Below are positions 1 to 64,000 of a DNA stretch of 64,000 nt, in pieces. How positions within the stretch are numbered: position 1 is the first letter of the stretch; each line of letters starts with the position of its first letter. This DNA comes from an uncultured Flavobacteriaceae bacterium. Its GTDB lineage: Bacteria > Bacteroidota > Bacteroidia > Flavobacteriales > Flavobacteriaceae. Both the position numbers and the translations under genes were made by a program. The notes under the pieces were generated by a model, which ran no database searches, had not been told where the DNA came from, and saw only the letters and a program-made list of their open reading frames with translations. The stretch is taken from positions 776,748-840,747 of the forward strand of contig CANLQD010000001.1 of the NCBI GenBank assembly GCA_947493175.1, in the 5' to 3' direction.

Positions 1-2336
1 TGTCTCGAAAAACCCGCGAGGATGCGTAAGCGCTCCTCGGGAAAGTCTTCCGGTATGAGTCTCCTTTGAAGACTTTCAAAATCGAATTGCTCCTCCTGGG
101 TGGCTACATATCCGGCCTCGTTCCCGTAGACGGCCAGCAGCGACTGCTCGCATTCGGCACAACTTACGAAACAACCATCTTCCACATCGGGGAAGGGTTC
201 AGCCAATTCCGGGTTAATATAGCAATCCTCGGCGGGATCCATCAATTTCGCGATATAGGCATCGGCATATTCCTCCAAGGTGTCAGGATTCACGACCAAA
301 TTCTTCACAATGCTAAAAGCACCCCTTGAGAGGTTCAGCTCAAAATCGGAGGGGTCAAAATTGGCCCTATCCGTGATATAAGAAGCCCCATTGGCATCCA
401 GTACATCTACGAACAAATCATACTCGACGGCCCCTGTGAAGCATTCGAAGGTAAAATCGGTCTGCGCCAACGTATAGCGAAAAGTTCTTCGTTCATCAAA
501 AGGAGCCTGCTTGGTACCGGTGTAGACCAGCGCATCTTCCAATGCACCGAACGTCTGGGTTGCCGATCGGCGGTTGTTATCGGCCTTCGTATCCGAATCG
601 GTCGCCCTTCTCTTTCCTAACAGATCTGCGGTCACGTTGAGATGCAAAGCGGCATTTGTTTCATCTTCCAACGGGTCCAGGTTTGCGGGGGCATCCCCTA
701 ATAAAGCGGTAGCAATGGTGCGCCCCTGCGGATCTATATAGCTAACACTGCGTTGACCGTTGGGATCAATGACCATATTCTTTTTATAGTGTTGGCCGTA
801 CCCTACACTATACCCGAACAAGCGGTTCAGCTCCTTTTGTTCCGGGGTGCCATAATAGTACTCCATTTCATGGGTACTCCCCAGCTTATGGGTGACCCCT
901 ACCCCACTTTTACGGCGAATGCGCCCGGTATTGTCGGGCGTGTACTCAATCTGCGAAAAGGGGTATGCCGCCGCATTTGGAATACGTGCCTTAAAAGGTT
1001 CGTCCACATCGTTTTGATCGGAATAGTATTGGCTCGCACCGCTCTGGGTAGCCATTCCCTTGTCGGCAGTGGCATCGTCCAAAATATTTTGAGCGTCAAA
1101 ATCGAAATCCCGAAAGGTATAGACCTCCCCGGCACTGTTTCGGTTAAAGGGGCTGGCCCCATTGTCAAAATCCCCCAAATAGTCAATGGCAGAAGCGGTG
1201 GCAGTCGAGACAGGCACTGGCAATACTTCCACTGCTGGGCGTCCCTGAGCATCATAGATGACCTCCCCGACGATGACATGATCATCCGAATTTATCTTGG
1301 TGACCGTTTGTCGGTTGCGAAGCGTTCCGTCAAAATAGCTGACCACCTCTTTTTTCTTACCATCCTCGGCATAGGACGCCTGAAACTGCCAGTTTTTGTT
1401 CTCTTGATGATCCGAGTTCAACACGTACACCCGGTTCCAATCATCGAGGGTTATGGCCTGATTGTCTTCTCCATCACTCCAGGGACCAAATACATAGCTT
1501 TTCAGGTCTTCTGGACTGATTCCCACTGCTCGGACTCGATATACCAAATACCCTTTGGAATATATTAAGGGAATGGTGTATTGGGTACCTGTGGTCTGTA
1601 CCCGGGTACTATTTCCTTCAAAATCCCTTTTGGTAAAAGGGATGGTCGTCGGTGCCCGCATGGGTCCGTCGTAATTATCGGCATTACCATCGTAGCCGTC
1701 GATCCAAGTCCATTCCACATCATAGGAAATAGCACCGTCCTGGGCAGACCAGTTCAGTTCCAACTCTTTTCCGGAAGCGTTGGCGCTCGCTACCGAGACA
1801 TTGGGGGGGAACGCCGTGTCCAAGATTTCATAACGATCGGCGGTAAAACCGATTTCGAGCATCACATTCACCGGAACCGTGGTATTGGACACCGAATTGT
1901 CAGGGAGGGTGGTATAGGTACCTCCCACAACTTGAACCCGCGCCCCGTAGGCTCCCATAAATACTTGTTTACCGATATCGACAGATAGGCTCCCGGCCCC
2001 TGCAATCGTATTATTTTCCACGGTTAAAGTAATATTCGAGGGCGTTCCGGTAAACGAACCGTCGGCCGCCGCGGGAACGATGTTCAATTCCAAGGCATAA
2101 GAGTACCAATCACTTACCGGAACCTGCGGATCTAGCAAAAGGCTTACATGGGCCATGGGATTTCCATTGACCAAGCCAGAACGGTCCAAATTAGGCGTCA
2201 CATATTGTAGGGTGGCATTGGTAACCAACTGGGTGTTGTCGAAAATGACGCTTTCCTGAGCGTAGAAGAACCCCATCCATAGAAAAAGGCTACAGCATAT
2301 TCCATTTCGTAGTTGCGCGATGGTCTTTATTGGCAT
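1..2336 (-). CDS. N-terminal part of a giant secreted RHS/YD-repeat protein (DUF6443-like entry motif, FN3-like domain); runs off the left edge
   Basis: Not in the ORF track because it has no stop in the window. Translated by hand from ATG at 2336 (MPIKTIAQLRNGICCSLFLWMGFFYA|QESVIF...), and the same frame reads through to base 1 (...LIPEDFPEERLRILAGFSR). Contains KKEVVSYFDGTLRNRQTVTKINSDDHVIVGEVIYDAQGRPAVEVLPVP (~1210-1380) and VIDPNGQRSVSYIDPQGRTIA (~715-800), both YD/RHS-like. Also an FN3-like LELNWSAQDGAISYDVEW...YRVRAVG segment. Confidence 0.8.
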   Translation of the reverse strand, partial: MPIKTIAQLRNGICCSLFLWMGFFYAQESVIFDNTQLVTNATLQYVTPNLDRSGLVNGNPMAHVSLLLDPQVPVSDWYSYALELNIVPAAADGSFTGTPSNITLTVENNTIAGAGSLSVDIGKQVFMGAYGARVQVVGGTYTTLPDNSVSNTTVPVNVMLEIGFTADRYEILDTAFPPNVSVASANASGKELELNWSAQDGAISYDVEWTWIDGYDGNADNYDGPMRAPTTIPFTKRDFEGNSTRVQTTGTQYTIPLIYSKGYLVYRVRAVGISPEDLKSYVFGPWSDGEDNQAITLDDWNRVYVLNSDHQENKNWQFQASYAEDGKKKEVVSYFDGTLRNRQTVTKINSDDHVIVGEVIYDAQGRPAVEVLPVPVSTATASAIDYLGDFDNGASPFNRNSAGEVYTFRDFDFDAQNILDDATADKGMATQSGASQYYSDQNDVDEPFKARIPNAAAYPFSQIEYTPDNTGRIRRKSGVGVTHKLGSTHEMEYYYGTPEQKELNRLFGYSVGYGQHYKKNMVIDPNGQRSVSYIDPQGRTIATALLGDAPANLDPLEDETNAALHLNVTADLLGKRRATDSDTKADNNRRSATQTFGALEDALVYTGTKQAPFDERRTFRYTLAQTDFTFECFTGAVEYDLFVDVLDANGASYITDRANFDPSDFELNLSRGAFSIVKNLVVNPDTLEEYADAYIAKLMDPAEDCYINPELAEPFPDVEDGCFVSCAECEQSLLAVYGNEAGYVATQEEQFDFESLQRRLIPEDFPEERLRILAGFSR

Positions 2337-2357
2337 CTGTCTTGAGTATTTTCTTGG

Positions 2358-3080
2358 TTATTCGTTTTTTTTGCTTTGGTCTATAAGGCGATAGGCGGTA
2401 TAGGCATCGGCCGCTTTCCGTTGTCCCGAGGATTCCGTAATAAAATCCTCCAAACGCATTTCGGTTATCGTTTCACCAATACGATGTTTTAGATCGATGA
2501 CCAAACGGCCATAGTCTTGCTCGGTATCGCCATTCTTATTGGTAAATGGTATGGGGGTCGAGAAAAAGAGTATTTGTTTATTGATACGGTAATCGTCCTT
2601 ATTAATGTGAAGAACTACCTTCCCATAAGGCAGCTGGGAAAAGGTATTGTTCTCCGGGACCATTTCACAGATATATTCGTTTCCGGAATTAATCAGTTGT
2701 GTCTTTTTAAAATATTGGAGATAGACTGTAAGGTCTACCGGCGTTTCCTGTGCCGCGCCTTCTTTGAAAGATTCGTAGGTCATGGTCTTTTGGTTTTCAT
2801 CCAATACAATTTTCGCCTGGGGAAAAAGGTATACCGTGGTTTCACGTGCTTGGTTCCGCTGAAAACGACCTTTTTTTTCAAAAGTGCCCTCATAAGTTTC
2901 AACGGCCATCGTACTTTCAAAACCACGGTGCAGCCCAAATGATATCGCGACCTTATACTCCGAAAGTCCTTTGTAAAACGTACTAGACTTTTGCAGGATA
3001 CTCCCAACGGTTTCTTCTTGGGCGACCAAGGATGAAAACATGAAAGCAAATAGCAATGCCGTTATCGTTTTTCTATTCAT
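2358..3080 (-). CDS. Periplasmic LolA-like (lipoprotein carrier fold) protein
   Basis: 240 aa with signal peptide ending LVA|QEE. Pattern of N-terminal helix, then F.....YEGTFEKKG, then KIVLDENQKTMTY resembles LolA-family proteins. TAATG overlap with the upstream giant gene at 3080. Confidence 0.55.
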   Translation of the reverse strand: MNRKTITALLFAFMFSSLVAQEETVGSILQKSSTFYKGLSEYKVAISFGLHRGFESTMAVETYEGTFEKKGRFQRNQARETTVYLFPQAKIVLDENQKTMTYESFKEGAAQETPVDLTVYLQYFKKTQLINSGNEYICEMVPENNTFSQLPYGKVVLHINKDDYRINKQILFFSTPIPFTNKNGDTEQDYGRLVIDLKHRIGETITEMRLEDFITESSGQRKAADAYTAYRLIDQSKKNE

Positions 3081-6000
3081 TATCGACTACCGTTTAATTT
3101 TGAATTTCCCGATCGTGTTTCCTGTATGGTATAAATACCTCGTTCGGTCTCTTTTTTGACCCGTACCAAACCTCCTTCGGTATCATACTCGTAGTACGTG
3201 GCGTAGTTGTTCTCGTCCAACTCAGCCTGTAATCGCTGAGTAACTGGATTATAAACGAATGATTTTACGTTGCTATCGATCGGGTGCATACGTACATCGT
3301 CAAAATAGGCATTGGTACCATCTAAATCGGTTATGAGGTTCATTCGCATATAGGCAGCCTGCGCAGGAATGCGGAACACATTGGATATGCGTTGCCAACC
3401 ATCGATAACCGCCCCTTTGGGCTCTAACACCCGTTCGGTATCCGCAAGGTTTATGGGATTGCCATCGATATCCTTGTATTCTAACTGTATCGAAGTATTG
3501 TCATAGTTGATTACGGAGTAATCCGGATTTTCGATGTAATCAAAAATCTCGGTAGTGCCTTCTATTCCTGAATTGGCGGCTCCGTCGGTATCGTAGTTCG
3601 CATAGGTACCTTTTAAGACGGAATCCTCTGGGAGATCAAGCAAAAAACTGGAATTAACTCGTAGGCGATCGCCCGGGATAATACTCACACTATGATGTTC
3701 GATTTCGAGATTTTCGTAGTTTAAGATTGGATAGTTATACCCGAGTCCAAAATCGAGTGGTATTCCAAAAATGCTGCCAAAAGATAGTACTACTTGTGGG
3801 GTACGATACTCCATACGATTGGTCCCCGATGGGTCAAGGGCAAAGGAGTACCCTATACTACGCTCCAACCCATCAATATTTTCCTTCTCAAACCTGAAAT
3901 CGTAAACGGTGACGTTGTTCCCGGCAAAATCTTTGAGATAGGGCAGCACAGCACTCATATCTAGCTCGGGGAACAGATCTTTTACCACAAATTGGCTCGG
4001 TATTTCCAGTACTTCACCTACAATAGTGTTGGTGAGACTATTGAACAAGGCCAGTACCGCCTCCTTGGCCGAATCATCGAGATTAAACTCTATGGTCCCC
4101 GCAGGTTGAGCAGTCAATGCTTCTTCACGTACCCAACCGCTAACGACATATTCACGACCGGGCTGCGGTACGAATTTGATGCAGGTAACCAAATCGGGTT
4201 CGGTTATGTCGTCTAACTCCACAGTAATCGCCAAAACCCTGAGCCCGGCACAAAGGCCCTCATCAATTCGGGCGTAGTAGGTATTACCGGCGGATAAGTT
4301 AGTGGTCTCGAAATAGGGCGAACCGCCAAAGGCCTGATTGTACCAAACGGTAGATTCATCCAAGCGATAATAGGTGGTAATATCAGAAACCGTGCTGCCA
4401 TCGGGAAATAGCACGTCCCATTCGTAAATTTTAGCATTGGCTTCTTCATCTATGACCGATACGCGTACCGGTAATCGATTCTCACTAAAATCGCTTCCAT
4501 TGGTCTGCACCGCATAATAGGTGGCCCCATTGACCAAGAGATCGGCACCATTCAAAGGAGAACCCCCTTCGGAAGAATCGTACCAGTCTATGGTATAGGC
4601 CGGATTCGTGGGTTGCATGGCCAAATTATCTACGGTAGGTTCCGCCGAACTACAGAATTCCTGAAATGTGCTACCGATTGGGACGGGTATTTCGATATTG
4701 ACCAATACCGGTACCCGGCAAAAATTACCATCCTGTGCGGCATAATACACCTGTTCGTCGGTTAAAGAGGTGTTCAACGGTAATTCTACGCTATCGAAAA
4801 AAGAACTGTGCCAGGTGATGTTGATTCCTGTAACCGTTACATCGGCCAAGGTAGGGTTTTCATTCAAGTCAAAAGTCTGGTATTCCAACGCCTCCGGAGC
4901 GCCTAGGTCAAAAATAACTTCCACGGCAATTCGAGAGCCCGAACCGCTGTCTGCCCAAAGGATGGGTTCCAAATCGTACAATATATCGGAAGTGCTATAG
5001 GGGATCCCTCCTACGGGATCGGCATACCAAAATGTAGAAGAGCCCTGAGGCGGTGCCAAATCACCAACGATTGGCGGGTTATCCTCCGCATTGTTACAGA
5101 ACACCTGTGTTTCAATACCATAACATGCGGTAGTGAAAGGGTCGGTTGGTTTTTCGTAGACTCGCACCCCGTCCAACAACATATACACAGGATAGGAGTT
5201 TGAGGGATCATTTGCGGTAGCCTGCGGAGCAAATCGAAGGGTGGTTGAACCTGCCGAGGCCGTAAACTCCAACAAGGCCCTTTGCCAGCGAACATTTCGG
5301 GTACTCGCCGTCATCGGGTTCGATTCCAACTGTTCCCCCGATGCCTGTACCTCCCAAGAACCAAAAGCTTGGTCTACTATTCGAGTGTCCAATAAATTAG
5401 TAGCGTTTGCCTGGTAAAATTGAACGACATAGGTAGTTCCCGGCACCAATCCGTTGACCGTAGTGGTAATGGCCTCAGCGGTATTACCAACCCTGAGGGC
5501 ACCAAAACAGTTGCCCCCGTCGGGTGATGCCATAAAACTATTGAAAAGATAAGGGTCCCCGCTATTTACGAATGGCGTAGCAAATGTGTCAGGATCTCCC
5601 TGGGCCACAGACCATCCGGAGACTTCAAAGGTAGCGTTTCTAGCTTGAGTACTGGCCCCTACCGCTGTTTCAAAACTTCCGTCGGCGATGCTCGATAAGA
5701 GGTCGGTACATTCAGTCGCTGGGGTACATGTTTCAGTAGTTGAAATGGTTTCGGTCGTCTGGTCGGTGCCATCGGTGTCTTGCCAAGCTATTTGTACCGT
5801 ATTATCACCTACTTCCGTATTGGTGGTAAAACGAGTAATCCCCGGTGCCGCCATAAGCGTTCCCGATTGTGAGGTTCCGACCACCTGCCAATTGATCGGG
5901 ACATTTTGGCCATTCGGATTGTTGACTTCCCAATTGCGAAGATTCGTCGGGTTGTCAGAACAAGTAGCGACCAATGAAAGGGCATCCAAGGGAAGAAGCA

Positions 6001-9000
6001 CCCGCTCCAAGAGATTGATTTTTCTTCTGGTGAGCTGTAGCACATCAATGACTGTATTGGAAGCTACAAACCAATACTCCCCTGTATCCGCTACCGGGTC
6101 AAAATCGGTGATGGTCAGGCTACTTCCTGTTTCACCGGGTATCTCAACCCCATCTTTGTACCAGACATAGGTATTATTGGGACTCGAAAGATCTTCCGTT
6201 CCGAGGGTGACATCATCATTTTCCAATACTCGGATGGTTTCCTGCCGGTCTACCAAGGCTTGGGGGTCGTAGGTAAAAATATCCAGTCCGTTTAGATAAG
6301 CAGGATATTCCGCTTCAAAATTGCTGAACACAAAATTATTGTACTCAATAGCCACCTCGGTGTTCGCCACATTGAAATCAGGAATCAATAGCGGGATGTC
6401 ACCTCGAAAGGCATTGTTGTTCAAGCGCACACTACGTAAGGCAGGAATGGTCGAAATTGTTTCAGGAAGTTCCCCGCCGAAATCGTTGTTGGCCAACCAA
6501 AACTCCTCCAACTGGGAGAGATTACCTATGGCACTGGAAATACTTCCGTTCATCTGGTTGTTGGAAACATTGAATCGAATAAGCCCAGGAATACTATAAA
6601 GACTGGTTGGAATACTCTGGACCAATTTGTTATCATTGGCATCAAAATACTGAAGTTGTTGCATGCCCCCCATAGTATCGGGAAGGGCACCGGCAATACG
6701 GTTGTTGGCAATGTCAAATTCGCTTAAGGCGGAAAGGTTTCCGACGGATAATGGAATGGCTCCGACCAGAATATTATCGTTCAGCAGCAAGTACTGCAAA
6801 TTCGCCAAAGCCCCTATGTTATCGGGTATTTGACCAATGATGCTATTTTGCTGTAAATCTATCGATGTTAAAGAGCCCAACTGTGAAAGGCTATTGGGTA
6901 TTTCTCCTCGTAACCCATTGTTGGCAAGGGCTAGACCTGTAACATTGGCATCTACGTCTGTTACGACCCCATACCAATCGCAGACGGGAGCGCTTGTATT
7001 CCAATTGGTGTTAACGGTCCAATTTGGCCCATCGAGGGCATTGTACAAGGCAATCAATGCGTTCCGTTCCAAATCGGAAACCCCACAGGCATCATTCCCG
7101 GCACTGACCTCTAACATGATCATTTCCCTCTCAAGATCAAGACCGGTGACAACACTGTTGGTAGCAGAAAAGTGGTATCCTCCATTATCCGTGGTGGTCA
7201 CATTGGAGAGTATCAGGTCTTTATTCGTTTCACCATCAAGTGGCAATCCGTCTTTAAACCATTGATATTGGTTGTTACTACTGTTCAACACGGTACTTGA
7301 AAGTGTGATGGTTTCACCTGCTTCTGCAGTTTGCTGCTCAGCTTCATCCACATTTGCCTGTGGTGAAAAAGTGAAATTGGCACCTAACTGTCCAAAGAGT
7401 GTCGTGAAGTCCGATTCTAAATCTGTAAAAATGTATTTGTTATTCTCAAGCGCAAGTTGATTAAGGCTTAGAATACCTGTAAAACGCCCTGAAATAAAAC
7501 CACTTAGGTCGTTTCCTGAGAAATCTACCCTTTCTAGCGAAGGAAAAGCGGCAAAAACATCCGGTAGGTTTCCATTGATATTATTATTTGGCAATACGAT
7601 TTCAGTAACGGAATTGTCTACCACCGTTACCCCGTACCAGTCACAGACCAACGAATTGGTATTCGTAATACCCCATATTTGATTACTCGCAGTAGTATTG
7701 TTCCAATTGGCCCCTCCTGTTGCATTGTATAATGTAATTAACGCCTGACGTTCCGATTGATTTACGTCACAGGTGGTTATCACGTTCAAGGTAATCGAAT
7801 TCCGGGTCAACTCAAGCCCTTGTACGGTGCTATTGGAGGCAATGAAGTAATAGGTGCCAGCATCTTCGGCCGTTGCATCCTCAATAAGCAATTCATTGCC
7901 GACCGCATCTGGAATTACCTCATCGGGACTGCTAGCCTTGTACCAGACATAGCTATTGTTAGAACTATTGAGATCGGTCGAAAGGGTAATATCGTTTCCT
8001 AGGGTCACAGATACCGTACTTTCGGTATCTGTATTAGCCTGAGGTGTGTATTCATAAGTAGCCAAAGTACCTGTATAGCCATTGTGTCGCGATTCGAAAT
8101 CGGAAAAGATAAAACGGTTATTTTGGAAGGTGAAAAGCGTTAGGCCTGAATTGGTACCCGAAAAGGGTATAGAACCCGACAACTGATTGTTTTGTACAGC
8201 TATCTCTCTAAGGTTGCCCAATCGGGTCAGTTGGGATGGCAACCTTCCAGTAAGCTGATTGTTTGAAAGATCCAGGCGAACCAAGCTGGCCATCAGTTCA
8301 AACTGTGTCGGTATACTTCCAAAAAGTCCATTATTGGACAGATTCAAATCGGTTACATTTGTAAGGTTACAAAATGAAATTGGGATTTGGCTTTCCAAGT
8401 TGTTGTTAGACAAGTCCATTCTCGTCAGGTTTGATAAGCTGCCCAACGCTGGGGGCAGCTCCCCGGTCAAGCCATTATTGGGAAGAAGCAATACATCCAG
8501 ATCCAATAGCGAACCCAAAGAAGGCGGCAATCCCCCCTGAATACCGTTATTACTTAAATCCAATAGGTTCAAATCGATCAAGTTCCCGATGCTTTCGGGC
8601 AATGTACCGATAACATTGTTGTTGGGTAATTGAATATTGACCAATTCGCCATCTACGACCGTAACACCAAACCAATCACAAACAGGAACTTCGGTATTCC
8701 AGTTGGTACTATTGACCCATGTAGTACCTCCGGTCGCATTATAAAAATCAACAAGGGCCTGTCTTATCGTATCGGAAACACCACAAGGTGCAAGTTCGGA
8801 ATTGAGGGTCCAATTACCACTGGGCTTCTCACATTGCTGGCGGGTCTCAGCTCCTGAATCGGCGAAGCCGTCTTCGTTTTCATCCGCATACCAAATGGTA
8901 TCCGGGTTATAAAGCTGCCCGTCTGCTGCGGGATCGTCGTTACAATCATCTACAGGTAGTACGGTATTCGTGTATCCTGCCCCGGGCGATCCACAGTTGG

Positions 9001-17198: not shown

Positions 17199-17792
17199 TT
17201 ATAACTTTAGAGGGATTTCCTTGAACTTGAATTTTAATATTCCATTGCCGAACAATTGGTCTTGATACACCAATTGTATCTGCTCGTTCTCCGGAATACT
17301 CCCGAAGTGCAGCAATAACTTTTTAAAAGGAGCCAGTTTAAAATTGCGCTCAAAAGTGACTCCGGAACAATTAACGGTATCTCCAGATTGGGTAATGGCC
17401 GTAAAGTCTTTTTCAATCGAAAAAGCCATGTATTCAACAGCTTCTTTGTATCCCAAACCGGTATATTCCGATTTTAAAAGGTCATCCTTAGAATCATGAC
17501 GAAACTCCATTTCTATGACTCGCTCGGTTTTATGAGTTTGATAAATAGAGTCTATAGTGGCTGGGTTTTCAAAACCCTTATTCTTTATAATGTAGTATTG
17601 CAAAGGAACCAATGTCGCGGTATAATCGATATTGGAAACGTGCTGTGATACGGATTTAGACTTCCAACCAGCTCGCTCTAAGTTGAAAAATTTATAGGAA
17701 GTATCGATTTCTTCTAACCCCGTATCTGTCTTACAATTAGAAAAGAATGGCACTATAAATAGCACAAATAATACTGCAATGAAACCTTTCAT
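17199..17792 (-). CDS. Lipoprotein of unknown function
   Basis: 197 aa; hydrophobic signal ending FFSN|CKTDTGLEEID (lipobox Cys followed by an acidic patch); 12 bp from the 2156-aa gene. Confidence 0.7.
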   Translation of the reverse strand: MKGFIAVLFVLFIVPFFSNCKTDTGLEEIDTSYKFFNLERAGWKSKSVSQHVSNIDYTATLVPLQYYIIKNKGFENPATIDSIYQTHKTERVIEMEFRHDSKDDLLKSEYTGLGYKEAVEYMAFSIEKDFTAITQSGDTVNCSGVTFERNFKLAPFKKLLLHFGSIPENEQIQLVYQDQLFGNGILKFKFKEIPLKL

Positions 17793-17834
17793 AAGAGATG
17801 CTTATTTTAAAACTACATTTGTTAAAAGCTGCTC

Positions 17835-19217
17835 TTACTTAAGCCTATTCTCTAATTGTTGTATTCGGTTTTGCAGTTCTTGATTCACAGCCTCCTGCTT
17901 TTTCAAGGCCTTTTGTTGACTAATAAGGTACAAAGTCAACTCCTCTATTTTTTCGAGAAGTCTAAAACTCATTTTTTTAAGTTCCACTCCATTTTTCTGC
18001 ATTTCCGTTGCAGACGGTATATTTGGCAGATGTCCAAAATCTTTTATATATCGCTCTACTTCATCCAATGATTTCAAGCTATAGTCTTTGTAGAATACAT
18101 AATCTGGAGCCACAGCCCCTGCAAGATCTACTTTCACTTCTTGGGTGTGAATTCGACCCTTGACCGATAGCGGGGCATCGGGAGAACTGGTACCAATCCC
18201 AACATTCCCCAACACGTAGGATAGATCTACGCCTGTTTTTGTCCAATTACCTCCCGATGCAGCTGTGGTATCATCCGGATCTGAATTATCAAGAACATAA
18301 TCTGTGGGTTGCTCACATTGTATCAAGGTTTCATTCGGATTTCCCAGTCCGTCACCATCACTGTCTTGATACCAGACCGTATCGGGATTGATATCTCCAT
18401 CGGCGTCATTACAGTCTAAATTATTGGCAACATACCCCGCGGGCTGCGTTGTACTAGTCTGGCTTATATTGGGGTCTCCATAAGTATCAGAGTCGCTATC
18501 CAAATAATATGTAATGGAATACTCTGCATCTATAATATCTTGGATAGAGGGTTGATTGCCGTCCAGTGCCTCCAATCTAGGAGCATATTGAAACTGGCGT
18601 GCACTATTATCGGTGACCTCTCTCAAGAATGCCCTATGTTGCGTCTGAACAGTTCCTGCCGCATATTTGTAATCAGTGATACCAACCACCTTTTGACCGG
18701 TATCGGGGTCATAGATGCCACCTTCGTTTTGGGTACCTGTAAAACCGACTTCGTGCACAATACCCACCATAAGGTACCATTTATCAACTGTAGGCAAATC
18801 ACCTGTGAACATGAATGGGTTGTTATTGGCCGAACCATCTAGCCTAGCGACGCTTTTAACATTGGATCCATCCCAAGCATTGAGTGCAAATCGGGTAGTA
18901 CCACTTGCATTTCCTGTTTTCTTTATCCAAACCATATAGCGGTGTGCAACTGAAGCATCAATGGCAACTCTGGAGGTTTGCCATCCTCCATCATTGGAAT
19001 TCCCGTCTGTTGGAACACAGGTCCAGAGCAACTGTTGCTGCCCACCGGGAGCCTCTCCGAAGGCACGAACACTGTTTGCATCGGCACCGTATCTATTAAA
19101 GCCAGGGGCCGAACCTTGACCTTCGCTCCACGTGGAATCGTCCAAAAGGTTGGTTTGACCCTTGATGGTACTGCAAAACGCAATCGCAACGATTGCCATA
19201 ATAAGTTGCTTTTTCAT
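17835..19217 (-). CDS. Secreted trimeric fibre-like protein: beta-sandwich head, MopE-like acidic motifs, GNVGIGT beta-helix, S74-chaperone-like segment and coiled coil
   Basis: 460 aa; signal ending IKG|[15 protein letters not shown]...DCNDAD...[11 protein letters not shown] motifs. C-terminus [27 protein letters not shown]...APDYVF...HLPNIPSA...[13 protein letters not shown] followed by heptads. Confidence 0.7.
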
Positions 19218-19321
19218 TTTCTTTGGTTTGGTTATTCTCGATGGTTTTCGAATATTACTCTAATGGTATTTATTACTATTTAAGTTTGTAAGAGGGCGTG
19301 AACCTTTGCATGCCTGTTCAA

Positions 19322-19831
19322 TTAATCTCCCTCATAGTTTGTATTCGCATAGGATATAAATGCATCAGTGATGTCTATCGCCTCTTGGGCAAACATAACA
19401 TTGCCTTGTCCTTGTGTACCAAGCACTATCTTATAACTATTCGCTAGGCTATACTTTTGTATATAGGTATTCAAACGATTCCAAACTGCTTGACTTAACT
19501 CACTCGAGAAACGTTCATTCATATCTTTCAGTTCTTTGTCTGTGCCCCTCAGTTGCGCCTCCAGGGCTTCTAGCTTATCCGTTTGGTTGTTATCTCGAAG
19601 AATACCATAAATGACGTAAAGACTGTCTAACTTCTTTTTTTGGGCCTTTACTTTTTTTCCGTTGATTTGATTAAGGTCCTTGGTCATATTGAAACCGTTG
19701 AACAGTCTGATATTATCGATATAAACAATTTCCTCGGTATCGTCGGAATATTTGAAAAAGAAAAAAACAATTAACCCCAGTAGTAGAATCGTATTACAAA
19801 AAGTAACAAGAAAAAAAGTCTTTTGATTCAT
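19322..19831 (-). CDS. OmpH/Skp-family periplasmic chaperone-like protein
   Basis: N-terminal anchor, IVYIDNIRLFNGFNMTKDL, long helical middle, YKIVLG...GNVMFAQEAIDITDAFISYAN. Start moved from 19858 (GTG) to ATG 19831. Confidence 0.75.
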   Translation of the reverse strand: MNQKTFFLVTFCNTILLLGLIVFFFFKYSDDTEEIVYIDNIRLFNGFNMTKDLNQINGKKVKAQKKKLDSLYVIYGILRDNNQTDKLEALEAQLRGTDKELKDMNERFSSELSQAVWNRLNTYIQKYSLANSYKIVLGTQGQGNVMFAQEAIDITDAFISYANTNYEGD

Positions 19832-19858
19832 TATATCGTCGAAAGATGAAGGAAACAC

Positions 19859-19872
19859 TCAAATATATTTGA
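19859..19872. promoter_or_regulatory. Perfect 14-bp palindrome TCAAATATATTTGA containing a Bacteroidota -7 box (TATATTTG) on both strands
   Basis: Read directly from the sequence; lies 28 bp upstream of the OmpH-like ATG in the gap after the pilus/T2SS-like genes. No clear -33 TTG found. Confidence 0.4.
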
Positions 19873-19918
19873 AAAAAAAATCTTATAAAAGTAGAACGTT
19901 AAAAAAAAATTAAAAAAG

Positions 19919-20401
19919 TTAATTTTTTACAAAACTACGCTCCTCTTTTCCATTTAAAACGACCAAAGCGACTTTGGAAATTTCTATGATTTGAAGTCCA
20001 TTTACCTCGTCTTTTGCATTTACACGATGTAATCTTCCGTCGATACGCATTAATCCCAACCGGCCTTTGCTATTGCTCGACTTTACAAATCCCAAATATT
20101 CTATTTTAGGCCAAAGAACTGGCTTTGCAGAAGCAACGGGCCTCTTTTTTACTTTTTTTGAAGCTATTTTTTTAGGCTTCGATACCGACTTGGTCTTTCC
20201 CAAAAAAGGATCGCGTTCGGGAAAGTTAAGTACCACGGCATCCTTTTTTCTTGTTTTTGCAATAGTTGCTTTTGCTGGAAGCTCTTTAATTTGCACTATA
20301 TCGGTATCGCTGAAATAAGGAGCTATCAATTTATATGACACCACTCCCCAAATACAGAAAACGGCTATTATTAGTAAAACATTTATTTTCTTTTTATTCA
20401 T
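19919..20401 (-). CDS. PilP/GspC-like inner-membrane-anchored component
   Basis: 160 aa; single N-terminal TM, RDPF motif, basic linker, C-terminal beta domain (IEYLGFV...LGLMRIDG....VN..DEV.G..I.EIS) like the PilP/GspC HR domain. Confidence 0.6.
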   Translation of the reverse strand: MNKKKINVLLIIAVFCIWGVVSYKLIAPYFSDTDIVQIKELPAKATIAKTRKKDAVVLNFPERDPFLGKTKSVSKPKKIASKKVKKRPVASAKPVLWPKIEYLGFVKSSNSKGRLGLMRIDGRLHRVNAKDEVNGLQIIEISKVALVVLNGKEERSFVKN

Positions 20402-21361
20402 TTAATTCACAATAAAGGAACCTACTGCACTATTTTCTCCGGTATTCCCCGCGGCGTCTTCTCCCCGTACTCTCCAATAATAGGTATTGGCGTCTGTAAA
20501 AGTGCTTGAGTATTGCCCGTCGCTATTGGTATCTGTCAACGCTATGGTACTAAAATTCTCGTCCGATGAAATCTCTATCGTTCCCATAATGGATGATTGT
20601 ATTTCTCCGGTATCCGTAAAGCTCCAGCTAAAGTTAACCTCATCGGCGGTAGTGAGCGTTTGATCGGAGGTAGGAGTGCTCAAAACTGGCGCAGGAGGGT
20701 TTTGCGTATCCAGAAAGAATTTCCTTCGAAAAAATCGGGTCTGGCTACTACTGTTTACGGCTCTTACTTGCCAAATATATTCGGCATCTTCAGTGATCGT
20801 CCCGTCAGGGATCGCAATTGACGACCCTACCAAATTAGACTCCTTAAAAATGGATGTTTCTCCAAGATTTTCTACCTGCAGAATCTCGAACTCATAGGTA
20901 TCTGCCGTACTAATCAGTTGCCAAGAAAAGCTTAAGTCAGCATTGTTTATATACCTATTGTCATCGGGAGATTCCAAAGTAATTATTTGATCTGAAAGGT
21001 CTAAAGAAGCGACAACGGAAAAGGCCGACTCAAACGTATATGGCGTGAAATATGCAAAATTCTCACCTCGAACCCTCCATGTATATACCCCTGGTTCTAT
21101 TTGATAGTTGAAAAGTGTTCCGCTGATAAGAGAGTCCAATATGATAAACTGGTTGTTTTCAACCATCACTTGAAGACGATAGTCATCTGCACCCTCCAAG
21201 CTCCTCCACCGGAGCTGTACGACATTCCCTTCAATATTTGCTCCATCAGAAGGGGCAATGATAGAAATAGCGTCATCAGAGATATCTTCCTCCAATATGT
21301 CATCGCACTGACAAAACAACAAAACTATCGGAAGGTAAAACCATCTATTCAATCTTTTCAT
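20402..21361 (-). CDS. Lipoprotein with three fibronectin type III-like repeats
   Basis: 319 aa; LLFCQ|CDDILEED lipobox; three repeats ending YTWRVRGEN, YIWQVRAVN and YYWRVRGED. Confidence 0.75.
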   Translation of the reverse strand: MKRLNRWFYLPIVLLFCQCDDILEEDISDDAISIIAPSDGANIEGNVVQLRWRSLEGADDYRLQVMVENNQFIILDSLISGTLFNYQIEPGVYTWRVRGENFAYFTPYTFESAFSVVASLDLSDQIITLESPDDNRYINNADLSFSWQLISTADTYEFEILQVENLGETSIFKESNLVGSSIAIPDGTITEDAEYIWQVRAVNSSSQTRFFRRKFFLDTQNPPAPVLSTPTSDQTLTTADEVNFSWSFTDTGEIQSSIMGTIEISSDENFSTIALTDTNSDGQYSSTFTDANTYYWRVRGEDAAGNTGENSAVGSFIVN

Positions 21362-21872
21362 AATTCTGAAATATTATTTGTTCATACAATCGCTTCTTTC
21401 TAGTTCTCGGTTCTCTTTCAATATAGAAATGCAAGCCTACCACACGGGAATAGTCGAATTCCTTCTCATAGTAATAAGTGGCCTTTAATAGTCCTTTATA
21501 GCTACCGGACAAAATCAGCCTATTGGTATAAATATTAAAATATTCGTTTTTAGCAATATGGATTTCCTCTAATCTCACCAGTTCTGATCTGGAGGATATG
21601 CTGTTAAAAGTATTCAGGATTTCCTGCTGAACCACATCGGCACTGGCGGCTTGCTTTCCGATAATCCGGTCCAAATATGTCACATCGCTCTTAACCGAGG
21701 CTATTTTCTGCTGAGAATTACTTACTTCTAAGAGTTTGGTCCTTGAAGACTGCAGATTTTCATAAGCATCAAAAGCCAAAGAGAAAGATCTTTTGTAAGC
21801 GGTAAACCCCATAATTGCCAATAAGGAAATCAAAGCAAAAAATTTCTTTCGATAAGAAATATTTTCAAACAT
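21345..21872 (-). CDS. PilO/GspM-like component
   Basis: 175 aa; N-terminal TM, coiled coil, ferredoxin-like C-terminus (LILSGSYKGLLKATYYYE); position in the cluster next to the PilMN-like gene. Confidence 0.55.
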   Translation of the reverse strand: MFENISYRKKFFALISLLAIMGFTAYKRSFSLAFDAYENLQSSRTKLLEVSNSQQKIASVKSDVTYLDRIIGKQAASADVVQQEILNTFNSISSRSELVRLEEIHIAKNEYFNIYTNRLILSGSYKGLLKATYYYEKEFDYSRVVGLHFYIEREPRTRKKRLYEQIIFQNYEKIE

Positions 21873-23061
21873 TGAACTTTAATTTTAACCTGATGATAAA
21901 GCTGCTACTTGCACCTTCTTTTCGAAAGTCAACGATTTCAAGATTTGCCACCCAGAAACTATTTTTAAGTATCCCTATCCAGCCAGTAAAGGCATCGTTG
22001 GATAATGTCTCCCCAGTAATTTCTATTTGATCATTTTTGAAAAAAACCTGTTCCTCCGGCTTTATTTTACTGGTTGGTGGAAATATGCTGAGACTCATCA
22101 GGTTTATTCCAGAAGGGATTTCTTTTGTAATTTCCGACAGGTAGTAACTAAGAAAGTTGCTATCATTCAAACCCGACTCGTTCAACATTATTTCTTTATT
22201 GTCCCTATCTTTTTGCAGTAATACCAATTTGTTATAGGCAATATTCTCTTCCTCGATGGCTATCTGCAAATTTATATAGGACTTCTGGTAATGGCCTAAC
22301 AACAAATAGCTTATTAACAGCGCGAGAAGGAAACTGGGCAACGCTATTGCCCCAATTGTATTAAAGGCTTTTCGAAACCTAAACTCACTCCGGTTGGTTT
22401 CAAGAAAACTATTCTCAAAATCAATAGTATCATGGGGAAATAGGTATTGCAATAATGTGGCAAAAGACACACTATTCTTTCTGGTGATTTCCTCTCCATC
22501 AATTTCATAGCTGTTCGTATCGTCTGAAGGGGCAAGTTTAGAAAAATCGGACACCGTATTCTTTTGAAAGCGCATCTCAAAAAATCTCGTAAAAAGGGAA
22601 CCCGCGTCTGGCAATAATGGTTTTATGGCAGCTATAACAAAAGGACCAATACTTATATCAACAATAAAAACCTGATTTTTGTTAAATAACTCAAGTTCAT
22701 TGTCTATTACCGATTTACGTACAACTGAGGCATAAATATATCCAGACTGTACTAGTTCATACCAATAAAAATCATCGGCATTCGCATTAAAAATCAATTT
22801 AGAACGGTGGTTTCCCGTATTCTCCAGTTTTTTGGAAATAATTCCTTGACCCGTAAAAGATAATAGGGTGGGTCTATTTTTGGGTATTTCCTTTAACAAC
22901 TCCTCAAAACCTATGTAGGTAGTCGAGGAATCTATAAACAGGGAATTGTTCTTTTGTAAAACCTCTATTACCTGGTACAGCGTACTATCTTCTTGTATCG
23001 ATACCTCGATACACAGAAACCGCTTCTCGGATAGTATATTATTAAATACTTTCTGAACCAT
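21865..23061 (-). CDS. PilM-PilN fusion / GspL-like component
   Basis: 398 aa; cytoplasmic actin-like N-terminal part, one TM (~aa 235-260), coiled coil, PilN-like C-terminus (IEITGETLSNDAFTGWIGILKNSFWVANLEIVDF). Confidence 0.6.
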   Translation of the reverse strand: MVQKVFNNILSEKRFLCIEVSIQEDSTLYQVIEVLQKNNSLFIDSSTTYIGFEELLKEIPKNRPTLLSFTGQGIISKKLENTGNHRSKLIFNANADDFYWYELVQSGYIYASVVRKSVIDNELELFNKNQVFIVDISIGPFVIAAIKPLLPDAGSLFTRFFEMRFQKNTVSDFSKLAPSDDTNSYEIDGEEITRKNSVSFATLLQYLFPHDTIDFENSFLETNRSEFRFRKAFNTIGAIALPSFLLALLISYLLLGHYQKSYINLQIAIEEENIAYNKLVLLQKDRDNKEIMLNESGLNDSNFLSYYLSEITKEIPSGINLMSLSIFPPTSKIKPEEQVFFKNDQIEITGETLSNDAFTGWIGILKNSFWVANLEIVDFRKEGASSSFIIRLKLKFNV

Positions 23062-24983
23062 TAGTAGACCAATGTTGGTTTAATAAACACATGAAGTTTC
23101 GACTTTTCCTTTGCCCTTCGCTTACTACTAAAAAACCACTTGATTACCGGGATTCTTGAGAGGAAAGGAGTGCCCGTTCCCGAGTTCTCCTTCTCCAACT
23201 CGTCCAATCCACCCAACAAAATCATCTCATTGTTCCTAACACGAATTAAAGACTCGAATTTTTGTGTTGATTTACCAGGAGGTGCGTTTTCCCCGGCACG
23301 ACCCAAGAAAGCGCTCTTTTCAACTACGATGTTCAAAGTAATATGCTCATCTTTTGAAACATAGGGTAGTATATCGACGCTAAGATTTGCCTCGGTCGGT
23401 TTCCATTGGCCCGACTGAAGAATATTGTCATTAACCCCTGAATTTATGAGTCTGTTGGTCTGTTCAAAATAGTAGTTGGTCTCTCCAATGGAAACGTTCG
23501 CTTTATGGCCACTCAAAGTGGCAATTTTGGGCGTAGATTTTAACTGAATAATGGAGTTGTTCTCCAATGCACTCAGATTTGCATAAAAGTTCTCGGCGAC
23601 CTTTCCGATATTGATGATTCCTAAACCATTAAAGGCGTCGATCAACTTATTGATCGAGGTAGAATTTACAGTAGCATCTACTGTTGGGAACAATACTCCT
23701 TCGGTCTTGACATCTTTTCCATCCTCACTTAAAATACCCTGTAGGCCTGTTTGAATGTCATATCCTTTCTGGTATTGTACTATTAGCACCTCAATTTGCA
23801 CCAAAGGAACCACTTTGTCCAATTGCCGAATTACTAATTTTAGTTCCTCTAAAATAGGCTTCGACCCTGAAACCAAAATCCCGTTAAGCTCTACGAATTC
23901 CTGCATTTCCACATCTTGCACATAGGCTTTAGGCAACGTATTTAGAACCGTTTCAATAGTTCTATTTTCTAGTTGTATCAATTCTGTTTGCCGTAGCCCT
24001 TCCGTTGTTTGGAGTCCTATGAGGTACAGATCCTCCAACTTTTTGGAAGTATATCTGGTTCCTTTAAACACATGATCAAGCAGGCTGTCGAAATCGATGC
24101 TGTCCGAATAAAATGTGGATATCACTTCATCGGGCTTATCATAAAAAAAGTAATTGATGTTCAACAAATCGGATGCTTTGGAAATTAGGGTGGTTGCATC
24201 GATTTCATAGGCGCGTATCGTCAAAAAACCCTGCTCGTTCATGTCTAATTCAAGTTCGCCTGGGGCAACGGTGCCCTTTGTATTTCTAGTCGACCCCCTT
24301 CTTCTTGCGGAGGTCCTTCGCCCTTGATCGGGAACCTGGTCCAGCTCCAAAGCTTTGGATAAAAAATAAAACCCATTTTCATCTACGGAAGCAATCAATT
24401 GATTGGAACGGGCAATCATTTCGATTACCTGATCAAAAGGTCTATTGATAATATAAGCCGAAACTTTCATCATTTTTACTTCCGGTGCCAGAACGATATT
24501 CTTATTGGACAGTTCGGTAATTCGCTCTGCCACCAACGGCAGGGAATCGTTCTTTAGTTTTACCGATAAGAAGTCATTTGCCTGATTAAAAGAAATATCG
24601 ATGGGCTTTTTAGGTTTCTCTTTGGGAACGTCTCTTGCGATTTCCCGTTTTCTGAAGGTGATGATTTCGTTCATATAACCTACTTCAAGATTATATTTAT
24701 TGGCTAGAAAAATATAAATATCCCTTACTTTAACATCGAAGAAATTACTGACCACCATCTCTGTAAGTCCAGGGTCGGCACTTACGTTGATTCGATGTTC
24801 CTCTGCCAAGGAGGTTATGATTTCGAATAAAGTTAGTCCGGAGACGTCCAACTCTGTAAGTTCATCGAGACCAGGTCGTTCTTTGGCTACTTCATCGAAT
24901 AACTGTTCCAGCGTTTGTGTTTGGTTTTGGGGGAACGCAATGCCCACAAACAGTATACTGATTACTACTACTACCTTTCTCAT
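23061..24983 (-). CDS. gspD: Secretin (GspD/PilQ family)
   Basis: 640 aa; signal peptide; secretin motifs VQIEVLIV, PKIATLSGHKANVSIGE, VRNNEMILLGGL, GTPFLSRIPVIKWFFSS and LHVFIKPTLV. Confidence 0.92.
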   Translation of the reverse strand: MRKVVVVISILFVGIAFPQNQTQTLEQLFDEVAKERPGLDELTELDVSGLTLFEIITSLAEEHRINVSADPGLTEMVVSNFFDVKVRDIYIFLANKYNLEVGYMNEIITFRKREIARDVPKEKPKKPIDISFNQANDFLSVKLKNDSLPLVAERITELSNKNIVLAPEVKMMKVSAYIINRPFDQVIEMIARSNQLIASVDENGFYFLSKALELDQVPDQGRRTSARRRGSTRNTKGTVAPGELELDMNEQGFLTIRAYEIDATTLISKASDLLNINYFFYDKPDEVISTFYSDSIDFDSLLDHVFKGTRYTSKKLEDLYLIGLQTTEGLRQTELIQLENRTIETVLNTLPKAYVQDVEMQEFVELNGILVSGSKPILEELKLVIRQLDKVVPLVQIEVLIVQYQKGYDIQTGLQGILSEDGKDVKTEGVLFPTVDATVNSTSINKLIDAFNGLGIINIGKVAENFYANLSALENNSIIQLKSTPKIATLSGHKANVSIGETNYYFEQTNRLINSGVNDNILQSGQWKPTEANLSVDILPYVSKDEHITLNIVVEKSAFLGRAGENAPPGKSTQKFESLIRVRNNEMILLGGLDELEKENSGTGTPFLSRIPVIKWFFSSKRRAKEKSKLHVFIKPTLVY

Positions 24984-26416
24984 TATTGGGCTTCAATTAT
25001 AATGGAATATACTTCCTCAATTGAGGTTATTCCTTTTTTTACCAGTTCTATGGCCTTATCGGAAAGCCTTGAAAAATTCTTTTCGGAAACGAAAGAATCT
25101 AGATGGGAGGGTGCTTTCTTTATTTCCTGAGAAAGCGAAGCATCAATCGGGATTACTTCATAGATAGCGGTACGGCCATTATAGCCGGTATAATAACAGC
25201 TTTCGCAGCCTTTCGGACTCCAATGACCGGAAAGGATTTTGAAGGCTCCGTGATGATATTCCCCACCAACAGTATCGCAAAATTTCTTGCAGTCGTTGCA
25301 TAACTTGCGAACCAGTCGTTGGGCCACCGAGATTTTTAAAGTCTCGGCAATCAAAAATGCCGGGACACCCATATCTACTAACCTTGAAATGGTTCCCAAC
25401 GCCGAGTTTGTATGAATAGTCGATAAGACCAAATGCCCGGTTAAGCTGGCGCGGATTGCCATTTCGGCTGTTGCGCCGTCCCTGATCTCCCCTAACATTA
25501 TAATATCGGGGTCTTGACGTAAAAAGGTTCGAAGGGCACTTGTAAAGGTGAGTCCTATCTCTTCTCTTAACTGTACTTGATTAATTCCTTTTAAAGTATA
25601 TTCTATGGGATCCTCAACTGTAACAATATTCGTCTTGATATCGTTCAAAAGTTTTAAACTGGCATATAGTGTAGTTGTTTTCCCAGAACCAGTAGGCCCG
25701 CTTATGAGAATGATTCCTTTTGATGCTTTGAGCGCTTCGAGGTACAGACTTTTTTCGTCTTTGGTCATTCCCAATTTATCAATGCTCAAATGATCTGTGT
25801 CCCTACCCAAAATACGCATTACGATTTTTTCGCCATGGAGGGTAGGAAGAATGGACACCCTAATATCAAAATCATCATAATTTATGCGGCCATCTTGGGG
25901 CAATCTTTTCTCGGTGATATCGAGGTTTGATTTGATCTTAATCTTATTGACAAGTTCCAAATAGTTCTCATTTTCTATTTTATACTTTTCAATAAGCTTT
26001 CCGTCAATTCGATATCTAATGCGCCCGTCATCTTTGAAAACTTCAAAATGGATATCACTGCTCCCGATTGCTTTAGCCTCGAAAATCAGGTCTTGCAAAA
26101 AGTCTTGGGAGGAAATCCTAAAGCTTTTTTCGGTTCCTGCCTGGACGGCAGACTCCATCTCCCGTCCATAATATTGTGATAGTGCCTTAACTACCTTTTC
26201 AGACGGTGCAGGGTATAACCTCACCTTTTTTCCGAGAATTAGCTCCAACTCATCTGACAAGGTCTCGAATAATTTTGACTCGTCAACAAAAAAAGTAATC
26301 ATAGACTCATCCTTTTCCTTAGGAATGATTCCATAATTGTGTGCAAGGTCTGAATTAATGACCTGCTGTTCTTCCGTGGTCAACACTATTTCGGATATCA
26401 TTGGTTGGTTAGTCAA
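24983..26416 (-). CDS. gspE: GspE/PilB-family assembly ATPase
   Basis: Walker A GPTGSGKTTT, VEDPIEY, LRQDPDIIMLGEIRD, GHLVLSTIHTN, and tetra-Cys CNDC...CESC. Start is TTG 26416 or ATG 26401. Confidence 0.95.
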   Translation of the reverse strand: MTNQPMISEIVLTTEEQQVINSDLAHNYGIIPKEKDESMITFFVDESKLFETLSDELELILGKKVRLYPAPSEKVVKALSQYYGREMESAVQAGTEKSFRISSQDFLQDLIFEAKAIGSSDIHFEVFKDDGRIRYRIDGKLIEKYKIENENYLELVNKIKIKSNLDITEKRLPQDGRINYDDFDIRVSILPTLHGEKIVMRILGRDTDHLSIDKLGMTKDEKSLYLEALKASKGIILISGPTGSGKTTTLYASLKLLNDIKTNIVTVEDPIEYTLKGINQVQLREEIGLTFTSALRTFLRQDPDIIMLGEIRDGATAEMAIRASLTGHLVLSTIHTNSALGTISRLVDMGVPAFLIAETLKISVAQRLVRKLCNDCKKFCDTVGGEYHHGAFKILSGHWSPKGCESCYYTGYNGRTAIYEVIPIDASLSQEIKKAPSHLDSFVSEKNFSRLSDKAIELVKKGITSIEEVYSIIIEAQ

Positions 26417-26898
26417 ACAAGTTTGGCTTCAAAAAAATCAAGGTCGGTTATATAAACAATGCATTTCAGGATCAACATGTAAATTGCCAACAATCCTGCT
26501 AATGGCACTAAATTTGTTTTCGAAATCATCTTTATCACCAAGAAAGCGAAAATTGAAAAGAGCATTCCGGTGATGAAGTATAGAATATAGTTTATCGTCG
26601 AAAAGTAAGGTATTACCGCTAAAAAAAAAAGAAAATCTCCTTTGCCTATCGATTTAAAAAGATTTACGAACTTCCTTTCTTTCAACGAAAGATATACGTA
26701 TAATCCTAAACAAGTAACCAATAAGAACAAAAAATTATGCCATAAAATTATTATAGGGTAGGACCTTTCAAAAAAGAGAATTAGTCCAATGAGTATGATT
26801 AACAAAGGTAAAACAATGTGTATAGCCCTCTTTATCATGTCTTGATAAAAAATAAGCAAAAACAATACCCAAAGAACTACCTCTAAAAAAACCACCAC
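26413..26898 (-). CDS. Minimal prepilin peptidase (family A24), no methyltransferase domain evident
   Basis: 161 aa, multi-TM; two catalytic-type Asp in FYQD and IGKGD; adjacent to the pilin gene. Confidence 0.75.
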   Translation of the reverse strand: MVVFLEVVLWVLFLLIFYQDMIKRAIHIVLPLLIILIGLILFFERSYPIIILWHNFLFLLVTCLGLYVYLSLKERKFVNLFKSIGKGDFLFFLAVIPYFSTINYILYFITGMLFSIFAFLVIKMISKTNLVPLAGLLAIYMLILKCIVYITDLDFFEAKLV

Positions 26899-26902
26899 AC
26901 AT

Positions 26903-27343
26903 TTAGTCTTTTACCGTTTCTCTGAGCGACTTTTTACTATCGATTTCCCAGGTATTGTAATTGCCATCATCATCAAAATCTGACAAGGAAGTAGCCGTTG
27001 CACGGAAAGAATTGGTAGAAGCCTCTATTATCTCGATTTTATAGACCGCTTGTCCTCCCTCATCTATGGTCATCGCAGGCTCAAAACCTATTTCCTCAAA
27101 ATCGGAAGAATAACGAGAGTAGCGATAAAAGTGGTTTTTCTGCAAACCGTACAAATGATTAAGCATACTTTGGGCCTCGATAGATTTGGCTTGTGATATG
27201 ACGGAGGTCTGACTTGGCAATACCATCAATAATAAGATTCCAATAATGCACAGCACTATCAAGATTTCAGTCATTGAATAGGCGGCAGCATAGTATCTAT
27301 CCTTCTCGTTTCTTTGCTGAAAACTCTTATTTCCCACGAACAC
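26903..27343 (-). CDS. Major pilin / pseudopilin (PilE/GspG-like)
   Basis: 146 aa; class III signal ...YYAAA|YSMTEILIVLCIIGILLLMVLP with Glu at +5. Confidence 0.85.
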   Translation of the reverse strand: MFVGNKSFQQRNEKDRYYAAAYSMTEILIVLCIIGILLLMVLPSQTSVISQAKSIEAQSMLNHLYGLQKNHFYRYSRYSSDFEEIGFEPAMTIDEGGQAVYKIEIIEASTNSFRATATSLSDFDDDGNYNTWEIDSKKSLRETVKD

Positions 27344-27392
27344 TATAACATTTTTTTAACACAACAAAACTAAACTATTTTTCCGATTTCTT

Positions 27393-28532
27393 TTATCCAC
27401 CGTTGATAATTTTACTTAAATCGAACATAGGTGCGTACATCGCTATCATGATTATTCCGACAATCAATCCGATGAAAATAATAATGAGCGGCTCCAAAAT
27501 CACACCGATCATTTTGGTCTTATGCTCTACTTCCTCCTCATATTCATCTGCCAACCTTGCGAACATACTATCCAACTCGTTGATTTCTTCCGCAACCTCT
27601 ATCATAGACACCAGTTTGTAACCGTAAATAGCATGTTTTGACATGGCTTTTGAAAAAGGTACGCCCTTAATGATATCTTTTTGAATAGGCCCAATAGAGT
27701 TTTCAATAGGGTAGAAACCAATCATCTTTTTTACCATCTGCAACGAATCGGTCAAAGGCGTCTTAGAAGTAAGGAGCAAGTCCAAAAACTGACAGAATCT
27801 GGCGAGATAAATCATTTTTGTAAGTTTTCCGAAATAGGGTATTTTAAGAAGGATTCTGGATTTATAGGAACGAAAAGTATTGTTCTTAGCGTATATTTTA
27901 AAAACACCTGCGCTCAAAAGAAAGACTCCGAAGAGTACCGCTAAAATCGTTGGGAATCTTTCCGATAAAGCAATGATGTTCTCGGTCAACTCAGGTAGGT
28001 CGGCATCGAATTGATTAAACACCGATTTAAACATAGGCACCACATAGGTAAGCATAAAATATAGTACTCCGACAGTTAACGTAAGAACGAACGCAGGATA
28101 AGTAATGACCGAAACAACTTGTTTCCGCAGCCTTATCTGGCGCTTAAAGTATTTGTGCAGTTCAATCAAAACCATGGGTAGTTTCTTGGTCTCTTCCCCA
28201 ATTTTGATACTAAAATATTCATAGGCCGAAAAATGTCCTGTTTTTTGTAGTGCTTCATGAAAACTTCGCCCCCCGACTACTTGGTCCTTAATACCTAGAA
28301 TTAGTTCTTTATTTGATTTCTTTTTTTGTTGATTGGCCAAAATATCAAGCGCAGTACTAAAATCTACACCAGCATTTAGCAATGTATACAAATCCTTGTA
28401 AAGCGCTTCCCGATGCTTTGCCCTTATTTTCTTGGAGAAACTGAACTCTTGATTCAGAAAATCGAAGGAAAAAGAACCAGAGCTCTTTTTTGACTCCGAT
28501 TTCGTGTTTATCTTACTGATGTCAATTCCCAT
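27393..28532 (-). CDS. gspF: GspF/PilC inner-membrane platform protein
   Basis: 379 aa; LYTLLNAGVDFSTAL, IGEETKKLPMVL, YPAFVL, LEPLIIIFIGLIVGIIMIAMYAPMF. Confidence 0.92.
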   Translation of the reverse strand: MGIDISKINTKSESKKSSGSFSFDFLNQEFSFSKKIRAKHREALYKDLYTLLNAGVDFSTALDILANQQKKKSNKELILGIKDQVVGGRSFHEALQKTGHFSAYEYFSIKIGEETKKLPMVLIELHKYFKRQIRLRKQVVSVITYPAFVLTLTVGVLYFMLTYVVPMFKSVFNQFDADLPELTENIIALSERFPTILAVLFGVFLLSAGVFKIYAKNNTFRSYKSRILLKIPYFGKLTKMIYLARFCQFLDLLLTSKTPLTDSLQMVKKMIGFYPIENSIGPIQKDIIKGVPFSKAMSKHAIYGYKLVSMIEVAEEINELDSMFARLADEYEEEVEHKTKMIGVILEPLIIIFIGLIVGIIMIAMYAPMFDLSKIINGG

Positions 28533-29001
28533 AATCAGTTTTATAATCTTGTATACTTAGATACTTTTTAGCCACTTTAAACTGAATAGGCACTTCAAAC
28601 AAGAGAAAGCTCATCTGTGCGCTTTGTATTAGATTTTCGTTCGTATTCGGGTCTTTTATTGAAGAAACATCAATCCTATAGATTCTTAAACTATCTCGAT
28701 TTTGATTCTGTATCCGATACATATATCCTTTTTTAACTTCGTAGTAGCTGCGTGACATATCATACCGTATGGCCTCAAACGAGTTGGTTGTACCCACTAC
28801 TTTCTCAGCCTCAAAAAAATCCGCTTTCAAGCGTAAACAAAAATTGCTCAGTGCAAGCTCCTCGTCTACACCGGAACGATACTCAAAAACCTGTTTTGAA
28901 AAAGAGGAATACACATAGTACACCATCCCAATAATAATCGACATTATGACGATGTTTATCAATACCTCTAATATGGTAAAAGCCTTAAGGGAGGTCTTCA
29001 T
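28522..29001 (-). CDS. Minor pseudopilin (GspJ/PilW-like)
   Basis: MKTSLKA|FTILEVLINIVIMSIIIGMVY with Glu at +5. Confidence 0.8.
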   Translation of the reverse strand: MKTSLKAFTILEVLINIVIMSIIIGMVYYVYSSFSKQVFEYRSGVDEELALSNFCLRLKADFFEAEKVVGTTNSFEAIRYDMSRSYYEVKKGYMYRIQNQNRDSLRIYRIDVSSIKDPNTNENLIQSAQMSFLLFEVPIQFKVAKKYLSIQDYKTDYGN

Positions 29002-29356
29002 TTTGTTTGGTTATCAGGTGGTGATAGGTAATTGTATCGGACTGTGTTACAACAGTATAACTTATTTTTTTTAATCGTTCTAAATCTTCATAGTCAGATA
29101 CATTTTTATGTATTTTAAAAGTTTCGAATTCATATGTTTCAGAATCAAAACTGGGATTTAATTTCATTTCGGAAACCAGTTTGTCTATCTGAAACCTAAG
29201 TCTATGATCATTTGCCGAGGGACGGCCCTCCAGGACCGTGATATACAGTTTGAGTGCGATTAACAGGCAAACAGTAATAATGGTTATCGCTATCACCGAT
29301 TCAATGAGCGAACTTGCAGCTAGATATCCCTTTTTACAAGGTCTTAATGATACCAT
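28985..29356 (-). CDS. Minor pseudopilin (GspI/PilV-like)
   Basis: Start moved to ATG 29356: MVSLRPCKKGYLAA|SSLIESVIAITIITVCLLIALKLY with Glu at +5; 123 aa. Confidence 0.7.
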   Translation of the reverse strand: MVSLRPCKKGYLAASSLIESVIAITIITVCLLIALKLYITVLEGRPSANDHRLRFQIDKLVSEMKLNPSFDSETYEFETFKIHKNVSDYEDLERLKKISYTVVTQSDTITYHHLITKQNEDLP

Positions 29357-30566
29357 AGAAGGTTGTTTCTTGATTATCGAAAAGAGCCGAGTACCTAAAA
29401 CCTCGGGGAATACCAATTGCATCGATGGTACCATTAAGAAGTACATTTTCATAGTTGCCACTTTTGGTTTCCAATTGAAATTTATGGGTATATACCGTTC
29501 CACGAACGGTTCCCTGTAGCTGTAACCTACCGTTGCAGTACAACGCCCCTATGATAAGAGCCTTTTCATTAATAATGATACGGTTATTTTCCTTTTCATC
29601 AAAAGTGTCCCCATTAATAACGACTCCGCCGTAAATCTTGCTATCTCTTGATAAGGTTATTTTTTTTTCAAATAACCCCTTGTTAGCAGGGATGACCAGA
29701 CTGGATGGGTATCCCAACAACACTTCCTCCTCTACCGTAATCTCTTTTTTTGCAAAGAATTGGGCACGCCCTTTAAAGCCTTTACCAATAACAATTTTTG
29801 GGGCCTGTACAATGACATCTTCCAATTTCGTAGAAGATTCAATGTAAAGTGTGTCTTCCGATTTAATCACCACATTTCCCTTGAACGACATGTTGTTAAG
29901 GCGTTCGCCCTTATTCAACTCTATTACTAAGGGCTCCTTCTTAAAGTCATTGTAAATCAGGGATCTTTTATCCATTTTAGAAAGACTCGTGCCTATACTA
30001 TTTTCGCTTTCCGCTATCGGAGTTCCTATGGTAACTTCAGGAAGCAACTGGGAAGATCTAGAAACGGCTCCCTCAAGAATAGGTTTGTTAAGTTGGTTAT
30101 TTCCCAAAATAGTAACCTTTTTATAGCCTGCCGACGGAAGCTCCATCGCTCCTTTTATTAGGGTCAGACCTGATACTTTTAATGGCTCATCCCAATCACA
30201 AACTACCAGCGCTAGCTTTTTCACAGTATCTCGGGGCCCAACAAAGGCTCTTTTTTGAACCGTATCATTTTTAAAAAATGCCTGTACCGTTAATAGGGTG
30301 AATGATCCCCATTTTTTTTTTGAAAAGCCACAAAGAAGGCCGTTGTTAAAGAGGTCTAATTGCTCGGTAGTGAATTCTGAGAAATTATTTGGGTCGGATA
30401 GGTAAAATTCAATACAGGAATCACATAAATCAATTAAATCTGACTGAATTGCCTGTCGCGTGGAAAGCTGTAAATTATAGTTAAAGATAAAAATGAGTGC
30501 GGCGCTCATTACTGAAATCAAAAGGCAGACATACACTGCATACAACAAAGATCCCGCCTTTACCAT
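29334..30566 (-). CDS. Large tip pseudopilin (GspK/PilX-like)
   Basis: 410 aa; MVKAG|SLLYAVYVCLLISVMSAALIF (no Glu+5, as expected for K/X-type); repetitive beta-rich C-terminal half. Confidence 0.65.
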   Translation of the reverse strand: MVKAGSLLYAVYVCLLISVMSAALIFIFNYNLQLSTRQAIQSDLIDLCDSCIEFYLSDPNNFSEFTTEQLDLFNNGLLCGFSKKKWGSFTLLTVQAFFKNDTVQKRAFVGPRDTVKKLALVVCDWDEPLKVSGLTLIKGAMELPSAGYKKVTILGNNQLNKPILEGAVSRSSQLLPEVTIGTPIAESENSIGTSLSKMDKRSLIYNDFKKEPLVIELNKGERLNNMSFKGNVVIKSEDTLYIESSTKLEDVIVQAPKIVIGKGFKGRAQFFAKKEITVEEEVLLGYPSSLVIPANKGLFEKKITLSRDSKIYGGVVINGDTFDEKENNRIIINEKALIIGALYCNGRLQLQGTVRGTVYTHKFQLETKSGNYENVLLNGTIDAIGIPRGFRYSALFDNQETTFYGIIKTL

Positions 30567-31264
30567 TTTAAACTACTACTGTTGTTTTGTCTTCCTCTGA
30601 TTTTTTGATTTTTTGATTTTTTCTTTTTTTCCCGTTTTTTGGACTTCGGAACTGCGTCATTCACTTTTTGCTCCTTTAGAATACTATCCTTTTCCTTTTT
30701 TCTAAAAAGTTCTTCGAAGAAACCCGTTGCCCGCTTGATAAAGGGCTTTCTAGTATATCTTTTGGGTTTTTCGATTTCGACTCCCTTTTTAAAAAACATG
30801 GTATCCTTGATAGCACCATTGACCCAAATACCATTCTTCCTGTTGTTTTTGAAGTTCCCCCCAATTAAAAGTTCTCCTGTCTCAGAAAATTGGAGATACC
30901 TGCCAGTTCGCAAACCATTATTCCAATTGGCTATTTCATGTAATTGTCCATTTCGATACCATTTTTTCCATCGACCGTTTTTAAGTCCCTTTTTAAAACT
31001 TCCTTGCTCAGCAAGATTATTGTCCTTGTAGCTCTTCGTATAGTCACCATGCAATAAGTTTCCTGTACTACCTCCTAGTGATGAATGAATCTCACCTGAT
31101 TTGTACCAATGATAATACTTTGCACCTTTCACAGAAACACTTTCCTTCGTAGTTACATAGAAAATGTAGTTGAATTCGCTATCAGAAATTATTTTACGCT
31201 GAACGTTTTTGTCTGGAAACAAAAAAACGGATAGTACAAAAAAAACAGTTAGATAAAATTTCAT
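30560..31264 (-). CDS. MORN-variant repeat protein (YwqK-like) with Lys-rich tail; first gene of the locus
   Basis: Repeats such as LLHGDYTKSYKDNNLAEQGSFKKGLKNGRWKKWYRNGQLHEIANWNNGLRTG; hydrophobic N-terminus; very basic C-terminal ~60 aa. Confidence 0.7.
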   Translation of the reverse strand: MKFYLTVFFVLSVFLFPDKNVQRKIISDSEFNYIFYVTTKESVSVKGAKYYHWYKSGEIHSSLGGSTGNLLHGDYTKSYKDNNLAEQGSFKKGLKNGRWKKWYRNGQLHEIANWNNGLRTGRYLQFSETGELLIGGNFKNNRKNGIWVNGAIKDTMFFKKGVEIEKPKRYTRKPFIKRATGFFEELFRKKEKDSILKEQKVNDAVPKSKKREKKKKSKNQKIRGRQNNSSSLKW

Positions 31265-31499
31265 AAAATGAAAGGAATTATGACAAACAATTGTCGCAAA
31301 GTAATAAAAACAAGATGACTATTTTCAGATACGAAGGATTCTTTTTGATTTCAAAGTGTACTAACAGTATTTGAAAATCAATTTAACTAAACATTCATTT
31401 GTTTAAATAGTGAAGGGGAAAAATGACATTTTTCCGAACCATACAATTAGCGCTTAACTGCTGATTACGAAATTAATTTGAAAACATTTTTCATCGGTA

Positions 31500-34085
31500 T
31501 TATTCTTTACCATCTTCCTTAATTGAAGTATCCCTGTTAAAGGGTGTAAAAATAGGGTTGGGCGTCTGTGTTTCCCCGACCACTTCTTCTATCTCCCTTT
31601 TCAGGTAATTTAAATGGGCAATGGTCAAACGGTCGGTCATCACCGGAAGTGTTTGTTTTATTTTTCCCTGAAGTGTAATGAGGTTGTCCAAAGCCAAAGA
31701 GCGCACATCGGTATGGGCCGTATACCCCTCGGAGAGTTTGGCAAGGATACCCTCAACAAGTCCATCGGCCTCTTCCGGTTTGTAAAGCGTGATCATATTG
31801 GCCACGTAGGCTTTCTGTAGCTTTCTTTTGTAAGCATTTGTCTGATAAAAAACATACATATCGCCCCATATCAGATGGTTCAGGTCGTCGATATACTCCT
31901 CCGGGCGATAGGGATCTTCATCTTCATAGCGTTCAGCGATAAAGGTCATTCTACTTAGCCTACTACCTCCCAGTAGGTTCATCATGACACCCTCCATGGT
32001 TTGGGTTACCGACTCTTTGGATTGTGGAGACTGAATCGCATTTAAAATATCGTTTCGCAATAACCATTTCGGTTCTTCGAAAATATGCTTGTTCAAAAAG
32101 GCCAACGCTTGTTTTTGAACCTCTTTGGGTACAGGACGATATACCTCCCCTTCTTCGCCCATCGTCTTGGGGGTCACATAAATTCCACCAATATTTTTGG
32201 TCACATGAAAAATATAATCGCTGTATTGGTTGACCAACGCTTTATAAATATCATCGAGATTCGAAAAATCATCACTATTGCTTCCCTTTATCCACTCACG
32301 CAAACAGGGCGCAATGCGCTGCAGGTTCATAATGCCATAGGTGCTCGCTATCATGGCATCATCTCCAAGATCCTCGGTCTGTGACCTGGGATCAAAGTCA
32401 CGGCCCTCACCACCAAACCAAAGACGGTGGTTGTTCGAAACACTATCGACTACCATTTGGGCCAACCGCTCTTTTTCCTCCTCCAAGGGAATACTATCAG
32501 GAAATTTGGAATACCCCCATTGAATCGCCCACTTGTCATAGTCACCGATCCGTGGCATCAAATAATCGGTAGGAATGTTATCTTCCGGTTGCGCAACATA
32601 ATTAAAACGGGCATAGTCCATAATCGAACTGGTATGGCCATTCTTTTTCAACCATTCGGCATCCCTAAGCTTATCTACAGGAGTAGCACTACTGGCCCCC
32701 ATATTGTGACGAAGCCCTAGGGTATGCCCCACTTCATGCGAAGCAACGAAACGGATCAGTTCTCCCATTAATTCGGTATCGAACTCCATTTGCTGTGCCC
32801 TAAAATCCACTGCCCCCGCCTGAACCATATACCAGCTGTGTAACAGGCTCATCAAGTTATGATACCAACCGATATGACTTTCTAAAATTTCGCCACTTCG
32901 GGGGTCCACAATATTAGGACCATAGGCATTTTTAGAAGGGGAGGCAAAATACCGTAATACCGAGAATCGAGAATCTTCCAAACTCATATCCGGATTGTTT
33001 TCGGGCCATTCCTTCCCGATAATCGCATCCTTAAACCCGGCTTGTTCAAAAGCTACCTGCCAATCATTGATTCCTTGAATCAAATAAGGTCTCCACTTCT
33101 TCGGGGTAGCAGGGTCAATGTAGTAGACAATCGGTTTTTTTGGTGCTACCAGTTCACCACGTTTCCATTTTTCAAGGTCTTCAGACCTAGGTTCCAATCG
33201 CCATCGATGAATGTAGGTATTGCGATCTACTTTTTGTTGGTCATCCCCGTATTCCAAATAGGAACTGGCAAAGTACCCTACACGGGCATCGTACAAGCGT
33301 TTGCGCATCGGCTCTTTGGGCAATAGTACGAACGAATTGTTGATTTCCAAGGTGACCACCCCGGCCAACACGGCGGCCGGAAGTTGTTTTTTTCGCTTTT
33401 CCTTTGTGCTCTGCGCCTTGTAGGTCTTCACCGTTCGTATTTCGGTGTTCATGGGAAAAGTACTGATCTTCTTGATGTACGACTTGTTTTTCTCCAATGC
33501 CGAAAGCTTATAGGCACTTTTTTGCGCATTGCTCAAGGTCAACAACGGATTTTCGCTGTTGACGAAATCGGTTACATCAATAAGGTACGTATTTCTTTTT
33601 TCGTGGGTCGCTTTGATGTCAAAGGCTTCTAGAATAGGGGTGATGTTCGAATTATTGACCGCTTTGGAAATCGCGTCTTCTTCATTGGCAGCACTGACCA
33701 ATGTCGAAATTCTAAGGAACACATTATCGCTCGGGCCCTTTTCAAATACGATGGTATTCTCACCTATTTTCTCGCCTCCATAGTTTCCCGCACCTGAGGG
33801 GGTTTTTATGAATCTGGTGACCACCAATATTTCTCGATTCAAAAGGCTATCCGGAATTTCAAAATAATAGGAATCGGATACCTTATGTACATCAAAGAGG
33901 CCTTTCTTGGTAACTGCTTCTTTGGTAACAAAGCGATCATAGGCTTTTGCCTTGTTTACAGTTGCGGAGGCTTCGTCATTTTTCTTGATAGATTTACCGA
34001 AAGACCCCAACGAGCCACAAGAGGTCACTAACAAGAACAGCACAATACAACCAGTAAAACGATACATAATTAGCGAACGTTTCAA
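31500..34085 (-). CDS. Zinc-dependent metalloprotease lipoprotein (Met-zincin, DUF5117/DUF5118/DUF4953 type)
   Basis: LLVTS|CGS lipobox; HEVGHTLGLRHN zinc motif; SSIMDY Met-turn. Confidence 0.88.
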   Translation of the reverse strand: MKRSLIMYRFTGCIVLFLLVTSCGSLGSFGKSIKKNDEASATVNKAKAYDRFVTKEAVTKKGLFDVHKVSDSYYFEIPDSLLNREILVVTRFIKTPSGAGNYGGEKIGENTIVFEKGPSDNVFLRISTLVSAANEEDAISKAVNNSNITPILEAFDIKATHEKRNTYLIDVTDFVNSENPLLTLSNAQKSAYKLSALEKNKSYIKKISTFPMNTEIRTVKTYKAQSTKEKRKKQLPAAVLAGVVTLEINNSFVLLPKEPMRKRLYDARVGYFASSYLEYGDDQQKVDRNTYIHRWRLEPRSEDLEKWKRGELVAPKKPIVYYIDPATPKKWRPYLIQGINDWQVAFEQAGFKDAIIGKEWPENNPDMSLEDSRFSVLRYFASPSKNAYGPNIVDPRSGEILESHIGWYHNLMSLLHSWYMVQAGAVDFRAQQMEFDTELMGELIRFVASHEVGHTLGLRHNMGASSATPVDKLRDAEWLKKNGHTSSIMDYARFNYVAQPEDNIPTDYLMPRIGDYDKWAIQWGYSKFPDSIPLEEEKERLAQMVVDSVSNNHRLWFGGEGRDFDPRSQTEDLGDDAMIASTYGIMNLQRIAPCLREWIKGSNSDDFSNLDDIYKALVNQYSDYIFHVTKNIGGIYVTPKTMGEEGEVYRPVPKEVQKQALAFLNKHIFEEPKWLLRNDILNAIQSPQSKESVTQTMEGVMMNLLGGSRLSRMTFIAERYEDEDPYRPEEYIDDLNHLIWGDMYVFYQTNAYKRKLQKAYVANMITLYKPEEADGLVEGILAKLSEGYTAHTDVRSLALDNLITLQGKIKQTLPVMTDRLTIAHLNYLKREIEEVVGETQTPNPIFTPFNRDTSIKEDGKE

Positions 34086-34313
34086 TTAAATGTTTAGTAT
34101 GGGGTCGGTCGGGTCGGAGATGCTTTTAACAGCTTGGTGGTACAAAAGTACCTATCGTGAGTAATATACGTTACAAATCAGAGTTTGGCCTCGGAACCTC
34201 TGTTACCTTTAACACAATATACGACTATTTGGAAAAAAAGTGATGCCTCGCCCCCATTTTGAGCCTTAGGACATCGTACCATACAAACAATTATCATAAT
34301 TGGGTCCACTCGA

Positions 34314-35087
34314 TTAACGAAACAAGATCATCACCGCCCCGGCAGCGGTAAGTACCAAAATCATTTTGCGATAAAAATCATCTTTGATATGTTTCACTAG
34401 CCTAATTCCCAAAAAAATACCAAGGGCAATTCCGGGAATAAGCTTCAAATCGAACAAAAAAGTGTCGAGGGTAATGGTTTCCCACACATAAATATGCAAG
34501 GGCAATTTAAGTAGATTTATGATTAGGAAAAGCCACGCTGCCGTACCTATAAATTCATTTTTGGGAACTCTCATGGCCAAAAAGTAAATGTTACTGAAAG
34601 CCCCACCTAGATTGCCGATCATCGTAGTTACGCCGGCCGTCGTACCAACGATACCGGCAAAAAGCCAATGAGTAGGCACCTTTTTTGACTTTCTTCGATC
34701 CCACCAGTACATCATTAAGACACTGATCAGTATAATAATGGCCATCCCTATTTTAAAGGTCGATTCGTCCAAGTCGTTCCCAATAAGAACTCCGATAAGT
34801 ATCCCGAAAAGAATCCACGGCAAAAACCGGGCAATGTAGTTCCAATTTGCATGTCGGTTGTAGTATACTACGGCAAAAATATCCCCGAATATCAGCAATG
34901 GCACAACAATACCTGTCGATTCCTTGGCTTCAAAGGCCAAGGCCATCAAGGTGACGTTCACAATCGCTATTCCTTTGATTCCCGCTTTGGAGAGCCCTAC
35001 GACTATCGCTGCCGTAAAAGCCAGTCCCCAAGCGGTAAGTGTAATAGTAGAGGCTTCAAGGGGCATTATCAGATTTCTGGGGTTCAA
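34314..35087 (-). CDS. TauE/SafE family membrane exporter
   Basis: Multi-TM; GLSKAGIKG, PLLIFGD, TTMIGNLGG motifs. Start may be ATG 35066. Confidence 0.8.
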   Translation of the reverse strand: MNPRNLIMPLEASTITLTAWGLAFTAAIVVGLSKAGIKGIAIVNVTLMALAFEAKESTGIVVPLLIFGDIFAVVYYNRHANWNYIARFLPWILFGILIGVLIGNDLDESTFKIGMAIIILISVLMMYWWDRRKSKKVPTHWLFAGIVGTTAGVTTMIGNLGGAFSNIYFLAMRVPKNEFIGTAAWLFLIINLLKLPLHIYVWETITLDTFLFDLKLIPGIALGIFLGIRLVKHIKDDFYRKMILVLTAAGAVMILFR

Positions 35088-35149
35088 CAGTACGATGGCA
35101 AAAGTATCTTAAAATATTTTATCTTTAGCTAATAACCAATAACCAACTT

Positions 35150-36955
35150 ATGCAACTCAGCACCCTAGACTATTCCATCATCGTCGGATTCTTCACGATT
35201 GTTTTGATCATCGGAATCGTTGTATCGAAAAAAGCGGGTAAAAATACCTCTGAATATTTCCTTTCGGGCAGAACAATGCCATGGTGGTTATTGGGGTTTT
35301 CGATGGTCGCTACTACTTTTTCGACCGATACACCCAATTTGGTAACCGATTTTGTACGTACCGATGGTGTTTCGGGCAACTGGGGCTGGTGGGCCTTCTT
35401 GCTTACCGGTCTGCTTACCGTATTTGTCTACGCCAAACTATGGAGAAGGTCGAATGTCGCTACCGATATGGAGTTTTACGACCTTCGCTATGGTGGAAAA
35501 CCAGCCCATTTTCTAAGAGGTTTTCGATCCTTATATCTAGGTATTGTCTTTAATGTAATGGCCATGTCTGCAGTTACTTTGGCAGCCATCAAAATTGGCC
35601 AGGTCATGCTAGGCCTAACTCCGCTACAAACGGTGTTAATAGGAGGTTCGGTTACCGTAGTTTTTAGTGCCGTCGGTGGTTTTAGGGGTGTGGTCTATAC
35701 TGATTTTGTACTGTTTTTTTTAGCCATCGTAGGAGCTGTGGGAGCCGCCATTTATTTGGTAAACCTTCCGGAGGTCGGTGGACTATCAAACCTCGTTAAC
35801 CACGAAAATGTTCAGGGTAAAATGTCTATTCTACCTGACTTTTCAGATACGGAAGCGCTCATTACCATTTTTATCATTCCGATAGCCGTGCAATGGTGGA
35901 GTGCCTGGTATCCAGGGGGTGAACCGGGTGGAGGTGGTTACATCGCCCAGCGGATGCTGGCCGCCAAAAACGAAAACCACGCCATTGGGGCTACCTTTTT
36001 TTTTAACATTATGCACTACGCTCTTCGGCCCTGGCCTTGGATCTTGGTGGCCTTGGCCTCTTTGGTAGTATACCCCGATATCGCCAGTATACAAGAAGCC
36101 TTCCCAAATGTGGAAGAAAGCAAATTAGGGAACGACCTCGCCTATTCGGCCATGTTGACGAAGTTACCCAGCGGGTTATTGGGTATTGTACTTGCCTCTT
36201 TGGGAGCTGCTTATATGTCGACTATTTCTACCCATTTGAACTGGGGGTCTTCGTATGTTGTGAACGATTTTTACAAGCAACAAGTGAACAAAAATGCAAG
36301 TGAAAAGGAATTGGTCAATGTGGGGCGTATTACTACTGTAGTGCTCATGGTCCTGAGTGCCTTGTTTGCTTTGGAGCTTACCAATGCAACCCAGTTGTTC
36401 GATATCATCATTATGTTCGGAGCTGGGACCGGCCTCATTTTTATCCTACGGTGGTTTTGGTGGCGCATTAATGCATGGAGCGAAATCGTCGCCATGTTCT
36501 CATCAGGTATCATTTCTCTCTTGTTTTGGAAGTTCGAAGAGACGCTCTTTCTAGGTAATCAGGCCCCTTTCCCCGAATGGACCAAATTTCCGCTCGTGGT
36601 TTTGATTACGACAATCATCTGGTTGGCCACGACCTACCTGACCCAACCTGAATCTAAAGAAACCCTGGAGAATTTTTATCGGAAAATACAACCAGGAGGG
36701 CCTGGCTGGAGAAAGGTAATTGACGATGCGAAGGCAACAGGAAATACGCTCGTAGAGGGTGATGCAAAATGGTCGGTACCTTCCGGAATTTTGGCTATGG
36801 CCTTGGGGTGTGTTTTAGTCTATGGCTGTATGTTCGCCACCGGCAACTGGATTTACGGAAATTACACCTTAGCGGGTACACTCACCATAATGGTAGTCGT
36901 TTCCGGATTTTTATTGGCGAAGGTTTGGAATCGGATGAAAGATGATATTCTGTAA
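35150..36955 (+). CDS. Sodium:solute symporter family transporter
   Basis: 601 aa, ~14 TM; YFLSGRTMPWWLLGFSMVATTFS, QRMLAAK, AAYMSTISTHLNWGSS. Confidence 0.9.
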   Translation: MQLSTLDYSIIVGFFTIVLIIGIVVSKKAGKNTSEYFLSGRTMPWWLLGFSMVATTFSTDTPNLVTDFVRTDGVSGNWGWWAFLLTGLLTVFVYAKLWRRSNVATDMEFYDLRYGGKPAHFLRGFRSLYLGIVFNVMAMSAVTLAAIKIGQVMLGLTPLQTVLIGGSVTVVFSAVGGFRGVVYTDFVLFFLAIVGAVGAAIYLVNLPEVGGLSNLVNHENVQGKMSILPDFSDTEALITIFIIPIAVQWWSAWYPGGEPGGGGYIAQRMLAAKNENHAIGATFFFNIMHYALRPWPWILVALASLVVYPDIASIQEAFPNVEESKLGNDLAYSAMLTKLPSGLLGIVLASLGAAYMSTISTHLNWGSSYVVNDFYKQQVNKNASEKELVNVGRITTVVLMVLSALFALELTNATQLFDIIIMFGAGTGLIFILRWFWWRINAWSEIVAMFSSGIISLLFWKFEETLFLGNQAPFPEWTKFPLVVLITTIIWLATTYLTQPESKETLENFYRKIQPGGPGWRKVIDDAKATGNTLVEGDAKWSVPSGILAMALGCVLVYGCMFATGNWIYGNYTLAGTLTIMVVVSGFLLAKVWNRMKDDIL

Positions 36956-36991
36956 TGTTTCGAATATAAGCGAAAACCTCAAAATGAAACA

Positions 36992-37405
36992 ATGAATCCA
37001 AGCTACTCCAAAACACCATTAGGCAAGAAACTTGGGTTAAAAGAGGGGTTTCGAATACTACTTTATCACGAACCAAAAAATTATTTCGATCTGCTACATT
37101 ATTGGCCTGAAGGCATGGAGGTCTTAGAAGAGGTCCATGCAGAAAATGCTGATTTTATACACTTATTCTGTTTGCAAGTAGAAGAACTAAAAGAAGTGCT
37201 TAAAACCTATATGCAAGGCTTGAAAAAGAATGGTTCTTTATGGATCAGTTGGCCAAAAGGAACTTCTAAAATTAAGACCGACCTTAACAGAGATATCATC
37301 CGAGAGCACCTGCTGACAAGCACCCCCTTGGTAGATGTGAAAGTAGCCGCCGTAGACCAGGATTGGAGCGGGCTTAAATTCATGTACCGAGTGAAGAACC
37401 GATAA
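36992..37405 (+). CDS. DUF3052-like protein
   Basis: YSKTPLGKKLGLK...LWISWPK...VDVKVAAVDQDWSGLKF. Confidence 0.7.
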   Translation: MNPSYSKTPLGKKLGLKEGFRILLYHEPKNYFDLLHYWPEGMEVLEEVHAENADFIHLFCLQVEELKEVLKTYMQGLKKNGSLWISWPKGTSKIKTDLNRDIIREHLLTSTPLVDVKVAAVDQDWSGLKFMYRVKNR

Positions 37406-37441
37406 AGCTGACCGAACAACTCTTATGAAAAGCGAACTATT

Positions 37442-38527
37442 ATGAAGAATAGAATTCTTTCCGTCGATATTTTTAGGGGTATGACTATCGTACTCATGAT
37501 TTTAGTGAATACCCCCGGTACCTGGTCAAACGTTTATGCACCCTTACTTCACGCAAAGTGGCATGGCTATACCCCTACCGACTTGGTATTTCCTTTTTTT
37601 CTATTCATCGTGGGTACCTCTATCGTATTTGCCTATCAAAACAAACCTACCACTGGTGCTACCTATAAGAAAATTGTTGTCCGCACTTTAAAATTAATTG
37701 GGCTAGGACTGTTTCTCGGAGCTTTTACCTTAAGCTTTCCATTTATCAAAGACTTTGCAGAGATTCGATTTCCCGGTGTATTACAACGCATCGGCATTGT
37801 CTTCTTTTTCGCCTCCATCCTATTCATCAATGTACCTTGGAAAGCGTTGATCGGGCTTTCTATAGTATTGTTGGTCGGGTATTGGGGGCTAATGGAATTG
37901 GTGCCGGTCAACGGGGTCGCCTCTACCTTGGAACGAGCGCCGAATAATTTAGCGAACTACCTAGATGTGCAACTTTTTGGCTCGCACAATTACAAACCTG
38001 ACTACGATCCGGAAGGTCTTTTAAGTACAATCCCTGCTATTGTTAGTTCGTTGCTTGGTATCTTCACCGGGCTTATATTGACCTCCAAACAAGCTAAAAA
38101 GGCAACCATTTTAATGGGGATTGGGGGGGCGCTATTGATTATTGGTCATCTATGGGATATCATCTTCCCCATTAATAAAGCACTCTGGACAAGTAGCTTC
38201 GTGTTGGTCACAGCGGGTTGGGCCAATCTTATCTTGGCACTCATTTATTACTTAACGGACATAAAAGGCGTTGCGTTCGGTAGTATCTTCCGATATGCCG
38301 GCGCCAATGCCATCATCCTCTACTTTTTATCCAGTTTCATTAGCAAAATCATGGGAATGATCAAGGTTGGAGAAACATCCTTACATGGTTGGCTCTTCAA
38401 TACGGTGTATGTACATGACTTTATTTCGATGCAGCTGTCGTCTTTATTGTACGGACTTTCCGTGGTGGGTTTCTACGCCTTATTGGCCCATATATTGTAC
38501 CGGCGAAAGATCTTTATTAAGGTATAA
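37442..38527 (+). CDS. Heparan-alpha-glucosaminide N-acetyltransferase-like membrane protein (NagX/DUF5009 type)
   Basis: RILSVDIFRGMTIVLMILVN, HAKWHG.TPTDLVFPFFLF, GVLQRIG, DPEGLLS, INKALWTSSF. Confidence 0.85.
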   Translation: MKNRILSVDIFRGMTIVLMILVNTPGTWSNVYAPLLHAKWHGYTPTDLVFPFFLFIVGTSIVFAYQNKPTTGATYKKIVVRTLKLIGLGLFLGAFTLSFPFIKDFAEIRFPGVLQRIGIVFFFASILFINVPWKALIGLSIVLLVGYWGLMELVPVNGVASTLERAPNNLANYLDVQLFGSHNYKPDYDPEGLLSTIPAIVSSLLGIFTGLILTSKQAKKATILMGIGGALLIIGHLWDIIFPINKALWTSSFVLVTAGWANLILALIYYLTDIKGVAFGSIFRYAGANAIILYFLSSFISKIMGMIKVGETSLHGWLFNTVYVHDFISMQLSSLLYGLSVVGFYALLAHILYRRKIFIKV

Positions 38528-38693
38528 ATTAGTAGACATTCGTAAACGAGCCTGTTGTTCGTTTTATTTAAGAGCGGGTAAAACCACAAAATCTACCTTT
38601 TCTGTCTCCTGTCCCGAAGTCACCTTCCGGACCGGCGCAGGGAAAAACAACGGAAACAGCTTCAAAAGGAGCAAAAACCTAAATCTATTGAAA

Positions 38694-39305
38694 GTGAAAA
38701 CATGCTATTTACATCAAGTACTAACAGTGTTGTTTTCTTGCTTGATATCCGCTAGCGCGATTGCCCAAAAAGACTATCAAAAAGGATATGTAATAACCAC
38801 TAACAAGGATACTCTATGGGGTTTTGTAAAAAATCGTAAACCACCACCTTTTGGAAAAATATATTCAAAAATTAGGTTTAAGGGAAAAAGGAGGAAAAAA
38901 CGATATGGGCCAGACGATATTCATGCCTATGAAATAGGCAATAAATATTATGAAAGCGTATGGGTCGATACCGAAACTACGTTTTTAAGCGGAAGCCTGT
39001 TCGATAGTTCCGAAGAAGGGCAACGGCAATTCTTGAGAGTTGGGGAAAAGGGAGCACTGACACATTACATATTCGAATTTCAAGAACAAGGAGAGGAATT
39101 GGTCCAAGAAATCGATTACTTTAAAAAAGAGGGCCGCCCTCAACTCATACGGGTTACTCAAGGATTGTTTGGATTAAAAAGAAAACGGGTGATGGCCTTT
39201 TTAAGCGACTGTCCTTCATTGGTCGATAAAATTGAGCGCAAAAAGTTAAAATATGCCTTTGAAGTTGTGCATTATTACAACAATGTATGCCCGACGGAAA
39301 AATAA
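38694..39305 (+). CDS. Hypothetical exported protein
   Basis: In-frame GTG 38694 gives a signal peptide ending AIA|QKDYQKGYVITTNKDTLWG. The longer ORF-track start overlaps the upstream gene. Confidence 0.6.
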   Translation: MKTCYLHQVLTVLFSCLISASAIAQKDYQKGYVITTNKDTLWGFVKNRKPPPFGKIYSKIRFKGKRRKKRYGPDDIHAYEIGNKYYESVWVDTETTFLSGSLFDSSEEGQRQFLRVGEKGALTHYIFEFQEQGEELVQEIDYFKKEGRPQLIRVTQGLFGLKRKRVMAFLSDCPSLVDKIERKKLKYAFEVVHYYNNVCPTEK

Positions 39306-39357
39306 CGATCAGGCACCTTCTCCCGAGACGTTGCCACACACTAATAGCGTTGATAAC

Positions 39358-39957
39358 TTAAGAAGGCGTTCTATGGGCCGCCAAAAGTTTGGCAACGTAC
39401 TTTCCGATAACATCAAACTCCAAATTTACCACGGTTCCTACCTCATAAGAATTGAAACGGGTATGTTCGTAGGTGTAAGGAATAATGGCCACACTAAAGG
39501 TGTTTGTTCCGGAGTCGACTACGGTTAAACTGGTCCCATCAATAGTAATAGAACCTTTTTCAATGGTAGGATTGCCCATAGAGGCGTCGTATTCAAATGA
39601 AAAGAACCAGCTACCATCTTTCTCCGAAACCGCAGTACAAACACCGGTTTGATCCACATGGCCTTGAACGATATGGCCATCGAGCCGAGCGCCCAAAATC
39701 ATGGCACGTTCCAAATTTACACGATCACCAACTTTCAGATGGTGCAGATTCGTTTTTTGTAATGTTTCTTCTATAGCCGTTACGGTATAAGTATTTTCAT
39801 ATAGCGACACCACCGTTAAACACACTCCGTTATGTGCGATACTTTGGTCGATCTTCAATTCCCCTGCAAGCTCTGAGGCGACGGTGATGTGAAGATTCCC
39901 GCCCTTCTGTTCCAAATGCGTTACTTCTCCCAAAGTTTCAATAATACCTGTAAACAT
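39358..39957 (-). CDS. ribE: Riboflavin synthase (alpha chain)
   Basis: MFTGIIE start at ATG 39957; SIAHNGVCLTV, VNLERA, GHIVQGHVD, VNLEFD. Confidence 0.95.
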   Translation of the reverse strand: MFTGIIETLGEVTHLEQKGGNLHITVASELAGELKIDQSIAHNGVCLTVVSLYENTYTVTAIEETLQKTNLHHLKVGDRVNLERAMILGARLDGHIVQGHVDQTGVCTAVSEKDGSWFFSFEYDASMGNPTIEKGSITIDGTSLTVVDSGTNTFSVAIIPYTYEHTRFNSYEVGTVVNLEFDVIGKYVAKLLAAHRTPS

Positions 39958-40030
39958 CTTCTGTAGATTTTGAGTAGTTTTGCAAGTCGATAAGAACTTG
40001 CATCGGACGGTCGCAAAGGTACTGATAATC

Positions 40031-41077
40031 ATGGATGAAAACGGGAAAATAAAGGTTGGGATATCAATTGGGGATTTAAACGGAATCGGGTGCGAAGTCG
40101 TACTCAAAACGTTTGAAGACTCCCGCATGATGGACTTTTGCACCCCTATTCTTTTTGCGTCCAATAAAACCATCTCCTTTCAAAAAAATGAATTACAACT
40201 GAATATCAAATACCATGGAGTACCCAATGCGAGCAAGGTATTGAACGGAAAAATCAATGTAGTCAATGTTTGGAAAGAGATTCCGAAAATACAGTTCGGC
40301 CAACCCACCGAAGAAGCTGGCAAGTACGCCTTGTTATCGCTCAAAGCAGCGGTAGACGCCCTAAAGAACGGCGAAATTGATGTGTTGGTCACAGCACCCA
40401 TCAATAAGAACAACATTCAATCGGAAGAATTTAAATTTCCGGGCCATACCGACTATTTGGCCCAAGAGTTAGAAGGTGAAAGTTTAATGTTCATGATTAC
40501 CGATGACCTAAAGGTAGGCCTTCTGACCGACCATGTGGCAGTAAAAGACGCTCCTTCCGCCATTAACCCTATCTTGATACGGACCAAAGTACGTACGATA
40601 GAAAAATCTTTGACGATGGACTTTGGTGTTCGAAGGCCAAAAATCGCTTTATTGGGCATTAACCCACATAGCGGAGACAATGGGGTCATCGGAAAAGAAG
40701 ACGATGCTATTTTAAAACCAGTAATCAAAGAAATGTCAGATGCCGGGCATTTAGTATTCGGACCCTATGCCGCCGATAGTTTTTTTGGATCCGACGGCTA
40801 CAAAAAGTTCGATGCAATTTTGGCCGCTTACCATGACCAAGGGCTCATTCCGTTCAAAACGCTCTCGTTCGGGAAAGGGGTAAACTATACTGCGGGACTA
40901 TCGAAAGTACGAACCTCCCCTGATCATGGGACTGCCTATGAAATTGCAGGGAAAGGACAGGCCGACCATAGTTCGTTCAAAGAAGCCGTTTTCGCAGCTA
41001 TCAAAATCTTTAGAAATCGGGAAGAATATGCCGAACTGACCCAAAATCCGCTACAGAAACAGAAAGTAAGGCGGTAA
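40031..41077 (+). CDS. pdxA: 4-hydroxythreonine-4-phosphate dehydrogenase
   Basis: GDLNGIG, VTAPINK, GHTDYL, NPHSGD, YHDQGL, RTSPDHGTAY; start moved to ATG 40031. Confidence 0.95.
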   Translation: MDENGKIKVGISIGDLNGIGCEVVLKTFEDSRMMDFCTPILFASNKTISFQKNELQLNIKYHGVPNASKVLNGKINVVNVWKEIPKIQFGQPTEEAGKYALLSLKAAVDALKNGEIDVLVTAPINKNNIQSEEFKFPGHTDYLAQELEGESLMFMITDDLKVGLLTDHVAVKDAPSAINPILIRTKVRTIEKSLTMDFGVRRPKIALLGINPHSGDNGVIGKEDDAILKPVIKEMSDAGHLVFGPYAADSFFGSDGYKKFDAILAAYHDQGLIPFKTLSFGKGVNYTAGLSKVRTSPDHGTAYEIAGKGQADHSSFKEAVFAAIKIFRNREEYAELTQNPLQKQKVRR

Positions 41078-41194
41078 AATGATATAACGGATGTGGGACG
41101 TGCTAAGGTACTAGTTTAAAAGTCGCAACGCTGTATTCTTACACAACGCGGTTTTTGGCCGTCTTTTCAAACATCTATATTTCATCTTGAACTA

Positions 41195-41224
41195 TTGGCA
41201 GTTATCAAAATAATAGTATCTTTG
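41195..41224 (+). promoter_or_regulatory. Bacteroidota housekeeping promoter for yceD-rpmF
   Basis: TTG (41195-41197), 19-bp spacer, TATCTTTG (41217-41224). Confidence 0.7.
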
Positions 41225-41269
41225 CACCCCGTCAATTAGACGGGTAGTTGTCAAACCAGTGTATATACG

Positions 41270-41800
41270 ATGAAGCATAAGGAATACAGTATTCCTTTCT
41301 CAGGATTGAAGCAAGGAAAACACGCGTTTGAATTTCAGATTGAAAATACGTTCTTTGAATCTTTTGAGTACGACGAGTTCAATGCGGCGAACATTATGGT
41401 AAGCGTGGTGTTGAACAAGACCGCTACTATGTTGGAGTTGACGTTCTCTGCCACAGGAGTCGTTAATATCGACTGTGACCTGACCAGTGAACCTTTTGAT
41501 CTTCCCATCACATCTACGATGGATCTGGTCGTAAAATTTGGGGATGCCTATAATGACGAGAACGAGGAGATTTTAATCATACCACACGGGGAACATCAAA
41601 TCAACGTGGCGCAATACATCTATGAAATGCTGGTGTTAGCGGTACCTTTAAAAAGAGTACATCCCGGCGTGGCCGATGGCACACTGAAATCCGACGCATT
41701 GGACCGGTTACATGCACTTCGACCAAAAGAATCAAAAGACAATACAGAAGAAAACGATCCCCGATGGGATGCATTAAAAAAGTTAATAACGGATAAATAA
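41270..41800 (+). CDS. yceD: YceD/DUF177 family protein
   Basis: Position upstream of rpmF; CDLTSEPF, YEMLVLAVP, DPRWDALKKL. Confidence 0.88.
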   Translation: MKHKEYSIPFSGLKQGKHAFEFQIENTFFESFEYDEFNAANIMVSVVLNKTATMLELTFSATGVVNIDCDLTSEPFDLPITSTMDLVVKFGDAYNDENEEILIIPHGEHQINVAQYIYEMLVLAVPLKRVHPGVADGTLKSDALDRLHALRPKESKDNTEENDPRWDALKKLITDK

Positions 41801-41807
41801 GTGATCA

Positions 41808-42005
41808 ATGGCACATCCTAAGAGAAAAATATCGAAAACAAGAAGGGATAAAAGAAGAACCCATTATAAAGCAGTGGCCCCGACCTTGGCTACAGACCCT
41901 ACTACAGGGGAAATGCATTTATTCCACAGAGCACATTGGCACGAGGGTAAACTATATTACAAGGGCCAAGTATTGATCGACAAAACAGAGGAAGCCGAAG
42001 CTTAG
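41808..42005 (+). CDS. rpmF: 50S ribosomal protein L32 (Cys-free form)
   Basis: [21 protein letters not shown]; no CxxC motifs. Confidence 0.97.
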
Positions 42006-42030
42006 GTACTTGACACCCTTTATAAAATAT

Positions 42031-42062
42031 ACTCTCGCCTTACCATAAGGCGGGAGTTTTTT
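42031..42062 (+). terminator. Intrinsic terminator after rpmF
   Basis: ACTCTCGCCTTA-CCA-TAAGGCGGGAGT stem followed by a T run. Confidence 0.85.
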
Positions 42063-42438
42063 GTGGAATTTCGTCATATGCCATTTTTGATGTCAAACTA
42101 CACCGAAGGAAAATGATCGCCCTCTGTGTTAGATAAAAAAGAAACCTTAGTAAAAGAGTCTTAGCTGGGAGCTATTTTTGTCCTAAACGTAGTAGGTGAA
42201 AAAACGTATTTCTACCGAGTAACTTAATATCGTAAATGGTGTTAAGGAACAAATAGAACATATAAAAAAATCCGTAAGGGCGCTTCTTTAGGAGATTCCA
42301 CCGAAATTTACAATCCTTCCCAGAAAAAGACAGAAAAAGCGAATCTTTCTAAAAAAACCATTTTTAGGCAAAAAGTGTTGAAAAATCACTAATTTTCACG
42401 AGTTTTGTGCCAAATTTGGGTTAATTCAATTCATTAGA

Positions 42439-43434
42439 ATGGGTAAATTATCAGCAGCCATCACCGCTGTAGGGGGCTATGTACCAGAATTTGTACTTAC
42501 CAACAAGATGTTGGAGGAAATGGTAGAAACCAACGATGAATGGATAACGACTCGAACAGGGATACAGGAACGAAGAATCTTGAAGCCCGAAGAGGGTGAA
42601 GGAAGCTCCTATCTCGCCATTAAAGCCGTGCAAGACTTGTTTCGCAAGAAACAGGTAGACCCTAAGGAAATAGACTTGGTAATCCTTGCCACCGCGACCC
42701 CAGATACTTTGGTAGCTTCTACTGCTGCATACGTAGCATCTAAGATTGGGGCTACGAACGCCTTTGCGTACGACCTTTTAGCAGCTTGTTCCAGTTTTTT
42801 GTATGGTATGTCTTCCGCAGCTGCGTATATCGCTTCGGGGACCTACAAGAAAGTATTATTGATCGGGGCCGATAAAATGTCATCTATTATCGACTATACC
42901 GACCGAACTACCTGTATTATTTTTGGGGATGGTGCCGGGGCCGTACTATTTGAGGCCAATGAGGAAGGTCTGGGACTGCAAGACGAATATTTACGTTCAG
43001 ACGGCATTGGCCGTACTTACCTAAGTATGGATGCTGGGGGGTCTATTTTACCCGCTTCCGAAGAAACCGTAAAAAACCGACAACACTATATTTATCAGGA
43101 TGGTAAAACGGTCTTCAAATTTGCGGTAAGCAATATGGCAGATGCCGCAGCGCGGATTATGGACCAAAATCAACTCACACACGAAGACGTATCTTGGTTG
43201 GTACCGCACCAGGCCAATAAAAGAATAATAGACGCCACCGCCAATAGAATGGGTCTTGATCATTCAAAGGTTATGATGAACATTCAACGTTATGGCAATA
43301 CCACATCGGCTACCCTGCCGCTCTTATTGTCAGATTATGAGGCTCAATTGAAGAAAGGTGATAACCTGGTATTCGCTGCCTTTGGTGGGGGCTTTACCTG
43401 GGGAGCCATTTATTTAAAATGGGCGTATAACTAA
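42439..43434 (+). CDS. fabH: Beta-ketoacyl-ACP synthase III
   Basis: AACSSF (catalytic Cys), VPHQAN, YGNTTSA. Confidence 0.96.
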   Translation: MGKLSAAITAVGGYVPEFVLTNKMLEEMVETNDEWITTRTGIQERRILKPEEGEGSSYLAIKAVQDLFRKKQVDPKEIDLVILATATPDTLVASTAAYVASKIGATNAFAYDLLAACSSFLYGMSSAAAYIASGTYKKVLLIGADKMSSIIDYTDRTTCIIFGDGAGAVLFEANEEGLGLQDEYLRSDGIGRTYLSMDAGGSILPASEETVKNRQHYIYQDGKTVFKFAVSNMADAAARIMDQNQLTHEDVSWLVPHQANKRIIDATANRMGLDHSKVMMNIQRYGNTTSATLPLLLSDYEAQLKKGDNLVFAAFGGGFTWGAIYLKWAYN

Positions 43435-43458
43435 TACCGACTATTAAAAACAAATTCC

Positions 43459-43938
43459 ATGGATCTAAAAGAAATTCAAAATCTTATCAAGTTCGTAGCA
43501 AAATCCGGTGCCTCCGAAGTAAAACTGGAGACGGATGATGTAAAGATTACCATTCGTACCGGACCTCTAGGCGGTGGCTCAGAAACCACCTATGTGCAAC
43601 AAATTCCGGTAGCTGCTGCGCCTGCTGCTGCACCAGCAGAGAAAACGGCACCTGTAGAGAAAACGGCACCCGAAGCCGAAGCTGCCGATGATTCAAAATA
43701 CATCACAATTAAATCACCCATCATAGGAACATTCTACCGAAAGCCATCCCCAGACAAACCTGCTTTTGTAGAGGTCGGTAAGCAAATCTCAAAAGGTGAC
43801 GTGCTCTGTGTTATAGAAGCGATGAAGCTCTTTAACGACATCGAATCCGAAGTATCGGGTAAAATCGTTAAAATATTGGTTGACGATTCTTCTCCGGTAG
43901 AGTTTGACCAACCCTTATTTTTGGTAGACCCTTCCTAA
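43459..43938 (+). CDS. accB: Biotin carboxyl carrier protein
   Basis: EAMKLFN biotinylation motif; Ala/Pro linker. Confidence 0.97.
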
Positions 43939-44029
43939 AATAACAACGACGAAACTTCAAGCACCAAATTCCAATAGTACCTTCTTTGGGATTTGTGATT
44001 TGTATTTTGGAAATTTAATCCAATAGGTT

Positions 44030-45379
44030 ATGTTTAAAAAAATATTGATTGCGAACAGAGGGGAAATTGCACTGCGCGTTATCCGGACCTGTAAAGAAAT
44101 GGGTATTAAAACAGTAGCGGTGTATTCCAAAGCAGATGAGGAGAGCCTGCATGTTCGTTTTGCCGATGAAGCCGTCTGTATAGGCCCGGCCCCCAGCAGC
44201 GAATCGTATCTCAAGATTCCGAACATCATTGCCGCAGCAGAAATTACCAATGCCGATGCCATTCATCCTGGATATGGGTTTCTATCCGAAAATTCCAAGT
44301 TCTCCAAGATTTGCGCAGAACACGATATCAAGTTTATTGGGGCGTCTGGAGAGCAAATCGATAAAATGGGCGATAAGGCAACGGCCAAGGCTACCATGAA
44401 GGCGGCCGGTGTGCCTTGCGTGCCCGGGTCGGACGGACTATTGAAAGATTTGGCCCATGCGAAAAAAGAAGCCAAAAAGATGGGGTATCCGGTAATGATC
44501 AAAGCGACCGCTGGTGGTGGTGGTAAAGGAATGCGTGCCGTATGGGGAGAGGATGAAATGGAGGCGCATTTTGAAAGTGCCGTACAAGAAGCCACCGCTG
44601 CTTTCGGAAATGGTGGCATGTACATGGAAAAACTCATCGAAGAACCAAGACATATCGAAATTCAGGTCGTAGGAGATCAATATGGAAAAGCCTGCCACCT
44701 GTCCGAGCGAGATTGCTCCGTGCAGCGCAGACACCAAAAACTGACCGAAGAGACCCCTTCTCCTTTTATGACCGACAAGCTTCGGGACGAAATGGGAAAA
44801 GCAGCCGTAAAAGCGGCAGAATACATTAAATACGAAGGGGCTGGTACCGTAGAATTTTTGGTCGATAAACATCGGAATTTCTATTTCATGGAGATGAATA
44901 CCAGAATCCAGGTCGAGCACCCGATTACAGAGCAGGTCATCGATTACGATTTGATCAGGGAGCAGATATTAGTGGCAGGAGGCGTCCCGATTTCAGGAAA
45001 GAACTATATCCCAAAATTACATTCTATCGAATGTCGTATCAATGCAGAAGACCCCTATAATGGCTTCAGGCCTTCACCGGGTAAGATAACCACACTTCAC
45101 ATTCCGGGGGGTCACGGTATCCGAATGGACACCCATGTATATAGTGGTTATATAATTCCGCCTAACTATGATTCGATGATCGCAAAGTTGATTACAACGG
45201 CCCAAACACGGGAAGAGGCTATTAATAAAATGAAGCGGGCGTTAGACGAGTTCGTTATCGAAGGCATCAAAACCACCATCCCGTTTCATCGGCAGCTCAT
45301 GGATCACCCCGATTATCTCGCGGGCAATTACACCACGAAATTCATGGAAGACTTTGAGATGCAACCCGAAGAAGAATAA
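44030..45379 (+). CDS. accC: Biotin carboxylase
   Basis: [38 protein letters not shown]. Confidence 0.97.
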
Positions 45380-45381
45380 AC

Positions 45382-45412
45382 ACAAAAACCCCGTAAATTC
45401 GGGGTTTTTTGT
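45382..45412 (+). terminator. Intrinsic (bidirectional-type) terminator after accC
   Basis: AAAAACCCCG-TAAATT-CGGGGTTTTTT. Confidence 0.88.
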
Positions 45413-45569
45413 TGAACTGTATCCCTGAAAACCGGGAGCTATTTTCACGGTTTACCAGTTTTCCTATCGAAAGCCATCCTCCTAATTTTACATCGAATTA
45501 AGAATCAAATTGGTATTGGTACAATTTTAGCTCCAAAAAGCAGTTAATCAATTACAATTCCTATAAAAA

Positions 45570-46256
45570 ATGCTTAAAAAGTATCTTACGTATTCCCTTC
45601 TTTTATGCAGTATGCTATGTTGTACGAGTTGTTTTGAAATTCTTGAGGAAATCAATATGCACAAAGACGGGAGTGGTAGTATGTTGGTCACTTTTAACAT
45701 GAGCAAGAGCAAGACCAAACTAGCTTCCATCATGATGCTCGATAGCATCAACGGTTACAAGGTGCCCTCCGAAGATGAGATCAATGAAGCCCTAAAAGAT
45801 GTCATAAATCATTTAGAGAAGACGGAAGGCATTAGCAATATCAAAAAAACAAAAGACTTCGAGAACTATATTTTTACGGTAGCCTGCGATTTTAAGAATG
45901 TAGAAAGTATCAATGGTATTTTCAAGGAGTTGATCGATAAACAGAACAGAAATGGTGGAACCAAATTCACTACCAAGAATTTCTCTTTCAATGGAGCTAC
46001 GAACACATTTAATCGTTATTTCACCTATGACGATAGTATTAAAAAGTCTTTTTACCATCTGAAGCGCGAAGACAGAAAGGTTTTCGAAGAAGCCAGCCTT
46101 ACCGCCATTTATAGGTTCGAAGACCCTGTAAAAAGTGTTTCAAACCAAAAAGCCAAAGTTTCTCCCAATAAAAAAGCGGTGATGCTCAAGGTAGATGCCA
46201 TGGCATTTATCATGGGAGAACAGAGCTTGGCCAACAAAATACAATTATCAAAATAA
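45570..46256 (+). CDS. Lipoprotein of unknown function
   Basis: LCCTS|CFEILEEINMHKDGSGS lipobox; first of a three-gene cluster. Confidence 0.7.
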   Translation: MLKKYLTYSLLLCSMLCCTSCFEILEEINMHKDGSGSMLVTFNMSKSKTKLASIMMLDSINGYKVPSEDEINEALKDVINHLEKTEGISNIKKTKDFENYIFTVACDFKNVESINGIFKELIDKQNRNGGTKFTTKNFSFNGATNTFNRYFTYDDSIKKSFYHLKREDRKVFEEASLTAIYRFEDPVKSVSNQKAKVSPNKKAVMLKVDAMAFIMGEQSLANKIQLSK

Positions 46257-46278
46257 CAAGACCTATTAAAACAACCAA

Positions 46279-48261
46279 ATGAGAAAGCTACTACTTATAG
46301 CATCGACCGTATGCATTACCTTGACCGCTACTGCACAGGACCTGGCAACAAAAATACCATCGACCGCCACGGCGGTAGTAACCCTAAAAGGAAAGCGTAT
46401 CACCGACCTGGTATCCGTTGAGGAGTTCTCAAATTCAAAATTGGGCGAAATGATCGGCAAAGAGCTGGCCAAAGAATCAGACGAAAAGGTCAATAATTTA
46501 GAAGAGATGGGGCTTGCGCTCGATCAAAACTTCTATTACTTTCTAGAAATGGACAAAGGGGTATTTAACAACTGTTTCTTGATTCCCTTAAAGAATTCGC
46601 AGGGTCTTCTAAATTTAATGGGCAACAGTCAACGAGAACGCATCATTACCGAAAACGGACTCTCTTATTTCCAGGATGACTATGATGGTAGTGTAGTTCT
46701 ATGGGACAATTCTACCCTTTTGGTTCTATTCGCCAAAGATACTTCAAACGATTATGATTTCTATGATGACTACGGGTACAACGACTATGGCAACGATAAC
46801 TACGGAGATGCTTTGGAAACACCGACACCGGCAGTTGTTGAAGAAGAAGTTGAGATAGAAACTATCGTCGAGGAGGCCGCAGAGGAGGTTGCCATCGATG
46901 CAGAATCGGAAATTGTGGAGGAAACGGTCATCGATATCGAAGAAGTGGTGATAGAATCTACCGAACCAACAGATAACTATTACAACGATTATTACAATAG
47001 CGAAGAATACAAAAAGCAAGAAGCGGCAAGAGAAAAAAGACGTTTGGAGCGAGAAGCTAAGCGTGCTGAAAAAAGAAAAAAACTAGCCGAAGCTACATTG
47101 CAAAGGGCAAAGACCATCATTGCCGGGAATTATACACAAGGAAATATCCTAAAAAATGCGGGCTATGTAAAAACCATCGGTAACGGTCAGGACGAAGCCG
47201 TTGCCTGGGTCGATGACTTTGGCAGTATCTATAAAGATGCCATGATGGGTTCTTACTACGGCGCCATGAACCCCTATAACTTTATGGATATGGACAAGCT
47301 ATATGGCGGATTTTCCATTTCAGCCAAACTAAATTTTGAAAAAGACCACGCCTCGGTGAAAACCATCTATTCGATGAATGATGAATTGGCCGATATTTAT
47401 CGCCCGATGTACCAAGGCAAATTCAATTCGAATTTTGCAAAATATATCAATGAAGATAGGCTATTAGGTTACTGGTCGATCAACATGAGTACGGAAGGCC
47501 TGTTGACCTCCTACCCCCAGTTGATGGATGCTGTATTTAAAACCGAAGGAGAAAAGAATTATGGCGATGTGGTAGCATTGGGCACACAATTGTTCTCGTT
47601 ATTGCTCGACGAAAAGGCGACCGCCGAAATCGTACGTGGAGATATGTTGCTGGTATTGAACAATCTCTCGGAAAGAGAGGTGACCTATACCGATTACGAA
47701 TATGACGAGGATTACAACTACAAAGAGGTCGTAAAAACCAAGACAGAAACGGTACCGGACTTTCTATTTATGTTCTCTTCGGAACAAAAATCGCTTTTCG
47801 ACCGCTTGGTACGAATCGGTTTAAGGGAAAAAGAGTTGCAGGCCATTGGAGGTATATATCAAATTGTTTCATTGCCACAATCATCCCCTTTTGATATCTA
47901 TGTCATGTTCAAGGATAATACTGCGTTCGTGGGAAGTTCCAAAAAAGACATGATGGCAATAAGCAATGGCACCTTTGCCTCCAAATTATCAAGTACACAC
48001 AAAAGAAATATGAAAAAGAACGTAACCAGTCTCTTTGTAAACGGAAAGAAAATAGTTGCTGAGATTCCGGTCGATTCTTATCCTTCCGAGCTTCGCAATA
48101 AAGTATCTTTCCTAACCAACAATACAGAAGATGTCTATTTCAATTTTGAGAAAATCAAAGGAAATACCATGAAAGGGGAAATGATATGGAATACTCCCGA
48201 AGAAGGGCATAAGAACAGTTTTGCCTATTTCATCAATATGATAAACAGACTAATGGAATAA
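46279..48261 (+). CDS. Exported protein of unknown function with an acidic low-complexity insert
   Basis: 660 aa; signal ending ATA|QDL; Asp/Tyr- and Glu-rich stretch followed by a basic helix. Confidence 0.75.
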   Translation: MRKLLLIASTVCITLTATAQDLATKIPSTATAVVTLKGKRITDLVSVEEFSNSKLGEMIGKELAKESDEKVNNLEEMGLALDQNFYYFLEMDKGVFNNCFLIPLKNSQGLLNLMGNSQRERIITENGLSYFQDDYDGSVVLWDNSTLLVLFAKDTSNDYDFYDDYGYNDYGNDNYGDALETPTPAVVEEEVEIETIVEEAAEEVAIDAESEIVEETVIDIEEVVIESTEPTDNYYNDYYNSEEYKKQEAAREKRRLEREAKRAEKRKKLAEATLQRAKTIIAGNYTQGNILKNAGYVKTIGNGQDEAVAWVDDFGSIYKDAMMGSYYGAMNPYNFMDMDKLYGGFSISAKLNFEKDHASVKTIYSMNDELADIYRPMYQGKFNSNFAKYINEDRLLGYWSINMSTEGLLTSYPQLMDAVFKTEGEKNYGDVVALGTQLFSLLLDEKATAEIVRGDMLLVLNNLSEREVTYTDYEYDEDYNYKEVVKTKTETVPDFLFMFSSEQKSLFDRLVRIGLREKELQAIGGIYQIVSLPQSSPFDIYVMFKDNTAFVGSSKKDMMAISNGTFASKLSSTHKRNMKKNVTSLFVNGKKIVAEIPVDSYPSELRNKVSFLTNNTEDVYFNFEKIKGNTMKGEMIWNTPEEGHKNSFAYFINMINRLME

Positions 48262-48279
48262 GGTTCGCGACTCCTTTGT

Positions 48280-49683
48280 ATGAAAAAGTGGGCCAAAATC
48301 TTACTGGTTTTTATAGGACTCCTAGTTGTCGGCTATTGGGGTTACAAGTATGTGAAAGATACCTCCTCATTATTAGGTATAATACATGTTGATGCCGACT
48401 GTGCATTTAAGATCGATATTCACGATATCAAAGAGACCTTGGTGCTAGATGCACTATCGTCCCCTAAACATTACTTTGATAATATATCGTTCTCGGACAG
48501 TGAAAAAAAACCCGATAGCCTTGAAGACAAGGGAATCGACTTGCAGCCTTATAGTCTCGTATTTTATACCCATCCAGCTGTTAACAATACGCTGTTCGGG
48601 GCATTGAAGATCGATGATACCGCTAACTTCGAAGCCTATATTGAAAGTGAGCTTACCAAGCGGAATACCGTGATTGAAACAGCGGAAGATGGCTCTTACC
48701 GCTATGCCATTGTACAAAAATCGAAAATAGCACTCGCTTGGAACGAGACTGTCTTGGTACCGGCGTTTTCGCCTGATATGCCTTTAGAAAAGTTGCAGAC
48801 CATTTTCAACGCTGTTTTGAATGAAGGCAAAACCATTCAGGATAAGGCACACCCATTGATTCAGCGTTTATCAGATTCAGATGACCATATGGTGTATGTG
48901 GGGCAAAAGAGCAAATTGACCCTTAATTTTGAAGATGGAGCGGCAATTCTCGATGGAGAACTCTACACAGAAACCCCGCAACGGTTTCAACCGGAAATTA
49001 CGGTCGAGACTGTTCCCGAAGCTTCTTTTCAGTTCTATTTTGACGGAAATTTTGAAAATACGATCAATAAAGACCAAATGATAGCAACCCTTGAAGGAGT
49101 TTCTTTTTTTGAAAAAAACAAGTTAGATGTTTCGAAGGTAATAAATCGCACCAATGGTTTTGTGAGCCTGGCCATCAAGGGGAAAACCGTCCAAATCGAT
49201 ACCATCATATCGTATGCGTATGATGATAATTTTGAAAAAGTGGCTAAAAAAGACCTTCAGGAAAAACAAGTTCCTAGACTTCACATCAATCTTGGTGCTG
49301 AAAATGAAAGCCTTCTAGATTATTTGGATGAACAGGGTGTGCTGGGTCCAAACTATTTGTTTGAGCCCTTTCCATTGTATCAGTTGTATGTGAAAGAGGA
49401 TGCTTTGCATACCGGCTTTGATACCTTCAAAGGTACTATCGATAAACAAGAGCAGGTAAGCAGGGCCTTCATGAATACCAAAATAGATTTCGAAAAACTA
49501 AGCGATGATTTGGGAATTCCCCAATGGAGCCAATACCTATCGACCCTAAAAAACCTTCAGATACAAGCTTCCCAGGCAAAAAGCAACAAGGTGGTCGTTA
49601 AAGGTGCCCTAACCGGATGGCAAAGCGATGTAAATATCATTTCCCAATGGGCTTTTTCAAGATCGAAAGACTCTGTTCAATAA
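48280..49683 (+). CDS. Membrane-anchored protein of unknown function
   Basis: 467 aa; N-terminal TM; shares TY.YD(D/E).(F/Y)..V.K...VP motif with the upstream gene. Confidence 0.72.
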   Translation: MKKWAKILLVFIGLLVVGYWGYKYVKDTSSLLGIIHVDADCAFKIDIHDIKETLVLDALSSPKHYFDNISFSDSEKKPDSLEDKGIDLQPYSLVFYTHPAVNNTLFGALKIDDTANFEAYIESELTKRNTVIETAEDGSYRYAIVQKSKIALAWNETVLVPAFSPDMPLEKLQTIFNAVLNEGKTIQDKAHPLIQRLSDSDDHMVYVGQKSKLTLNFEDGAAILDGELYTETPQRFQPEITVETVPEASFQFYFDGNFENTINKDQMIATLEGVSFFEKNKLDVSKVINRTNGFVSLAIKGKTVQIDTIISYAYDDNFEKVAKKDLQEKQVPRLHINLGAENESLLDYLDEQGVLGPNYLFEPFPLYQLYVKEDALHTGFDTFKGTIDKQEQVSRAFMNTKIDFEKLSDDLGIPQWSQYLSTLKNLQIQASQAKSNKVVVKGALTGWQSDVNIISQWAFSRSKDSVQ

Positions 49684-49872
49684 TCATAGGGACTACCGCT
49701 ACCGACTAGTTGGTCGGTGCCCACCGTATTTTACCAGTTTTGTCACTATTTTTTGTTGGTCATCGATGAAATACCGACAGGGGTCGATGCACCCCCCCCT
49801 ATTTTCGGTATGGTGCGCTTTGTAAACCGACCCGATGGTCTAAACCGCTATTTTTCTTTGTATTTTGGTGCT

Positions 49873-50985
49873 ATGAACCTTAGTTATTGGGAATACAGCA
49901 CGTGGCTCTCAAACATCGATTTTACAGTAATAGGTAGCGGTATCGTAGGCCTAAATTGTGCCCTACAATTACAGACCCGTTTCCCAAAGGCCAAGGTATT
50001 GGTGCTCGAAAAAGGAATCTTACCTCAAGGAGCCAGTACCAAGAATGCTGGTTTTGCCTGTTTTGGAAGTATTTCGGAAATTATTTCCGATTTGAAACAC
50101 CATTCCCAACAGGAGGTACAACAATTGGTGCAACAACGTTGGGATGGAATCCAATTGCTCCGTGCAACTCTAGGTGATGCCCAAATCGATTATCAACAGC
50201 ACGGAGGCCATGAACTCTTCTTAAAAGATCAAAACGGGTTGTACCAAAAATGTTTGGAGAAGTTGGCGACCATCAACACTTTGGTCGAACCTGTTTTCGG
50301 AAATAAGGCCTTTGTTCCGCACCCCAACGCTTTCCGGTTTCAAGCCATTCAAGAGCAGTATATCACCAATAATTTTGAAGCACAAATCGATACGGGTAAG
50401 ATGATGGCAGCTTTGCTAGGGGTATGTCAAAAAAAGGGTATTCGGGTGTTGAATTCGACTACCGTATCGGATTTTTCGGAAAGCGGAGGTTATGTTCATG
50501 TAAGTACCGATCATTTCGAGTTCCGAACGGCGAAGTTGTTCATTGCTACCAACGGGTTTGCTTCCCAGCTCTTGAACGAATCTGTAAAACCGGCCCGGGC
50601 ACAAGTCTTGATTACCAGACCTATTCCTAAACTTCGCATAAAAGGCACCTTTCATTTGGACGAAGGCTACTACTATTTTCGGAATATCGACCATCGAATT
50701 TTGCTAGGCGGCGGTAGAAATTTAGACTTTGAGGGAGAGGAAACAACCGAGTTCGGGGAAACGGAACGTATACAGCAAAAACTGGAAACACTGTTAAAAA
50801 CGGTTATTCTGCCCAACACTTCTTTTGAAATAGCGCATCGATGGAGTGGAATCATGGGCATAGGGGCACAAAAAAAGCCCATCGTGAAACAACTATCGGA
50901 TAATATTTTTTGTGGGGTTCGCTTAGGCGGTATGGGTATTGCCATCGGCAGTACCGTCGGAAAGACCCTTGCCGATATTCTCTGA
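49873..50985 (+). CDS. FAD-dependent oxidoreductase (DAO family)
   Basis: VIGSGIVG, GASTKNAG, RLGGMG; start moved to ATG 49873 (MNLSYWE). Confidence 0.88.
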   Translation: MNLSYWEYSTWLSNIDFTVIGSGIVGLNCALQLQTRFPKAKVLVLEKGILPQGASTKNAGFACFGSISEIISDLKHHSQQEVQQLVQQRWDGIQLLRATLGDAQIDYQQHGGHELFLKDQNGLYQKCLEKLATINTLVEPVFGNKAFVPHPNAFRFQAIQEQYITNNFEAQIDTGKMMAALLGVCQKKGIRVLNSTTVSDFSESGGYVHVSTDHFEFRTAKLFIATNGFASQLLNESVKPARAQVLITRPIPKLRIKGTFHLDEGYYYFRNIDHRILLGGGRNLDFEGEETTEFGETERIQQKLETLLKTVILPNTSFEIAHRWSGIMGIGAQKKPIVKQLSDNIFCGVRLGGMGIAIGSTVGKTLADIL

Positions 50986-51058
50986 AAACCATTCATATTC
51001 GCTTGCCGTTCTTACGTATTATGCCTACTTTAAAGACATCATTTTTTAGTAAAATCGT

Positions 51059-52780
51059 ATGGCCAAAAAGAAATCGCTTCGCAGCAGCGAATGGTTCGGA
51101 GGTGCAGATAAAATGGGCTTTGTTCACCGATCTTGGTTGCGCAACCAAGGATATCCCGATGACTATTTTAACGGGAAGCCCGTTATTGGAATTTGTAATA
51201 CCTGGTCAGAACTGACTCCTTGCAACGGGCATCTTAGGGATTTTGCCGAAGTAGTCAAACGCGGTATTCTGGAAGCCGGAGGCGTTCCATTTGAATTCCC
51301 TGTCATGTCGTTGGGAGAAACCCTCATGCGCCCCACTACCATGCTATTTAGAAACTTGGCCAGCATGGATACCGAAGAATCGATCCGCGCCAACCCTTTA
51401 GACGGTATCGTGTTGCTAACAGGATGCGATAAGACGACCCCTAGTACCCTTATGGGGGCCTGTAGTGTAGACCTCCCAACAATCGTAGTGCCGGGCGGTC
51501 CTATGCTAAGCGGTCGCTTTCGAGGTGAAAAAATAGGCTCCGGATCCATGAATTGGATGATCAAGGAAAAGCAGCAAAAAGAAGGGTATACCGCAGCCGA
51601 TTTTACTGAAGCAGAGGTCTGTGTAGCCCGGAGTATCGGGCACTGCAATACCATGGGTACGGCAAGCACCATGGCCAGTATGGTCGAGGCTTTGGGACTT
51701 ACCCTACCCGGATTTTCATCGATTCCTGCGGCAGACTCCCGAAAGAAATTGTACGCCCAATTATCAGGGCGACGCATTGTTGAGATGGTACGGGAAGATT
51801 TAACGCTTTCCCAAATACTTACCCGTGAAGCCTTTGAAAATGCTATTATTACCAATGCGGCAGTAGGCGGGTCTACTAACTTGATTATTCATTTAACGGC
51901 GATTGCCGGCCGAATAGGGGTAGATTTAAAACTACCCGATTTCGATGCACTTGGGAGCAAAGTGCCTCTTTTGGTGAACCTAAAACCCTCGGGGAAGCAT
52001 CTGATGGAAGACTTTTTCTATGCAGGTGGCCTCCCAGTGGTACTCAAAGAACTAAAACCTTTGCTTCGTGAAAACGCACTGACCGTTAATGGCAAGAAAC
52101 TAACAAACAATTACAACGAAGCAGTGTGCTACGACACCGATGTCATTTATACGCTAGAGCAACCCTTACAAAAAGAAGCGGGTATTGCCGTGTTAAAAGG
52201 GAACCTATGTGAGAATGGGGCCGTTATTAAACCTTCTGCCGCTTCGCAACACCTCATGAAACACACTGGGAAAGCAGTCGTTTTTGAAAGTATGGAAGAC
52301 TATCATGAGCGCATCGACACCCCAGGCCTTGATATTGACAAGAACAGTGTTATTGTACTAAAAGGAGTAGGCCCTAAAGGATATCCTGGCATGCCCGAAG
52401 TAGGTAACGTTGACCTACCTAAAAAATTGATTTTGGAAGGGGTCACCGACATGGTACGTATTTCCGATGGTCGAATGAGCGGTACGGCTGCAGGTACGGT
52501 AGTTTTGCATATTTCCCCGGAATCTACCACGGGGGGCACGCTGGCCTTGGTCCGCAATGGGGATTTGATTGCCCTGGATGTGGAAAAAAGAACTTTGAAT
52601 CTTTTAATCCCTGAAAAAGAGCTAGCCGACCGAAAAGCTGCCTGGACTCCTCCAGCACCTGTTGCGGAACGAGGGTACGTGAAAATGTATATCGACCATG
52701 TAGAGCAAGCAGATAAAGGTGCCGATCTGGATTTTTTGACGGGCGGCTCCGGATCCACCGTTACAAGGGACCTTCATTAA
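51059..52780 (+). CDS. IlvD/Edd-family [2Fe-2S] dehydratase, L-arabonate/sugar-acid dehydratase type
   Basis: LTPCNGH, GCDKT, GHCNTMGTA, DGRMSGT; N-terminus RSSEWFG..DK.GF..RSW..NQG matches the sugar-acid (AraC-type) subgroup. Confidence 0.85.
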   Translation: MAKKKSLRSSEWFGGADKMGFVHRSWLRNQGYPDDYFNGKPVIGICNTWSELTPCNGHLRDFAEVVKRGILEAGGVPFEFPVMSLGETLMRPTTMLFRNLASMDTEESIRANPLDGIVLLTGCDKTTPSTLMGACSVDLPTIVVPGGPMLSGRFRGEKIGSGSMNWMIKEKQQKEGYTAADFTEAEVCVARSIGHCNTMGTASTMASMVEALGLTLPGFSSIPAADSRKKLYAQLSGRRIVEMVREDLTLSQILTREAFENAIITNAAVGGSTNLIIHLTAIAGRIGVDLKLPDFDALGSKVPLLVNLKPSGKHLMEDFFYAGGLPVVLKELKPLLRENALTVNGKKLTNNYNEAVCYDTDVIYTLEQPLQKEAGIAVLKGNLCENGAVIKPSAASQHLMKHTGKAVVFESMEDYHERIDTPGLDIDKNSVIVLKGVGPKGYPGMPEVGNVDLPKKLILEGVTDMVRISDGRMSGTAAGTVVLHISPESTTGGTLALVRNGDLIALDVEKRTLNLLIPEKELADRKAAWTPPAPVAERGYVKMYIDHVEQADKGADLDFLTGGSGSTVTRDLH

Positions 52781-53003
52781 CAACTACTAGTAGTAAAGGT
52801 CTTCCTTGAGATAGGGAACTAGGAAAGTCTTTTTTATCTTTTTCTTTAATCATTTCTCTTTTCTTCCTATATTGAACATCCCCGAAACCTGAAGAATACC
52901 TTTATTAAGTCTCTTTCGAGAATTTTCGTTATGGCGATTCATATCGGATCGCGCACTTTGATGTCCATAGCTTTTTCATCAAGGGCCATCGTGTCATCTC
53001 TTT

Positions 53004-53681
53004 ATGGGAAACAAAATGTGGTTTATGCTATATCGAAAAATCAAAGAACACTTGGTCGCTTTTTTATTGCCATCCTTGCTGTTGTTGGTAGGTTGTTCAG
53101 CTTCAAAGACCGATAGAATCAGAATGTATGACAAGGAATGGAAAAAGATAGTAACGTCTGCGGAATGGGAAAATTCCTTGGTGGCCAGCGCACATCCCAA
53201 AACGTCGGATACCCATAGCCCGTATATTGTCGCGAGCGATGTTGAAATTGGAAGCGAAAATGACCTTATTGGGGTAGAATATGATGTGGTTTTTAGAAAA
53301 AAATACCACTCTTTTGTTTTGAGGGCCTACTTTAAAATTGTAACGCAGGCTGCCAAAATTGACCAACATTTAAAGAAAAAATATGAGTTTGTCCGAATGA
53401 AATACCAGGGCGAGTCAATGGATACTATACAGGGAGAGGAACTTGCTCTTGAGAAAAAAAAGTATGAGGCCCATAGAAAGATGCTGGAAGGGTTAAGATC
53501 ATGGAATATTTTTAATAGTAATAGAACGGCAGATCTGGATTTTTTTAAGCGCGACTATATAAAAAAAGTATATTTCCTCCATAAAAATGGTGAAACAGAG
53601 GAGGCCATTATCGATTTCCTAATTTATAGACTGGCAGATTTGTATCACTACGAAGACCGTGTACTTCCATCGGATAAATAA
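53004..53681 (+). CDS. Hypothetical lipoprotein
   Basis: LLLLVG|CSASK lipobox; helical; true start uncertain. Confidence 0.55.
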   Translation: MGNKMWFMLYRKIKEHLVAFLLPSLLLLVGCSASKTDRIRMYDKEWKKIVTSAEWENSLVASAHPKTSDTHSPYIVASDVEIGSENDLIGVEYDVVFRKKYHSFVLRAYFKIVTQAAKIDQHLKKKYEFVRMKYQGESMDTIQGEELALEKKKYEAHRKMLEGLRSWNIFNSNRTADLDFFKRDYIKKVYFLHKNGETEEAIIDFLIYRLADLYHYEDRVLPSDK

Positions 53682-53713
53682 TTGTATCTTATTCATTCCA
53701 GTACCCGAGAGCC

Positions 53714-54169
53714 ATGTCAAAACAGCTTAAAAAAACCCTTTTCGATTTTTGTTCTGTTTTTGTCAACGATAGAATTTCACGAATTGAGCGGATTATTAAG
53801 AACCTTGAGGATTCCCTAAAATCGGAGACAAAAAGCACCGCAGGTGATAAACATGAAACCGGCCGCGCCATGGTACAGCTAGAACGGGAAAAAATGGGCA
53901 AGCAACTGGCCGAAGCTGAAAAAATGAAACACTTATTAGCAAAGGTTCCGTTAGAAAACACCAATGCTAATATAGGTTTAGGCAGTTGGGTACAAACCTC
54001 CGAAAACAACTACTTCTTGGCGATCTCGGCAGGGGAAGCAAACACTAATGGTATTTCTACTTACTGTATTTCTACCGCTACGCCAATTGGACGGTTACTT
54101 TTGGGAAAAACCGTTGGAGATACCATTGAATTCAAGGGAACAAAGATGTTGGTCAATAAAATAGCCTAA
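53714..54169 (+). CDS. GreA/GreB-family protein (flavobacterial type)
   Basis: Coiled coil with SETKSTAGDKHETGRAM; C-terminal IS..TPIG.LLLGK.VGD. Confidence 0.75.
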   Translation: MSKQLKKTLFDFCSVFVNDRISRIERIIKNLEDSLKSETKSTAGDKHETGRAMVQLEREKMGKQLAEAEKMKHLLAKVPLENTNANIGLGSWVQTSENNYFLAISAGEANTNGISTYCISTATPIGRLLLGKTVGDTIEFKGTKMLVNKIA

Positions 54170-54248
54170 GCCCGAACTGCACGGTAGAACATTTTTCCAA
54201 GACTTTAAACATTCCGTTGTACGGTGACGAAAAGCAGGTATACCTAGG

Positions 54249-54653
54249 TTAGCCCAAATCTACTTTCCCTCGGGACGCCTTTTTTTGGGAGACTTTCTTT
54301 TTGGAATCCAATCGTTTTTGGATGGCAGATCTGGAAGGTTTGGTCTTTCTGCGTTTCTTGGCCACTTTCAAGGTCGCTTCAATCAGTGCTAAAAAGCGGT
54401 TCACCACCAATTCCTTGTTCTTTGCCTGACTACGGCTTTCATCGCATTGCAGCGACAATACCCCTTCTTTGGTAAGGCGATTGGAAAGCTTTAAGGATAT
54501 TCTTTCTTTTTCAGGCTCCGAAAGTCCAAGTGAGTCGGCTACCTTAAATAAAAGTATCGCTTTGGTAGCAACCTTGTTCACATGTTGACCCCCAGGACCA
54601 CTACTGCGAACGGCTTTGAATTGTAATTCTTTAAGAAGCTGCTCCTTGTTCAA
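54249..54653 (-). CDS. arfB: Alternative ribosome rescue peptidyl-tRNA hydrolase
   Basis: RSSGPGGQHVNKV (GGQ), basic tail RRKTKPSRSAIQKRLDSKKK. Confidence 0.93.
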   Translation of the reverse strand: MNKEQLLKELQFKAVRSSGPGGQHVNKVATKAILLFKVADSLGLSEPEKERISLKLSNRLTKEGVLSLQCDESRSQAKNKELVVNRFLALIEATLKVAKKRRKTKPSRSAIQKRLDSKKKVSQKKASRGKVDLG

Positions 54654-54714
54654 ACTAACGGGTTTGCCCCAAAGGTACTTAAACTTGGATGATGCATCGG
54701 AAAATCTCCTACGC

Positions 54715-55539
54715 CTATTGCTCTTTCAAAAAAGAGATCGACATAATATTGAACTCGGAATTGTTTTCGGTATTGCCGCTATCGTTCAGCGGTTCGTTGG
54801 CGTAGCTACTTCGGTAAGTAGGACAGCCCCTTTCCTCGCCGCCCCACTGGGTCGCTTCGATCACCAATTCAGATATGGCCTTACTACCGGTATCGAGCAA
54901 AAACCGATATGAACCCATAGAATCGGGCAATTTTCCTTCCAAAGAATGTTCATCCAACAAAACACCCTCGCCTATTTGCTGTCCATCAGTAGCAAAAGCG
55001 GTCCATTTTCCCGATTCATCGACTTTGTTCTTTGTTTTATTATCATTACAGGTATTGCCCTCTTTTGCCTGTTTGCCCTCTCCAGGGTCCATTTGTCCTA
55101 CCTGTAAGATAACATCAGAAACAGGAAAAGTAAAACGAATAACGAGCTTTTCACTTGCCTTTACTATTTCTCCTTGGTATTCGTGATAGTAATCTATTTG
55201 CTTCCATCTTCCACCAGCAACTCCAAAACCGTCGTCCCTGAATTGGGTCTCGAAAAGAACTTGACCAGGATCTCCATTTATTTTATATGCCTCCAACGTA
55301 ACGTTGGAAGTCCAAGACTGCGGACCTGAACCATCCCCGGTTAAAAAGTCAGCGCTGGCCTCAAGAGTTATTCGACTCGATTCATCCATCGGGGTTTCCT
55401 CTTTAGGGTCTTCTGAAATGTTCTCCCCAGAAGCTTCTTCTTCCAAAGACGTTTCCGTAGCACTGTCACAGGCAATAAAAACAGTCAAAAAAAGTAATAG
55501 GTAAATAGAAAACTTACAATCAGTTCTTTTCATGGCCAA
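54715..55539 (-). CDS. Lipoprotein with acidic linker and beta-sandwich domain
   Basis: VFIA|CDSATETSLEEE lipobox plus acidic patch. Confidence 0.7.
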   Translation of the reverse strand: MAMKRTDCKFSIYLLLFLTVFIACDSATETSLEEEASGENISEDPKEETPMDESSRITLEASADFLTGDGSGPQSWTSNVTLEAYKINGDPGQVLFETQFRDDGFGVAGGRWKQIDYYHEYQGEIVKASEKLVIRFTFPVSDVILQVGQMDPGEGKQAKEGNTCNDNKTKNKVDESGKWTAFATDGQQIGEGVLLDEHSLEGKLPDSMGSYRFLLDTGSKAISELVIEATQWGGEERGCPTYRSSYANEPLNDSGNTENNSEFNIMSISFLKEQ

Positions 55540-55774
55540 TCTTTACTAAATTCCAACGCAATCCCTGAGCAGCTTAACAAACTCTAAGTTCTAGCATAGC
55601 ACATCAGATACCGGAATCCATCGATATGTGTATGTATTAAGTCAAAAGTCTTGGAAAAATGTAATAACTCAACACCATAGAGATGCTTACCTTGATAAAC
55701 GTTGCAGCCTTATTTTCAGTGTGGGAATCTCCCAGTTTTCGATGAGATGCCTTATTATGAACAAATATTGCAGA

Positions 55775-56752
55775 TTAGATACTGGCCATTCGTTGGTTAA
55801 TGGTCTCTATAGCGATATTCAAAAAAACATCCTTTCCCATCTCTAAAGGCCCGTGGTGGTTAAAGTAAATGTTTTGTCCCTCGTAGGTACCAACAATCAT
55901 ATAATGGCCTCCCATGTAATAGGAGTTCTTGACAACTACCTCTAGACCTGATTTTTCAGATACCTTAAACTCATGTGCGTACACAATGATCCGGCGTTTG
56001 GTATCTGCGTATGTTTTTACAATGTTAATGGGTATTTTATTGGCTTCCCCAAAGAGCGAGGCGATATACAAATCCTTTGGCTGCTCGAAGAGATTCTTCG
56101 GAGTATCTTTCGCTATAACACGTTGATCTCTTAAGACTACGACCCGATCGGCGAAAGGGAGCATATCGTTGTGATCATGTGTGGCGGTCAGCACTGTAAT
56201 CCCTTTGTTGCTTAGATACGTAAAAAGGTTTCGTCGTAAACTATTTTTTCGAAAGTTATCGATATGGCTAAAAGGCTCATCGAGCAACAAGATTTCCGGT
56301 TCTTGTGCAAGCACTCTGGCCAAGGCGACCCGTTGTTGTTGCCCACCACTCAAATACTTCACTTTGGTGTCTGCAAAATCGGTCATCTCGATCATTTCAA
56401 GAAGTTCTTGCGTTCTACGTTCCATTTCTTCGGTCTCAAACACCGAGAGGTACTGACTTACGTTTTCACTGACCGTCGTATAGGGCATTAAATCAAAATC
56501 CTGAGAAAGGTATTTCATATAAGATTCCCCAGGAACCAAGTTGTATAAAGGTCCTAAAACCTGCGTCTCGTCCCAGTAAACCTCTCCCACTTTAATATGT
56601 AAGAGGCCATAGATAATTTTGAGGAGTGTACTTTTACCACAGCCACTTTCCCCAATGATGGCAACGTGTTCCCCTTTAGCAACCTTTAAGTTGATATCTT
56701 CCAGCACAGGAACCTCGTCATAGGCAAAGGAAACATGATCAACGTGTAGCAT
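55775..56752 (-). CDS. ABC transporter ATP-binding protein (CysA/PotA-like, no adjacent permease)
   Basis: GESGCGKST, LSGGQQQR, LLLDEPFSH. Confidence 0.9.
   Translation of the reverse strand: MLHVDHVSFAYDEVPVLEDINLKVAKGEHVAIIGESGCGKSTLLKIIYGLLHIKVGEVYWDETQVLGPLYNLVPGESYMKYLSQDFDLMPYTTVSENVSQYLSVFETEEMERRTQELLEMIEMTDFADTKVKYLSGGQQQRVALARVLAQEPEILLLDEPFSHIDNFRKNSLRRNLFTYLSNKGITVLTATHDHNDMLPFADRVVVLRDQRVIAKDTPKNLFEQPKDLYIASLFGEANKIPINIVKTYADTKRRIIVYAHEFKVSEKSGLEVVVKNSYYMGGHYMIVGTYEGQNIYFNHHGPLEMGKDVFLNIAIETINQRMASI

Positions 56753-64000: not shown

Follow-up and report, generated by a model that had tools for sequence, protein, structure and literature searches.

We report that a 20-gene region in a 64,000-nucleotide stretch of an uncultured marine Flavobacteriaceae genome (CANLQD010000001.1:776748-840747; hereafter the window) is made of two separable, adjoining modules: a type IV filament machine of the type already reported in Cytophaga and Flavobacterium johnsoniae, and an Rhs polymorphic-toxin operon whose gene string continues past the window. 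Many other Bacteroidota show the same pairing, suggesting that Rhs toxins have an export route not described before; in the literature, we found no paper joining such a filament machine to an Rhs toxin module.

The original prediction placed 20 consecutive, tightly spaced minus-strand genes here, and all 20 open reading frames lie where it placed them (Table 1), co-oriented and separated by overlaps or gaps of at most 104 bp, with TAATG overlaps found in the sequence at 3080, 23061 and 24983. The two modules apparently read as a single transcription string. Their flank in the window consists of housekeeping genes, with no island.

Table 1. Modules and genes of the region, in order of transcription (window coordinates)
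Feature	Position	Strand	Description	Basis
Module 1 (g20-g08)	19919-31264	-	T4aP-derived 'T2SS-like' type IV filament machine, 13 genes	
g20	30560..31264	-	Secreted MORN-repeat protein, opens machine module	Pfam MORN_2
g19	29334..30566	-	410-aa protein, N-terminal hydrophobic segment, candidate large minor pilin (GspK/PilX-like)	
g18	28985..29503	-	Minor pilin-like protein	Sequence reading
g17	28522..29001	-	Minor pilin, KA|FTILE class III signal	N_methyl
g16	27393..28532	-	GspF/PilC inner-membrane platform protein	Pfam T2SSF
g15	26903..27343	-	Major pilin	Pilin-family matches
g14	26413..26898	-	Short prepilin peptidase, 161 aa, A24-like, without methyltransferase domain	Orthologues
g13	24983..26416	-	GspE/PilB-type assembly ATPase, sole one	Pfam T2SSE
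g12	23061..24983	-	Outer-membrane secretin	Pfam Secretin
g11	21865..23061	-	398-aa PilM-PilN-like fusion	Weak PilN, kept position
g10	21345..21872	-	PilO-like bitopic protein (putative)	Position
g09	20402..21361	-	Ig/FN3-like lipoprotein of machine	Ig_Rha78A_N
g08	19919..20401	-	PilP-like protein, closes machine module	Position
Module 2 (g07-g01)	1-19858, continues past window	-	Rhs polymorphic-toxin operon	
g07	19322..19858	-	Skp/OmpH-like periplasmic chaperone, opens Rhs module	Pfam OmpH
g06	17835..19217	-	460-aa secreted protein, C-terminal coiled coil, variable accessory gene	
g05	17199..17792	-	197-aa lipoprotein, conserved partner directly upstream of g04	Lipobox FFSNC
g04	10716..17186	-	2156-aa core protein of Rhs module	Conserved across loci
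g03	3080..10744	-	Variable LRR/Ig passenger, ~2535 aa	Pfam domains
g03 C-terminal domain	~3083-3412	-	Conserved, ~110 aa	Cross-locus conservation
g02	2358..3080	-	LolA3-family periplasmic protein	NCBIfam NF053579
g01	1..2336	-	N-terminal 778 aa of DUF6443 Rhs polymorphic toxin, runs off window	DUF6443

Module 1 has the same gene set and order as the F. johnsoniae cluster: minor pilins, GspF, pilin, short peptidase, GspE, secretin and PilMN/O/P-like proteins. The papers on these Bacteroidota 'T2SS-like' clusters (C. hutchinsonii CHU_3191-3202, F. johnsoniae Fjoh_0611-0622) identify no direct substrate and describe no neighboring Rhs/LolA3 module (Wang et al., 2017, PMC5553014; Denise et al., 2019, PMC6668835), whereas the machine in the window is fused into one gene string with the Rhs module. 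Family matches uphold the MORN, GspF, GspE, secretin, Skp-like, lipoprotein and LolA-like assignments first made for the region. The MORN-repeat protein scores 30.9 bits on MORN_2 (cutoff 29.6), and its orthologue (230-273 aa) opens the module in the six secretin neighborhoods that we examined (L083, L084, L086, L169, L170 and L171). The platform protein carries two copies of T2SSF (Pfam, E 2.3e-42) and reaches 235.6 bits on TIGR02120, under the cutoff of 424. The ATPase matches T2SSE (Pfam, E 9.5e-122), with GspE at 458.9 bits and PilB at 457 bits, both under equivalog cutoffs; a Pfam/NCBIfam search of the cluster found no PilT retraction ATPase. The secretin (Pfam Secretin, E 1.7e-32; GspD 122 bits and PilQ 106 bits, both under cutoff) has 728 homologues at E≤1e-10, and the named ones among the 120 matches listed belong to Flavobacteriaceae/Flavobacteriales.

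The pilin assignments hold as well, through N_methyl-like matches of g17 (Pfam N_methyl E 0.004; weak ComGF/GspH-like matches in NCBIfam) and g15 (weak ComP_DUS/N_methyl in Pfam; PilA_Myxo E 6e-11 and GspG E 2e-4 in NCBIfam, both far under cutoff). The g18 protein, with no Pfam match, reads as a hydrophobic helix with Glu at +5, and its true start is probably internal, near ...KKGYLAASSLIES. A weak Bactofilin hit is the sole Pfam match of g19, which keeps its place in orthologous clusters at 404-407 aa and may serve as a minor pilin. The peptidase call is borne out by orthologues that match PF01478 Peptidase_A24 and by YQDMIKR and GKGD motifs, the membrane protein itself having no Pfam match. 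Likewise, a weak Pfam PilN match in g11 (E 4.8e-4, residues 307-393) agrees with the PilMN-like call, and HHpred matches to PilM/N/O/P were reported for the Cytophaga orthologues (PMC5553014). No family matched g10 (Pfam, NCBIfam) or g08 (NCBIfam). A g10 counterpart of 173-176 aa follows the PilMN-like gene in 6/6 secretin neighborhoods and may play a PilO-like role; g08 is the final gene of the stand-alone Aquimarina machine cluster. The lipoprotein g09 (Ig_Rha78A_N, Pfam E 1.4e-7; lipobox-like LLFCQC) is conserved across clusters at 317-320 aa.

In module 2, g01 is an Rhs polymorphic toxin: its orthologues end in a hypervariable tip and are accompanied by immunity-like genes and orphan cassettes. 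The part in the window matches DUF6443 (Pfam, E 1.9e-11) and is cut off ahead of the RHS part, which leaves toxin tip and immunity gene out of view. Complete orthologues (2900-3935 aa) carry RHS_repeat in Pfam, YD repeats above NCBIfam cutoffs and Rhs_assc_core (35 bits, cutoff 32.5). Their final ~260-340 aa are hypervariable: similarity extends over the last 250 aa in only 7/378 pairs, versus 330/378 for the 250 aa before that. Among the tips are Tox-PL-2 (E 2e-18), Peptidase_M23 (E 2.5e-17) and DUF4329; a small ORF begins 3-20 bp downstream, with orphan core-and-tip cassettes next, and Imm44 is present in L171. The orthologues thus share YD repeats, Rhs-associated core, hypervariable C-terminal toxin, adjacent immunity gene and orphan cassettes with known Rhs polymorphic toxins (T6SS-linked with PAAR/VgrG; Gram-positive WapA). 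They differ in having a Sec signal, DUF6443 and about 2000 aa before the RHS part, in lacking any detected PAAR, VgrG or Eag chaperone, and in their partners, namely g04, a C-terminal-domain-tagged protein, LolA3 and a Skp-like chaperone. Because g01 is a polymorphic toxin, the biology is likely interbacterial antagonism and not the particle display first proposed.

All three giants, g01, g03 and g04, had been called RHS/YD proteins; this is demonstrable for g01 alone. Neither Pfam nor NCBIfam gives an RHS/YD match for the g04 protein, which has >2500 homologues, and PDB profile and Foldseek searches yielded no confident Tc, Rhs or teneurin fold. Its signal peptide is followed by an invariant ~90-aa motif (ALTSGPSQPE...GIPDDF) and a beta-barrel-like region (~104-440); the next stretch of about 1500 aa matches no fold with confidence, and the protein closes with a TSP3 repeat and a tail that varies. 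TSP_3 is its sole Pfam match and thrombospondin the only PDB profile match; the N-terminal motif weakly matches SpvB in 25/27 members (best E 3.7e-4, under the Pfam cutoff). Foldseek searches with AF2 models (pLDDT 68 and 73) gave only weak matches, the first half to outer-membrane barrels and the second to a heterogeneous set. With two consecutive giant genes, one bearing a weak SpvB-like motif at its N-terminus and the next closing with an Rhs core and variable toxin, the module recalls the Tc toxin BC subcomplex, in which TcB has the SpvB N-terminus and TcC the Rhs core and toxin; unlike in Tc toxins, however, no FG-GAP propeller, TcA gene or Tc fold match was found, and the giants carry Sec signals, as judged by eye from the sequence.

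The third giant, g03 (start 10744 is the database gene call, giving 2555 aa; another ATG lies at 10684), is mainly LRR/Ig, with six Ig_7, a plant-type LRR and an Ig_3 domain in Pfam. Cross-locus conservation is confined to residues ~2421-2530, a C-terminal domain with two hairpins resembling YD repeats. Its consensus, derived from 141 copies, matches 4579 representative proteins that range from 138 to 4726 aa, and in 150/150 of the matches listed the domain sits at the very C-terminal end or close to it; it is fused to g04 in L033, L039 and L043 and forms a stand-alone ~185-aa protein in Flavobacterium. In placing a variable passenger ahead of a conserved terminal domain, g03 resembles T9SS cargo with C-terminal sorting domains, but its domain is unrelated to the type A/B T9SS domains. 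As predicted, neither complete giant (g03, g04) has a T9SS C-terminal domain of type A or B (Pfam/NCBIfam, E≤0.1), and family searches of module-2 proteins and orthologues revealed no alternative export signal in the form of a T9SS C-terminal, PAAR, VgrG or TPS domain. The module is comparable to TANFOR toxins (PMC7073777), Bacteroidetes polymorphic toxins whose export route was also inferred from neighborhood; it has no detected TANFOR domain, and its neighborhood holds a type IV filament machine instead of T9SS cargo.

The view that chaperones are dedicated to the giants is also supported: the Skp-like and LolA3 genes accompany the giants, not the machine. The Skp-like g07 (OmpH, 37.7 bits, cutoff 32.4; likely start ATG at 19831) stays with the toxin module where the machine is missing (L001, L008, L011). 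LolA3 was detected in 40/68 loci and g05 upstream of g04 in 58/77; g06, unmatched in Pfam, NCBIfam or PDB, appears in some loci only, at shifting positions.

The proposed coupling of machine and giant genes is well supported genetically, and their linkage is well beyond chance. Across genomes, 33/71 loci have machine genes no more than 10 kb upstream of g04, and 5/6 secretin neighborhoods contain an Rhs-type module. Seen from both directions, the linkage persists in many genera through inversion, rearrangement and regulator insertion; layouts are collinear, divergent or rearranged (24 collinear and 5 divergent among the 29 of these 33 loci that have a core machine gene). In F. johnsoniae, LolA3 is Fjoh_0605 (PMC11885536) and the machine Fjoh_0611-0622 (PMC5553014). 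Within the toxin module, g01 has the g03 C-terminal domain upstream in 78/80 metagenome loci, and g04 as well in most of those reaching far enough; genome loci contain g03 in 73/76 cases and g01 in 57/68. Module 2 also occurs in one Saprospiraceae and one Sphingobacteriales genome. The single self-contained pathway originally envisaged does not survive this comparison, as toxin modules are multi-copy and the two modules occur apart: in Aquimarina MAR_2010_214 the machine lies at 3.04 Mb and the toxin module at 4.57 Mb, L083 has the machine alone, and OmpH, g05, g04 and g03 occur without it in L001, L008, L011 and L012. At most one toxin module adjoins the machine in genomes with several. The secretin is still encoded where the module is unlinked (Aquimarina MAR_2010_214, A. 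macrocephali, A. atlantica, A. hainanensis, Aquimarina sp. 2201CG5-10).

We infer a set of physical interactions and a dependence of export on the machine. Module-2 products would all reach the periplasm via Sec, where the Skp-like protein and LolA3 may hold intermediates that are very large or hydrophobic. Seating the complex at the outer membrane could fall to the g05 lipoprotein together with the barrel-like part of g04. The g03 C-terminal domain, fused to g04 in some genomes, may dock the variable LRR/Ig passenger onto g04, and this passenger is a candidate target-binding arm. The machine, with a pseudopilus extending through its own secretin, would be needed to expose or release the Rhs toxin complex, whose variable C-terminal toxin would act on neighboring bacteria while the immunity protein shields the producer. 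We give this reading slightly better than an even chance. Several observations count against export by the machine: over half of the toxin modules have no adjoining machine, and, given the dimensions of the Rhs cocoon and the T2SS secretin channel, it is doubtful that a secretin could let through a folded Rhs protein of 3000 aa. C. hutchinsonii machine mutants kept an unchanged extracellular protein profile and yielded no direct substrate (PMC5553014), and mutation of lolA3 in F. johnsoniae caused no phenotype in the assays performed (PMC11885536). The barrel-like part of g04 on which the proposed seating depends lies, moreover, in a low-confidence stretch of the model (pLDDT ~40-46).

That barrel is central to a possible, if rather unlikely, alternative in which the modules are linked without being a secretion pair: g04, inserted with Skp, LolA3 and BAM, would act as outer-membrane translocator or anchor, as in two-partner or inverse-autotransporter secretion, and the machine would be a pilus providing cell-cell or surface contact for contact-dependent toxin delivery. 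Residues ~104-440 of g04 form alternating beta strands in the model, with outer-membrane barrels as their only Foldseek matches; chaperones and lipoprotein sit in the toxin module, which is genetically stand-alone at other sites, and Denise et al. group the machine with T4aP, not T2SS (PMC6668835). However, the cluster lacks PilT, no Omp85/POTRA, TPS or autotransporter family matched in Pfam or NCBIfam, and linkage this tight is commoner for machine-substrate pairs. The unlinked modules could also mean no functional link at all, adjacency being inherited synteny or a shared insertion hotspot, with the Rhs complex leaving by T9SS, vesicles or lysis and the machine doing another job, such as adhering, taking up DNA or exporting other proteins. 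This idea fits the integrase, ParB and SSB genes beside machine clusters L084, L086, L169 and L170, and also the presence in g03 of Ig_7 domains, which elsewhere typify T9SS cargo; we consider it improbable given a linkage that outlasts rearrangement in many genera, the absent T9SS domain and the housekeeping flank. More improbable still is the original model of three RHS/YD shell subunits, folded by Skp/LolA and passed through the secretin as one particle. The YD-like hairpins of g03, its domain's fusion to g04 and the weak likeness of the g04 N-terminus to SpvB/TcB and DUF6531 speak for it, but g04 has no RHS/YD match and no confident Rhs-type fold match, g03 is mainly LRR/Ig and can shrink to ~185 aa, and g01, as a polymorphic toxin, is more than a structural shell.

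The operon also bears on LolA3, a family founded on Fjoh_0605 (PMC11885536). Published work on LolA3 (Fjoh_0605; P. gingivalis PGN0947) describes an orphan paralogue that has no assigned role and no LolB partner, whereas g02, which matches the NCBIfam LolA3 model at E 1.3e-48 (165.5 bits, cutoff 83), is embedded in an Rhs toxin operon, suggesting a client.

We report a conserved coupling between a known filament machine, hitherto without substrates, and an Rhs toxin operon that holds two uncharacterised large protein families together with an orphan LolA3. The locus is a string of 20 consecutive minus-strand ORFs (1-31264) whose junctions all overlap or leave gaps of at most 104 bp, as the original prediction had described, and the TAATG stop/start overlaps it placed at 3080, 23061 and 24983 are all present. 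Scans of the locus for consensus sigma-70 promoters and terminators, run with a promoter model unsuited to Bacteroidota, gave chance-level results and so neither favour nor disfavour a single operon; among public sequencing runs, none covering this region was found. The remaining window (34-64 kb) carries housekeeping genes (PdxA, FabH, AccC, IlvD, prolyl oligopeptidase), indicating ordinary chromosome with no obvious island. G+C content is 44-51% in the giant genes (1-18000), 37-41% in the filament-machine genes (20000-32000) and 40-46% in other parts of the window, and the two sets of genes may have distinct histories.

Coordinates of the modules and of individual features in the window and in compared loci
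Feature	Sequence	Position	Description
Rhs toxin module (g07-g01)	window	1-19858	Skp/OmpH-like, g06, lipoprotein g05, giants g04 and g03, LolA3 (g02), DUF6443 Rhs giant (g01)
Filament machine (g20-g08)	window	19919-31264	MORN protein to PilP-like protein
g03 LRR blocks	window	3080-10744 (g03)	residues ~650-860 and ~1200-1450; plant receptor-kinase type, LRRNT_2 cap
g04 hairpin	window	11600-12800	residues ~1458-1519; two ~30-residue beta strands modelled by AlphaFold2 as a very long hairpin, tip low-confidence
g06	window	17835-19217	460-aa secreted protein, C-terminal coiled coil, no family or PDB match
Met-zincin gene	window	31500-34085	same strand, 235-bp gap upstream of the locus; lipoprotein-like DUF5118/DUF5117/DUF4953, E 3e-118
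660-aa ORF	window	46279-48261	plus strand, among housekeeping genes; no Pfam family at E<=1e-5
467-aa ORF	window	48280-49683	plus strand, adjacent to the preceding ORF; no Pfam family at E<=1e-5
Integrase insertion	L169 (Flavobacteriales MAG)	4961-7371	phage-type integrase and two more genes, between GspF and the pilin/ATPase genes of the machine cluster
AraC/HTH_18 regulator	L086	14992-15729	directly after the machine module
AraC/HTH_18 regulator	L170	15044-15862	directly after the machine module
AraC/HTH_18 regulator	L083	15336-16388	directly after the machine module
g03-domain/g04 fusion	L033, L039, L043	about 16000-16700 each	g03 C-terminal domain fused onto the end of the g04 homologue; no separate g03

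We scanned species-representative genomes for the g04 family, which yielded 431 stretches, kept 80 loci and compared the 21 window proteins against them. A fixed toxin unit emerged, consisting of an OmpH-like protein, a lipoprotein of ~200 aa, g04, a g03-like gene, in many loci LolA3, and the DUF6443 giant: g05 or OmpH lies upstream of g04 in 59/77 loci, and g03, g01 and LolA3 follow it in 73/76, 57/68 and 40/68, respectively. The unit also occurs in one Saprospiraceae and one Sphingobacteriales genome; in these two assemblies (L087, L088) the g04 and DUF6443 homologues are broken into several consecutive ORFs, which could reflect assembly frameshifts or pseudogenisation. The machine genes make up a unit of their own, 13 genes long, that runs from the MORN protein to the PilP-like protein; it stands alone at 3.04 Mb in Aquimarina sp. 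MAR_2010_214, with a toxin unit on the same contig at 4.57 Mb. Since the two units occur apart, we place their boundary in the window at the 60-bp gap 19858/19919, and the locus is not one indivisible pathway.

The two units are nevertheless repeatedly neighbors. Of the 71 loci whose upstream flank spans 8 kb or more, 33 carry machine genes no farther than 10 kb upstream of g04, a count that does not represent independent events because the loci come from related species. Roughly estimated, chance would bring a ~12-kb single-copy cluster that near a random gene in about 0.5% of cases in genomes of 4-6 Mb. Linked genera include Pelagihabitans, Allomuricauda, Flavivirga, Aquimarina, Mesonia, Psychroserpens, Winogradskyella, Tenacibaculum, Gilvibacter, Olleya and Flavobacterium. 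Where a core machine gene is present (29 loci), 24 are collinear like the window and 5 are divergent, and in one Flavobacterium locus the genes are reshuffled; that linkage is kept despite inversion and rearrangement is a stronger argument than the counts. A check centred on the secretin found an Rhs-type module in 5/6 neighborhoods (three downstream, one upstream with Imm44 at its end, and one convergent FG-GAP/RHS giant), the sixth being the stand-alone machine of Aquimarina sp. MAR_2010_214. Several genomes (Aquimarina sp. MMG016, A. rubra, Hyunsoonleella pacifica and a Psychroserpens isolate) carry two or three toxin modules, only one of which adjoins the machine, and the secretin is also encoded by species whose sampled toxin module lies away from the machine. 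The predicted coupling of machine and giants thus stands as conserved linkage, in both the g04-centred and the secretin-centred samples, shorn of the single pathway and of the three RHS shells.

Pfam and NCBIfam bear out most of the genes initially named from the sequence (MORN_2, pilins, GspF, GspE, secretin, OmpH/Skp, LolA3 and DUF6443). The Secretin, T2SSE and T2SSF superfamily domains of the machine are clear in Pfam, and its components comprise a MORN_2 protein, pilin-like proteins with class III signals, GspF/PilC, a major pilin, the secretin, an Ig-like lipoprotein, a single GspE/PilB ATPase (E 1e-121), a PilN-like region inside a 398-aa protein, and a 161-aa membrane protein that has no match itself and whose orthologues match Peptidase_A24. 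Scores against the classical Gsp families lie well below the NCBIfam equivalog cutoffs (GspD 122 versus 351, GspE 459 versus 630, GspF 236 versus 424), as does that for the GspG pseudopilin (21.6 bits versus 88.85), and GspC, GspL and GspM are unmatched in the locus, where a PilN-like protein is present instead. The type IVa pilus models also score below cutoff (PilB 457 bits versus 675.65, PilQ 106 versus 284; PilN E 4.8e-4), the gene order departs from that of the type IVa pilus in that the secretin precedes the PilMNOP-like genes, and the 20-gene locus holds no PilT/PilU retraction ATPase, its lone T2SSE-family gene scoring best as GspE/PilB. This machine was described in C. hutchinsonii, with F. 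johnsoniae orthologues Fjoh_0611-0622 (Wang et al., 2017; PMC5553014), whose order is that of the window. C. hutchinsonii mutants lost cellulose use and had altered outer-membrane profiles, and no direct substrate was identified (PMC5553014); the Bacteroidetes system branches with type IVa pili and was suggested as a possible independent secretion system (Denise et al., 2019; PMC6668835).

The toxin module ends in an Rhs protein. The window copy of g01 leaves the window and thus lacks its C-terminus: it is cut at residue 778, with DUF6443 as the sole domain seen in that part, so its own RHS part, tip and immunity gene lie outside view. As a homologue query this truncated protein returned only fragments of at most 1343 aa; full-length copies came from a metagenome scan with the g01 N-terminus, which yielded 80 loci. 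In 78 of these 80 the g03 C-terminal domain is found upstream of g01, as is g04 in most that reach far enough. Complete orthologues measure 2900-3935 aa, with DUF6443 at around residue 320, RHS/YD repeats beyond residue ~2000 and an Rhs-associated core (consensus ...YRYGFQGQEKDDEIKG.EGNS.NY..RMHDPR.GRFFA.DPL...); they match TIGR03696 (35 bits, cutoff 32.5), TIGR01643 (above cutoff) and PF05593. Orthologue pairs resemble each other over the penultimate 250 aa in 330/378 cases and over the final 250 aa in only 7/378, and recognisable toxin tips include Tox-PL-2, Peptidase_M23 and DUF4329. A small ORF begins 3-20 bp past the stop codon; in several loci, orphan "core + tip" genes come next, each with a further small ORF behind it, and one neighborhood contains an Imm44 immunity gene. 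At the level of sequence, the g01 orthologues bear the established Rhs toxin/immunity signature, as used in interbacterial antagonism. No PAAR or VgrG fusion or neighbor, the mark of T6SS-associated Rhs proteins, was found in g01, its orthologues or the neighboring genes. TANFOR toxins are a different class; that assignment was dropped, TIGR02542 being unmatched.

The 2156-aa giant g04, in which Pfam and NCBIfam recognise only a thrombospondin type 3 repeat, belongs to a family with over 2500 members among the proteins searched; its sequence and a 32-sequence profile retrieved nothing from the PDB beyond thrombospondin repeats. After a signal peptide comes a near-invariant ~90-residue motif (73% mean column identity across classes). 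SpvB (PF03534) matched 25/27 motif segments, at best with E 3.7e-4 and 18 bits (cutoff 22) and over profile positions 20-71 only, DUF6531 matched 10/27, a motif profile found nothing in the PDB, and AlphaFold2 models the motif as disordered. For residues ~104-440 the low-confidence prediction is of long antiparallel strands in which hydrophobic residues alternate, and outer-membrane barrels are their sole Foldseek matches; the other ~1700 residues (pLDDT 73-90) matched nothing convincingly. Two AlphaFold2 models gave no confident Foldseek match overall: teneurin and T6SS Rhs reached E ~1e-2 at probabilities under 0.1, and the binary-toxin translocase CDTb was another of the weak matches. g04 thus defines a large family to which no known fold can be assigned with confidence; the protein is possibly anchored in the membrane and has no demonstrable RHS shell; of the three giants originally cast as RHS shells, the two complete ones do not behave as RHS proteins. 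No family match to the Tc-toxin FG-GAP propeller, TcB RHS cocoon or TcA partner was found at the locus, and a TcA-like translocator role for g04 was dropped, the protein being mostly beta with no matching fold.

The other complete giant, g03 (~2535 aa), is built of six Ig_7 domains, two plant-type LRR blocks and Ig_3 domains. The best PDB matches of the LRR blocks are GSO1, FLS2 and HSL1 (E down to 1e-118); a match of plant receptor-kinase type is unusual for a bacterial protein. Conservation is confined to the last ~110 residues, a domain whose consensus ends in two YD-repeat-like hairpins. Among 1.84 billion representative proteins it was found in 4579 at E<=0.001 and 3194 at E<=1e-10, in proteins of 138 to 4726 aa, and at or near the extreme C-terminus in 150/150 of the matches listed. 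In Flavobacterium the gene has shrunk to encode a ~185-aa protein, and the fusion of the domain to g04 in three genomes argues that it docks on g04. Both complete giants lack T9SS C-terminal domains of type A (Por_Secre_tail) or type B (CHU_C/TIGR04131) at E<=0.1, as initially noted, and a role as T9SS cargo was dropped for this reason.

Two accessory proteins have clear families: g02 is LolA3 over its full length (165.5 bits versus the NF053579 cutoff of 83), and g07 matches Skp/OmpH (PF03938, 37.7 bits versus a gathering score of 32.4). PDB searches with LolA3 and g06 found nothing, and g06 varies in presence and position between related loci. None of the 20 proteins matched a TpsB Omp85/POTRA transporter or a TPS domain of two-partner secretion.

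Read from gene content and neighborhood, the most likely explanation, favoured by a modest degree, is that the machine and the Rhs toxin complex form a functional pair. The Skp-like protein and LolA3 would chaperone the complex in the periplasm, g05 and g04 would seat it at the outer membrane, the variable g03 passenger would decorate it through its C-terminal domain, and the filament machine would expose or release it. The separability of the two modules weakens this reading, as does the low confidence of the barrel-like region in g04. A further weakness is that a folded Rhs protein is large for a secretin channel, so that its passage through one is doubtful. The main rival keeps the link, with the machine serving as a contact pilus and g04 as exporter; it leans on the same barrel-like prediction, and we consider it rather unlikely. 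A purely historical linkage fits the unlinked toxin modules and is harder to square with proximity kept through inversion; we regard it as improbable. Least probable is the original three-shell particle, which has g04 against it.

A bolder form of the functional pairing, which we advance only tentatively, casts the machine as a dedicated secretion system whose clients would be Rhs toxins and proteins with the ~110-aa C-terminal domain, a previously unnamed putative sorting/docking domain carried by more than 4500 representative proteins; the g04 family would be its receptor or anchor at the outer membrane, and LolA3 and the Skp paralogue private chaperones. If so, this would be a new toxin-delivery pathway alongside T6SS and T9SS.

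The Rhs toxin complex provides candidate clients for the Bacteroidota "T2SS-like" machine, and the locus defines two large uncharacterised families, the g04 giants and the C-terminal domain of thousands of proteins. If the coupling is true, it represents a new polymorphic-toxin delivery route in a phylum predominant on marine particles, in soils and in guts. The location of LolA3 inside the toxin operon also suggests a role for this orphan protein, which was named in F. johnsoniae (Fjoh_0605), treated as a separate locus and found to have no deletion phenotype when gliding and T9SS were assayed (De Smet et al., 2025; PMC11885536); a 2026 structure paper showed no pairing of P. gingivalis LolA3 with LolB. 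Fjoh_0605 is six locus tags from Fjoh_0611, in agreement with the divergent Flavobacterium layout of three compared loci (L042, L048, L080). F. johnsoniae appears to carry the same arrangement, LolA3 as Fjoh_0605 and the machine as Fjoh_0611-0622, and we infer g04 and Rhs homologues there. The coupling is directly testable in this species, for which a lolA3 mutant exists. Our search of the literature on DUF6443, Fjoh_0601-0609 and Bacteroidota Rhs with pilus or secretin found no paper joining the two modules.

The Met-zincin gene upstream of the machine in the window is not kept beside it in the other genomes compared. Where both modules are present, an AraC/HTH_18 protein often lies between the machine and the Rhs module, and is a candidate regulator of the system.

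Follow-up and report, generated by a model that had tools for sequence, protein, structure and literature searches.

The left edge of the DNA stretch analysed here (64,000 nucleotides from an uncultured Flavobacteriaceae bacterium; the window) very probably encodes, on the minus strand from position 2336 to 1, the N-terminal ~23% of a Sec-exported, single-chain giant RHS/YD polymorphic toxin of ~3,000–4,000 residues, which would be exported with the help of a co-encoded gene module and would direct a payload against neighbouring cells. The gene is an ordinary member of a large annotated RHS toxin family, and its predicted product is of a kind typical of marine Flavobacteriaceae. Because the sequence ends at residue 778, the core, toxin, and immunity gene ascribed to it rest on homology.

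Open reading frame at the left edge of the window

The reading frame begins at its first start codon, the ATG at 2336, and continues for 778 codons to window position 3, where it runs off the left edge. Its upstream boundary is the stop codon at 2358–2360, which also ends the preceding LolA3-family gene. At the base composition of the window, 778 stop-free codons have a chance probability of ~2e-17, and the remaining five frames contain 12–44 stops each. The open frame, the start codon, and homologues together define the segment 3–2336 (minus strand) as the start, 778 codons long, of a giant gene for a DUF6443-RHS toxin. An earlier note on this DNA had reported an open frame of more than 770 codons missed by the ORF list, which is the frame described here; it is absent from the list because the listing program skips ORFs that run off an end. 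An exact 39-mer from the locus had no matches in metagenome contigs and none in the runs of the SRA k-mer index, and an exact look-up of the LolA3 protein of the window returned no record.

Domain organization of the N-terminal fragment

The structure of the fragment was predicted by AlphaFold from 91 homologues with a mean pLDDT of 87. The model contains a helix at residues 4–18, two beta-sandwiches, and long beta-hairpins at residues 303–375 and 460–546. The helix belongs to a predicted signal peptide (residues 1–25; 2262–2336, minus strand), which reads as MPIKTIAQLRNGICCSLFLWMGFFYA followed by QES and is of the signal-peptidase-I type. The predicted cleavage is between A and Q, in line with the Bacteroidota 'Q-rule', and the signal peptides of the orthologues likewise end in an A that is followed by Q. 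The two beta-sandwich domains (residues ~26–170 and ~185–285; 1482–2261, minus strand) are modelled with pLDDT above 90, and structures of tandem FN3 domains match the model of the fragment with a Foldseek probability of 1.0. The second domain is FN3-like and carries a conserved EWTW motif, present as YDVEWTW at residue 205. The columns of W196, E208, W209, and R267 are invariant in an alignment of 22 sequences (A1). The signal peptide and the FN3-like domain proposed in the earlier note are borne out by the sequence, the model, and the Foldseek matches.

The sandwiches are followed by the DUF6443 block (Pfam PF20041; residues 319–383; 1188–1382, minus strand), which matches with an E-value of 1.9e-11 and 44.8 bits against a gathering cutoff of 27.8. 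The block corresponds to the first long beta-hairpins of an RHS-type sheet (model strands 303–375) and includes the motifs VSYFDGTLRNRQ at residue 332 (window 1308–1343) and VIYDAQGRPAVEVLP at residue 359 (window 1218–1262). PF20041 is present in 90 of the 91 database homologues of the window protein, and the block is the most conserved part of the family, with a mean pairwise identity of 0.68 among 30 full-length orthologues. The second set of hairpins (residues 460–546; 699–959, minus strand) is YD-like, according to the model strands, near-invariant columns, and motifs including YTPDNTGRI and IDPNGQ..SYIDPQGRTIAT, with IDPNGQ at residue 523 and IDPQGR at residue 534. All of the sequence motifs quoted in the earlier note, these last two among them, were located in the translation. 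The HMM searches that it had proposed gave a divided result: the DUF6443-like entry motif is a significant Pfam match, but RHS_repeat and RHS core profiles (PF05593, TIGR01643, TIGR03696; Pfam and NCBIfam) have no match at E ≤ 0.01 within the 778 residues, and the YD-like hairpins score below the Pfam RHS_repeat threshold.

The fragment ends with a further beta domain (residues ~589–682), after which a helical, Cys-rich region begins (residues 684–778; together 3–572, minus strand), both delineated by the model and conserved Cys columns. In the orthologues, on the layout of L006, this region opens a ~1,600-aa insert ahead of the main YD shell. A sequence search of the PDB with the N-terminal profile returned no match.

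Full-length orthologues

A scan of genome species representatives, which do not include the source genome itself, identified 80 related loci, the best of them 65% identical to the window protein. Complete orthologous ORFs were recovered from Flavobacteriaceae genomes in 43 cases; each is a single ORF of 2,956–4,054 aa, with 38–65% identity to the window protein across the 778 residues. The closest is a 3,407-aa protein of Ulvibacterium marinum (65% identity across its first ~776 aa). The orthologues at loci L006 and L009 carry DUF6443, RHS_repeat (E 5.6e-14 and 3.5e-8, respectively, at residues ~2,450–2,900), GCX_COOH, and Rhs_assc_core (TIGR03696). At least one of two RHS core motifs is present in 42 of the 43 complete orthologues, at residues ~2,730–3,800. 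Conservation along the chain peaks at residues 200–600 and 2,300–3,100.

The orthologues have one RHS core, at about residue 3,000, and behind it a hypervariable tip of 250–430 residues. The tips are polymorphic: BLASTP similarity is detected in 7 of 780 tip pairs, whereas all 780 pairs of N-termini and of shell ends are similar. Some tips carry Colicin_M, RES, or PT-HINT domains, and a small ORF is located directly downstream of the RHS gene in most loci. The T9SS sorting domain (TIGR04183 or TIGR04131) is absent from the full-length proteins of L006 and L009, whose C-termini are the toxin tips. The orthologues agree with the proposal of the earlier note that the frame is the start of a giant RHS-family gene with its toxin tip outside the window. 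By analogy with them, the core and toxin of the window gene should lie ~7–8 kb past the window edge.

Division of the protein in one lineage

In one clade (L004 and P0058) the protein is split. DUF6443 is in gene 1 (1,127 aa), contrary to the statement of the earlier note that the second gene of two-gene Bacteroidota RHS systems opens with this motif, and the YD shell, core, and toxin are in gene 2. The gene next to gene 1 at L004 encodes 2,895 aa, is 35% identical over 847 aa to the shell and core of the single-chain proteins, and has a Muramidase domain at its end. Ten metagenomic relatives share a conserved C-terminus and end at 1,127–1,172 aa. The window gene could be organized in the same way as P0058, stopping after ~1,100–1,200 codons and leaving the shell, core, and toxin to a separate downstream gene. 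However, proteins of the split clade share only ~30% identity with the window protein, the closer relatives from Flavobacteriaceae genomes are all single ORFs, and the other '1,100-aa' matches are frameshift fragments of colinear giants. A division of the window gene is accordingly very improbable.

The existence of a ~1,100-aa family without RHS, suggested by database homologues listed with PF20041 alone and with lengths close to 1,100, was considered and rejected, because the genome loci have ORFs of 3,000–4,000 aa. The database entries P0001 and P0033 are each continued by an ORF colinear with the giant, which makes these two entries fragments. The ~1,100-aa database entries of this family are mostly assembly fragments. 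A search of the accessible literature found no paper that mentions DUF6443.

Conserved gene module

The RHS gene is the last gene of a module that is shared between genera and has the conserved order OmpH, ~200-aa protein, ~2,000-aa protein, variable LRR/Ig protein, LolA3, and RHS. The LolA3-family gene of the window (2358–3080, minus strand; 240 aa) matches NCBIfam LolA3_fam with an E-value of 1.3e-48 and 165.5 bits (cutoff 83). A gap of 21 nt separates its stop codon from the RHS ATG; at its other end, its start codon overlaps the stop codon of the preceding LRR/Ig gene (TAATG). LolA3 has the same position next to the RHS gene in at least 62 of the 85 related loci, and all ten ORFs tested at that position in related loci match LolA3_fam. 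Two recent studies were unable to assign a function to LolA3 (PMC11885536, PMC13103446).

The distal part of the module, also on the minus strand, comprises an OmpH/Skp-like chaperone gene (19322–19858; OmpH E 2.9e-9; synteny in 15 loci), a 460-aa gene (within 17199–19858), and a conserved lipoprotein-like gene of 197 aa (17199–17792; synteny in 28 loci). The synteny of the 197-aa gene and OmpH is also present at L086–L088.

Genes resembling type II secretion or type IV pilus components are located at 21865–29001 on the minus strand (Pfam). They encode a PilN-like protein (21865–23061; PilN), a secretin (23061–24983; Secretin, 1.7e-32), a GspE-type ATPase (24983–26416; T2SSE, 9.5e-122), a GspF-type platform protein (27393–28532; T2SSF, 2.3e-42), and a pseudopilin (28522–29001; N_methyl). 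In Olleya, the type II-like genes are positioned in the same order upstream of the module. They adjoin the module in the window, Olleya, F. psychrophilum, and one Flavobacterium locus, and are not adjacent to it in F. zepuense and Aquimarina sp. MAR_2010_214. In the accessible literature nothing was found on the neighbours of the F. johnsoniae LolA3 gene, Fjoh_0605.

A cluster of the same kind has been described by annotation in F. psychrophilum CC-ST10, as a ~35-kb type II secretion cluster with GspD/E/G-type genes, an OmpH/Skp chaperone, an adhesin, and exported proteins with ABC-toxin-like domains, for which a dedicated translocation role was proposed (Duchaud et al. 2018, PMC5808330). LolA3 and the ~2,000-aa protein were not singled out there. 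The F. psychrophilum genes are ordered in two divergent loci, whereas the window has a single co-directional array. An F. psychrophilum locus (L037) is among the relatives.

Upstream giant genes

Two giant genes precede LolA3 on the minus strand. The variable LRR/Ig giant (3080–10804; Pfam Ig_7, LRR, Ig_3) probably starts at the ATG at 10684, with the N-terminus MKKAFVIYGLVLMTTAFA at residue 41 of the listed ORF. Its last ~150 residues are conserved and are encoded in other genomes as a separate protein of ~190 aa. Giant 1 (10716–17186) is the conserved protein of ~2,000 aa. In most loci an orthologue of it, 42–59% identical, is encoded upstream of the RHS gene, and its family numbers at least 1,625 proteins, in which Pfam domains are absent. 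Near its C-terminus giant 1 has a single thrombospondin type 3 repeat region. The medium-confidence AlphaFold model of giant 1 (pLDDT 66) contains long beta-hairpins, and its Foldseek matches are secretin, porin, and autotransporter barrels, which weakly suggests a membrane barrel. The T9SS sorting domain has no match in the two giants.

The earlier note regarded the RHS protein as a TcC-like partner that completes a shell. In such an arrangement the protein would be the third component of a multi-gene, Tc-like ABC toxin, whose TcA and TcB parts would come from the upstream giants. The arrangement of three co-directional giant genes would fit this reading, as would the division of the RHS protein into two genes in one lineage, and two proteins of the F. 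psychrophilum cluster are reported to have Yersinia ABC-toxin domains (Duchaud et al., PMC5808330). Giant 1 was considered as a TcB-like protein on the basis of an SpvB-like motif noticed by eye at residues 77–125, and this assignment is not supported: Pfam SpvB gives an E-value of just 0.14 in 1 of 21 members, the hhalign probability against the RHS family is 0.1, and the model has no resemblance to Tc components. Neither upstream giant has a significant RHS, SpvB, TcdB-mid, VRP1/TcA, or TcB domain (Pfam, NCBIfam), and PDB sequence searches, including one with the giant 1 profile, found no match for either. TcC lacks a signal peptide and makes up the shell's C-terminal half. In contrast, the window protein has a Sec signal peptide and represents the N-terminal end, and both shell ends are in one chain in the orthologues. 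A multi-gene ABC toxin is hence very unlikely; the fragment in the window most probably represents the TcB-like N-terminus of a single-chain cocoon and not a TcC-like partner.

Comparison with other RHS proteins

The window protein shares DUF6443 with the Bacteroidota DUF6443-RHS proteins, and its orthologues also share their YD repeats, TIGR03696 core, and variable C-terminal toxins. Database entries name these proteins 'DUF6443 domain-containing protein' or 'RHS repeat-associated core domain-containing protein'. The subfamily described here differs from them in its unusual length of ~3,000–4,000 aa, in the position of DUF6443, which begins at residue ~320 behind a signal peptide and two Ig/FN3 domains, and in the ~1,600-aa insert that separates DUF6443 from the main YD shell.

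TcB-TcC of Tc (ABC) toxins reportedly forms a cocoon in which the payload is encapsulated by the RHS shell and the RHS core acts as the closure (Busby et al. 2013, Nature 501:547). The logic of shell and core is common to TcB-TcC and the present family, as is the boundary between N- and C-terminal genes that occurs naturally in one lineage. The differences are the absence of TcA and of a significant SpvB or beta-propeller match, the Sec signal peptide, and the single chain. The effectors of type VI secretion systems (Tse5, 8cp6; RhsA, 7q97; VgrG-Rhs, 8qja) have the same logic of cocoon, core, and toxin, and the YD region of the orthologue has weak sequence matches to them (E 8e-7 and 1e-3). 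T6SS Rhs effectors start with a PAAR, prePAAR, or VgrG region and lack a signal peptide, unlike the window protein, which has a Sec signal and no PAAR match. No T6SS domains were found among the scanned ORFs of the window, which include most of the large ones; the scanned genes of the cluster and its flanks are T2SS-like or housekeeping.

Bacterial teneurin-like proteins (TLPs) consist of an FN-plug, NHL, and YD shell and were reported from six phyla, Bacteroidota not among them (PMC13018210). The FN3-type domain right before the first shell strands of the window protein is reminiscent of the FN-plug of TLPs and teneurins, and Sec-dependent display, polymorphic C-terminal toxins, and immunity genes would be further points of likeness to TLPs. 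However, Pfam detects no NHL domain in the window fragment or the orthologues, and the Foldseek probability of the window model to the TLP structure 9ifo is just 0.13.

The best PDB match of the window model is SGS1 (Foldseek, 8fjp, E 6.5e-10), with no similarity at the sequence level in PDB searches. SGS1 is a single-chain Rhs/YD cocoon of more than 300 kDa (PDB chain of 2,932 aa) with accessory domains within the repeat region; it is a eukaryotic (mosquito) protein with a beta-propeller at its start and membrane helices as C-terminal cargo (PMC9935623). The window protein starts with Ig/FN3 domains instead of the propeller. The match to SGS1, the Ig/FN3 domains, and the adhesin-like neighbouring genes could indicate that the RHS shell, like those of teneurins and SGS1, belongs to a surface protein for adhesion or recognition, which partners the LRR/Ig giant and is not primarily a toxin. 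Such a role is extremely improbable, given that the hypervariable orthologue tips (Colicin M-like, RES, PT-HINT, muramidase) and the small downstream ORFs form a toxin-immunity signature and that the core aspartate motif is retained in the orthologues.

RHS loci are prone to rearrangement, and one of the 43 orthologues (L029) has neither core motif and overlaps with the ORF that comes after it, as would be expected from a frameshift. Nevertheless, it is hardly credible that the window gene is a remnant, truncated or decayed past the window to an orphan N-terminal fragment, since its 778 codons are free of stops and keep the invariant residues of the family, the operon junctions are intact, and a core motif is kept in all complete orthologues except L029.

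Proposed mechanism

A single-chain giant toxin remains the preferred reading. On the layout of the orthologues, the DUF6443 block would be followed by a Cys-rich variable insert of ~1,600 residues and by canonical YD repeats over ~800 residues. Next would come a single RHS core, which bears the two-aspartate motif DPRxGRFxxxDP, and then a hypervariable toxin of 250–430 residues. Both RHS-type segments may build one closed cocoon around the toxin, comparable to fused TcB-TcC and to mosquito SGS1. A small immunity gene is probably located downstream of the toxin gene. Sec would deliver the protein to the periplasm, where the co-encoded OmpH/Skp-like and LolA3-like proteins may handle it. The LRR/Ig protein and the ~2,000-aa protein may aid its release or surface display, as may the adjoining type II-like machine of this genome. 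The payload would act on neighbouring cells, most likely bacterial ones.

It is possible, if doubtful, that the module constitutes a previously undescribed route by which Flavobacteriia export and display Sec-dependent single-chain cocoon toxins of more than 350 kDa, with a dedicated type II-like machine taking part in some genomes. The module in this sense comprises the OmpH/Skp-like chaperone, the ~200-aa lipoprotein-like protein, the ~2,000-aa protein with its barrel-like N-terminal region, LolA3, and the giant RHS protein. LolA3 would then escort the toxin, or its partner, in the periplasm.

Implications for Flavobacteriaceae toxins

The RHS toxin family to which the window gene belongs is large and annotated, and no experimental work on it was found in the accessible literature. 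Its real unit is a single chain of ~3,400 aa that contains both ends of the RHS cocoon with a long variable insert between them, and one lineage is divided exactly like TcB and TcC. The tight and wide linkage of the RHS gene to LolA3 is the most useful by-product of the analysis and provides a testable hypothesis on the role of LolA3. An OmpH-like chaperone and the conserved 2,000-aa protein are further partners in this linkage. These linkages bear on how very large Sec-dependent toxins of Bacteroidota that have no type VI or type IX signal pass the outer membrane.

Open reading frame at the left window edge

No stop interrupts the minus-strand frame at 3–2336, referred to here as the RHS gene, between the one that ends the gene before it (2358–2360) and the left window edge. 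The first ATG, at position 2336, gives 778 codons within the window, which has a chance of about 2e-17 at the local base composition, in agreement with the open frame of more than 770 codons claimed in an earlier note. The other five frames of the region contain 12–44 stops. The RHS gene is absent from the ORF list because the lister disregards ORFs left incomplete at the sequence ends. The motifs quoted in the earlier note were all located in the sequence, and the one described as DUF6443-like is matched by the Pfam profile at residues 319–383 with an E-value of 1.9e-11, far over the gathering score, which establishes the family membership of the N-terminal part. The profiles of RHS_repeat and the RHS core have no match with E ≤ 0.01 among the in-window residues. 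The N-terminus, MPIKTIAQLRNGICCSLFLWMGFFYA|QES, looks like a signal for signal peptidase I, as had been proposed. The signal peptides of orthologues likewise terminate in A|Q, in line with the known tendency of Bacteroidota signal peptides to be cleaved before a glutamine. The G+C content is 0.51 in the RHS fragment (1–2000) versus 0.41–0.49 in the rest of the cluster (2001–20000).

The AlphaFold model of the in-window part, calculated with 91 homologues as input, has a mean pLDDT of 87 and a pTM of 0.71. The signal helix is followed by two beta-sandwich domains (residues about 26–170 and 185–285), six long strands forming the DUF6443 block (303–375), a loop region, more hairpins with YD-like motifs (460–546), an additional beta domain (589–682), and helices in the remainder of the fragment, from residue 684 on. 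In the PDB structure search, the two sandwich domains match tandem FN3 structures with a probability of 1.0, which bears out the previously suggested FN3-like domain. The top structural match of the model is mosquito SGS1 (8fjp, E-value 6.5e-10), a Rhs/YD cocoon formed by one chain of more than 300 kDa (2,932 residues in the PDB chain) with accessory domains inserted in the repeat region, to which the RHS protein is similar in overall build. Matches to a VgrG-Rhs core and to a teneurin-like protein of bacteria are weak. The N-terminal RHS profile had no hits in the PDB when searched by sequence alone.

Organization of the gene array

As far as the window shows, the RHS gene closes an array of genes that all run in the same direction. 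The LolA3-family gene located directly upstream (2358–3080, minus strand) stops 21 nt before the RHS gene, and its ATG overlaps the stop codon of the preceding gene, which encodes an LRR/Ig protein of 2,574 codons (3080–10804, minus strand). The start of the LRR/Ig gene is more likely ATG 10684 than the listed TTG 10804, since the former opens a typical signal peptide (MKKAFVIYGLVLMTTAFA) and the latter falls within the 3' end of the gene before it. Further upstream are a conserved giant protein of 2,156 residues (10716–17186, minus strand), whose sole domain is a thrombospondin type 3 repeat, a lipoprotein-like protein of 197 residues, a 460-residue protein, an OmpH/Skp-like chaperone, and small genes together with an Ig-like lipoprotein. 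A type II secretion or type IV pilus-like set (PilN-like, secretin, GspE-type ATPase, GspF-type platform, and pseudopilin; 21865–30566, minus strand) runs co-directionally with the toxin module. A DUF5117/DUF4953 met-zincin is encoded upstream of the secretion genes (31500–34085, minus strand). The right half of the window (35150–64000) contains the housekeeping genes ilvD, accC, fabH, pdxA, alr, and that of an S9 prolyl oligopeptidase, indicating that the cluster is chromosomal.

Full-length relatives have a core and a hypervariable tip

A scan of species-representative genomes for the RHS N-terminus, in which the genome of the window was not included, identified 80 related loci, nearly all from Flavobacteriaceae. 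The closest relative, from Ulvibacterium marinum, has 65% identity across residues 12–776. The complete homologous ORFs (n = 43) are 2,956–4,054 residues long. The two closest orthologues, from Ulvibacterium (L006) and Pelagihabitans (L009), were scanned in full. Both contain DUF6443 near residue 320, RHS_repeat between about 2,450 and 2,900, a GCX_COOH "coathanger" domain, and then the RHS repeat-associated core (TIGR03696) at residues 3,082–3,164 or 3,160–3,242. The GCX_COOH "3-coathanger stack" between the YD repeats and the core spans residues 2958–2993 in L006 and 3036–3075 in L009. In the Flavobacterium clade (L077, L084, L085), thrombospondin-type calcium-binding repeats (DTDGDGIGDVCDNC) are positioned immediately before the core.

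The core motifs YRYGFQGxE and DPRxGRFxxxDP each have a single occurrence per ORF; 42 of the 43 complete ORFs have one or both of them, and 39 have both. The 250–430 residues that remain after the core motifs form a hypervariable tip: BLASTP detects similarity in only 7 of 780 tip pairs, compared with 780 of 780 for the first 800 residues and likewise for the final 600 residues ahead of the tip. Conservation peaks at residues 200–600 and 2,300–3,100, passes through a gappy trough at 1,500–2,100, and collapses in the tip. Canonical YD motifs occur only within about 2,300–3,100, and residues 700 to 2,300 are Cys-rich and variable. Ten scanned tips include one Colicin M-like domain (in the Ulvibacterium orthologue), one RES domain, and one pretoxin-HINT domain. 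A small ORF immediately follows the RHS gene in most loci. Extrapolating from the sequences of these relatives, the window gene should continue past the left window edge for about 8 kb to its stop, with the core at about 7 kb. The RHS protein of the window is predicted to have a shell, a core with two aspartates, and a polymorphic toxin, with a putative immunity gene.

The RHS protein as a probable self-contained cocoon

In a protein-database search, the homologues seemed to form a family of some 1,100 residues carrying DUF6443 alone; where close relatives are concerned, this picture is an artefact. The ORFs after two database homologues of the RHS N-terminus (P0001 and P0033) are colinear with the single-chain giant, and these entries are therefore frameshift fragments. 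Metagenome-derived "full-length" proteins of about 1,100 residues, at L001 (10001–19722) and L002 (10001–21856), are such frameshift fragments, followed by ORFs colinear with the giant.

One distant clade is truly split, with ten members sharing a conserved end at 1,127–1,172 residues. In the L004 locus of this clade (10001–22083), a 1,127-residue DUF6443 module is accompanied by a 2,895-residue protein with cadherin, lectin, RHS shell, core, and Muramidase tip. The product of this second gene aligns, with 35% identity over 847 residues, to the region of the single-chain giant that comprises shell and core, and its Muramidase domain is C-terminal. The two-gene toxin of the clade is a natural TcB/TcC-like split, which shows that the DUF6443 module represents the TcB-like first part, whereas core and toxin are assigned to the TcC-like second one. 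The earlier note had placed the DUF6443-type motif at the start of the second gene of two-gene systems; in the split clade it is in the first.

The earlier note also proposed that the RHS protein is a TcC-like partner completing a shell, for which the upstream giants would have to supply TcA or TcB. Domain profile searches identified no significant match to SpvB, TcdB-mid, TcA, or RHS domains in either giant. Residues 77–125 of the conserved giant appear SpvB-like by eye, but the best that the profile match reaches, in one of 21 orthologues, is a sub-threshold E-value of 0.14. The comparison of the conserved giant with an alignment of the RHS giants has an hhalign probability of 0.1, and its family profile found nothing among PDB sequences. 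The model of its first 1,200 residues, of medium confidence (pLDDT 66), contains a run of long hairpins. Those at residues about 100–440, of low-to-medium confidence, resemble outer-membrane or secretin barrels. The top structural matches of the run of hairpins are to barrels of secretins and autotransporters, to porins, and to designed transmembrane barrels, and no Tc component is among them. A supply of TcA or TcB by the upstream giants is not supported.

The orthologues of the RHS protein combine the DUF6443 hairpin block with about 800 residues of YD repeats, and the protein has a Sec signal that is not predicted by the logic of Tc, T6SS, or T9SS cargo. With no Tc parts detected in the upstream giants, this makes a self-contained, BC-fusion-like cocoon, rather than a partner for the shell of another protein, the best-supported interpretation. 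Membership tests for TcC, T6SS Rhs effectors, and T9SS cargo were all negative; no PAAR domain was found in the in-window part of the RHS protein, and no T9SS sorting domain in the two upstream giants or in the two full-length orthologues. A relation of the RHS protein to bacterial teneurin-like proteins is possible; an FN3-like domain is present and no NHL domain was detected, and these proteins have been reported in six phyla that do not include Bacteroidota (PMC13018210). The RHS gene is an added member of the annotated, unstudied DUF6443-RHS group, and its product is predicted to work like the TcB-TcC cocoon.

A conserved module with LolA3

At least 62 of 85 related loci have a LolA3-like ORF as the immediate upstream neighbour of the RHS gene. 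Ten of these ORFs, from different genera, were tested against NCBIfam LolA3_fam; all ten match, and eight of the scores exceed the curated cutoff. LolA3 corresponds to Fjoh_0605 in F. johnsoniae and PGN0947 in P. gingivalis and has no assigned function; its deletion does not affect gliding or type IX secretion, and its LolB binding is weak (PMC11885536, PMC13103446). RHS genes or a linkage to them are not mentioned in these two papers.

Orthologues of the conserved giant, with 42–59% identity, are encoded upstream in most loci; at least 1,625 database proteins of about 2,000 residues belong to this family, in which an occasional TSP_3 is the one Pfam domain. Synteny extends to the 197-residue protein and OmpH. 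The LRR/Ig giant is variable except for its last about 150 residues (3080–3520), which elsewhere form a stand-alone protein of about 190 residues between the conserved giant and LolA3 (L002, L003, L040, and others). In Olleya sp. (L086), the whole array, including the secretion genes, is identical in arrangement to that of the window. In Flavobacterium zepuense (L087) and Aquimarina sp. MAR_2010_214 (L088), the module begins at OmpH with unrelated genes upstream, and the type II-like genes are not next to it. One Flavobacterium locus contains a GspF homologue downstream of the RHS gene. A cluster of the same kind, about 35 kb long and reported from F. psychrophilum CC-ST10, is annotated with type II secretion genes, an OmpH chaperone, exported proteins with ABC-toxin-like domains, and an adhesin; the authors of that study put forward a dedicated role in translocation (PMC5808330).

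The gene context suggests that the RHS protein may be exported by Sec, interact with the OmpH-like and LolA3-like proteins as its periplasmic handlers, and reach the surface or medium with the aid of the conserved giant. In the genome of the window, the adjacent type II-like machine may aid its release, and the LRR/Ig protein may supply adhesion. The Colicin M-like, RES, and muramidase tips of relatives point to bacterial targets. The interest of the locus is mainly in the linkage to LolA3 and in the conserved module, and less in the RHS gene itself.
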